This document shows positions 1 through 64,000 of a stretch of DNA of 64,000 nt, piece by piece. How positions within the stretch are numbered: the stretch's first letter is position 1; each line of letters starts with the position of its first letter. Where the stretch lies: contig OZ037772.1 of assembly GCA_964035545.1 (NCBI GenBank), forward strand, positions 10,724,818 through 10,788,817, given 5' to 3'. The notes below the pieces were generated by a model, which searched no databases, was not told the origin of the DNA, and worked only from the letters and a program-made list of their open reading frames with translations. This DNA comes from Bugula neritina. Taxonomy: Eukaryota; Animalia; Bryozoa. A program made the position numbers and the translations under genes.

Positions 1-366
1 GCATATATTTCTTAAAAACCTAACAAGATGCATATGCTATTAGAAGGCATGGCGGCACATTAAATTCGAATTATTTGTTGGTCTACATAAAGTGAAAAAA
101 GCAAAAATTAGTAACTATATTATAGTTTTAGAAACACACTGCAGGTGTTTAATCAGCTTTCTTCCATACCACAGCCAATTGTAGCATTCATTCCAGCTAA
201 TATAGCCAAAACATCATACAAACTGCCAATAGAGAACATTTAGAGTATTAATTCTGTAAAAAGATTTTCTTGATATTATAGTAAACTTCATATATAATTT
301 ATTTAAAATGTTGTTCACAATAATTTAATTGTTTCTCAACATTATCTAAACTCTAGATTATCCAAC

Positions 367-1598
367 ATGTCTGTGTTTCCACAACGTAAGTATGCAACAT
401 TATGTAAAACTTGCAAACCATGTGGTAATATTTGAAACAGGCAGTTTAAAACATGTAGAGGCAACTTCTTAGAAATTTGGTTCAAGTATAAAGTGCATGG
501 TAATAAGTTTCTTAAATATACTATTTTGAAGTAATTGACCATATATTTGAAATAGACAGTGTAAAACATGTAGAGGCAACTTCTTATAATGATTTCATTC
601 ACATATAGATAGTCAATCTTTCTTAATATCTTTTTTCAGTTGTTGACCAACAAAAGATTCTTCAAACATCTAATCACTACCAACAGGAAACATCTAATCA
701 CTATGCTGACTGGGAGACTTTTTATGATAGTTTAGACTCTACAGAACAGTATAAACATCCAGTAAACTCAGACACTTCTACTTCTACTCTCACTGCAAAC
801 ACTCAACCTTTTCTTAAGATGCCACCTGCTGTATCTGACACTTACCTACCAAATGGTACCAAGAGGAAACTTTCGGATTGCTGGGAGAACACGATTCCAA
901 ATCAAAATTATTCTCCTGTAAACTCAGTCACTCCGTTCAAAAAATTTTATTCAATTTATCAAAGTGCTGATGACACAAAAGCTGCAGCTCACGACAAATA
1001 TCTACCAGAAAATCACACTAGAAAGAACCAGTGCGAGAGTACCAACACATTTGGGGACATATTTGATCAGAAACAAGATGTAGTGAGTCCAGCAAAAACA
1101 AGCTGCAAGAAGAAAAAATCTGTTAACAAAACTTCTGAGGATGGATCTACAAAACAGGTTAGACTTACTAAACATGGAAAGTGGCAGACGAAGATGAAAG
1201 ATTTTCAATGTCTTCTTTGTAGTTACAAATCGGAAGATAAAAGTAGTCTAACCAGGCATATGAGAGTACACACAAAAGAGAAGCCATTTGTCTGCCAAGT
1301 CTGTGGTAAAGCTTTTGCTCATCGAAGCAATCTCACAGTGCACATGCGAAGACATACTGGAGAAAAACCTTTTCAGTGTGATCAATGTGACTATAAGGCT
1401 GTACATCAAGGTAATCTCAAAGCACACATGAGAATACACACTGGAGAGAAACCTTTCCAGTGTAAACTATGTGACTATAAGGCTGTTCAGAAAACACATC
1501 TTGTTCATCATATGAAAAAACACAAAAATGAAACTTGGTTTGCCGGTGAAGTTAAAAAATGTGTATTTACAAAGACAAGTTATACAGTGAATTTCTAA
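367..1598 (+). CDS. U1: C2H2 zinc-finger protein, 4 fingers, two coding exons (no intron 2)
   Basis: Exon 367-385 (ATG TCT GTG TTT CCA CAA C|gtaagt), then ttttttcag|640-1598, in frame with ORF 819..1598. Contains [12 protein letters not shown], four C2H2 fingers and TGEKPF linkers. Confidence 0.85.
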
Positions 1599-1644
1599 TT
1601 CCAAACATCAGGAGAACCTCTATGCTGCTATCTCTAAGTTAGAC

Positions 1645-1734
1645 GCATCACATTTGAGACTCGCATCACATTTGAGACTCGCATTACATTTGAGACTCGC
1701 ATCACATTTGAGACTCGCATCACATTTGAGACTC
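1645..1734. repeat. 18-bp tandem repeat x5 (gcatcacatttgagactc)
   Basis: Five consecutive copies, one with a c>t change, in the U1 3' flank. Paralogous flanks carry one copy (e.g. ~8490). Confidence 0.95.
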
Positions 1735-2440
1735 GACAAGAAACAGCATCTGTCTGCAGATGCTTTGTGGAACTGCATTAGAACATACAGCTTAAACATA
1801 TTATTTGTAAAACTGTTAAATAGATCATAAAATTATGAGAATCAGATAATTGGCCTAAATGCAGTTATAGACACAATATAATCATCTATGTATAATATTC
1901 AGTTAAACAAGAAATATACTGCTTGTACCCTAACTTATTCATCATCATATCTATATCTTATTGCATGCAACGCCAGGTTTTAACCTTCAACTTTAAAGTC
2001 TGTATGGTGTCTTAGCAAAATAATTATGTACAAATCTGCAATATCCATTGGTTCGAATTATGCTCTTTTTACCAGTTTGAAGCGTTATTTACCTATATTT
2101 ATAGTGAGTCATAAACTTAAATCATTATTGTTTTAGTTGATTACATTTCCTAGTCATTATTGATATATTATTTTGATAGTTTCAATTCTGATATTGTCTC
2201 CAATTAAAACATCTTCATGCCAGAGTAACCTCTATGTTGCAACATTTTTAACTCATATACCAGTTTTTTAATTCTAATTAAAAAAAATCTTTGTGCATTA
2301 ATATTTATTTCACCAAGTAATACATACGTCTTATATATATTCAATTAATAATGCAAACAATGAATTTACACCATATGACACTAGTATCCTGACTATACAT
2401 GAACGATCATTGCTTTAGAGTTGGGTTTCTATAATTACAA

Positions 2441-2520
2441 CAGCTTTAAATTGCAAGGTAGCTAAATGAATAGCAATAAAATGCTTTAGTAAACAGCTAA
2501 CCTGTGATATTGTCAATGAA
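2441..2520 (+). promoter_or_regulatory. Conserved upstream block (candidate promoter or 5' processing element), repeated ~200 bp before the ATG of most units
   Basis: cagctttaaa(c/t)tgcaa(a/g)g(c/t)agcta...tagc...gctttagt(a/g)aacagctaacct.tgatattgtcaatgaa at ~2441, 5685, 9905, 13757, 17526, 21652, 25685, 29222, 33650, 43186, 47067, 50742 and 54578. Function is inferred from position and conservation only. Confidence 0.4.
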
Positions 2521-2647
2521 AGATTTAAAACATATTTTATCTTGTTAACTCTACATCTTAATTTTATAGTCAATATTTAACTTTGAATTTTAATTGCAAG
2601 ATTTTATTTCATCTGCTTCTCAGCTGTATTAAGCTAGGTCATCCAAC

Positions 2648-4492
2648 ATGTCTGTGTGTCCACCTTGTAAGTATACAACATTATAAAAAACTTGCAAGCT
2701 AATTGTCAATATTTGAAACAAACATCGTAAAACATGTAGAGACAATGTGTTAGTAATTTGGTTTAAGTATAAATCTGTAATAAGTTTCTTTATCTATCAT
2801 GTTACAGTTGCTGACCAACAGAAGATTCTTCAAGCATCTAATCACTACCAACAGGAAACATATCAATATGCTGACTGGGAGACTTTTTATGATAGTTTAG
2901 ACTCTACAGAACAATATAAACATCCAGTAAACTCAGACACTTCTACTTCTACTCTCTCTGTAGACACTCAACCTGTTCTTAAGATGTCACTTGCTGTATC
3001 TGACACTTACCTACCAAATGGTACAGTCAGGGAACATTCGGATTGCTGGGAGAATGTAACTACAAATCTAAGCCCCTCCATCGTAAACTTAGTTACTTCA
3101 ACTTCCACAGTCAGCACAGAAGCTACAGTGTATGACAACTATCTACATCGAGACCAACCTGATGTTCCTCTCTCTGAAGTTATCTCTGAGGCTTTTGCAG
3201 TTTTAGGGCTGAATATTTCATCAGATGTCAACTCAAGTGGTGAGTATTATATTTATTAAAATATATTTAGAACAATCTCTTTCTTTCAAAACTATAATGT
3301 TGGTGTGACATTATAATCAACTTCACTCTTTTAGATGTTTGAATTACTTTTGGTATAAATACAGAGTATAGGTATCATTCTTTATGACATTGAAAATTTT
3401 GATTTGATGAATTCAACAAATTAGTTTGATTTACAATTCTCATTTTGATATACAAACAAATTTATTACGAGGTGCAATATTTGAAATACATTTATTGTCC
3501 TAAATAACTGAACTAATGTCTTTACATTACAACAATGAATTACCTAAAGTGCAATTTACAAACTAATTAGTAAATTATAGATGTTATAATTTTCTTCATG
3601 TTTTATAGAGAAAATTCAAACAGAAGTTGATAGAAGAGATGCTACTGATAACTTAGTAGATGCATTGTGTAAAGGAGCACATGGATACAACACAAACAGA
3701 ATTACAGAAACTCACACTATTACAAGTCAGAGTGTAACTGCCAACATATTTAGAGATGTATTTGATCAAGAAGAAAATGTAGTGAGTCCAGTAAAATCAT
3801 ATTGCAAAAAGAGGGAACTTGTTGATAACACTTGTGAATATGAATCTCTAAGGCAGGTTAGACTTGCTAAGCATAGAAAGTGGCAGATGACCAAGAAGAA
3901 AGATTTTCAATGTTTTCTATGTAATTACAAAACGGAACGTAAAAGTAGTCTTGTCCAGCATATGAGAACACACACAAAAGAAAAGCCATTTGTTTGTAAA
4001 TTCTGCGATCACGCTTTTACTCAGCAAAATAGTGTCACAGCACACATGAGGACACACACTGGAGAGAAACCTTTTCAGTGTGATCAATGTGACTACAGGT
4101 CAGTGCGGCAGAGTAATCTCATAGCACACATGGGGACACACTCTGGAGAGAAACCTTTTCGATGTAATCAGTGTGACTACAAGTCAGTGCGGCAGAGTAA
4201 CCTTATAGCACACATGAAGACACATGCTAAAGAGAAACCATTTGTGTGCGGTGTATGTGACTATAGGACTAGATTTAAGAGTAATCTTAATCATCACCTG
4301 ATGACACACACTAGAGAAAAACCTTTTCAGTGCCCAAAGTGCGACTACAAATCAATACTGCAAAAAGCTCTCACAGTGCACATGAGGAAACACACAAGAG
4401 AGAAACCATTTCACTGTAAACTCTGTAACTACAAGGCTGCTCAGAAAGGAAGTCTTGTTCATCACACGAAAAAACACAACAAAGAAACTTGA
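2648..4492 (+). CDS. U2: C2H2 zinc-finger protein, 7 fingers
   Basis: Exons 2648-2666, 2808-3239 and 3609-4492, with GT-AG phase-1 introns. Exon 3 is the alternative 'EKIQTEVD' type. Confidence 0.85.
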
Positions 4493-5862
4493 CTTGCTGT
4501 ATGGGATATATGCATAAAAACATGCCTTTACAGAAGCATATCATTTTACAGTAGGTAGATTTTACATCTGTGATGGTAGAAAAACTTCTTCACTGCTATC
4601 TTTGAGTTTGACACATATTATAGTATTTCACACTCTACAGGTGTATAACAATTACATAGAAGCTTCGTAGTGTTCTTTTCAGAAGTTTGTATTGCTGATA
4701 TTAGCTGTGAAACTGCCTAAAGGAAGTTGCTAAAACCAAACTTTATTCTAGACAATATTATAGTGATCTACAAAATTAAGTTGAGATAATCTTTGTAAAC
4801 TAACCTATCCATGAATTTATAAAAATATATATTTATAACTTTTGACGATCTTTGCTTTTAGCCATTGAAAAAGTCTTCAGTGTCATAACAAATTAGGTGT
4901 ACAGATGACTGATTAGAATTCTGTTATTTTTTACCAAAATTGGGTGATTAGTTTGAAAATTTCATTTTATATGATGTTAATTTTTATTTAAATTGGAAAG
5001 ATATATAGCTTTAGTTGATTAAGTTATAACTGCAACATTTCTGTTATAAATTTCACCTGGTGGGAGCAGATTTTTTAAGTAAATTATAGTGCTCATTCAA
5101 CCAGAAAATGTTATATCAGTTTTATTGCTTGTAATTTAAGTACTTTTGTTATAAAACTAAATAAATATTATTTTAAATAACTCGTACATAAACAGCATGG
5201 CCTATTTTATATCAGCTTGTTTCAATAAGAGCCCCAAGTATACAATCAATATATGAAAGTAGGTTATTCTAGATAAATAAAATTATTTTCATGAATATAG
5301 CAAGATACAATTATATATGACTCTTAGCGCTGAAAATAAACTACAACGCAAGTTTATATGCATAAAAACAGCTAATTTCGAGTTATCTTTTTTTTTATTA
5401 TAATTAGGCAGTAAAAGATGAAAATTCAAGAAGATGACCTTTTTGCTTAATCATGTTGTCAATTTGAATAATTTAATATTGATGTCATCATTAGAATTTG
5501 TTTGCATTGAATATTGCTTTCTGTTGCTGATTTGTTTTTGTATCTGCATGCATTAATAATAATTATATCAATTGTTCCATAAGCTAACTTTGATAAACAT
5601 AATATATATAATAAAATGTTCTACTGCAGTCAATGGGAAAAGTCTTGGCTTGATTTTAGTTAGATATTCATACTATTGTTCAATCAGCTTTAAACTGCAA
5701 AGCAGCTGACTGAATAGCAAAATGCTTTAGTAAACAGCTAACCTGTGATATTTTCAATGAAGTATTTAGAGCCTATTTTATCTTGTAAACTATATATCCT
5801 AATGTCATAGTCGATATTTAATTCTTTTAACATCATTTACAATAATTTATATCATTGCTACA

Positions 5863-7910
5863 ATGTCTGTGTACCACCATGAATGTAAGTATATCATTCT
5901 GTAATACTTGCATACTATATATATATGTCAAAATTTGTAACAGACAGTGTAAAGCATGTAGAGACAACTTCTTAGTAAGTTTACTTATGTATGTAAGTCT
6001 CTTTGTTATCATGTTACAGTTGTTGACCAACAGAAGATTCTTCAAAGATCTAATCACTACCAACAGGAAACATATCACTATGCTGACTGGGAGACTTTTT
6101 ATGATAGTTTAGACTCTACAGAACAATATAACTATTCAGTAAACTCAGATACTTCTACTTCTACTCTCACTGCAAACACTCAACCTTTTCTTAAGATGTC
6201 ACCTGCTGTATCTGATACTTACCTACCAAGTAGTACTACAAGGAAACTTTCGGATTGCTGGGAGAGCCTTAGTCTGAATCAAAATTCATTTCCTGTAAAC
6301 TCAGTCGCTCTATTCCAAACAATTGATTCAAATTATCAAAACTCTGATAACACAGCTACAGTATATGACAACTGTGTAAAAGAAAAACCTGATGTTCCTT
6401 TGTCTGAAGTTATCTCTGAGGCTTTTACAGTTTTAGGACTGAATACTACATCAGACTTCAATTTAACCGGTGAGTCTTTATGAATAGTTGTAAACTTATT
6501 TTATTGATGACATTCAAAATAAATCTTCTAAAAAAAGTGCTTCTTAAGAAGATAGCATTACCATGAGTTTGATTAAGTAATTGACATGTAATTACAAAGT
6601 AATTGTAAAAATCAATTACATTAGATGTGTAATTAATTACAATTACAACTACAATCACATTTGTATACATCAGTTACAAATTTCATTCAATTACTTGACA
6701 AATTGTAAATAATTACAACCAATTAAAATTACAAAGTACAATTACTCCAACCCTGATATGTACTCTCTATATATTATAAGTATAATTATACCATATACTA
6801 ACATGCACAAATTCAACAGTATTGGTAGCATATAGAAACTCATGCAAGTTTGCGTTTAAAAGTAATATATTTTTGTAAAAATCGTAATGCCTAACTAAAA
6901 TGTACTCCTACAGCCACTTGGATATACTTGCAACACTAACTCAGATAAAATGTTTTCCTATTTCAAGAATATGTCTACATAACCGTGCTATACAAGGAGC
7001 CCTATATTAGCCAACAGAATTGCAGTAAAATTATCATCTACTTATATAGTGTATTAAAATCCTATAACGTAATGCGACATACTATAGTTTGTGCCACTTT
7101 GATGAGCCAGAAGTGATGTTGAAATGTTGCAGATGCTGTTTTACATTTTGTTTTACAGATAAAACGCGAACGGATTTCAAGACAAGAAACTTTTGTGTCA
7201 GTCTAGTTGATACAATTTTCAAAATGGCAGATGACTATAAGGTGTTTAGCGGGTTATACAAAGATACAGAGCGTAGTGCTTGTGATACACTGGGTACCGA
7301 TAGAGCACCTTGTAGAGATGAACAGGATCAAAAAGATGCTCTAGTGAAAGAAGTGAGAGCAAAATCTGATGGTAAACATAAAAAATTGCAGGCAAAGATA
7401 AAATCCTTTCAATGTTTTTTATGTACTTACAAGACTCAACGCAAAAGTAGTCTTACTCGGCATGTGAGAGTACACACAAAAGAAAAACCATTTGTCTGTA
7501 AAGTCTGCGATCATGCTTTTACTCATAAATGTAATCTCAAAGCACACATGAGAATACATACTGGAGAAAAACCTTTTCAGTGCAATCAGTGTGACTATAA
7601 GACCAGATTTAAGAATAGTCTTACTCAGCACAAATGGAAACACACTGGGAATAAACCATGTTTCTGCTATGTTTGCAAAAAAACATTTACTCAACAATGT
7701 AACCTGACAACTCACATGAGAATACACACTGGAGAGAAACCATTTCTCTGTACACTATGTGACTACAAGGCAGCGCAGCAAAGTGATCTCACTATACATA
7801 TGAGGAAACACACTGGGGAGAAACCATTCCACTGTAAACTATGTGACTACAAAGCTGCTCGAAAAGGGCATCTTGTTCGCCATTTAAAAAAACACAACAA
7901 AGAAACTTGA
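5863..7910 (+). CDS. U3: C2H2 zinc-finger protein, 6 fingers
   Basis: Exons 5863-5884, 6020-6469 and 7159-7910. Frames match ORFs 6196..6483 and 7089..7910. Confidence 0.85.
6556..6755. mobile_element. One-ended non-autonomous DNA transposon (hAT/MITE-like) remnant in intron 2, co-duplicated with the units
   Basis: GTAATT/AATTAC-rich subterminal repeats ending ...caattactccaaccctg (reverse complement CAGGGTTGG, hAT-like terminus). Copies end near 10920, 14825, 18624, 30292, 34752, 36843, 40856, 44295, 48160, 51745 and 55669. No opposite terminus found. Confidence 0.55.
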
Positions 7911-7928
7911 TTTGCTGCATGGAGATCT

Positions 7929-8379
7929 ATGCATGAAAACATGAATTTGCAGTGCGGAACTACCAATGCATTTGTAAACATATTTGATCAGAAACAAGAT
8001 GTCGTGAGTCCAGCAAAAACGAACTGCAAGGAGCAGGAATTCGTACATAATACTTCTGCAGATAGATCTACAAAACAGGTTAGATTCACTAAACACAGAA
8101 AATGGCAGACCAAGATGAAAAATTTCCGATATCTTCTCTGTAGTAACAAAGCGGAAGGTAAAAGTAGTCTAAATAGGCGTATGAGAGTACACACAAAAGA
8201 GAAGCCATTTGTCTTCAAAATCTGTAGTCACGCTTTTACTCAGCAAGGTAATTTCACAGTGCACACATACGGAAACACACTGAAGGAAAACCATTTCACT
8301 GTATAAACTGTGTGGCTACAAGGCTGCTCAGAGAGTACATCTTGTTTGTTGTGTGAAAAATCCCAACCAAGAAACTTGA
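7929..8379 (+). pseudogene. Decayed 'ghost' ZF module after the U3 stop
   Basis: U1-like linker (IFDQKQDVVSPAK) followed by fingers missing Cys/His ligands and a frameshift. Confidence 0.8.
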
Positions 8380-10110
8380 CTTGCTAGTGAAGTTAAAAAA
8401 TTAGTCATTACAAAGACATGTTATACAGTGAATTTATCTTTCCGAACCCCAGTGCAGGAGAACTAACATACTGCTATCTCTTTGTTAGACACATCACATT
8501 TGAGACTCTACAAGAAACAGCATCTGTCTGCAGAGGCTTTGTAAACATACAACTTGAACATATTAGTAAAACTGTTAAATAAATATAAAATATTATGAGA
8601 ATCAGATTGGCCTAAATGCAGTTATAGATACAATATAATCATCTATGTATAATATCCAGTTTATAGACAAGAAATATATTGCTTGTATCTTAACTTATTC
8701 ATCCTCATATACAACTCTTTTTGCATTCGATGCCAGGTTTTAGGTTTCAACTTTACAGTCTATAAGGTGCCTTATTTAGCAAAATATGTATTTTATATAT
8801 CTGTAATATTTAATGGTTCGAATGGTGCTCCTTTCACCAGTTACAAGCGTTTTTACCTATATATTTTATAGTCAGTCATATATTTGAATCATTATTGTTT
8901 TAGTTAATTACATTTCTTATTTATTATTGATAGATTGTTTTGATAGTTTCAATTCTGATATTGTCTCCAATTAAAACATCTTCATGCCAGAATAACATCT
9001 ATGTTGCAACATTTTAAACTCAAATATCAATTTTTTAGTTCAATTATTTCAAAAAGTAATATACACGTCATATATATTCATGTATAATATTTTATTTCAA
9101 TGAAAACCCTATAATATGCACACAATATTTATATTAGTACATCATATGTCGGGTTTCTTGTTGTATAACAAGTGACAGCATGATATTAGTAATCCAAAAA
9201 CTGAATTTATACCATATGACACTAGTATCCAGACTATACATGAGTGATCACTGCTTTAGAGTTGGGTTTCCATAATTATAACATTGTACATTATTACTTT
9301 TAACCTTATAAGAATTATATAACATTGCCCGAGTATATAAGCAGAAGATTTACTGACTTATCTTTCCTATCTATAAACTTTTTATTCATTGAACAGTGAT
9401 TGATTTTTCTCAGCGCAAGTAGTTCTATAATTCTATTTATAGAAACTTCTAAATTACTGAGTCATGTGGAATACATGTTTTATATAAAAAAACATGGTGT
9501 GATTATGAAACTTAGGCAGCAGCCGTGGTCCAGTGCAGTTAGATGAAAATTAAGACGCTACAAATTATATCTATCTTTTTACTTCATTTAAATATGAAGC
9601 ATATGGAGACTAAATACCATTTTTTTGCAAAGTCAACAATAAATACCTGCATGAAATGCTAAGGACTTTCTATACGGTGAGTGGAATATTTTGTGGATAA
9701 AAATTCTGCCCACTTGAGTTATTTGATAATGCGATCATCACAATTTATTTTCGTTAAGTATTGCTTTCTACGGCCAATATGTTTTTGCTCTGTGCTTATT
9801 ATGATTTTTTGGCCAGCTTTGATATACATATAATGGAATGTTCTATCAGTTATTGGAAGAAACTAGATTGGCTTGATTTTAGTCAGAGATTACCATTGTG
9901 CAATCAGCTTTAAACTGCAAGGCAGCTAACTGTATAGCAAAAGGCTTTAGTAAACAGCTAATCTATGATATTGTCAATGGAGCATTTGAAACATATTTCA
10001 TCTTGTAAACTATCTCTCCTAACTTTATAGTCAATATATTTTATTTATTTTAATTTTATTTACATTATTAATTAATTATTTTTTTCTCAGCAATATCTAG
10101 ATCATCCAAC

Positions 10111-12317
10111 ATGTCTGTGTATCACCATGAATGTAAGTATATCATTCTGTAAAACTTGCAAACTATATGTATGTCAATATTTGCAACCGACAGTGTAAAG
10201 CATGTAGAGACAACCTCTTAGTGAGTTTACTTATGTATGTTATAAGTATCTTTTTTATCATGTTACAGTTGTTGACCAACAGAAGATTATTGAAACATCC
10301 AATCACTACAAACAGGAAACATCTGATCACTTTGCTGACTGGGAGACTTTTTATGATAGTTTAGACTCTGCAGAACAGTATAAACATCCAGTAAACTCAG
10401 ACACTTCTACTTCTACTTTCACTGCAGACACTCAACCTTCTCTTGAGATGCCACCTGCTGTATTTGACACTTATCTACCAAATAGTACTGTCAGGGAAAA
10501 TTATGATTGCTGGGAGAATATAAGTACAAATCAGAATTACTCCACTGTAACCTTAGTTACTTCAACTTCCATAATCAATGCAAGCAATCAAAACTCTGTC
10601 AGCACAGAAGCTACAGTATATAACAACTATCTACATCAAGATGAACCTGATGTTCCTCTGTCTGAAGTTATCTCTGAGGCTTTTGCAGTTTTAGGACTAA
10701 ATATTTCATCAGATGTCAACTCAAGTGGTGAGTTTTTATGAATAGTTGTAAATTCATTTTAGTGACATTCAAAATAAATCTTCTAAAAAAAATTGTTCAT
10801 CAAAGATGAGAAGATACAATCACACTTTCATATATCAGTTACAAATTACATTCAATTACTTGAAAAAATGTAAATAATTAAAAACAAATAAAATTACAAA
10901 TTACAATTACTCCAACCCTGATATGTACTCTCTATAAATACTATCACTTATACTGGTGTACATAACTTCAACAGTATTGGTAGCATATAAGAAACTCGTA
11001 CAAGTTAGCATTTATAAGTAATATATTTTTAAAAGAAAATTAAATGAAATGTACTTTTATAACCACTTGCATATACCTGCGTAACTTGCCTAAATCAAAC
11101 TTTTTCCTATTCCGAGAATATGTCTTCATTATAGCTGTACTATATACAAAGAGTCTTGCATTAGCCAACAGAATTGCAGTAAAATTATCATTTACTAGTT
11201 CATCGAAAGCCTATAACGTAACACAAAATACTATAGGTTGCACTGATAAAATTGATATGAACTAGAAGTGATGCTGAAATGTTACAGATACTGTTTTACG
11301 TTTTGTTTTACAGATCAAACTCAAGCGGATTTAAAGATAAGAAACTTTTGTGTCAGTCTAGTTGATACAATTTTCAAAATGGCAGATGACTCTAAGGTGT
11401 TTAGCAGGTTATACAAAGATACAGAGCATAGTGCTTGTGATACACTGGGTACTGATAGAGCACCTTGTAGAGATGAACAGGATCAAAAAGATCCTCTGGT
11501 GAAAGATGTGAGAGCAAAATCTGATCCTAAACATAAAAAAATGCAGGCAAAGATAAAAGACTTTCAATGTCTTTTATGTGCTTACAAGACTCAACATAAA
11601 AGTAATCTTACCCGGCATGTGAGAGTACACACAAAAGAAAAACCATTTGTCTGTGAAGTCTGTGGTCACGCTTTTACTCAGCAAAGTAATCTCAAAGCAC
11701 ACATGAGAAGACATACAGGAGAAAAACCTTTTCAGTGTGATCACTGTGACTACAAGTCAGCAGAGCAAAGTAACTTCATAAAGCACATGAGAACGCACAC
11801 TGGAGAAAGACCTTTTCAGTGTGATCAATGTGGCTATAAGGCTGTACAGCAAGCTAGTCTTACAGCACACATGAGAAGACACACTGGAGAGAAACCTTTT
11901 CAGTGTGATCAATGTGACTATAAAACCAGAGTTAAGAGTGCTATTATTGTGCACAAAAGAAGACACACTAGATGTAAACCATTTGAGTGTAATGTTTGTA
12001 AAAAGTCTTTCAGTCATAAACTCACTCTACTTTCACACATACGCACTCATACAGGTGAGAAACCATTTGAGTGCAATGTATGTGACTATAAAACTGGAAG
12101 AAAAAGTAATCTTATTCAGCACATGAAAAAACACACCAGAGAAAAACCTTTTTATTGCACACATTGTGAATACAAATCAGCACATAAAAATGATATCAAT
12201 AGTCACATGAGAATACACACTGGAGAGAAACCATTTCACTGTAAACTATGTGACTACAAGGCTACTCAGAAAGTACATCTTGTTTATCATATAAAAAAAC
12301 ACAACAAAGAAACTTGA
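10111..12317 (+). CDS. U4: C2H2 zinc-finger protein, 9 fingers
   Basis: Exons 10111-10132, 10269-10727 and 11314-12317. Confidence 0.87.
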
Positions 12318-13932
12318 CTTCCTGCATGGGGATGTATGCATGAAAACATGCATTTACAGAAGCATGTTATTTTACAGTAAGTAGATTTTACATGTATGAT
12401 GGTAGAAAAACCTCTTCACTGCTATCTTTGAGTTTGACACATATTATAGTATTTCACACTCTACAGGAAGAAACATATACGTGTATAACCATTACATAGA
12501 AGCCCTCTATAGTGTTCTTTTCTTTCTATCAGAAGTTTGTATTGCTCACAATATTTGTAAAACCGCCTAATAAAAGTTGCTAAAACCAAACTTCATTCCA
12601 CATAATATTATAATAGTGATATACAACATTAAGTTGAGATAATTTTTGTAAACTAACCTATCCATGAATTTATATAAATCTATTTACAACTGTTGGTTCT
12701 CTGCTTTTAGCCAGTGAAAAATCTCTCAGTGTCATGACAAGCCATGTGTGTACAGATGACTGATTAGAATTCTGTTAGTTTTGCCAAAATTGGGTATTAG
12801 TTTGAAAACCTAATTTTATATGCTGTTAATTTTTCATTAAATTGGAAAGATGTAGCTTTAGTTGATTAAATTATAACTGCATCATTTCTGCTATAAAATT
12901 CACCTGGTGGGAGCAGTTTTTTTAAGTAAATTATTATAATGCTCATTCAACCAGATAATGTTATATCAGTTTTATTGCTTGTAATTTAGGTACTTTTGGT
13001 ATGAAACATAATACATTTTATTTTGAAAAACTACATAAACTGCGTGACATATTATATACCAGCTTGTTTCAATATGCTCCCCCCCCCCCCCCCCCAGTAT
13101 ACAATCAATATATGAAAGTATATAGGTTAATTATTCTTGAATTCCTGCATTTTCTTTTTGAAATTGTTTCCAAAATTATAACAAGATACAATATTACTCT
13201 TACCACAAAATTTAAACCATAAAACAAGTATACATGCAAAGAAACAACTGATTTAGAGTTATCTTTTTTTATTATGATTTTCAGTTATCAAGCAGTAATT
13301 TTTTTTTACTCAGCACAAGTAGTTCGATAATTTTACTTAGAAAACTGCTAAATTAGTAAATATAGTAATTGCAAAGAATACATATTTTATATAAACATAT
13401 CCTTATAAAAGTCAAAATGGTACATTACTTTGACGTTTCACTTCATTGAAACACTAGGCATAAAAACAAAAGATCTTTTTGTTGCAAAGTCAAGAAATAA
13501 GACAAATTAGCAATACTGAACATTTTTCATAACAGTAGAAAACTTTTTGTTTAAAATTGTTTGTTTTAAATCATGTGATAATGCCCTCATCACATTTTAT
13601 ATTTACTGAATATTGCTTTCTTTTGCCAATGATTTTTGTATATATTTAAAATAATTTTGTAAGCCAACTCTGATAAACATGTAACAAAATGTTCTTCTGC
13701 AGTCGATAGAAAACACTCCAGGCTTTATTTCAGTTAAAAATTACCATTGTTCATCCAGCTTTAAACTGCAAAGCAGCTAACTATATATTATATAGCGGAA
13801 GGTTTTAGTGAACAGCTAACCTATGATATTGTCAATGAAGTATTTAGAGCCTATTTTATATTGTAAACTATTTATTCTGATGCTTTAGTCAATACTTAAT
13901 TTTAAATTTGAACTTAACCTAGATGATCCAAC

Positions 13933-15933
13933 ATGTCTCTGTGTCCACCATGTAAGTATAACATTCTGTAAAATTTGCAAACCATATGGTAATATTTAAA
14001 ACAGACAGTGTAAAGCATGTAGAGACAACTTCTTAGTAAGTTTACTTATGTATTTTATAAGTATCTTCTTTACCATGTTACAGTTGTTGACCACCAGGAG
14101 GTTCTTCAAACATCTAATCACTACACACATGAAACATATCAATATGCTGACTGGGAGACTTTTTATGATAGTTTAGACTCTACAGAACAGTATAAACATC
14201 CAGTAAACTCAGACACTTCTACTTCTGCTCTCACTGCAGACACTCAACCTTTTCTTAAGATGTCACCTGCTGTATCTGACACTTACCTACCAAATGGTAC
14301 TGTCAGGGAAAATTTCGGATTGCTGGGAGAACATAACTACAATTCAGAATTCCTCCTCTGTGAACTTAGTTACTTCAACTTCCACAATCAATGCATGCAA
14401 TCAAAGCTCTGTCAGCACAGAAGCTACAGTATATAACAACTATCTACACCAAGATGAACCTGATGTTCCTCTGTCTGAAGTTATCTCTGAGGCTTTTACA
14501 GTCTTAGGATTGAATATTACATCAGATTTCAACTCAAGTGGTGAGTCTTTTGAATAGTTGTAAATTCGTTTTAATGGCATTCAAAATAAGTCTTCTAAAG
14601 TAAATTGTTTATGAGAAGATAGAATTACCATAAGTTTTATTAGGTAATTGACATTTAATAATAAAGTAATTGTATAAATCAATTACATTACATATGTAAT
14701 TAATTACAATTATACTAACTACAATTACATTTTTATACATCAGTTACAAATTACATTCAATTACTTGAAAAAATGTAAATAATTAAAAACAATTAAAATT
14801 ACAAATTACAATTACTCTAACCTTGATATGTACCCTCTATTTATTATAGGTATAATTATCACTTATACTATAGCATGCACAAATTCAACAGTATTGGTAG
14901 CATAGAAACTCATGCAAGTTTGCGTTTAAAAGTAATATATTTTTGCAAAAATCATAATGCTTAAATAAAATGTACTTCTACGGCCACTTGTATATACTTT
15001 CAACACTAACTCAAATAAAATGTTTTCCTATTTCAAGAATATGTCTACATATATCATCTACTTATATAGTTTATCAAAATCCTATAACGTAATGTAACAT
15101 ACTATCACTTGTACCAAAGTTTGATGAGCCAGAAGTTATGTTGAAATGTTACAGATACTGTTTTATGTTTTTGTTTTACAGATCAAATGCAAACAGATTT
15201 AAAGATAAGAAACTTTTGTGTCAGTCTAGTTGATACAATTTTCAAAATGGCAGATAACTATAAGATGTTTAGCAGGTTATACAAAGATACAGAGAGTAGT
15301 GCTTGTGATACACTGGGTACTGATAGAGCACCTTGTAGAGATGAACAGGATCAAAATGATGCTCTGGTGAAAGATGTTAGAGCAAGGTCTGGTGCTAAAC
15401 ATAAAAATATGCAGGCCGAGATAAAAGACTTTCAATATCTTTTATGTACTTACAAGACTCAACACAAAAGTAAACTTACCCAGCATTTGAGAGTACACAC
15501 AAAAGAGAAACCATTTGTCTGTGAAGTCTGTGGCCACGCTTTTACTCAGCGAAGTAATCTCAAAGCACACATGAGACAACACACTGGAGAGAAACCTTTT
15601 CAGTGCAATCAATGTGACTTCAAATTAGCACAACAAACTACTCTCATAGTGCACATAAGGAGACATACTGGAGAGAAACCCTATCAGTGCAATCAATGTG
15701 ACTACAAGTCAACACAGCACAGTGTTCTCATAACACACATGAGGAGACACACTGGTGAGAAGCCATTTGTCTGTGAAGTCTGTGGTCACGCTTTTACTCA
15801 TCGAAGTAGTCTTACTACACACATGAAGAAACACACTCGAACAAAACCTTTTCAATGTGATTAATGTGACTACAAGGCTGCCAGGAGTGGAACTCTTGTT
15901 CGCCATATAAAAAAACACAAAAAAGAAGCTTGA
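13933..15933 (+). pseudogene. U5: ZF pseudogene
   Basis: Exons 13933-13951, 14084-14540 and 15182-15933. Three lesions: +1 frameshift at ~14310 (gggaaaatttcggat), Cys>Tyr in finger 1 (FQYLLC), premature TAA at 15862-15864 inside the last finger. Confidence 0.8.
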
Positions 15934-17726
15934 TTTGCTGGTAAACTCAAAAAATGTGTATTTACAGAATCATGTTGTTTTCTAGCAAATTTTACAAAAA
16001 ATACAGCGCAGGAAAATCTCTTCACTGCTATCTCTGAGTCTGACACAAAATTTTTCAAACTCTTATGTTATACATGCATCTGCATAGGAATATATATTGT
16101 TCTCTAAAGTTTGCTTTTATCAGATCCCCTTTAAATATAAAGCTGTTAAATTAAACTTTTAAAATATTGATTCACACAAATGTAGTTGACATCATACAAT
16201 GTATAAAATTGAGTTTAGAGACAAGGGAATATACTTATTATAACAATTATTGTAAGCCATTGTACAACTAGCTACCAGCGCATATATGATTGTGTATGAA
16301 TCTATTTACTGTTTGCTATAACCGTGGTTTTAAATCAGTGAAAAAAGTTTTAGTGTTCAAACCAACAACATATTCAATGACTGCCAATCTGAGTTTACTA
16401 TAACTTTTATCAACTCAAAACACTTTTTTTCAACATATGTAATCACTTTTTGTCATTTTATTTATCTGGTGCTTTTGCATGAGTGAAAATATGTGAAATG
16501 AAGTTGAAATTATATTGTTCTAGTTAATACTATTTTTCTTTCAATAGCAATCTATTGCAATGACATCTTATAATATATTATACACAGTTATATCTTCAAA
16601 CAATATTGCTTTCATAATTTGCAATTTTTTTGCTTATTGTAACTATATACTATGATTGCAGCTAAAAAATTAAATAATTTGGAAGAAAATATCTACAGTG
16701 TCGACAGTTATCTATCATAACAATTAATCAGCTTCATCAGTCAATCTAAACACTATATACAACCATCCTATTGAAGATACCGGTGTATTATTAATATGGT
16801 GACCATAGTTTTTTAATGTTAAGCTTTCTGTGGTATATAAATTAAGTAAGATATTATTATCGTTAATTTTATTTCCAGCTGCTCAAATATTTGTCACATT
16901 TGTATCATAGTAATTCAGAAAAACAGGATTTTTATATTTCTAAGTTAACTACAACTTTTCTCAAAGGTAAAACATTTTTTTATTAAAAGCACGAAAGTAT
17001 TTTTAACTTATGTTTACATTGTTACTCTATTTGAATATTGCATAAAAGTACTAAACAGTTTTTTATAAAAATTAAGGTATAAAATGTGACATTAAATAAC
17101 ACAGTGCTATAGTATATATAAATGCACAGGATTTACTGACCTAGAGTTATCTTTCCTATCTATACACTTTATTCATTGAGCAGTGATTGATTTTTCTCAG
17201 CACAAGTAGCTCTATAATTTTATTTATAGAAACTTCAGAATTACTGAGTCATGCTGAATACATGTTTTATAGAAACATCCTGTGATTATAAAAATTAGGG
17301 AACAGCCGTGGTCCAGTGCAGCTAGATAAAAATTAAGATGCTATACATATTATACTTACTTTTTATTTCATTTAAATATAAAGCATACAGAAACAAAACA
17401 CCAATGTTATGCCTACAATGATTGTATAACCAGCTTTGATATACATAATTATATTGAAATGTTTTTTTAGCCAATGGAAAAAACTAGATTGGCTTGATTT
17501 TAGTCAATAATTACCATTGTGCAGTCAGCTTTAGATCGCAAGGCAGCTAACAGAATAGCAGAAGGCTTTAGTGAACACCTAACCTATGATATTTTCAATG
17601 GAGTAGTTGAAACATATTTTATCTTGTAAAATATCTCTCATAACTTTATAGTCAATATTTATTTATCTTAGTTTTATTTACACTAGTTTATATCAGTGTT
17701 TCTCAGCAATTTCTAGATCATCCAAC

Positions 17727-19681
17727 ATGTCTGTGTACCATCATGAATGTGAGTATATCATTCTGTAAAGCTTGCGACTTATATGTCAATATTTGCAACG
17801 GATAGTGTAAAGCACGTAGAGACAACTTCTTAGTTAGTTACCTTATGTATTTTATAAATATCTTTTTTACCATGTTACAGTTGTTGACCACCAGGAGATT
17901 ATTGAAACATCTTTTCACTACCAACAGAAAACATCTGATCATTTTGCTGACTGGGAGACTTTTTATGATAGTTTAGACTCTACAGAACAGTATAAACATC
18001 CAGTAAACTCAGACACTTCTACTTCTACTCTCACTGCAGACACTCAACCTGTTCTTAAGATGTCACCTGCTGTATTTGACACTTACCTACCAAATGGTGC
18101 TGTCAGGGAAAATTCTGATTGCTGGGAGAATATAACTGCAAACCAAAATTCCTCCACTGTAACCTTAGTTCTTTCAACTTCCACAATCAATGCAAGCAAT
18201 CAAAGCTCTGTCAGCACAGAAGCTACAGTATATGACAACTATCTACATCAAGAAGAACCTGATGTTTCTCTGTCTGAAGTTATCTCTGAGTCTTTTACAG
18301 TTTTAGGACTGAATATTTCATCAGATGCCAACTCAAGTGGTGAGTCTTTTGAATAGTTGTAAATTCGTTTTAATAACATTCAAAATAAATCTTCTAAAGA
18401 AAATTGTTTATGAGAAAATAGAATTACCATAAGTTTGATTAGGTAATTGACATGTAATTATAAAGTAATTGTAAAAATCAATTACATTAAATATGTAATT
18501 AAATACAATTATACAACTACAATTACACTTTTATACATAAGTTACAAATTACATTCAATTACTTGAAAAAATTTAAATGATTACAACCAATTACAATAAC
18601 AAATTACAATTACTTCAACCATGATATGTACTCTCTATAAATATTATCACTTATACTAGCATACATAACTTCAACAGTATTGGTAGCGTATAAGAAACTC
18701 GTGCAAGTTTACATTTATTAGTAATACTTTTTTAAAAGAAAATTAAATGAAATGTACTTTTATAACCACTTGCATATACTTGCGTAGCTTGCCTAAATCA
18801 AACTTTTTCCTATTCCGAGAATATGTCTACATAGCTGTACTGTATACAAAGAGTCTTCCATTAGCCAACAGAATTGCAGTAAAATTATCATTTACTAGTT
18901 TATCGAAAGCCTATAACGTAACACAGAATACTATAGTTTGTACTGATAAATTTGATTTGAACTAGAAGTGATGTTGAAATGTTACAGTTACTGTTTTACG
19001 TTTTGTTTTACAGATCAAACTCAAGCGGATTTAAAGATAAGAAACTTTTGTGTCAGTCTAGTTGATGCAATTTTTAAAATAGCAGATGACTCTAAGGTGT
19101 TTAACAGGTTATACAAAGATACAGAGCATAGTGCTTGTGATACACTGGGTACTGATAGAGCACCTTGTAGAGATGAACAGGATCAAAAAGATGCTCTGGT
19201 GAAAGATGTGAGAGCAAAATCTGATGCTAAACATAAGAAATTGCAGGCAAAGATAAAAGACTTTCAATGTCTTTTATGTACTTACAAGACTAAACACAAA
19301 AGTAAACTTACCCAGCATTTGAGAATACACACAAAAGAAAAACCATTTGTCTGTGAAGTCTGTGGTCACGCTTTTACTCATAAATGTAATCTCAAAGCAC
19401 ACATGAGAAGACATACTAGAGAAAAACCTTTTCAGTGCAATCAGTGTGACTATAAGACCAGATTTGAGAATAGTCTTACTCGGCACAAATGGAAACACAC
19501 TGGGAATAAACCATTTTTGTGCTATGTTTGCAAAAAGACTTTTACTCAACAATGTAACCTGACCATTCACATGAGGAAACACACTGGAGAGAAACCATTC
19601 CACTGTAAACTATGTGACTACAAAGCTGCTCGGAAAGGGCTAGTTGTTCGCCATGTAAAAAAGCACCACAATGAAACTTGA
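17727..19681 (+). CDS. U6: C2H2 zinc-finger protein, 5 fingers
   Basis: Exons 17727-17748, 17881-18339 and 19014-19681. Confidence 0.85.
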
Positions 19682-19699
19682 TTTGCTGCATGGGGATCT

Positions 19700-20142
19700 A
19701 TGCATGAGAACATGAATTTACAGTGCGGAACTACCAATGTATTTGTACACATATTTGATCAAAAACAAGATGTAGTGAGTCCAGCAAAAACAAACTGCAA
19801 CGAGAAGGAATTCGTACATAATACTGCTGAAGATAGATCTACAAAACAGATTAGACTCACTAAACACAGAAAATGGCAGACCAAGATAAAAAGTTTCCGA
19901 TGTCTTCTTTGTGTAGTCACAAAGCAGAAGGTAAAAGTAATCTAAACAGGCGTATGAGAGTACACACAAAGGGAAAGCCATTTGCCTTCAATATCTGTGG
20001 TCACGCTTTTACTCAGCAAGGTACTTTTACAGCGCACACATGAGGAAACCCACTAAAGAAAGCAATTCTACTGTATAAACTGTGTGGCTACAAGGCTGCT
20101 CAGAGAGTACATCTTGTTTGTCTTGTGAAAAAAGAATTTTGA
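19700..20142 (+). pseudogene. Ghost ZF module after U6
   Basis: Same linker as 7929, frameshifted degenerate fingers. Confidence 0.8.
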
Positions 20143-21813
20143 CTTGCTAGTGAAGTTTGAAAATGTGTGTTTACAAAGACGTGTTGTTATACAGTGAATT
20201 TATCATTTCGAACCCCAGTGAGGAGAACTAACATACTGCTATCTCTCTGTTAGACACAACACATTTGAGACTCTACAAGAAACCGCATCTGTCTGCAAAG
20301 GGTTTGTGGAACTGCATTAGAACATACAACTTAAACATATTTGTAAAAATAGATGATATAAATTATAAAATTCAGATTGGCCTAAATGCAGATGTAGACA
20401 CATTATAATTAGCTATGTCTAATATCCAGTTAGACAAGAGACTTATTGCTTGTACCCTAACTTATTCAATAATATTATATATATGAATCTTTTTGCACTC
20501 CATGTCAGGTTTTAACTTTCAACTTTGAAGTCTATATGGTGTCTTAGCAAAATAATTACGTATCTGTAATATCCATTGGTTCGAATTATGCTCTTTTTAC
20601 CAGTTTAAAGCGTTTTAACTATATTTATATATTATTTATATTTATAGTGAGTCATAAACTTAAATTATTACTGTTTTAGTTGATTATATTTCCTATTTAT
20701 TATTGATATATTATTTTGATAGTTTCAATTCTGATATTGTCCCCACTTCTTCATACCAGAGTAACATCTGTATTGCAACAGATTTAACTCATATATTATA
20801 GTTTTTTAAGTCTAATCAAAACATCTTTCTACATTAAAATTGATTTCACCAAGTAATATATACGTCTTATATAATATATTCATGTAGAATACTTTAATGA
20901 ACCCCCCCCCCCCCTATAATATGCACACAATATCTATATTAGTATATCATATGTTGGGTTTTCTTGTTGTATAACAAGTGGCAGCCTGATTTTGATAATG
21001 CAAACAATGAATTTACACCTTATAATGACACTAATATCCAGACTATACATGAGTAATCATTGCTTTAGAATTGGGTTTCCATAGTTATAACAATGTACAT
21101 TATTACTTTTAACTTTAGAATTATATAACACAGCCCAAGTATATAGGCAGAGGATTTACTGACTTAGAGTTATCTTTCCTATCTATAAACTTTTGATTCA
21201 TTGAGCAGTGATTGATATTTCTCAGCACAAGTAATTCTATAATTCTATTTATATATATAGCAACTTATAAATTACTGAGTCATGTGGAATACATTTGCTT
21301 TATATAAAAAACATTGTGTGATTATGACACTTACGGAGCAGCCATGGTCCACTGCAGTTAGATGAAAATTAAGATGCTACAAATTATATCCATCTTCATC
21401 AGAAATTATATAGATTTTTCCATACGGTGGGGGAATATTTTGTGGGTAGAATTCTGTCCACTTGAATTATTTAATAATGTAATCATCACAATTTATTTTC
21501 ATTCAGTATCGCTTTCTATGGCCAATGTTTTTGATCCATGTTTATAATATAAACTTTTGCCAGTAATGATTACCATATTATAATAAAATGTTTCATCAGT
21601 CAATGAAAAACCTCCTGGCTTAATTTTAGTTAAATATTACCATTGTGCAATCAGCTTTAAACTGTAAGGCAGCTAACTGAATAGCAATAAAATGCTTTAG
21701 TAAACAGCTAACCTGCGATATTGTCAATGAAGGATTTATAGCATATTTTATCTTGTAAACTATTTATCCTAATTCTTTTAACGTTATTTACAATAATTTA
21801 TATCATTGCTACA

Positions 21814-23583
21814 ATGTCTGTGTACCACCATGAATGTAAGTATATCATTCTGTAAAACTTTCATACTATATGTCAATATTTGCAACAGACAGTGTAAAGC
21901 ACGTAGAGACAACTTCTTAGTTAGTTTACTTATGTATGTTATAGGTATCTTTGTTACCATGTTACAGTTGCTGACCACCAGGAGATTCTTCAAAGATCTA
22001 ATCACTACCAACAGGAAACATCTGATCACTTTGCTGACTGGGAGACTTTTTATGATAGTTTAGACTCTGCAGAACAGTATAAACATCCAGTAAACTCAGA
22101 CACTTCTACTTCTACTCTCACTGCAGACACTCAACCTTTTCTTAACATGCCATCTGCTGTATCTGACACTTACCTACCAAATGCTACTGACAGGGAACAT
22201 TTGGATTGCTGGGAGAATATAACTGCAAACCAAAATTCCTCCACTGTATACTTAGTTCCTTCAACTTCCACAATCGATGCAAGCAATCAAAACTCTGTCA
22301 GCACAGATGCTACAGTGTATGACAACTATCTACCGGAAGAACCTGATGTTCCTTTGTCTGAAGTTATCTCTGAGGCTTTTACAGTTTTAGGACTAAATAT
22401 CTCACCACAGGTCGACTCAACTAGTGAGTATATTCTATGTATTAAGATATATTTAGAACAATCTCTTTCTTTCAAAACTCTAATGTTCGTGTGACATTAT
22501 AATCAACTTCATTCTTTTAGATTTTTTAATTAGTTTTGGGATAAATACAAATTATACCATACTTTATAGAATTACAAGTTTCTCATTTAATAAATTAACC
22601 AAATCATTTTGATTTAAATTCTCATTTTAATCTACAAAAAATTTATTACCAGGTGCATTATTTAAAATTAATTTATTGTCTTTATCAACTGAACTAATGT
22701 CTTTATATGACAACAATGAATTACCTAAAGTACAATCTACAAATTGATCAGTAAATTTTAGAAGCAAGTTTTTTCATGTTTTATAGACAAAATTCAAATA
22801 GAAGTTGATAAAAGAGATCCTGCTGATAACTTAGTAGATGTATTGTGTACAGGAGCACATGAATACAACGCAAACAAAATTACAGAAATTCACACTAGAA
22901 AAAATCAGAGTGATACTGCCAACATATTTAGAGTTGTACTTGATCAAGAAGAAAATGTAGTGAATCCAGTAAAATCAAATTGCAAAAAGAGGGAACTTGT
23001 TGATAACACTTGTGAAAATGAATCTCAAAGACAGGTCAGACTTGTTAAGCATAGAAAACGGCGAACCGAAAAGAAAAGTTTTCAGTGTCCGCTCTGTAAT
23101 CACAGAGCTGTATATAAAAGTGGTCTTACCCAGCATTTGAGAACACACACAAGTGAAAAGCCATTTATCTGTGAAGTCTGTGGTCATGCTTTTACTCATC
23201 AAAGTAGTCTCACAGCACACGTGAGAAAACATACTGGAGAGAAACCTTTTAAGTGTGGTCACTGTGACTACAGGTCAGCAGAGCAAAGCAACCTCATGAG
23301 ACACATGAGAATACACACTAAAGACAAACCTTTTCAGTGCAATCAGTGTGACTATAAGACCAGATTTAAGAGTGGTCTTATTCAGCACAAATGGAAACAC
23401 ATTGAGAATAAACCATTTTTCTGCTATGTTTGCAAAAAGACTTTTACTCAACAATGTAACCTGACCATTCACATGAGAATACACACTGGGGAGAAACCAT
23501 TCCACTGTAAACTATGTGAATACAAGGCTGCTCGGAAAGAGCATCTTGTTCGCCATGTAAAAAAACAAAACAAAGAAACGTGA
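21814..23583 (+). CDS. U7: C2H2 zinc-finger protein, 5 fingers plus 1 degenerate
   Basis: Exons 21814-21835, 21968-22423 and 22787-23583. Intron 2 and the start of exon 3 are U2-type. The last finger ends HVKKQ. Confidence 0.83.
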
Positions 23584-23601
23584 TTTGCTGCATGGGGATC
23601 T

Positions 23602-24050
23602 ATGCATGAAAACGTGAATTTACAGCGCGGACTATCAATGTATTTGTACACATATTTGATCAGAAACAAGATGTAGTGAGTCCAGCAAAAACAAACTGCA
23701 ACGAGAAGGAGTTTGTACATAATACTTCTGAAGATAGATCTACAAAACAAGTTGGATTCACCAAACACAGAAAATGGCAGACCAAGATGAAACATTTCCG
23801 ATGTCTTCTCTGTAGTCACAAAGCAGAAGGTAAAAGTAATCTAATCAGGCGTATGAGAGTACACACAAAAGAAAAGCCATTTGCCTTTAAAGTCTGTGGT
23901 CATGCTTTTACTCAGCAAGGTAACTTTACAGTGCACACATGAGGAAACACACTGGTGAAAAACTATTTAACGTATAAACTGTGTGGCTATAAGGCTGCTC
24001 AGAGAGTACATCTTACCGTCATATGAAAAAAATACAAACAAGAAACCTGA
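23602..24050 (+). pseudogene. Ghost ZF module after U7
   Basis: Degenerate fingers with frameshifts. Confidence 0.8.
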
Positions 24051-25888
24051 CTTGCTGGTGAAGTTAAAAAATGTGTATTTATAAAGACATGTTGTTATAC
24101 AGTGAATTTCTCATTCCCAACCCCAGTGCAGGAGAACTAACATAGTGCTATCTCTAAGTTAGACATAACACATTTGGGACTCTACAAGAAACAGCATCTG
24201 TCTGCAGATGCCTTGTGGAACTGTATTAGAACATACAGCTTGAACATATTTGTAAAACTGTTGAATAGATATAAATTATAAAATTCAGATTGGCCTATAA
24301 ATGCAGTATAGACACAATATAATTATCTATGTATAATATCCAGTTAGAAAAGAAACAGATTGCTTGTACCTTAACTTATTCATCATCTTATCATATATAC
24401 ATCTTATTGCATGCAATGCCAGGTTTTACCTTTCAACTTTAAAGTCTGTAAGGTGTCTTAGCAAAATAATTATGTATCTGCAATATCCATTGGTTCGAAT
24501 AATGTTCTTTTTATCAGTTTAAAGCGTTTTTTATCTATATTTATAGTGAGTCATAAACTTGAATTAGTATTGTTTTAGTTGATTACATTTCCTAGTTATT
24601 ATTGATAGATTATTTTGATAGTTTCAATTCTGATATTGTCTCCAATTAAAACATCTTCATGTCAGAGTAACATATATGTTGCAACATTTTTAACTCATAT
24701 ATCAGTTTCTTAATTCTAATTAAAATATCTTTGTACATTAAAATTTATTTCACAAAGTAATATATACGTTTTATATATATTCATGTATAGTATTTTAATT
24801 AAAACCCTATAATATGCACATGCAATATTTACATTAGTACATCATATATCGGGTTTCCTTGTTGTATAACAAGTGACAGCATGATATTAATAATGCAAAC
24901 AATGAACTTACACCATATGACACTGGTATCCTGCCTATACATAAGTGATCACTGCTTTAGAGTAAGGGTTCCATAATTATAACAATATGCACTATATTGC
25001 TTTTAACTCTATAATTATATAACACAACCCGAGTATATATGGCAGAAGATTTACTGACTTAGAGTTATCTTTCCTATCTATATACTTTTTATTCATTGAG
25101 CAGTGATTGATATACAAAATTTTAGTCAAATACATGAACTGCATGGCATATTCTATACCAGCATGTATCAATGGTAGCTCCAAATATACAAACAATATAT
25201 GAAAGCGGTTTTTCTCAATATTTAAATCTTTTTAAAATTATGTTCATAAATATAGCAAGATATAATTATATATAACTCTTAGCCCCGAAGTTAAACCACA
25301 GCACAAGTATGTATGCAGAGGAACAGCTGACTTAGAGTTATCTTACTTTTAATTTTAGTTTTCAGTTATTGAGCAGTGATTTATTTAACTCAGCACAAGG
25401 CAGTAATGGAAATTCAACAAATAACAATTAGGAATACTGATGTTTTTTTTATAAAATCAGACTATCAGCTGCTTGATAATCTGTTGACTTAAGCCATTTA
25501 ATATTAATGTCGCCATCAGAATTTGTTTCATTGAATGTTGCTTTCTATTGCCCATTTGTTTTTGTATTTGCTTATAATATTTTAATAAACAAACTTCGAA
25601 ATACTTATAATAAAATGTTCTATTGCAGTGAATGGAGAAAAATATTGGCTTGATTTTAGTCAGAGATTCATACTATTGTGCAATCAGCTTTAAACTGCAA
25701 GGCAGCTAACTAGCTGTAGTAAAATGCTTTAGTGAACAGCTAACCTATTATATTGTCAATGAAGTATTTATAGCATATTTTATCTTGTAGAATATCTACC
25801 CTAATGCCATAGTCAATATTTATTTATTTCAACTTTATTTACATTATTAATTATCATTTTTTTCTCAACAGTATCTAGATCATCCAAC

Positions 25889-27829
25889 ATGTCTGTGTAC
25901 CACCATGAATGTAAGTATATCATTCTGTAAAACTTGCAAACTGCATGTCAATATTTGCAACCGACAGTGTAAAGCATGTAGAGACAACTTCTCAGTAAGT
26001 TTACTTATTTATGTAAATTTCTTTGTTATCATGTTTCAGTTATTGACCAACAGGAGATTCTTCAAGCATCTAATCACTACAAACAAGAAACATATTACTA
26101 TGCTGACTGGGAGACTTTTTATGATAGTTTAGACTCTGTAGAACAGTATAAACATTCAGTAAACTCAGACACTTCTACTAATTCTACTCTCACTGTAGAC
26201 ACTCAACCTTTTCTTAAAATGCCATTTGCTGTATCTGACACTCACCTACCAAATGGTACTGACAGGGAAAATTCTGATTGCTGGAAGAATGTAACTGCAA
26301 ACCAAAATTCTTCCACTGTAACTTTAGTTCCTTCAACTTCCACAATCAATGCAAGTAATCAAAGCTCTGTCAGCACAGAAGCTACAGTGTATGACAACTA
26401 TCTACATCGAGATGAACCTGATGTTCCTCTGTCTGAAGTTATCTCTGAGGCTTTTACAGTTTTAGGACTGAATATTACATCAGATGTCAACTTAACTGGT
26501 GAGTTTTTATGAATAGTTGTAAATTCATTTTAATGACATTCAAAATAAATTTTCTAAAAAAGATTGTTCATATGAAATTAAAATAGAATTACCATAATTT
26601 TGATTAGGTAATTGACATTTAATTATAATTTTGGAAATATGTCTACATAGCTGTACTATACTTAAGGAGTTTTGCATTAGCCAACAGAATTGTAAAATTA
26701 TCATTTACTATCATCTATCGAAAGCCTATAATGTAATGCAACATAATATCACTTGTACCAAAGTTTGATCAGTCAGAAGTGATGTTAAAATGTTACAGAT
26801 ACTGTTTTATGTTTTTGTTTTACAGATCACACTCAAGCGGATTTAAAGATAAGAAACTTTTGTGTCAGTCTAGTTGATACAATTTTCAAAATAGCAGATG
26901 ACTCTAAGGTGTTTAGCAGGTTATACAAAGATACAGAGTGTAATGCTTGTGATACACTGGGTACCCCGAGAGCACCTTGTAGAGATAAACAGGATCAAAA
27001 AGATGCTCTGGTGAAAGATGTGAGAGGAAAATCTGATGCTAAACATAAGAAATTGCAGGCAAAGATAAAATACTTTCAATGTCTTTTATGTACTTACAAG
27101 ACTCAACATAAAAGTAATCTTACCCGGCATGTGAGAGTACACACAAAAGAAAAACCATTTGTCTGTGAAGTCTGTGGTCACGCTTTTACTCAGCGAAGTA
27201 ATCTCAAAGCACACATGAGAAGACATACAGGAGAAAAACCTTTTCAGTGTGATCACTGTGACTACAAGTCAGCAGAGCAAAGTAACTTCATAAAGCACAT
27301 GAGAACGCACACTGGAGAAAGACCTTTTCAGTGTGATCAATGTGACTATAAGGCTGTACAGCAAGCTAGTCTTACAGCACACATGAGAAGACACACTGGA
27401 GAGAAACCTTTTCAGTGTGATCAATGTGACTATAAAACCAGAGTTGAGAGTGCTATTATTGTGCACAAAAGAAGACACACTGGATGTAAACCATTTGAGT
27501 GTAATGTTTGTAAAAAGTCTTTCAGTCATAAACTCTCTCTACTTTCACACATACGCACTCATACAGGTGAGAAACCATTTGAGTGCAATGTATGTGACTA
27601 TAAAACTGGAAGAAAAAGTAATCTTATTCAGCACATGAAAAAACACACCAGAGAAAAACCTTTTTATTGCACACATTGTGAATACAAATCAGCACATAAA
27701 AATGATATCACTAGTCACATGAGAATACACAGTGGAGAGAAACCATTCCACTGTAAACTATGTGACTACAAGGCTGCTCGGAAAGAGCATCTTGTTCAAC
27801 ATGTAAAAAAACACAACAAAGAAACTTGA
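25889..27829 (+). CDS. U8: C2H2 zinc-finger protein, 9 fingers
   Basis: Exons 25889-25910, 26040-26498 and 26826-27829. Intron 2 is shortened to 327 nt by a deletion. Confidence 0.86.
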
Positions 27830-29397
27830 CTTCCTGCATGGGGATGTATGCATGAAAACGTGCATTTACAGAAGCATGTTATTTTACAGTAAGTAGATTT
27901 TACATGTATGATGGTAGAAAAACTTCTTAACTGCTATCTTTGAGTTTGACACATATTATAGTATTTCACGCTGTACAGAAAGAAATATGTATCTGTATAA
28001 CAATTACATCTTAGAAGCTCCCTATAGATAGTGCTCTTTGCTTTCTGTCAGAAGTTTGTATTTTTAACAATAGCTGTAAAACTGCTTAATAGAAGTTGCT
28101 ACAACCAAACTTTATTCCAGACAATATTATAGTAATCTACAAAACTAAGTTGAGATAATCTTTCTAAACTAACCTATCCATGAATTTGTATAAATCTATT
28201 TACAACTGCATGTTGGCTCTCTGCTTTTAGCCATTGAAAAGTTCTTCAGTTTCATGACAGACCATGTGTACAGGTGACTGATTAGAATTCTGTTTTTTTT
28301 GCCAAAATTGGGTGATTAGTTTGAGAACCTAATTTTATATGATGTTAGTTTTTATTTAAATTGGAAAGATATAGCTTTAGTTGATTAAATTATAACTGCA
28401 TCATTTCTGCTATAAAATTCACCTGGTGGGAGCAGTTTTTTTAAGTAAATTATAGTGCTCATTCAATCAGAAAATGTTATATCAGTTTTATTGCTTGTAA
28501 TTTAAATACTTTTGTTATAAAACTGAATAAATATTATTTTAAATAACTACATAAACAGCATGGCCTATTCTATATCAGCATGTTTCAATAAGAGCCCCAT
28601 GTATACAATCAATATATGAAAGTAGGTTATTCAATTTTCGGATTCCTACGTTTTTTTTCAAAAGTATTTCCATAATTATAACAAGATACAATATTACTCT
28701 TAGCACGGAATTTAAACCATAAAACAAGTATATATGCAGAGGAACAGCAGATTTAGATTTATCTTTTTTTTGATTGTAGTTTTCAGTTATCAAGCAGTAA
28801 TTTTTTTACTCAGCACAAGTAATTCGATAATTTTACTTAGAAAACTGCTAAATCAGTAAATAGTGATTGCAAAGAATACTTATTTTATATAAACATATCC
28901 TTATAAAAGTCAAAATGGTACTTTACTTTGACGTTTTACTTCATCGATACATTAGGCATAAAAACAAAAGACTTTTTGTTGCAAAGTCAAGAAATGAGAC
29001 AAATTGGCAATACTGAACATCCTTTATAACAGTAGAAAACTTTTTGTTTAAAATTGTTTGTTTTAAATCATGTGATAATGTCCTCATCACATTTTATATT
29101 TACTGAATATTGCTTTCTTTTGCGAATGATGTTTGTATATATTTAACAAAATGTTCTACTGCAGTCGATAGAAAACACTCCTGCATGGCTTTATTTCAGT
29201 TAAAAATTACCATTGTTCATTCAGCTTTAAACTGCAAAGCAGCTTATTATATATATAGCGGAAGGTTTTAGTGAACAGCTAACCTATGATATTGTCAATG
29301 AAGTATTTAGAGCCTATTTTATATTGTAAACTATTTATTCTAATGCTTTAGTCAATACTTAATTTTAAATTTGAATTTAACCTATAGGTGATCCAAC

Positions 29398-31345
29398 ATG
29401 TCTGTATGTCCACTATGTAAGTATAACATTCTGTAAAATTTGCAAACCATATGGTAATATTTGAAACAGACAGTTAGAAACATGTAGAGAGAACTTCTTA
29501 GTAAGTTTACTTATGTATTTTATAAGTATCTTCTTTACCATGTTACAGTTGCTGACCACCAGGAGATTCTTCAAAGATCTAATCACTACCAACAAGAAAC
29601 ATCTGATCACTATGCTGACTGGGAGACTTTTTATGATAGTTTAGACTCTGCAGAACAGTATAAACATCCAGTAAACTTAGACACTTCTACTTCTACTCTC
29701 ACTGCAAACACTCAACCTTTTATTAACATGCCACCTGCTGTATTTGACACTTACCTACCAAATAGTACAGTCAGGAAACATTTGGATTACTGGGAGAATG
29801 TAATTGCGAATCAGAATTCCTCTACTGTAACCTTAGTTCCTTCAACTTCCACAATCAATGCAAGCAATCAAAGCTCTGTCAGCACAGAAGCTACAGTATA
29901 TAACAACTATCTACATCAAGATGAACCTGATGTTCCTTTGTCTGAAGTTATCTCTGAAGCTTTTACAGTCTTAGGACTGAATAGTACATCAGATGTCAAC
30001 TCAACTGGTGAGTTTTTTATGAATAGTTGTAAATTCATTTTAGTGACATTCAAAGTAAATCTTCTAAAAAGAATTGTTTATGAGAATATAAAATTACCAT
30101 AAGTTTGATTAGGTAATTGACATGTAGTTATAAAGTAATTGTAAAAATCAATTACATTAGATATGCAATTAATTACAATTACAACTACAATCACATTTGT
30201 ATACATCAGTTACAAATTACAATCAATTACTTGAAAAAAATGTAAACAATTACAACCAATTGCGATTACAAATTACAATTACCCCAACCCTGATATGTAC
30301 TCTCTATAAATATTATCACTTATACTAGCATACATAATTTCAACAGTATTGTTTGCATAGAAACTCATGCAGTTTTGCATTTATAAGTAATACTTTTTTG
30401 TGAAAATCATAACGCCTATATGAAATGTACTTTTAGAACCACTTCTATGTACATACATAACTAACTTAAATAAAATGTTTTTCTATTTTGAAAATACGTC
30501 TACATAGCTGTACTAAACAAAGAGTCTTGCATTATCAGTTTTGCAAAATTATTTTCTATACTAGTTTATCAAAAGCCTATAATATAATGCGTCATACTAT
30601 AGTTTGTACTGATAAATTTGATGAGCCAGAAGTGATGTTGAAATGTTACAGATACTATTTTACGTTTTGTTTTACAGATCAAATGCAAACGGATTTAAAG
30701 ATAAGAAACTTTTGTGTCAGTCTAGTTGATACAATTTTCGAAATGGCAGATGACTATAAGGTGTTTAGCAGGTTATACAAAGATACAGAGCATAGTGCTT
30801 GTGATACACTGGGTACTGATAGAGCACCTTGTAGAGATGAACAGGATCAAAAAAATGCTCTGGTGAAAGAAGTGAGAGCAAAATCTGATGCTAAACATAA
30901 GAAATTGCAGGCAAAGATAAAAGACTTTCAATGTCTTTTATGTACTTACAAGACTCAACATAAAAGTAATCTTACCCAGCATGTTAGAATACACACAAAA
31001 GAAAAGCCATTTGTTTGCAAAGTCTGTGGTCACGCTTTTACTCAGCAAAGTAATCTCACAGTGCACATGAGAAGACATACAGGAGAGAAACCATTTCAGT
31101 GCAATCAGTGTGACTATAAGACCAGATTTAAGAATAGTCTTATTCAGCACAAATGGAGACACATTGAGAGTAAACCATTTTTCTGCTATGTTTGTAAAAA
31201 GACGTTTACTCAACAATGTAACCTGACCATTCACATGAGAATACACACTGGGGAGAAACCATTTCCCTGTACACTATGTGACTACAAGGCTGCTCGGAGA
31301 GAGCATCTTGTTCGCCATGTAAAAAAACACAACAAAGAAACTTGA
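29398..31345 (+). CDS. U9: C2H2 zinc-finger protein, 5 fingers
   Basis: Exons 29398-29416, 29549-30007 and 30678-31345. Confidence 0.85.
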
Positions 31346-31363
31346 TTTGCTGCATGGGGATCT

Positions 31364-32011
31364 ATGCATGAAAACGTGAATTTAGAGCGCGGAACTACCA
31401 ATGTATTTGCACACATATTTGATCGGAAACAAGATGTAGTGAGTCCAGCAAAAACAAACTGCAACGAGAAGGAATTTGTACATAATACTTCTGAAGATAG
31501 ATCTACAAAACCGAATAGATTCACTAAACACAGAAAATGGCAGACCAAGATGAAAAATTTCCGATGTCTTTTCTGTAGTCACAAAGCGGAAGGTGAAAGT
31601 AATCTAACCAGGCGTATGAGAGTACACACACAAGAAAAACCATTTGTCTTCAAAATCTGTGGTCATGCTTTTACTCAGCAAAGCCATTTCACAGTGCACA
31701 TGAGGAGACGTACTGGAGAGAAACCTTTTCAGTGCATGTGATCAGTGTGATTATAAGTTTGTGCGGCAATGGGAACTCACTGTACACATGAGAGTACACT
31801 CTAAAGAGAAACCTTCTCAGTGCAACCAATGTGACTATAAGACCAAATTTAAGAGTAATATTGATATGCACAAAAGGAAACACACTGGAAATAAACTATT
31901 TTTCTGCTCTGTTTGCAAAAAGATTGTTACTCAACAAAGTCACCTGACTACTCACATGATAATACACACTGGAGAGAAAACATTTAGATGCAGTGTATGT
32001 GACTACCTTGA
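31364..32011 (+). pseudogene. Longest ghost ZF module (about 6 finger remnants) after U9
   Basis: ORFs 31364..31741 and 31761..32069 are the two frameshifted halves. Confidence 0.8.
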
Positions 32012-33855
32012 TTTGCTTGTGAAGTTGGAAAATTTAAGTATTTACAAAGACATGTTATATATGCAGTGAATTTCTCATTCCAAACACCAGGAGAACTTCC
32101 ACACTGCTATATCTCTAAGTTAGACGCATCTTATTTGAGACGTTCTACAAGAAATAGCATCTGTCTGCAAAGGCTTTGTATAACTGCATCAGAACATACA
32201 GCTTGAACATATGTGTAAAACTGTTAAATAAATATAAATTATGAGAATCAGACTGGCCTATAAATAAAGTAGACACAATATAATCACCATCTGTGTATAA
32301 TATCCATGGTTAGACAAGAAACACATTGCTTGTACCCTAACTTATTCATCATCATAGATACATCTTATTGCGTGCAACGCCAGGTTTTAACCTTCAACTT
32401 TGAAGTCTGTATGGTGTCTTAGCAAAATATGTATGCATCTGCAATATTTATTGGTTTAAATCTTTCTCTTTTTAATAGTTAAAAGCGTTTTTTACCTAAA
32501 TTTATAGTGAGTCATAAACTTGAATCAGTATTGTTTTAGTTGATTACATTTCCTAGTTATTATAGATATATTATTTTGATAGCATCAATTATGATATTTT
32601 CTCTAATTAAAACATCTTCATGCCGGAGTAACATCTACAGTATGTTGTAACAGATTTAACTCATATATTAGTTTCTTAATTCTAATTAAAATATCTTTGT
32701 ACATTAAAGTTAATTTCACCAAGTAATACATATGTCTTATATATATTCATGTATAGTATTTCAATGAAAACCCCATATAATATGCACACAATATTTATAT
32801 TAGTACATCATATGTTGGATCTTCTTGTTTTATAACAAGTGACAGCATAATATTAATAGTTCAAACAATGAATTTACACCATATGACTCTAGTATCCAGA
32901 CGATACATGAGTGATCATTTCTTTATAGTTGGGTTTCTATAATTATAACAATATACACTATTGCTTTCAACTCTAAAAATATATAACATAATATGCTGAT
33001 TATATAGGCAGAAGCTTTACTGATCTAAAATTATATTTTTATCTATACACTTTTTATTCATTGAGCATTGATTGATATACAAAATTTTAGTTAAATACAT
33101 AAACTGCATGGCATATTATATACCAGCATGTATCAATGGTAGCTCCAAATATACAAACATTATATGAAAGTGGGTTTTTCTCGATATTTAAATCTTTTTA
33201 AAATTATTTTCATAAGTACAGCAAAATACAATTATATATTACTCTTAGCCCTGAAGTTAAACCACAGCACAAGTATATATGCAGAGAAACAACTGACTTA
33301 GAGTTGTCTTACTTTTAATTGTAGTTTTCAGTTATCGAGCAGTGATTCATTTATAAACTCAGCACAAGGCAGTAATGGAAATTCAACAAATAACAATCAG
33401 GAATACTGATGTTTTTTTTATAAAATCAGACTATCAGCCGCTTAATAATCTGTTGACGTAAGCCATTTAATATTAATGGCACAATCATAATTTTTTTATT
33501 GAATATTGCTTTCTATTGCTAATTTGTTTTTGTATTTGCTTATAATATTTTAATAAACCAACTTTGAAATACTTATAATAAAATGTTCTACTGCAGTGAA
33601 CAGAGAAAAATCTTGGCTTGATTTTAGTCAGAGATTATTATTGTTCAATCAGCTTTAAACTGCAAAGCAGCTAACTAGCTGTAGTAAAATGCTTTAGTGA
33701 ACATCTAACCTATGATATTGTCAATGAAGTATTTATAGCATATTTTATCTTGTAGAATATCTACCTTAATGTCATAGTCAATATTTATTTATTTTAATTA
33801 TATTTACATTGTTAATCATCGTTTTTTTTCAGCAGTATCTAAATCATCCATCAAC

Positions 33856-35713
33856 ATGTCTGTGTACCACCATGAATGTAAGTATATCATTCTGTAAAAC
33901 TTGCAAACTATATATGTCAATATTTGTAACAGACAGTGTAAAGCATGTAAAGACAACTTCTTAGTAAGTTTATTTATGTATGTTATAAATATCTTTTTTA
34001 CCATGTTACAGTTGCTGACCACCAGAAGATTATTGAAACATCTAATCACTACCAACAGGAAACATATCAATATGCTGACTGGGAGACTTTTTATGATAGT
34101 TTAGACTCTGCAGAACAGTATAAACATCCAGTAAACTCAGACACTTCTACTTCTACTCTCACTGTAGACACTCAACCTGTTCTTAAGATGCCACTTGCTG
34201 TATCTGACACTTACCTACCAAATAGTACCACAAGGGAGCTTTCGGATTGCTGGGAGAACATTAGTCTAAATCAAAATTCTTTTCCTGTAAACTCAGTCGA
34301 TCTATTCCAAACAATTATAGATGCAAAATATCAAAGCTCCGTTGAAACAGAAGATTTAGTATGTGACAACTGTGTAACAGAAGAACCTGATGTTCCTCTG
34401 TCTGAAGTTATCTCTGAGGCTTTTACAGTCTTAGGACTGAATACTACATCAGATTTTAATTTAACTGGTGAGTCTTTCTGAATAGTTGTAAACTTATTTT
34501 AATGACATTCAAAATAAATCTTCTAAAAATAATTGTTCATGGGAAGCTAGAATTACCATAAGTTTGATTAAGTAATTGACATGTAATTATGAAGTTATTG
34601 TAAAAATCATTTTCAATAGATATGTAATTAATTACAATTACAACTACAATTACATTTGTATACATCAGTTACAAATTACATTCAATTACTTGAAAATATT
34701 GTAAATAATTACAACCAATTACAATAACAAATTACAATTACTCCAACCCTTATATGTACTTACTATAAATATTATCACATGTACTAGCATACATAACTTC
34801 AACAGTATTGTTCGCAAAGAAACCCATGCAGTTTTGCATTTATAAGTAATACTTTTTTTAAAAAAATTAAATGAAATGTACTTTTATAACCATTTGCATA
34901 TACTTGCATAACTAACTTAAATGTAATGTTTTCTTATTATGAGAATATGTCTACATAGCTGTACTGTACAAGGAGTCTTGCAATAGCCAACAGAATTGCA
35001 GTATGTTGAAATGTTACAGATACTTTTCTACATTTTGTTTTACAGATCAAATGCAAACTGATTTCAAGATAAGAAACTTTTGTGTCAGTCTAGTTGATAC
35101 AATTTTCAAAATGGCAGATGACTATAAGGTGTTTAGCGGGTTATATAAAGATACAGAGCATAGTGCTTGTGATACACTGAGTACTGATAGAGCACCTTGT
35201 AGAGGTGAACAGGATCAAAAAGATCCTCTGGTGAAAGATGTGAGAGCAAAATATGATGCTGAACATAAAAAATTGCAGGCAAAGATAAAATACTTTCAAT
35301 GTCTTTTATGTACTTACAAGACTCAACATAAAAGTAATCTTACCCAGCATGGTAGAATACACACAAAAGAAAAACCATTTGTCTGTAAAGTCTGCCATCA
35401 CACTTTTACTCATAAATGTAATCTCAAAGCACACATGAGAAGACATACTGGAGAAAAACCTTTTCAGTGCAATCAGTGTGACTATAAGACCAGATTTAAG
35501 AATAGTCTTATTCAGCACAAATGGAGACACACTGGGAATAAACCATTTTTCTGCTATGTTTGCAAAAAGACTTTTACTCAACAATCTAACCTGACCATTC
35601 ACATGAGAATACACACTGGAGAGAAACCATTCCACTGTAAACTCTGTGACTACAAAGCTGCTCAGAGAATACATCTTGTTCGCCATGTAAAAAAGCACAA
35701 CAAAAAAACTTGA
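33856..35713 (+). CDS. U10: C2H2 zinc-finger protein, 5 fingers
   Basis: Exons 33856-33877, 34012-34467 and 35046-35713. Confidence 0.85.
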
Positions 35714-35731
35714 TTTGCTGAATGGGGATCT

Positions 35732-36041
35732 ATGCATGAAAACGTGAATTTACAGCGCGGAACTACCAATGTATGTGTACAAATATTTGATCAGAAACAA
35801 GATGTACTTAGTCCAGCAAAAACAAACTGCAACGAAAAAGAATTCGTACATAATACTTCTAAACATAGATCTACAAAACAAGTTAGAGTCACTAAATATA
35901 TAGGAAATGGCAGACCAACAGTGCACACATGAGGAAACACACTGAAGGAAAACAATTCTACTGTATAAACTGTGTGGCTACAAGGCTGCTCAGAGAGTAC
36001 ATCTTGTTTGTCGTGTAAAAAAGCACAAACAAAAAACCTGA
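35732..36041 (+). pseudogene. Ghost ZF module after U10 (internally deleted)
   Basis: Linker jumps directly to the end of the second ghost finger at ~35918. Confidence 0.75.
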
Positions 36042-36458
36042 CTTGCTGGTGAAGTTAGAAAATGTGTAATTATAAAGACGTGTTGTTACGCAGTGAATTT
36101 CTCATTCCGAACTCCAGTGCTTGAAAACTAACATACTGTTATTTCTTTGTTAGACACAACACATTTAAGATTCTACAAGAAACAGCACCTGTCTGCAGAA
36201 GCTTTGTAGAACTGCATCAGAACATACAGCTTGAACATATTAGTAAAACTGTTAAATAAACATAAAATATTATGAAAATCAGATTGGCCTAAATGCAGAT
36301 GTAGCCACAATATAATTATCTATGTCTAATATCCAGTTAGACAAGAAACATATTGCTTGTACCCTAACTTATTCATCATCATATATACATCTTATTGCAT
36401 TTAATGCCAGGTTTTAAGTTTTATCTTTAGAGTCTATATGGAGTCTAAGCAAAATAAT

Positions 36459-37998
36459 TATCTACATCGAGACGAACCTGATGTTCCTCTGTCTGAAGTT
36501 ATCTCTGAGGCTTTTACAGTCTTAGGACTGAATATTTCATCAGATTTCAACTCAAGTGGTGAGTCTTTTGAATAGTTGTAAATTCGTTTTAATGACATTC
36601 AAAAAAAGTTTTCTAAAGAACATTGTTTATGAGACAATAGAATTACCATAAGTTTGATTAGGTAATTGACATTTAATTACAAAGTAATTGTATAAATCAA
36701 CTATATTACATATACATTACATTACAATTACAACTATATACAATCACACTTTCATACATCAGTTACAAATTGAGTTCAATTACTTGAAAAATTGTAAATA
36801 ATTACAACCAATTAAAATCAAAAATTACATTACTCTAACCTTGATATGTACCCCCTATATATTATAAGTATAATTATACCATATACTAACATGCACAAAT
36901 TCAACAGTATTGGTAGCATATAGAAACTCATGCAAGTTTGCGTTTAAAAGTAATATATTTTTGTAAAAATCGTAATGCGTAACTAAAATGTACTTCTACA
37001 GCCACTTGTATATACTTGCATCACTAACTCAGATAAAATGTTTTCCTATTTCAAGAATATGTCTACATAACCGTGCTATACAAGGAGCCCTATATTAGCC
37101 AACAGAATTGCAGTAAAATTATCATCTTCTTATATAGTTTATTAAAATCCTATAACGTAATGCGACATACTATAGTTTGTGCCACTTTGATGAGCCAGAA
37201 GTGATGTTGAAATGTTGCAGATGCTGTTTTACATTTTGTTTTACAGATCAAATGCAACTGGATTTCAAGACAAGAAACTTTTGTGTCAGTCTAGTTGATA
37301 CAATTTTCAAAATGGCAGATAACTATAAGGTGTTTAGCGGGTTATACAAAGATACAGAGCGTAGTGCTTGTGATACACTGGGTACCGATAGAGCACCTTG
37401 TAGAGATGAACAGGATCAAAAAGATGCTCTAGTGAAAGAAGTGAGAGCAAAATCTGATGGTAAACATAAAAAATTGCAGGCAAAGATAAAATCCTTTCAA
37501 TGTTTTTTATGTACTTACAAGACTCAACGCAAAAGTAGTCTTACTCGGCATGTGAGAGTACACACAAAAGAAAAACCATTTGTCTGTAAAGTCTGCGATC
37601 ATGCTTTTACTCATAAATGTAATCTCAAAGCACACATGAGAATACATACTGGAGAAAAACCTTTTCAGTGCAATCAGTGTGACTATAAGACCAGATTTAA
37701 GAATAGTCTTACTCAGCACAAATGGAAACACACTGGGAATAAACCATGTTTCTGCTATGTTTGCAAAAAAACATTTACTCAACAATGTAACCTGACAACT
37801 CACATGAGAATACACACTGGAGAGAAACCATTTCTCTGTACACTATGTGACTACAAGGCAGCGCAGCAAAGTGATCTCACTATACATATGAGGAAACACA
37901 CTGGGGAGAAACCATTCCACTGTAAACTATGTGACTACAAAGCTGCTCGAAAAGGGCATCTTGTTCGCCATTTAAAAAAACACAACAAAGAAACTTGA
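36459..37998 (+). pseudogene. U11: 5'-truncated unit with an intact 6-finger terminal exon
   Basis: The U10 3' flank joins the last ~100 nt of exon 2 (36459-36558, donor intact). There is no upstream block or ATG exon. Exon 3 (37247-37998) is open and almost identical to U3 exon 3. Confidence 0.75.
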
Positions 37999-38016
37999 TT
38001 TGCTGCATGGAGATCT

Positions 38017-38467
38017 ATGCATGAAAACATGAATTTGCAGTGCGGAACTACCAATGCATTTGTAAACATATTTGATCAGAAACAAGATGTCGTGAGTCCA
38101 GCAAAAACGAACTGCAAGGAGCAGGAATTCGTACATAATACTTCTGCAGATAGATCTACAAAACAGGTTAGATTCACTAAACACAGAAAATGGCAGACCA
38201 AGATGAAAAATTTCCGATATCTTCTCTGTAGTAACAAAGCGGAAGGTAAAAGTAGTCTAAATAGGCGTATGAGAGTACACACAAAAGAGAAGCCATTTGT
38301 CTTCAAAATCTGTAGTCACGCTTTTACTCAGCAAGGTAATTTCACAGTGCACACATACGGAAACACACTGAAGGAAAACCATTTCACTGTATAAACTGTG
38401 TGGCTACAAGGCTGCTCAGAGAGTACATCTTGTTTGTTGTGTGAAAAATCCCAACCAAGAAACTTGA
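38017..38467 (+). pseudogene. Ghost ZF module after U11
   Basis: Translation identical to 7929..8306. Confidence 0.8.
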
Positions 38468-39948
38468 CTTGCTAGTGAAGTTAAAAAATGAGTCATTACA
38501 AAGACATGTTATACAGTGAATTTATCTTTCCGAACCCCAGTGCAGGAGAACTAACATACTGCTATCTCTTTGTTAGACACATCACATTTGAGACTCTACA
38601 AGAAACAGCATCTGTCTGCAGAGGCTTTGTAAACATACAACTTGAACATATTAGTAAAACTGTTAAATAAATATAAAATATTATGAGAATCAGATTGGCC
38701 TAAATGCAGTTATAGATACAATATAATCATCTATGTATAATATCCAGTTTATAGACAAGAAATATATTGCTTGTATCTTAACTTATTCATCCTCATATAC
38801 AACTCTTTTTGCATTCGATGCCAGGTTTTAGGTTTCAACTTTACAGTCTATAAGGTGCCTTAGCAAAATATGTATTTTATATATCTGTAATATTTAATGG
38901 TTCGAATGGTGCTCCTTTCACCAGTTACAAGCGTTTTTACCTATATATTTTATAGTCAGTCATATATTTGAATCATTATTGTTTTAGTTAATTACATTTC
39001 TTATTTATTATTGATAGATTGTTTTGATAGTTTCAATTCTGATATTGTCTCCAATTAAAACATCTTCATGCCAGAATAACATCTATGTTGCAACATTTTA
39101 AACTCAAATATCAATTTTTTAGTTCAATTATTTCAAAAAGTAATATACACGTCATATATATTCATGTATAATATTTTATTTCAATGAAAACCTTATAATA
39201 TGCACACAATATTTATATTAGTACATCATATGTCGGGTTTCTTGTTGTATAACAAGTGACAGCATGATATTAGTAATCCAAAAACTGAATTTATACCATA
39301 TGACACTAGTATCCAGACTATACATGAGTGATCACTGCTTTAGAGTTGGGTTTCCATAATTATAACTTTGTACATTATCACTTTTAATCCTAGAAATACA
39401 TAACACAGCCTGAGTATATAGGCAGAAGATTTACTGACCTAGAGTGATCTTTCCTATCTATAGCAACTTATAAATTACTGAGTCTTGTGGAATACATGTT
39501 TTATATAAAAAACATGGTGTGATTATGAAACTTAGGGAGCAGCCGTGGTCCAGTGCAGTTAGATGAAAATTAATATGCTACAAATTATATCCATCTTTTT
39601 ACTTTGTTTAAATATGAAGCATATGGAGACAAAATATCAATTTTTGCAAAGTCAACAATAAATACTCGCATGGAATACTAAGGACTTTCTATACGATAAG
39701 TGGAATATTTTGTGGATAAAAATTCTGTCCACTTGAATTATTTGATAATGCGATTATCACAATTTATTTTTATTCATGCATATTAATATAAACTTTTGCC
39801 AGTAATGATGAACATATTATAATGAAATGTTTCATCAGTCAATGGAAAAATTCAGGGCTTGATTTTATTTAAATATTACCATTGCCATTACCAATTGCAA
39901 AATTTTATTTCATCTGCTTCTCAACTGTATTAAGCTAGGTCATCCAAC

Positions 39949-41923
39949 ATGTTTGTGTGTCCACCGTGTAAGTATACAACGTTATAAAAAACTTGCAAGC
40001 TAATTGTCAATATTTGAAACAAACACTGTAAAACATGTAGAGACAATGCAATGTGTTAGTAATTTGGTTTAAGTATAAATCTGTAATAAGTTTCTTTATC
40101 TATTATTTTGCAGTTGTTGACCACCAGAAGATTATTGAAACATCTAATCACTACAAACAAGAAACATATCAATATGCTGACTGGGAGACTTTTTATGATA
40201 GTTTAGACTCTGCAGAACAGTATAAACATCCAGTAAACTCAGACACTTCTACTTCTGCTCTCACTGCAAACACTCAACCTTTTATTAAAATGCCACCTGC
40301 TGCATTTGACACTTACCTACCAAATAGTACTGCAAGGGAGCTTTCGGATTGCTGGGAGAACATAACTGCAAATCAGAATTCCTCCTCTGTAAACTTAGTT
40401 ACTTCAACTTCCACAATCAATGCAAACAATCAAAGCTCTGTCAGCACAGAAGCTACAGTATATAACAGCTATCTACATCAAGATGAACCTGATGTTCCTC
40501 TCTCTGAAGTTATCTCTGAGGCTTTTACAGTTTTAGGACTGAATATTACATCAGATGTCAACTCAACTGGTGAGTCTTTCTGAATAGTTGTAAATTCAAT
40601 TTATTAATAACATTCAAAATAAATCTTCTAAAAGAATTGTTCATGAGAAGATAGAATTACCATAAGCTTGATTAGGTAATTGACATGTAATTATAAATAA
40701 TAATTGTAAAAATCAACTACATTAGATATGTAAATAAATACAATTACAACTACAATCAAACTTTCATACATCAGTTACCAATTACATTCAATTACTTGAA
40801 AAAAATGTAAATAATTACAACCAATTTAAATTACAAATTACAATTACTCCAACCCTGGTATGTACTCTCTATAAGTATTATCACGTATACTAGCATGCAC
40901 AAATTCAACAGTATTGGTAGCATAGAAACTCATGCAAATTTGCGTTTAAAAGTAATATATTCTTGTAAAAATCATAATGCTTAAATGAAATGTACTTCTA
41001 CAGCCACTTATATATACTTGCAACACTAACTCAAATAAAAGGTTTTCTTATTTCAAGAATATGTGTACATAGCCGTGCTATACAAGGAGCCTTATATTAG
41101 CCAACAGAATTGCAGTTAAATTATCATTTACTAGTTTATCAAAAGCCTATAATGTAATATACTATACTATATTACTATAGTTAGTACCAAAGTTTGATAT
41201 GAGCTAGAAGTAGCGTTGAAATGTTACAGATACTGTTTTACGTTTTGTTTTACAGATCAAACGCAAACGGATTTAAAGATAAGAAACTTTTGTGTCAGTC
41301 TAGTTGATACAATTTTCAAAATGGCAGAAGACTATAAGGTGTTTAGCAGGTTAAACAAAGATACAGAGCATAGTGCTTGTGATACACTGGGTACTGATAG
41401 AGCACCTTGTAGAGATGAACAGGATCAAAAAGATGTTCTGGTGAAAGATGTGAGAGCAAAATCTAATGCTAAACATGAAAAATTGCAGGCCGATATAAAC
41501 AACTTTCGATGTCTTTTATGTACTTACAAGACGAAACATAAAAGTAATCTTACCCAGCATGTTAGAATACACACAAAAGAAAAACCATTTGTCTGTGAAG
41601 TCTGTGGTCACGCTTTTACTCAGCGAAGTAATCTCACAGTGCACATAAGAAGACATACTGGAGAAAAACCTTTTCAGTGTGATCACTGTGACTATACAAC
41701 CAGATTTAAGAATAGTCTTACTCAGCACAAATGGAAACACACTGGGAATAAACCATTTTTCTGCTATGTTTGCAAAAAGACTTTTACTCAACAATGTAAC
41801 CTGACCATTCACATGAGAATACACACTGGAGAGAAACCATTCCACTGTAAACTATGTGACTACAAGGCTGCTCGGAAAGGGCATCTTGTTCGCCATGTAA
41901 AAAAACACAACAAAGAAACTTGA
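39949..41923 (+). CDS. U12: C2H2 zinc-finger protein, 5 fingers
   Basis: Exons 39949-39967, 40114-40569 and 41256-41923. The conserved upstream block is deleted at ~39885. Confidence 0.82.
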
Positions 41924-41941
41924 TTTGCTGCATGGGAATCT

Positions 41942-42375
41942 ATGCATGAAAACGTGAATTTACAGTATTTGTATTTGTATTTGATCAAAAACGAGGTGTA
42001 GTGAGTCCAGCCAAAACAAACTTCAACGAGAAGGAATTCGTACATAATACTTCTGAAGATAGATCTACAAAACAGGTTAGGCTCACTAAACACAGAAAAT
42101 GGCAGACCAAGATGAAACATTTTTGATGTCTTTTCTGTAGTAACAAAGCTAAATGCAAAAGTAATCTAACCAAGCATATGAGAGTACAAACAAAAGAAAT
42201 GCCATTTGCCTTCAAAATCTGTGGTCACGCTTTTACTCAGCAAGGTAATTTCACATTGCACACATGAGGAAACACACTGAAGAAAACAATTCTACTGTAT
42301 TAACTGTGTGGCTACAAGGCTGCTCAGAGAGTACGTCCTGTTTGTTGTGTGAAAAAACACAAACAAAAAACCTGA
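41942..42375 (+). pseudogene. Ghost ZF module after U12
   Basis: Stops and indels in a U1-like linker and fingers. Confidence 0.8.
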
Positions 42376-43391
42376 CTTGCTGGTGAAGTTAGAGAATGTG
42401 TGTTTACAAAGATGTGTTGTTAGGCAGTGAATTTCTCATTCCGAACTCGATGCAGAAGAACTAACATACTGTTATCTCTTTGTTAGACACAACACATTTG
42501 AGAATCTACAAGAAACTGCATCTGTCTGCAAAGGCTTTGTGGAACTGCATTAGAACATACAACTTACACATATTTGCAAAAATAGATGATATAAATTACA
42601 AAATTCAGATGTAGACACATTATAATTATCTATGTCTAATATCCAGTTAGACAAGAGACTTATTGCTTGTACCCTAACTTATTCAATAATATTATAAATG
42701 AATCTTTTTGCACTCCATGCCAGGTTTTAACTTTCAACTTTGAAGTCTATATGGTGTCTTAGCAAAATAATTATGTATCTGCAATATCCATTGGTTCGAA
42801 TTATGCTCTTTTTACCAATTAAAACGTTTTTTATCTATATTTATAGTGAGTCATAAACTTAAATCATTATTGTTTTAGTTGATTACATTTCTTAGTTATT
42901 ATTGATAGATTATTTTGATAGTTTCAATTCTGATATTGTCTCCAATTAAAACATCTTCATGCCAGAGTAACATCTACGTTACAACAGATTTAACTCATAC
43001 ATTAGTTTTTTAATTCTAATTAAAAAAAATCTTTGTGCATTAATATTCATTTCACCAAGTAATACATACGTCTTATATATATTCAATTAATAATGCAAAC
43101 AATGAATTTACACCATATGACACTATAGTATCCTGACTATACATGAACGATCATTGCTTTAGAGTTGGGTTTCTATAATTACAACAGCTTTAAATTGCAA
43201 GGTAGCTAAATGAATAGCAATAAAATGCTTTAGTAAACAGCTAACCTGTGATATTGTCAATGAAAGATTTAAAACATATTTTATCTTGTTAACTCTACAT
43301 CTTAATTTTATAGTCAATATTTAACTTTAAATTTAAATTGCAAGATATTATTTCTTCTTCTTCTCAGCTGTGTTAAGCTAGGTCATCCAAC

Positions 43392-45639
43392 ATGTTTGTG
43401 TGTCCACCGTGTAAGTATACAACATTATAAAAAACTTGCAAGCTAATTGTCAATATTTGAAACAAACATCGTAAAACATGTAGAGACAATGTGTTAGTAA
43501 TTTGGTTTAAGTATAAATATGTAATAAGTTTCTTTATCTATCATGTTACATTTGCTGACCAACAGAAGATTCTTCAAGCATCTAATCACTACAAACAGGA
43601 AACATATCACTTTGCTGACTGGGAGACTTTTTATGATAGTTTAGACTCTGCAGAACAATATAAACATCCAGTAAACTCAGACACTTCTACTTCTACTCTC
43701 ACTGCAGACACTCAACATTTTTTTAAAATGCCACCTGCTGTATCTGACACTTACCTACCAAATAGTACTGCGATAGAACTTTCTGATTGCTGGGAGAACA
43801 TAACTACAAATCAGAATTCCTCTACTGTAACCTTAGTTACTTCAACTTCCACAATCAATGCAAACAATCAAAGCTCTGTCAGCACAGAAGCTACAGTGTA
43901 TGACAACTATCTACATCGAGAAGAACCTAATGTTCCTCTGTCTGAAGTTATCTCTGAGGCTTTTACAGTTTTAGGACTGAATATTACATCAGATTTCAAC
44001 TCAACTGGTGAGTCTTTCTGAATAGTTGTAAATTCAATTTATTATTAACTTTCAAAATAAATCTTCTAAAAGAATTGTTCATGAGAAGATAGAATTACCA
44101 TGAGTTTGATTAGGTAATTGACACGTAATTATAAATAATAATTGTAAAAATCAACTACATTAGATATGTAAATAAATACAATTACAACTACAATCAAACT
44201 TTCATACATCAGTTACCAATTACATTCAATTACTTGAAAAAAATGTAAATAATTACAACCAATTTAAATTACAAATAACAATTACTCCAACCCTGATATG
44301 TACTCTCTATAAGTATTATCTTGTATACTAACATGCACAAATTCAACAGTATTAGTAGCATAGAAACTCATGCAAATTTGCTTTTAAAATTAAGTAATAC
44401 ATTTTTGTAAAAATCATAATGCTTAAATGAAATGTACTTTTACAACCACTTGTATATACTTGCGTAACTAGCCTAAATCAAATTTTTTCTTATTTTGGAA
44501 ATATGTCTACATAGCTGTACCATACTTAAGGAGTTTTGCATTAGCCAACAAAATTGTAAAATTATCATTTACTATCATCTATCGAAAGCCTATAATGTAA
44601 TGCAACATAATATCACTTGTACCAAAGTTTGATTAGCCAGAAGTGATGTTAAAATGTTAGAGATACTGTTTTATGTTTTTGTTTTGCAGATCAAACTCAA
44701 ACGGATTTGAAGATAAGAAACTTTTGTGTCAGTCTAGTTGATACAATTTTCAAAATGGCAGATGACTATAAGGTGTTTAGCAGGTTATACAAAGATACAG
44801 AACATAGTGCTTGTGATACACTGGATACTGATAGAGCACCTTGTAGAGATGAACAGGATCAAAAAGATGCTCCGGTGAAAGATGTGAGAACATGGTCTAA
44901 TGCTAAAACACCTGCGTGTGACACCTGGAAAAGCAAATTAACTGAAAAACCTTCTGAAAAGAAAACAGTTTCTTTTCGTGTTTTAAATAATTCATTTGCT
45001 CAAAATTATTGCACAACTTCAAATATGAACCAACGCATTGGAAAGAAGCCCTTTGAATGTGATGTCTGTAAGAAGAAATTTATTTGCAAAAAATCTTTAA
45101 AATCACACAAGAGAAAACACACTATCGATAAACCATTTGATTGTGAAGTCTGTGGTGAAACCTTTACAAAGAAATCTCATCTTACTAAACACAGAAGAAC
45201 TTACACAGGAGAGAAGCCATTTGTCTGTGAAGTTTGTGGTCATGCTTTCACTCAGAAACCTCATCTCACCAAACATTTAAAAACACATTCTGGAGAGAAG
45301 CCATTTGTTTGTGGAGTTTGTAATTATGCTTTTGCTTTGAAAGGTAATCTCACTAAACACATGAGAATCCACACTGGTGAGAAGCCATTTGTCTGCAAAG
45401 TCTGTGGTCACGCTTTTACTCGTCAAAGTACTCTCATAATACATGAGAGAAGACATACTGGAGAAAAACCTTTTCAGTGCACTCAATGTAACTATAAGTC
45501 AGTGCGGCAGGCTGACCTCACTCTGCACATGAGAATACACACTGGAGAGAAACCTTTTCAGTGTAAACTATGTGACTACAAAGCTGCTCAGAAAGGAAGT
45601 CTTGTTCAACATATGAAAAAACACAACAAAGAAACTTGA
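43392..45639 (+). CDS. U13: C2H2 zinc-finger protein, 7 fingers (one degenerate), exon-2 acceptor mutated
   Basis: Exons 43392-43410, (43552)-44007 and 44690-45639. The acceptor reads gttacaT|ttgctg instead of gttacaG, but the frames are otherwise open. Confidence 0.65.
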
Positions 45640-47270
45640 AATGCTGCATGGGGATATATGCCTGAAAACATGCATTTTCAGAAGCATGTTATTTTACGGT
45701 AAGTAGATTTTACATGTATGATGGTAGAAAAACTTCTTCACTTCTTTTTTGAGTTTGACACATATTATAGTAATTCACACTCTACAGGAAAGAACATGTA
45801 CGTGTATATAACCATTACATAGAAGCTCTATAGTGTTTTTTTCTTTCTATCAGAAGTTTGTATTGCTAACAATATTTGTAAAACTGCCTAATGAAAGTTG
45901 CTGAAACCAAACTTCATTCCACACAATATTATAATGGTGATATACAACATTAGGTGGAGATAATCTTTGTAAACCAACCTACCCATGAATTTATATAAAT
46001 CTATTTATAACTGTTTACTCTCTAGTTTTAGCCATTGAAAAGTTCTTCAGTATCATGACAAGTCACATGTAGCCTACAGATGATTGCTTCCAATTCCGCT
46101 CTTCTTTTTTGCCAAAATTTGGTGATTATAGTTTGAGAACCTAGTTCTATATGATGTTAATTTTTATTTAAATTGGAAAGATATAGCTTTAGTTGATTAA
46201 ATTATAATTGCATCATTTCTGCTATAAAATTCACCTGGTGGGAGCAGTTTTTTTTAAGTAAATTATAGCGTTCATTTATTCAAAAAATGTTATATCAGTT
46301 TTATTGCTTGTAATTTAAGTACTTTTGTTATAAAACTGAATAAATATTATTTTAACTAACTACATAAACAGCATGGCCTATTTTATATCAGCTAGCATGC
46401 TTCAATGAGAGCCCCATGTACACAAACAATATATGAAAGTGGGTTATTTAGTTCTCAGATTCCTACATTTTGTTTTCAAAATTGTTTCCATAATTATAAC
46501 AAGATACAATATTACTCTTAGCACGGAATTTAAACCATAAAACAAGTATATATGGAGAGGAACAACTGATTTAGAGTTATCTTTCTTTTCAGTTATCAAG
46601 CAGTGATTTTTTTACTCAGCACAAGCAGTTCAATAATTTTACTTAAAAAACTGCTAAATTAGTAAATATTGATTGCAAAGAATACATATTTTATATAAAC
46701 ATATCCTTATAAAAGTCAAGATGGTACATTACTTTGACGTTTCACTTTATTGAAACATCAGGCATAAAAACAAAGGACCTTTTTGTTGCAAAGTCAAGAA
46801 ATGAGACAAATTGGCATGCAGTACTGAACATCTTTTATAACAGTAGAAAACTTTTTGTTTAAAATTGTTCGTTTTAAATTATGTGATAATGCCCTCATCA
46901 CATTTTATATTTACTGAATATTATTTTCTTTTGCCAATGTTTTTTGTATATCTTTATAATAATTCTGTAAGTCAACTCTGATAAACACACATAACAAAAT
47001 ATTGTCCCACAGTCAATAGAACAATTTCTTGGCTTGACTTTAGTCAGAGATTACCATTGTTCATTCAGCTTTAAACTGCAAGGCAGCTAACTAGCTGTAT
47101 AGCAAAATGCTATAGTAAATGGCTAACCTTTAAGATTGTCAATAAAAGATTTATAGCATATTTTATCCTATGAAATATCTACTCTCATGTCATAGTCAAT
47201 ATTTATTTGTTTTAATTTTATTTACACTAATTTATATCCTTGTTTCTCAGCAATAGCTAAATCATCCAAC

Positions 47271-49551
47271 ATGTCTGTGTACCACCATGAATGTAAGTAT
47301 ATCATTCTGTAAAACTTGCAAACTGCATGTCAATATTTGCAACAGACAGCGTAAAGCATGTAGAGACAACTTCTTAGTAAGTTTACTTATGTATGTAAGT
47401 CTCTTCTTTATCATGTTTCAGTTGTTGACCAACAGGAGATTATTGAAGCATCTAATCACTACAAACAGGAAACATATCACTTTGCTGACTGGGAGACTTT
47501 TTATGATAGTTTAGACTCTGCAGAACAATATAAACATTCAGTAAACTCAGACACTTCTACTTCTACTCTCACTGCAGACACTCAACCTGTTATTAACATG
47601 CCACTTGCTGTATTTGACACTTACCTACCCAATGGTGCTGTCAGGGAACATTCTGATTGCTGGGAGAATGTAACTACAAATCAAAATTCCTCCACTGTAA
47701 ACCTAAATACTTCAACTTACACAATCAATGCAAGCAATCAAAGCTCTGTCAGCACAGAAGCTACAGTATATAACTACTATCTACATCGAGAAGAACCTGA
47801 TGTTCCTCTGTCTGAAGTTATCTCTGAAGCTTTTACAGTCTTAGGACTGAATATTACATCAGATGTCAACTCAACTGGTGAGTCTTTCTGAATAGTTGTA
47901 AATTCATTTTAATAACCTTCAAAATAAATCTTTTAAAAAGAATTGTTTCTGAGAATATAGAATTACCATAAGTTTGATTAGGTAATTGACATGTAGTTAT
48001 AACGTAATTGTAAAAATTAATTACATTGGATATGCAATTAATTACAATTACAACTACAATCACATTTGTATACATCAGTTACAAATTACAATCAATTACT
48101 TGAAAAAATGTAAATAATTACAACTAATTTCGATTACAAATTACAATTACCCCAACCCTGATATGTACTCTCTATAAACATTATCACTTATACTAGCATG
48201 CACAAATTCAGCAGTATTGTTTGCATAGAAACTCATGCAGTTTTGCATTTATAAGTAATACTTTTTGTGAAAATCATAATGCCTATATGAAATGTACTTT
48301 TAGAACCACTTCTATGTACATACATAACTAACTTAAATAAAATGTTTTCCTATTATGAAAATACGTCTACATAGCTGTACTATACAAAGAGTCTTGCAAT
48401 ATCAGTTTTGCAAAATTATTTTCTATACTAGTTTATCAAAAGCCTATAATATAATGCGTCATAACATAGTTTGTGCTGATAAATTTGATGAGCCAGAAGT
48501 GATGTTGAAATGTTACAGATACTGTTTTATGTTTTATTTTACAGATCTAACTCAAGCGGATTTAAAGATAAGAAACTTTTGTGTCAGTCTAGTTGATACA
48601 ATTTTCAAAATGGCAGATGACTATAAGGTGTTTAGCAGGTTATACAAAGATACAAAGCGTGGTGCTTGTGATACACTGGGTACCGATAGAGTACCTTGTA
48701 GAGATGAACAGGGTCAAAAAGATGTTCTGGTGAAAGATGTGAGAGCAAAGTCTAATGCTAAACACCAAAAATTGCAGGCAAGGATAAAATACTTTCAATG
48801 TCTTTTATGTACTTACAAGACTCAACATAAAAGTAGTCTTACCCAGCATTTGAGAGTACACACAAAAGAAAAACCATTTGTATGTAAAGTCTGTGGTCAT
48901 GCTTTTACTCAGCGAAGTAATCTCACTACACACATGAGAAGACATACTAGAGAGAAACCTTTTCAGTGTGATCAATGTGACTATAAGGCTGTACAGCAAG
49001 CTAGTCTTACAGCACACATGATGAAACATACTAGAGAAAAACCTTTTCAGTGTGATCAATGTGACTATAAGACCAGAGTTAAGAGTGCTATTATTAGGCA
49101 CAAAAGGAGACACACCGGGTGTAAACCATTTGAGTGTAATATTTGTAAAAAGGCTTTTAGTCAAAAACCCACCCTACTTTCACACATACGCACTCATACA
49201 GGAGAGAAACCATTTGAGTGCAATGTATGTGACTATAAAACTGGAAGAAAAAGTAATCTTATTCAGCACATGAAAAAACACACTGGAGAGAAACCATTTG
49301 AGTGCAATGTATGTGACTATAAAAGTGGAAGAAAAAGTAATCTTATTCAGCACATGAAAAAACACACCGGAGAAAAACCTTTTCATTGCACACATTGTGA
49401 ATACAAATCAGCACATAAAAGTGATATCACTGTGCACATGAGGAAACACACTGGGGAGAAACCATTCCACTGTAAACTATGTGACTACAAGGCTGCTCAG
49501 AAAGTACATCTTGTTCACCATATTGTAAAAAAACACAACAAAGAAACTTGA
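47271..49551 (+). CDS. U14: C2H2 zinc-finger protein, 9 fingers
   Basis: Exons 47271-47292, 47422-47877 and 48545-49551. Confidence 0.86.
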
Positions 49552-50942
49552 CTTGCTGCATAATTATGGGGATGTATGCATGAAAACATACATTTACAGA
49601 AGCATGTTATTTTACAGTAAGTAGATTTTACATGTGTGATATGGTAGAAAAACTTCTTCACTGCTATCTTTGAGTTTGACACATATTATAGTATTTCACA
49701 CTGTATAGGAAAGAATATGTAAGTGTATAACAATTACATCTTAGCTCCCTATAGATAGTGCTTTTTTCTTTCTGTCAGAAGTTTGTATTGCTAACATTAG
49801 CTGTCAAACTGCCTAATGGAAGTGCTAAAACCAACCTTTATTCCAGACAATATTATAGTAATCTACAAAATTAAGTTGAGATAATATTTGTAAACTAACC
49901 TATCCATGAATTTATATAAATCTATTTATAACTGTTGGCTCTCTGGTTTTAGCCATTGAAAAGTTCTTCAGTATCATGACGAGTCACATGTACAGATAAC
50001 TGCTTCCAATTCCGCTCTTTTTTTTTGACGAAATTGGGTGATTAGTTTGAGAACCTAGTTTTATATGATGTTAATTTTTATTTAAATTGGAAAGATATAG
50101 CTTTAGTTGATTAAATTATAATTGCATCATTTCTGCTATAAATTTCACCTGGTGGGAGCAGATTTTTTTAAGTAAATTATAGTGCTCATTCAATCAAAAA
50201 ATGTTATATCAGTTTTATTGCTTGTAATTTAAGTACTTTTGTTATAAAACATAATAAATTTTATTTTGAAAAACTACATAAACTGCGTGACCTATTCAAT
50301 ACCATAATTATAACAAGATACAATATTACTCTTAGCACCAAATTTAAACCATAAAACAAGTATATATGCAGAGAACTATATAGCAGATTTAGAGTTATCT
50401 CTCTTTTTATTATAATTTTCAGTTATTGAGCACAAGTTGAAATTTGAAATTTTGCTTCACGGAAACATTAGGCATAAAAACAAAGGACATATTTTTTGTT
50501 GCAAATTCAAAAAATGAGACAAGTTGGCAATACTGAGTATCTTTTATAACAGTAGAGAAATTTTTGCTTAGAAATGTTGTCATATTTTCACTGAGTATTG
50601 CTTTCTATTGCCAATGTTTTTTCGTATATCTTTATAATAGTTCTGTAAGCCAACTCTGATAAACATATAACAAAATGTTCTAATGCAGTCAATAGAAAGA
50701 ACTCCTGGCCTGATTTCAGTTAAAAATTACCATTGTTTAATCAGCTTTAAACTGCAAAGCAGCTAACTGAATAGCAAAATGCTGTAGTGAACAGCTAACC
50801 TATAATATTGTCAATAAAGGATTTATAGCATATTTTATCCTGAAAAATACCTACCCTAATGTCATAGTCAATATTTATTTATTTTAATTGTATTTACACT
50901 AATAATTATCATTGTTTCTCAGCAATATCTAGATCATCCAAC

Positions 50943-53142
50943 ATGTCTGTGTACAACCATGAATGTAAGTATATCATTCTGTAAAGCCTACAAACTATAT
51001 GTCAAGATTTGCAACAGAAAGTGTAAAGCATGTGGAGACAACTTCTTAGTAAGTTTACTTATGTATTTTATAAATATCTTTGTTACCATGTTACAGTTGC
51101 TGACCACCAGGAGATTCTTCAAACATCTAATCACTACCAACAGGAAACATCTCACTATGCTGACTGGGAGACTTTTTATGATAGTTTAGACTCTGCAGAA
51201 CAATATAAACATCCAGTAAACTCAGACACTTCTTCTTCTACTCTCACTGCAAACACTCAACCTGTTCTTAAGTTGCCACCTGCTGTATCTGACACTTACC
51301 TACCAAATGGTACTGTCAGGGAAAATTATAATTGCTGGGAGAACATAACTACAAATCATAATTCTTCCTCTGTAACCTTAGTTCCTTCAACTTCCATAAT
51401 CAATGCAAGCAATCAAAACTCTGTCAGCACAGAAGCTACAGTATATAACAACTATCTACATCAAGATGAACCTGATGTTCCTCTGTCTGAAGTTATCTCT
51501 GAGGCTTTTGCAGTTTTAGGACTAAATATTTCATCAGATGTCAACTCAAGTGGTGAGTTTTTATGAATAGTTGTAAATTCATTTTAGTGACATTCAAAAT
51601 AAATCTTCTAAAAAAAATTGTTCATCAAAGATGAGAAGATACAATCACACTTTCATATATCAGTTACAAATTACATTCAATTACTTGAAAAAATGTAAAT
51701 AATTAAAAACAATTAAAATTACAAATTACAATTACTCCAACCCTGATATGTACTCTCTATAAATACTATCACTTATACTGGTGTACATAACTTCAACAGT
51801 ATTGGTAGCATATTAGAAACTCGTACAAGTTAGCATTTATAAGTAATATATTTTTAAAAGAAAATTAAATGAAATGTACTTTTATAACCACTTGCATATA
51901 CCTGCGTAACTTGCCTAAATCAAACTTTTTCCTATTCCGAGAATATGTCTTCATTATAGCTGTACTATATACAAAGAGTCTTGTATTAGCCAACAGAATT
52001 GCAGTAAAATTATCATTTACTAGTTCATCGAAAGCCTATAACGTAACACAAAATACTATAGGTTGCACTGATAAAATTGATATGAACTAGAAGTGATGCT
52101 GAAATGTTACAGATACTGTTTTACGTTTTGTTTTACAGATCAAACTCAAGCGGATTTAAAGATAAGAAACTTTGGTGTCAGTCTAGTTGATACAATTTTC
52201 AAAATGGCAGATGACTCTAAGGTGTTTAGCAGGTTATACAAAGATACAGAGCATAGTGCTTGTGATACACTGGGTACTGATAGAGCACCTTGTAGAGATG
52301 AACAGGATCAAAAAGATCCTCTGGTGAAAGATGTGAGAGCAAAATCTGATCCTAAACATAAAAAAATGCAGGCAAAGATAAAAGACTTTCAATGTCTTTT
52401 ATGTGCTTACAAGACTCAACATAAAAGTAATCTTACCCGGCATGTGAGAGTACACACAAAAGAAAAACCATTTGTCTGTGAAGTCTGTGGTCACGCTTTT
52501 ACTCAGCGAAGTAATCTCAAAGCACACATGAGAAGACATACAGGAGAAAAACCTTTTCAGTGTGATCACTGTGACTACAAGTCAGCAGAGCAAAGTAACT
52601 TCATAAAGCACATGAGAACGCACACTGGAGAAAGACCTTTTCAGTGTGATCAATGTGGCTATAAGGCTGTACAGCAAGCTAGTCTTACAGCACACATGAG
52701 AAGACACACTGGAGAGAAACCTTTTCAGTGTGATCAATGTGACTATAAAACCAGAGTTAAGAGTGCTATTATTGTGCACAAAAGAAGACACACTGGATGT
52801 AAACCATTTGAGTGTAATGTTTGTAAAAAGTCTTTCAGTCATAAACTCACTCTACTTTCACACATACGCACTCATACAGGTGAGAAACCATTTGAGTGCA
52901 ATGTATGTGACTATAAAACTGGAAGAAAAAGTAATCTTATTCAGCACATGAAAAAACACACCAGAGAAAAACCTTTTTATTGCACACATTGTGAATACAA
53001 ATCAGCACATAAAAATGATATCAATAGTCACATGAGAATACACACTGGAGAGAAACCATTTCACTGTAAACTATGTGACTACAAGGCTACTCAGAAAGTA
53101 CATCTTGTTTATCATATAAAAAAACACAACAAAGAAACTTGA
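50943..53142 (+). CDS. U15: C2H2 zinc-finger protein, 9 fingers
   Basis: Exons 50943-50964, 51097-51552 and 52139-53142. Nearly identical to U4 from late exon 2 onward. Confidence 0.86.
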
Positions 53143-54780
53143 CTTCCTGCATGGGGATGTATGCATGAAAACGTGCATTTACAGAAGCATGTTATTTTAC
53201 AGTAAGTAGATTTTACATGTATGATGGTAGAAAAACCTCTTCACTGCTATCTTTGAGTTTGACACATATTATAGTATTTCACACTCTACAGGAAGAAACA
53301 TATACGTGTATAACCATTACATAGAAGCCCTCTATAGTGTTCTTTTCTTTCTATCAGAAGTTTGTATTGCTCACAATATTTGTAAAACCGCCTAATAAAA
53401 GTTGCTAAAACCAAACTTCATTCCACATAATATTATAATAGTGATATACAACATTAAGTTGAGATAATTTTTGTAAACTAACCTATCCATGAATTTATAT
53501 AAATCTATTTACAACTGTTGGTTCTCTGCTTTTAGCCAGTGAAAAATCGCTCAGTGTCATGACAAGCCATGTGTGTACAGATGACTGATTAGAATTCTGT
53601 TAGTTTTGCCAAAATTGGGTATTAGTTTGAAAACCTAATTTTATATGCTGTTAATTTTTCATTAAATTGGAAAGATGTAGCTTTAGTTGATTAAATTATA
53701 ACTGCATCATTTCTGCTATAAAATTCACCTGGTGGGAGCAGTTTTTTTAAGTAAATTATTATAATGCTCATTCAACCAGATAATGTTATATCAGTTTTAT
53801 TGCTTGTAATTTAGGTACTTTTGGTATGAAACATAATACATTTTATTTTGAAAAACTACATAAACTGCGTGACATATTATATACCAGCTTGTTTCAATAT
53901 GCTCCCCTCCCCCAGTATACAATCAATATATGAAAGTATATAGGTTAATTATTCTTGAATTCCTGCATTTTCTTTTTGAAATTGTTTCCAAAATTATAAC
54001 AAGATACAATATTACTCTTACCACAAAATTTAAACCATAAAACAAGTATACATGCAAAGAAACAACTGATCTAGAGTTATCTTTTTTTATTATGATTTTC
54101 AGTTATCAAGCAGTAATTTTTTTTTACTCAGCACAAGTAGTTCGATAATTTTACTTAGAAAACTGCTAAATTAGTAAATATAGCAATTGCAAAGAATACA
54201 TATTTTATATAAACATATCCTTATAAAAGTCAAAATGGTACATTACTTTGACGTTTCACTTCATTGAAACACTAAGCATAAAAACAAAGGACCTTTTTGT
54301 TACAAAGTCAAACAATGAGACAAATTGGCAATACTGAACATCTTTTATAACAGTAGAAAACTTTTTGTTTAAAATTGTTTGTTTTAAATCATGTGATAAT
54401 GTCCTCATCACATTTTATATTTACTGAAGATTGCTTTCTTTTGCCAATAATTTTTGTATATCTTTATAATAATTCTGTAAGTCAACTCTGATAAACATAT
54501 AACAAAATGTTCTACTGCAGTCGATAGAAAACACTCTTGGCTTGATTTTAGTCAGAGATTCACACTATTGTTCAATCAGCTTTAAACTGCAAAGCAGCTA
54601 ACTGTATAGCAATAAAATGCTTGAGTGAACAGCTAACCTATGATATGGTCAATGAAGGATTTATAGCATATTTTATCTTGTAAACTATATATCCTAATGT
54701 CATAGTCAAGATTTAATTCTTTTAACATTATTTACAATAATTTATATCATTGTTTCTCAGCAATATCTAGATCATCCAAC

Positions 54781-57101
54781 ATGTCTGTGTACCACCATGA
54801 ATGTAAGTATATCATTCTGTAAAACTTGCAAACTATATGTCAATATTTGTAACAGACAGAGTAAAGCATGTAGAGACAACTTCTTAGTAAGTTTACTTAT
54901 GTATGTTAGTATCTTTGTTATCATGTTACAGTTGTTGACCAACAGGAGATTCTTCAAACATCTAATCACTACCAACAAGAAACATATCAATATGCTGACT
55001 GGGAGACTTTTTATGATAGTTTAGACTCTGCAGAACAATATAAACATCCAGTAAACTCAGACACTTCTACTTCTATTCTCACTGCAAACACTCAACCTGT
55101 TCTTAAGATGTCACCTGCTGTATCTGACACTTACCTACCAAATGCTATTGTCAGGGAACATTCGGATTGTTGGGAAAACATAACTACAAACCAAATTTCC
55201 TCCTCTGTAAACTTAGTTACTTCAGCTTCCACAATTAATGCAAGCAATCAAAGCTCTGTCAGCACAGAAGCTACAGTGTATGACAACTATCTAGATCAAG
55301 AAGAACCTGATGTTCCCCTGTCTGAAGTTATCTCTGAAGCTTTTACAGTTTTAGGACTGAATATTACATCAGATGTCAATTTAACTGGTGAGTCTTTTGA
55401 ATAGTTGTAAATTCATTTTGATAACATTCAAAATAGATCTTCTAAACAAAATTGTTCATTAGAAGATAAACTTACCATAAGCCTGATTAAGTAATTGACA
55501 TGTAATTATAAAGTAATTGTATAAATTAATTACATTATATATGTAATTAATTACAATTACAACTACAATCACACTTTCATGCATCAGTTACAAATTACAT
55601 TCAATTACTTGAAAAAAATGTAAATAATTACAACCAATTTAAATTACAAATTACAATACTCCAACCCTGATATTTACGCCCCTATAAGTATTATCACTTA
55701 TACTAGCATACATAACTTCAACAGTATTGTTCGCAAAGAAACTCATGCGGTTTTGCATTTATAAGTAATAATTTTTTTGTGTGAAAATCATAATGCTTTA
55801 ATGAAATGTACTTTTATAACCATTTGTGTATACTTGCGTAACTAACTTAAATGTAATGTTTTCTTATTATAAGAATATGTCTACATAGCTGTACTGTACA
55901 AGGAGTCTTGCAATAGCCAACAAAATTGCAGTATGTTGAAATGTTACAGATACTGTTTTACATTTCATTTTGTTTTACAGATCAAATGCAAACAGATTTC
56001 AAGACAAGAAACTTTTGTGTCAGTCTGGTTGATACAATTTTTAAAATGGCAGATAACTATAAAGTGCTTAGCAGGTTATACAAAGATACAGAGCATAGTG
56101 CTTGTGATACGCTGGTTACTGATAGAGCACCTTGTAGAGATGAACAGGATCAAAAAGATGTTCTGGTGAAAGATGTGAGAGCAAAGTCTGATGCTAAGAC
56201 AACTGCCTGTGACACTTGGAAAAGCAAATTAACTAAAAAACCTTCTGAAAAGAAAACATTTTCTTCTGGTGTTTTAAATAATTCATTTGCTCAAAATCAT
56301 TGCATAACTTCAAATATGAACCAAAGCATTGAAAAGAAGCCTTTTGAGTGTGATGTCTGTAAGAAGGATTTTATATGCAGAAGTTCTTTAAAATCACACA
56401 AAAGAAAACACACTAATGATAAACCATTTGTTTGTGAAGTCTGCGGTGGAACCTTTACTCAGAAATCTCATCTAGCCAGACACAGAAGAACTCACACGGG
56501 AGAGAAGCCATTTGCTTGTGAAGTTTGTGGTCATGCTTTCACTCAGCAGGGCAATCTCAGCAAACACATGAGAATACATATAGCAGAGAAACCTTTTCAG
56601 TGCAATCAGTGTGACTTCAAAACATCACATCGAAATAATCTCACAGCACACATAAGGAGACATACTGGAGAGAAACCTTTTCAGTGTGATCAATGTGATT
56701 TCAAATCAGCACAACAAACTACTCTCATAACACACATGAGAAGACACACTGGAGAGAGGCCCTATCAGTGCAATCAATGTGACTACAAGTCAGCGCAACG
56801 AAGTAACCTGAGAACACACATGAGGAAACACACTGGAGAGAAGCCATTTATCTGCGAAGTCTGTGGTCACGATTTTACTCATCAAAGTACTCTCATAACA
56901 CACATGAGAAGACATACTGGAGAGAAACCTTTTCAATGCAATCAATGTGACTATAAGTCAGTGCGGCAAAGTGAGCTCACTGTGCACATGAGAAAACACA
57001 CTGGAGAGAAGCCATTTCAGTGTAATTTATGTGACTATAAATGCAGTATAAAATATGGCCTTACCAAACACATGAAAACACATCAGCAAAAAGGCATTTA
57101 A
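54781..57101 (+). CDS. U16: C2H2 zinc-finger protein, 9 fingers, last unit
   Basis: Exons 54781-54802, 54932-55387 and 55981-57101. The final finger and TAA stop are unique. Confidence 0.86.
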
Positions 57102-58024
57102 CTAGAGCTTAAAAGCAAGCAGAGATGTGAAGTCAATCCCTCATTACCTCTTTATAGTTTTTTTCTCAAAGAACATTCTGATAGCTATAACTCCATCGCG
57201 CAGCGTTTTTTTATACGAGGTATCACACAGATGGAGAGACACTATCTTTAAGCATTTAGGCTGCAGAGGCTTATTAACTCAAAATAGTAACCACGCATGA
57301 GAAAACACTGTGTGATAGAGGGCTGTGGTGTAAAATAACTTTTATTGTAATTCCTATAAGTTGTGCGTATTAACAAAACCACATTTCTGCACAGTAGATA
57401 CGTACAACTGGCACTAGGGAGAAATTTTCGGTTTAATTGCCATATAAGTGGATGCTTCGTGGGTTTGGTCTTCGTCTAAAACTGCTTCCTATTAATAAAA
57501 TGAACAAATTTGGTGTTTTACTTATATATGTGGTTGCCATGTTATATTTTACTGATACATTGATTTGTATAATTAATAAAATGAATCTACAAAATGCAAA
57601 TATGCTTTACCTCCAATTTATTTTCCAGTTTTCAGTTTTTAATTTGGATTTTTCGATTTTAAAAATAAATTTCAATGGTATATAGAGATACAATATAAAA
57701 CTTATGTACTTAAAATTCAATCACTATAATATTTGGCATTTAAACTTGCCACATGCTTTAAAAGTTAGCGAGATGTTAGCATGCTCCTGATTGGCTGAGT
57801 TTACACCACCTATTCAAAGAATCATAATAATTATTCCTATTGGAGCATGCAAGTAATGCTTGTGTAGGTTTATATAGGAAATGCATTGTTAAAGTCCCAT
57901 CTCTTTGCATATTGTATTTGCAAGGTTTTGCAGCTACAACAAGTTTTTTGAAAACCAGCATTGTGCTTACAAATAGGCATTGAAGTAATATAGTATTTTT
58001 AGTTTGCCTTTTGGTGCAGTAATA

Positions 58025-59860
58025 ATGCCTAAATTAAAGAAACGAAGTTTTCGTGGAAACCAGTATTCTTGTGATACTAAAGCTCTAACTATAACTGAGA
58101 CAGCTGACACTACTACTGCTATTGAAACTTCTACGGCTACAAGTATTGACGCTTCTAAACCTACAGTCTTGGAAAATTTTACACCTACAGGTACAACTAT
58201 TGAAACTTCTACAGGTACAACTATTGAAACTTCTACAGATGTTGACCCTGTTTCAGCTACAACTATGAACGCAAATACATCAGCAAGTTTGGCCAAGCTA
58301 GGTACTAGTCTACATAAATCTGCACAAAGTTTTACATCCAAGACTCTGATAAGACCCGATAGCGTGATAGTTCAGACTAAATTGATTCTAAGGCTGATGA
58401 AACGGTTGGCATCTGGTAAAATAGCCTGCCCGGATCATCTGACAGCGCCCCTTACCATAACTGTGGAGCCCTCTAGTGGAATAGTCTGCGAGTTCAAGTT
58501 TACTTGTTCCTATTGTGACGTCTTAGTTGAGAGTAATAAAATGAGTGAGAGAGATGCAAATAATCGATTCACCTTGAATACACAACTAGCTTTTGGCACC
58601 ATTCTAGCAGGCGGCCATAGAAGTACAGCTGAAACAATCGCGGTTCATTTAGGTTTACCCCCACCTGTCGCACATAGTGAATGGGCAAAAGATATGGAGT
58701 ATCTCAGAGAAGTGACCTCAAAGGTCGCTGACAGATCCATGTATCAAGCTGCCGAGGAAGCCGTTGAAGCAGTCAACGATACGGACATCACTGTGTCTTG
58801 TGATGGTACGTGGCAGCGCCGCGGGTTCAGCAGTAAAAATGGAGTAGCCACAGTTATTACGCACTCTAAAGACAAACCAGGAAAAGTTATTGACGTAGAG
58901 GTAATGTCTAGTTACTGCTTCACTTGCTCTCGCTATGGCGATGATGCTCCGGAACATAACTGTACAAAGAATCATCAGGGAACAGCTGGTAGCATGGAGA
59001 CTACTGGAATGGTTCGGATCTTTTGTCGCTCTCTTGAAAAAAGAGGAACCAGGTACTTAAACTATTTAGGTGACGGAGACTCCAAAGCTTTTAGTGCTGT
59101 GAAAGATGCTATGCCTTATGGACCTGACACCACCATTGAGAAGCTGGAGTGTGTCGGCCATGTTCAAAAGCGGATGGGTACGATGCTGCTCAACAAAGTT
59201 GAGCAATGCAAAGGTAAAGAGTTCTCCTGGGGAGGGCGCAAACACAGAGGTATAGGAGGCTTGGGGAAACTAAACAAATCAACTATTATGGCGATTCAGA
59301 TTCAATATGGAATAGCAATAAGGAATAACATTGGAGATTTGAAGGGAATGAAACGTTGTATTTGGGCAATTTGGCATCACAAAAACAAAAACCATAGTAA
59401 TTGTGGAACCTCTTGTCCAGCAGTGAATGGTACAGGTGATGGAAACGCTAACAGCTTACCAATGTTTGTTTTGAATGAAATTAAACCTGTATTTGAAACT
59501 CTTTCTGAAGAGTCGTTGTTAAAAAAATGCTTGCATGGTGGTACGCAAAACAACAATGAGTCCTTCCACAAGATCATTTGGTCCTATTGCTCAAAGAACC
59601 AGTTTGTGCAAAGATGTAGACTAGAGCTGGCTGTTAACTGTGCAGTGGTGCACTTCAACGATGGGGTTACGAATCTCACTTCTGTCTATAATTATTTGAA
59701 TATATCTGTTGGACAACAGCTAGCTAAGCATCTCTATGGGAAAGATCTTCTCAGAGTAGGCTCTGCGCAAAAAATTCTTGAGAAAGAAGGAAAAGGCAGA
59801 CGGAAAAGGAAAATATCATCCAAACCCAACAACCAGGATTACCAAGCTGGGGCCTTTTAG
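58025..59860 (+). mobile_element. DDE transposase ORF (Mutator-like/Kolobok type), intact and intronless, ~611 aa
   Basis: Motifs VSCDGTWQRRGFSS (D1), YLGDGDSK (D2), KLECVGHVQKRMG (CxxH) and GGTQNNNESFH (E). Also an N-terminal Cys/His cluster and a basic C-terminal NLS-like tract. Visibly more GC-rich than its flanks. Termini not identified. Confidence 0.88.
58185..58238. repeat. 24-bp coding tandem repeat x2.25 (TGTTIETS)
   Basis: ctacaggtacaactattgaaactt repeated in the Thr-rich N-terminus of the transposase. Confidence 0.85.
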
Positions 59861-62346
59861 TTGCATGAAACTATTGTAAAGTAAGATATATAAGATTCTG
59901 TCAAACAGGAGTGTAGTGAGCAAGGGGTCTACTTAATGCTGCTAAGTTATTTCTTCAAAATTTTTAGTCTTAAAATCAACATGCCCCATCATATAGTAGG
60001 AAGTTATAAGCAGTATTAGAGAATACGTCTTTTAACTATTCATCATAAAAAACTTTGAAAGCAAAATATATGTGACTTGTGTAGACTGAGATACATTTTC
60101 AGTACTTAGAAACAATAAATTCTTAGGTTTTTAATTACTTTTTCATTATACTAAACATGTTTTTCTAATTTGCATATCAACTAATATATGTACACTTTTA
60201 GCAGTAGGCAGTCAAGCATGGCACAGTAGTAACTAATTTATTATGTTGACAGAAAGCAAATAAAATGCTGCATATGTGTCATTGAAAAACTTGTGAAGTT
60301 TTGTTTTTGACACCTGCACCTTGCAAAGCAATAAAGAATGGAATAATTAATCACATAGCATGGTTATTTATGACAGTAGAAGATCTCACCAGCTTGCTGT
60401 AGAGAGCAAGTATTGATTTCATCAACTTATTGATTAGTACTTGTGTATACCTGCATATAGTGTCATTTATATTATTGATTATAATGAACAAGTTCAAGCA
60501 CTTGTTTGAATACAGTTTGCAGGTGTTTGCAAGGTACTGTGACTCATTTGATTGGTGTAACAAGATTTGCTACTTGCTGTTAAATTAAAATACATTCGTT
60601 TATTCATTTAACTTACAGATGGAATTTTAGCTAGTTATGCTGTTAGAAATAATGATGAGCTGCAAAATAAAACACAATTTATATTATGTTGCAAGCTGCG
60701 CTCTAAAAATAAATAAATAAAGATGCAATTATTGCTTCAAAACAAAGTTTGGTGTAGATTGTGTGTATGGCAATTTGGATTGATGCCAACTTAAATGCAG
60801 TTAAAAGTGGAGAGCTTTAAATAGCAGCATAATACAAAAGTGTTGAGCAATAAGTTTTATCATGTACTGTTGGTGTGAGCTGGCTGTATTCAGTGGCAAT
60901 CAGGGATTGCTAACAATCAATCGTTTTTACAAACTTGATTGCCATTTCTCCGATGATAAGCGTTGCATTTTACAACATGTCTACTAGTTGCGCACTTAAA
61001 TAACTAGTTGAATACTATTTAATTTTTTATTGAGCAAATCTATTGTTAAAGTGGGTGGAGCCTATTTCACCTTATCCAAACATGACAAAGGGTTATCTAT
61101 TAGGCTGTGAAGTTGTTCATTATTTCTAAGGCTGAGCAGTTTCGCTTTGCAACTACTTCAGGGCTTACAACTTAAAGTGGCCTAGTTCATGTATGCAAAG
61201 CTAAAAAAAGGTAAGGTGGGGCTGATATAATTGAATTAGCAGCATTTTTTATTTGAATATACCAAAACTATTAATACATGATTGCATATTATAGTTATAC
61301 TGTACCCTTTGTTATATCAACCATTTTATCCTATGCGTATTCATAAAACTAACTACAAAGTATGATGCAGATCATTCATTAAGTAAAAGTATTATTTCAC
61401 ACTTTTAAGTAGGCATGGAATCGGCAAATATATTTATGCATTTTCCAGGCTTCAGAAGATTTAGTCATACATGTGCTGAAATAAGAAATTAACAGAAATT
61501 TAAAATAAACGCTGCGTAAAAACAGATGTATTAAGTTAAGCCTAAGTCATGAGCAGGTGATGATTTTTAGGCTTATATTTAGCCTAAAGTCAGTAAATTA
61601 CAAGCCAAAACCAGTCTTTATTATTACCAGTAAGTTTCTTCAATGACTTCCGTGCTTCAACATTTAAGCCTTAACCCCTTCAACATCCAACTTCATAAAA
61701 AGTCTAATACATGGCAAATCAGATATCAGTAAGCATATTGCAAGAGAGTGAGCATTTGAAGAAATGTCTAAACTCACTACTATAAGTTAAACCATTTCTA
61801 TTAGAATTCTGTTCAATTTCATTTCGTTATAGTTATACATACATACCTATATATTTGTAAATTCTTTAGATACCATTTTGCGCTATATACAACAGCAAGT
61901 GAGCAGATTTACATTTGAGATATTAATTTTAATGCAATTTATAGTAATTGATAAAAGATCAACCATGCTTTATCCAATAAGAATGCACATTCAGCACCTA
62001 CTTTAGATTTATACAACCCTCTCACCTAAATCACAAATTACCCCCCCCCCCCCCGTGTATTAGGTTCAGATCAGTATCGCAGCAAATAAACATAATAGTT
62101 TTATTTTATTCATGGTCTAAGCTTTTTGACAAGTTTCAAGAGTTTCCAAATTCTATTGCAGCTTAGCTAATACTTTTGCATTCATATTATATTATAAACA
62201 TTAAATGAAAACTTGTTTATCTTTCTCTTGAAGTTATACTCTCTCCATTTCAATTCATTTTCATGAAGTAAAATAGTAATAAAACAATCAATGCTCATAT
62301 ATTACAGTAAAATGCATTCAATGTTATTTGCTTTTCCGTTTTTCAG

Positions 62347-62444
62347 TTGATGGGCAAGTTATTTCTGAGAATATGACTGCAGGTGAGTGTGGCTTGAAAC
62401 CTATAATAAAAAAATACACGCGCACACACGTACGCACAGCACAG

Positions 62445-62476
<32 letters not shown>

Positions 62477-63892
62477 AACATATATATATAAACATATATA
62501 TAAACATATATATAAACACACACACACACACATATAAAAACATATATAAACACATATAAACACACATAACCACGTATACACACGTATACACACGTATACA
62601 CACATATACACACATATACACACATATACACACATATACACACATATATATACACACATATATATACACACATATATATACACACATATATATACACACA
62701 TATGAGTCAGTTTACTTCATTTAGTACACACCAGCAACTTAAGACCTAACATTAAAGTTTGCTCAAAATCAATTGAAATTTATTTTACATGATATTTTTA
62801 TGTGCTGGTTTTAACTACGCATAACAGAAAAGGCTGGGAGGGGATTCCCCAACATTAAAGCACAGGTCATTGTCATATGCACTTAACATTCTATATGTGC
62901 GGACCGTTACGAAAAAACCGTAACGGCCCGTAACCAAAACGAGCTGAATAATTAGGGAAAACATTGGAAATGAAGCAAAATTAAAAAGAACGTTGATTGT
63001 TTAGGTGTATTTATTGGTGTTTTACTAGTTTTGGCCAAAAAACCATGTTCATTACCAGCTAAATTGTGAAAAATAGCCAAAAACTGAAGATATCCAGTGT
63101 GTACTAAATTAAGTAAAATGAGACATATATAATATATTATTTTTTTATTTATTTATTCATTTATTTTATATAGCTAATTTACCCAGAGACCAACTTATAG
63201 GACAAGGGGGCTTTGCAAAAGTCTACTGGATGAGGAATAGCGAAGGAGAAAAAATAGCAGTGAAAAAGATTGATATTGAAACTGTTAAAGATCCCAGTGA
63301 TTCTCAAGAACTGGATATGGTAAAATTTTCAATTTGAAATACTTACATTTTTTACGATATAATAAAATGTAATAGATATATAACAAAATATATACCATAT
63401 TATATAATATATGCTGTATATTATATAGATTATAGTACATAGATTATATTAAAATTAATATAATCTATGTATTGAAATGAACTTTTTTAGATATGTTTTA
63501 AAAAATACTCAGAAGGAGTACCAAACTGTATTGTTTCTATTTATATATGAGCATTTGAGCAATTTGTGAAAATCAATTTATTAGCTTCAACAATTATTTA
63601 AAATTTAAAGTTATAAATGCATTTCGCTAACAGGAAATGAAAAACATTCACAGAGAAGTGCAAGTGATGAGTCAGTTGAATCACAAGAGGATAGTAAAGT
63701 ACTTTGGGTCAGAGGTCATTGACTGTGAACTTTTCATCTACATGGAATATCTCCCTAGAGGTTCCATTAAGGATGAGCTTCGGAGGAGACAAGCCCAGTT
63801 TTGTGAGTTGGAGGCAAAGAACTACATGCGGCATCTTCTAGAAGGTTTGACCTACCTTCATGAGAAGAAGATTATACATCGAGATATCAAAG
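62347..63892 (+). CDS. Ser/Thr protein kinase, MAP3K/STE11-like (partial)
   Basis: Exons 62347-62382 (probable, phase 1-1), 63174-63319 (LIGQGGFAKVY...IAVKK) and 63634-63892 (E..IVKYFG..FIYMEYLPRGSI..IIHRDIKG), all GT-AG. The start is not located and the gene continues past the window. Confidence 0.85.
62416..62703. repeat. Compound (CA)/(TA) microsatellite in a kinase intron
   Basis: cacacatatatatacacacatata-type runs. Confidence 0.95.
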
Positions 63893-64000
63893 GTACGGCT
63901 TCGTTAATGAGTCACTTCTCATTAATTCAAGCTATGATCAACTTACTCATATTGAGTGTTTATGAATAAATTGTGCCTTTAATATGTCATAAAAGTTGTT

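Follow-up and report, generated by a model that had tools for sequence, protein, structure and literature searches.

This locus of the bryozoan Bugula neritina raises the question of whether a cluster of zinc-finger genes combines a constant N-terminal module of its own with fingers that differ from paralogue to paralogue, and what such a family might do. The window, as the whole stretch is called here, comprises 64,000 nucleotides of contig OZ037772.1 (GCA_964035545.1), and positions 367-57101 of it hold an array of 16 zinc-finger units, all on the plus strand, with the ATG of U1 at 367. Each unit is built from a micro-exon (ATG plus 16-19 nt), an exon 2 of about 455 nt and one poly-C2H2 exon. 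The original prediction of 16 same-strand units is borne out by tblastn, which places 16 plus-strand copies of exon 2 at 609-55398, each followed by a poly-C2H2 exon; 15 copies are complete or nearly so, and that of U11 is a 117-nt remnant. The array is complete, as the exon-2 matches on this chromosome segment all lie inside the window. Every unit had been said to share the micro-exon, and it is present in 15, as ATG plus 16 or 19 nt, in phase 1 throughout and with a GTAAGT or GTGAGT donor. The third exon exists in two homologous versions, A and B, and seven units are followed by decayed B exons that have lesions in common. Since about 8% of random codons would be stops at this base composition by our own estimate, the open frames of 150 codons found for exon 2 in 13 of the 16 units are not due to chance. 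The array and the structure of its units are real. A single giant gene with alternative 3' finger exons, in the style of lola or mod(mdg4), is rejected because each unit brings a separate start-codon exon and a separate exon 2. Transposon cargo is rejected as well, as the units lack terminal repeats, lie head to tail and carry dead exons duplicated along with them, as expected of segmental tandem duplication.

Twelve of the 16 units are intact, with clean GT-AG spliced ORFs of 380-532 aa. U2 (2648-4492; exons 2648-2666, 2808-3239 and 3609-4492) encodes 444 aa with seven fingers on a B-type exon 3, and U3 (5863-8306; exons 5863-5884, 6020-6469 and 7159-7910) encodes 407 aa with six fingers on an A-type exon, followed by a decayed B exon at 7950-8306. 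Nine fingers are encoded by U4 (10111-12317; exons 10111-10132, 10269-10727 and 11314-12317; 494 aa), U8 (25889-27829; exons 25889-25910, 26040-26498 and 26826-27829; 494 aa), U14 (47271-49551; exons 47271-47292, 47422-47877 and 48545-49551; 494 aa), U15 (50943-53142; exons 50943-50964, 51097-51552 and 52139-53142; 493 aa) and U16 (54781-57101; exons 54781-54802, 54932-55387 and 55981-57101; 532 aa). Units with five fingers are U6 (17727-20100; exons 17727-17748, 17881-18339 and 19014-19681; 382 aa), with a decayed B exon from 19721 to approximately 20100; U9 (29398-32069; exons 29398-29416, 29549-30007 and 30678-31345; 381 aa), with one at 31394-32069; U10 (33856-35900; exons 33856-33877, 34012-34467 and 35046-35713; 381 aa), with one starting at 35762; and U12 (39949-42300; exons 39949-39967, 40114-40569 and 41256-41923; 380 aa), with one starting at 41965. 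U7 (21814-24000; exons 21814-21835, 21968-22423 and 22787-23583; 424 aa, B-type) has five intact fingers and a last finger without its final His, and a decayed second B exon runs from 23613 to approximately 24000.

Four units are damaged. U5 (13933-15864) is a pseudogene, with a frameshift in exon 2 near 14310, a Cys-to-Tyr change in the first finger and a premature stop in the finger exon. U11 (36453-38394) is a truncated copy of U3 that lacks exon 1 and retains a 117-nt tail of exon 2 (36453-36569), exon 3 (37247-37998) and a decayed B exon (38038-38394). These two had been listed as the deaths in the array; both stand, and the list was incomplete, since U13 and U1 are damaged too. The frame of U13 (43392-45639; exons 43392-43410, 43552-44007 and 44690-45639) is open, its exon-2 acceptor is changed from AG to AT at 43550-43551 and one finger His is replaced by Tyr; the unit is probably disabled. 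In U1 (367-1598; exon 1 at 367-385), an in-frame deletion has taken out the conserved motif described below together with intron 2 and the beginning of exon 3, so that exon 2 and a B-type finger exon form one in-frame stretch (640-1598) and 325 aa with four fingers stay open.

The births and mosaic units of the original prediction are both found. Positions 6386-9375 and 36475-39462 are 96.8% identical, and 9746-13901 and 50583-54718 are 95.2% identical with a core at 99.5-100%; both pairs are recent copies. Within the second pair, 2.8 kb of U4 (10600-13400) matches U15 (about 51440-54230) at 99.5-100% between flanks of 80-91%, and the left edge of this tract coincides with the motif-coding end of exon 2. 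Near identity inside such diverged flanks is taken to show recent gene conversion or recent exchange between the two units. In the mosaic units, the closest relative changes from segment to segment. By comparison among the units, the array is shown to diversify through tandem duplication, unequal exchange, gene conversion and swapping of exon-3 types, and likewise through its internal fingers, which have been gained, lost and altered at contact residues.

The fingers themselves are conventional. They match Pfam zf-C2H2 and zf-H2C2_2 at E values of 1e-21 to 1e-72, which identifies the proteins as C2H2 poly-zinc-finger proteins. A scan of the window and four sister-array loci gave 144 fingers with TGEKP-like linkers; its pattern required the spacing C-x2-C-x12-H-x3-[HC], so the zinc ligands were fixed in advance. 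Scaffold residues outside this pattern (F at position 0, L at +4 and the TGEKP linker) are strongly kept. The units had been described as carrying different sets of 4-9 fingers: the counts hold, whereas the 16 units share about seven architectures, in which the first and last fingers are common. The DNA-contact positions -1, 2, 3 and 6 have a pN/pS of 0.86 against 0.38 elsewhere in the fingers (Fisher p = 0.001, with non-independent finger pairs). This faster change at contact positions than in the scaffold, together with an orthologue that differs in finger number, agrees with the claim of variable DNA-reading fingers; since the ratio at contact sites is below 1, relaxed constraint may also be its cause.

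The N-terminal region does not behave as the constant domain that had been proposed. The product of exons 1-2 is acidic, its net charge ranging from -15 to -21, and exon 2 encodes about 150 residues, rich in Ser, Thr, Asn and Gln, that are predicted to be intrinsically disordered. An AF2 model of exon 2 has a pLDDT of 48.8, with a single helix at residues 130-140 that corresponds to the conserved motif. The model of the head of exon 3 begins with a helix (pLDDT 86-90 over the first 20 residues), with the sequence NLVDxIFKxAD and lying about 12-17 residues after the motif in the spliced protein; a charged linker and then 4-9 tandem C2H2 fingers follow it. Outside the motif, exon 2 has a pN/pS of 0.7-0.9 among paralogues, and its dN/dS between Bugula lineages is 1.04. 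Near-neutral evolution of this kind would be compatible with weak or absent function as well. The A-type linker similarly has a pN/pS of about 1, at very low divergence. A module that was expected to be uniformly conserved is, as modelled, a fast-evolving disordered region with conserved islands and no folded domain, in which the short helices alone are conserved.

The accompanying claim, that the N-terminus resembles none of KRAB, SCAN, ZAD, BTB or SET, is upheld by the domain search that had been suggested for it. At E up to 1, hmmscan found no Pfam-A family for exon 2, a search that includes KRAB (PF01352), SCAN, ZAD (PF07776), BTB and SET, and at E up to 10 it found none for the spliced helix-loop-helix junction segment. 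The exon-3 ORFs match finger-type families and a few spurious ones. Neither exon 2 nor the spliced segment matches a PDB sequence, and no conserved Cys quartet occurs in the exon 1-2 islands of the aligned family exon-2 sequences.

The most strongly kept of these islands, ahead of the exon-3 helix, is a motif of about 16 residues at the end of exon 2, predicted to form an amphipathic helix; in U12, its 16-residue core is encoded at 40494-40541, at the 3' end of the exon. A pattern scan found 14 instances in the window with an identical core, apart from T or A at one position; U6 carries the variant PDVSL...SESF, and U1 lacks the motif. Within the window, the core has a pN/pS of 0.10, compared with 0.6-0.7 for the flanking residues; even clusters in which exon 2 is otherwise only 35-50% identical retain the core. 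By these measures, the motif helix is under purifying selection. Synonymous change in the motif is low as well (pS 0.15), so its conservation may partly act on DNA or RNA or result from gene conversion. Most copies have PDVPL just before the helix. This element varies more than the helix that follows: some clusters have other residues in place of its P and V, and SDAPL, EPEALL and ESNVPQ occur as variants.

The family extends well beyond the window. The genome-wide count that had been suggested as a check gave at least 89 exon-2 matches in five clusters of the same architecture; the order of motif exon and finger exon also occurs at C8:4.6 Mb, C4:16.6 Mb, C1:26.7 Mb and C8:8.5 Mb. Seven short ORF calls match among 1.84 billion representative proteins, one of them named Bugula neritina, and no match to non-Bugula-derived sequence was found. 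As far as these searches reach, the family is found so far in Bugula-type bryozoans only; the claim of a lineage-specific, tandem, recombining family is supported. U16 has a positional, syntenic orthologue in a second Bugula lineage, with 12 fingers against 9-10 and a frameshift in the linker that is seen in two contigs. In public annotation, a homologue search with the exon-2 part of the U1 open frame returned no full-length model; only a 78-aa hypothetical protein is annotated, and a search for literature on Bugula zinc-finger families found none. All Logan/JGI contigs matching the array carry the intron, which marks them as genomic. One sequencing run over positions 2550-8500 of the window covers introns and exons equally, with no intron-skipping joints, so it represents DNA contigs and is silent on expression. 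The literature matching spliced-leader trans-splicing in bryozoans appears to concern chaetognaths.

Taken together, the array is likely to represent a zinc-finger transcription-factor family of Bugula-type bryozoans that has at least five clusters, this one included, and combines a disordered acidic N-terminus with short conserved helices. The two N-terminal helices would provide a docking site for a co-regulator and thereby act as the effector, and the fingers would give each paralogue its own DNA target.

Which kind of co-regulator this might be is a more tentative matter. It is possible, though not favoured, that the proteins are ordinary lineage-specific activators, in which the acidic, aromatic-rich exon 2 acts as an acidic activation domain on host-gene targets with no transposon link. 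The negative charge of -15 to -21, the 25 W/F/Y/L residues per 160 aa and a disordered region with one amphipathic helix are all consistent with this, and the acidic-aromatic islands (32 residues) resemble acidic activation domains in composition. Composition, however, cannot separate activators from repressors, as KRAB and FiNZ sequences are Glu-rich too.

A role in transposon surveillance, in which paralogues would bind young transposons while the motif recruits a silencing cofactor, parallel to KRAB-ZFPs and FiNZ-ZNFs, appears doubtful. Expansions of zinc-finger genes that are specific to one lineage and bring an N-terminal effector of their own have been described in tetrapods (KRAB), insects (ZAD) and carp-like fish (FiNZ), and KRAB-ZFPs bind transposons and recruit TRIM28/SETDB1. 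The closest precedent is offered by the FiNZ-ZNFs of cyprinid fish, about 700 genes with a 28-aa Glu-rich N-terminal sequence that are expressed at genome activation and whose knockdown leads to transposon derepression (Wells et al. 2023, Genome Res, PMC10547256). The likeness is one of description, homology between fish and bryozoan being very unlikely: both families are lineage-restricted, tandemly expanded and poly-C2H2, with rapidly evolving fingers and a short acidic N-terminal sequence unlike known domains (28 aa there, about 16-28 aa here). They differ in that the fish sequence lies at the extreme N-terminus and the bryozoan one at the end of a 150-aa disordered exon, and in that some 700 genes with functional data stand against tens of genes known from genome sequence alone. 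The short, acidic, lineage-restricted motif thus parallels that of a transposon-repressing family (PMC10547256), and the clustered, recombining array with its fast turnover, the faster contact residues and the differing finger number between Bugula lineages point the same way. In addition, PDVPL agrees with the loose PxVxL consensus for HP1 ligands, and one HP1 gene with a chromoshadow domain, which lies on two exon pieces, is present in the genome. Against this reading, the contact-site pN/pS is below 1 and the 16 units have only about seven finger architectures. Furthermore, the helix is better conserved than the P and V of PDVPL, whose D and P are not known to be allowed at the two x positions of the curated HP1-ligand pattern. 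The stronger version, that bryozoans independently invented a KRAB- or FiNZ-like genome defence in which an intron-split two-helix acidic motif recruits a silencing cofactor to young transposons, is by analogy conceivable and slightly more doubtful still.

The other known systems resemble the array in part. It shares with tetrapod KRAB-ZFPs a conserved effector exon joined to a single variable exon for all fingers, a tandem clustered arrangement, gene births and deaths, and contact residues that change faster; there, the effector is a folded TRIM28-binding box, whereas the disordered N-terminus here lacks a KRAB domain. Insect ZAD-ZNFs are also a lineage-specific clustered C2H2 expansion with a family-specific N-terminal module, but theirs is a zinc-binding four-cysteine dimerisation fold, and neither a ZAD match nor a Cys quartet was found here.

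It is unlikely that the motif helix is no effector at all and serves as a CRM1 nuclear export signal, or pairs with the exon-3 helix in dimerisation, as in ZAD, SCAN and BTB proteins. The hydrophobic spacing I-x3-F-x2-L-x-L over 10 residues of the motif fits class 1a export signals, and two conserved predicted helices, separated by about 12-17 residues that span the exon 2/3 junction, could suit dimerisation, but short hydrophobic patterns match many helices by chance.

Least probable of all is a largely non-functional relic array of silent, decaying copies homogenised by gene conversion, with open frames reflecting youth rather than selection: the four damaged units, the exon-2 pN/pS of 0.7-1.0 outside the motif, the A-type linker at about 1 with very low divergence and the frameshift in the second-lineage orthologue would fit it, but the motif core at 0.10, the strongly kept finger scaffold, the non-contact finger sites at 0.38, the splice sites and phases kept in 12 units and an architecture shared by five clusters, at 35-50% identity, and by two lineages argue against it, and the decayed B exons display, by contrast, what real decay looks like here.

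For the favoured reading, a family of transcription factors with a short docking motif, what is new is the lineage-specific example; the way of building gene regulators is known. The view that conflict with transposons drives the evolution of transcription factors leans heavily on expansions of this type, to which a bryozoan family, its very short conserved motif being unrelated, would contribute an independent lophotrochozoan case. In this array, which is compact and completely sequenced, duplication, gene conversion, exon swapping and the turnover of fingers can be read directly. The motif would count as a new effector motif if it recruits a silencing or activating cofactor; should it have no effect, the family would be an ordinary fast-evolving gene cluster. 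Transcription factors that act through short motifs (HP1 PxVxL, Groucho eh1, Sin3 SID and acidic activation helices) similarly carry a conserved amphipathic helix, 12-16 residues long, within disordered acidic sequence. The Bugula motif appears to fit none of the HP1, eh1 and Sin3 consensus sequences exactly: eh1 needs a hydrophobic end residue, and FTVLGLN in the motif ends in N, while the A-A pair of the Sin3 type is E-A here. Sin3 PAH domains were located in the genome, where they are split by introns.

All 16 units of the Bugula neritina array, which follow the plan of micro-exon, exon 2 and poly-C2H2 exon 3, lie on the forward strand, in agreement with the original prediction. A tblastn search with one exon-2 translation recovered 16 copies between 609 and 55398, of which 15 are full-length or almost so and one is a remnant of 117 nt, and each is followed by a C2H2-rich open reading frame. 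The array is taken as complete at this number because a genome-wide search of the eukaryotic source assembly (216 Mb, roughly 31% G+C) found no further exon-2 copy adjoining the window. Splice sites were deduced from sequence conservation and reading frame. Alignment of the regions upstream of exon 2 locates the micro-exon in 15 units, one fewer than predicted, U11 being the exception. Its start codon stands in the sequence ccaacATG, with 16 or 19 nt between the ATG and a GTAAGT or GTGAGT donor; the two size classes that result (19 and 22 nt) are one codon apart in length, so every copy ends in phase 1. The first bases of exon 2, after ttacag, are TTGCTGAC, and the exon closes with ACTG before GTGAGT, again in phase 1; exon 3 opens with ATCAAA after ttttacag. 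Intron 1 of most units (10202-10226 and equivalents) contains a conserved ATG-TAG mini-frame that precedes a perfect GTAAGT donor (catgtagagacaacttcttaGTAAGT), which may act as a decoy or alternative donor. Most units, U3 and U7 excepted, also carry a polypyrimidine-plus-CAG acceptor-like site 24 nt upstream of the start codon (10081-10110 and equivalents), which lies 4 nt upstream in a contig from a second Bugula lineage (L024, about 1850-1863). Such a site suggests that a further 5' exon, or a leader added by trans-splicing, may precede the micro-exon; in the parts of the literature covered, matches for spliced-leader trans-splicing in bryozoans apparently all concern chaetognaths.

These genes encode poly-C2H2 proteins with a private, acidic, predicted-disordered N-terminus that bears short conserved helices. 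At E up to 1, exon 2 hits no family in Pfam, and its PDB search gave no meaningful match; the predicted lack of resemblance to KRAB, SCAN, ZAD, BTB and SET is borne out, none of these being found against Pfam. Profile A1, built from 26 exon-2 copies of five clusters, picked out only 7 of 1.84 billion representative proteins, every one a short ORF call (77-169 aa). One of them is KAF6037386.1, annotated as a hypothetical Bugula neritina protein, and the rest belong to a JGI metagenome and to Logan assemblies sharing contigs with that metagenome. AF2, run with A1, predicts exon 2 to be disordered (mean pLDDT 48.8), with a single sizeable helix at residues 130-140, which coincides with the conserved motif. 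The constancy originally ascribed to the N-terminal module holds for a 13-residue motif core at the 3' end of exon 2, where pN/pS within the window is 0.10, compared with 0.57-0.72 for the flanks, but not for the rest of the exon (pN/pS 0.7-0.9 among close paralogues). The core is kept in clusters in which the remainder of exon 2 is only 37-50% identical. Because synonymous change in the core is lower too (pS about 0.15), gene conversion or nucleotide-level constraint may contribute to its conservation. The exon-3 head is likewise predicted to be helical (pLDDT 86-90 over the first 20 residues), so that the spliced protein contains two conserved predicted helices about 12-17 residues apart, across intron 2; searches of Pfam and PDB with this spliced 65-aa segment found no match. 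Ahead of the motif helix, PDVPL agrees with the pattern PxVxL in its loose form, its P and V being more variable than the helix. A single gene with a chromoshadow domain (HP1) was found in the genome, on the minus strand of sequence C4 (20646319-20646560); a phase-2 intron after FLMKW splits the domain.

We infer that the family probably comprises sequence-specific DNA-binding regulators, in which a cofactor would bind to the conserved helices and the DNA target would be chosen by the fingers. The fingers were scanned in the window array and four sister-array loci, giving 144 with the required C-x2-C-x12-H-x3-[HC] spacing, which fixes the zinc ligands by pattern. The most variable sites are helix positions -1, 2, 3 and 6, together with a few more. 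Among the 73 closest finger pairs from different genes, pN/pS is 0.86 at the four contact codons and 0.38 at the other 24, with nonsynonymous-to-synonymous differences of 71:17 and 165:101, respectively (Fisher p = 0.001), these being simple counts over non-independent paralogues. The DNA-reading positions show faster protein change, which does not in itself prove positive selection.

Exons 1-2 have a net charge of -15 to -21, with 3-8 basic residues and 36-39% S/T/N/Q. Acidic activation is a conceivable but unlikely role for the N-terminus. Repression of transposons is rather doubtful here; experiments have linked it to FiNZ-ZNF proteins of cyprinid fish, whose hallmark is a Glu-rich N-terminal stretch of 28 aa without known homology (PMC10547256). 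FiNZ-ZNF is the closest precedent of the Bugula family, which is without the domains of the KRAB, ZAD, SCAN, BTB and SET families (Pfam); on this comparison it is a new, probably non-homologous version of an already known system type, not a new type. That the helices form an export or dimerisation signal is improbable. A mostly silent relic is more improbable still. In 12 units (U2-U4, U6-U10, U12, U14-U16), joining the deduced sites gives uninterrupted GT-AG reading frames that encode 380-532 aa and 5-9 fingers. The two predicted deaths are confirmed in U5 (exon-2 frameshift, Cys-to-Tyr in finger 1, early stop) and U11, a shortened copy of U3 that lacks exon 1 and the greater part of exon 2. 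U1, which starts at 367 and has exon 1, carries an in-frame deletion that fuses KYLPE of exon 2 to NHTRKNQ of a B-type exon 3, removing the conserved motif, intron 2 and exon-3 head, and the exon-2 acceptor of U13 is AT, not AG (43550-43551).

Duplication, conversion, exchange of exons and turnover of fingers shape the array of these presumed regulators. Its units are mosaic, as predicted, in that the nearest relative of a unit changes from segment to segment: U2 and U13 are 97% identical upstream yet have different exon-3 types, and U3 and U10 have a distinct exon-2 subtype in common. Between U4 and U15, 40 kb apart, identity is 99-100% in intron 2 and the head of exon 3 but falls to 94% in exon 2 and to 87% upstream; sliding comparison resolves a sharp-edged 2.8-kb block at 99.5-100%, with flanks at 80-91%, that spans all of exon 3 and has its left edge in the motif-coding end of exon 2. 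The finger sets vary as claimed, but reduce to about 7 architectures: the first finger is common to 11 A-type units (U13 and U16 excepted), the last fingers are of three related types, and the internal blocks are JKLM(N)O, JPLMO, JPQRSTUV(W/O), two c-type strings and three B-type strings. Contact residues differ among homologous fingers.

Exon 3 occurs as an A type and a B type, the latter with the head EKIQTEVDRRDATDNLVDALCKGAHGY. Both are alignable over the whole non-finger part, with the common islands NLVDxLxKxA.(E/D)Y and DxxDQK(D/E)xxV, and are therefore diverged copies of one exon; B is probably the older, given that the C1 and C4 clusters have it too. In seven units (U3, U6, U7, U9-U12), a decayed B exon lies 20-50 nt downstream of the functional exon 3. 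The first Cys of finger 2 is gone in 5 of the 6 remnants still holding that finger, and five have an identical frame break after FTVHT. Since most have lesions in common, the B exon was already dead before the units were copied, and these co-copied dead exons are the mark of segmental tandem duplication.

Genome-wide, exon 2 has at least 89 matches, in five clusters and scattered fragments. Besides the forward-strand window array, on C8 (the window being C8:10724818-10788817), the clusters lie at C8:4.61-4.65 Mb (inverted), C4:16.55-16.64 Mb, C1:26.74-26.78 Mb and, in divergent form, C8:8448000-8590000 (8.45-8.59 Mb; loci L012-L014), and in all those sampled a motif-bearing exon precedes a finger exon on the same strand. 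In the divergent cluster, some single genes or ORFs have two or three tandem motif modules before the finger exon. The inverted sister array (C8:4612001-4656000, minus strand, loci L001-L004), 6 Mb from the window array, contains about 10 units with A- and B-type exon 3. In a maximum-likelihood exon-2 tree, two subtypes split with SH-aLRT 99, and units of both arrays are interleaved, with one-to-one pairs such as U3-L004a (98), U10-L002c and U12-L004b. This pairing points to duplication of a block or to exchange still going on between the two arrays.

Database matches locate the family in Bugula. A B. neritina GenBank contig and metagenome contigs have only 78-88% DNA identity to the source assembly and thus represent another lineage or species. 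Contig L024 shows synteny with the 3' end of the window, running from a last zinc-finger unit through a Mutator-like ORF to downstream sequence (87% over 3.1 kb, 79% over 2 kb). Its finger exon is nearest to U16 and U13, with a c-type first finger and a linker insertion in common; it has 12 fingers against 9-10, and its linker frameshift is present in an independent contig as well. Its exon 2 (dN/dS 1.04 against U16) falls in the opposite subtype to that of U16, so the positional orthologues have swapped exon 2 since the lineage split, the finger exon keeping its identity. Intron 1 of the orthologous unit in L024 has an insertion of roughly 230 nt (about 1990-2200) with a tRNA-like box-B segment, GGTTCAAACCCC, which may be a SINE; ARAGORN called no tRNA in it.

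Directly after the array, an intact Mutator-like transposase ORF of 618 aa lies on the forward strand (58004-59860; Pfam PF20700, E 5e-58). This ORF is single-copy: its best match elsewhere in the genome is 63% identical, and about 8 other Mutator-like copies form a separate near-identical family. At the equal syntenic position, L024 has a 605-aa counterpart (5521-7338; dN/dS 0.21), and the window ORF is a candidate domesticated transposase gene. Further downstream are a TG/TA-rich simple repeat (62324-62701), which gives spurious Cys/Val/Tyr-rich ORFs, and a protein-kinase exon of a neighbouring gene (63637-63969, forward strand; Pfam Pkinase, E 1e-20).
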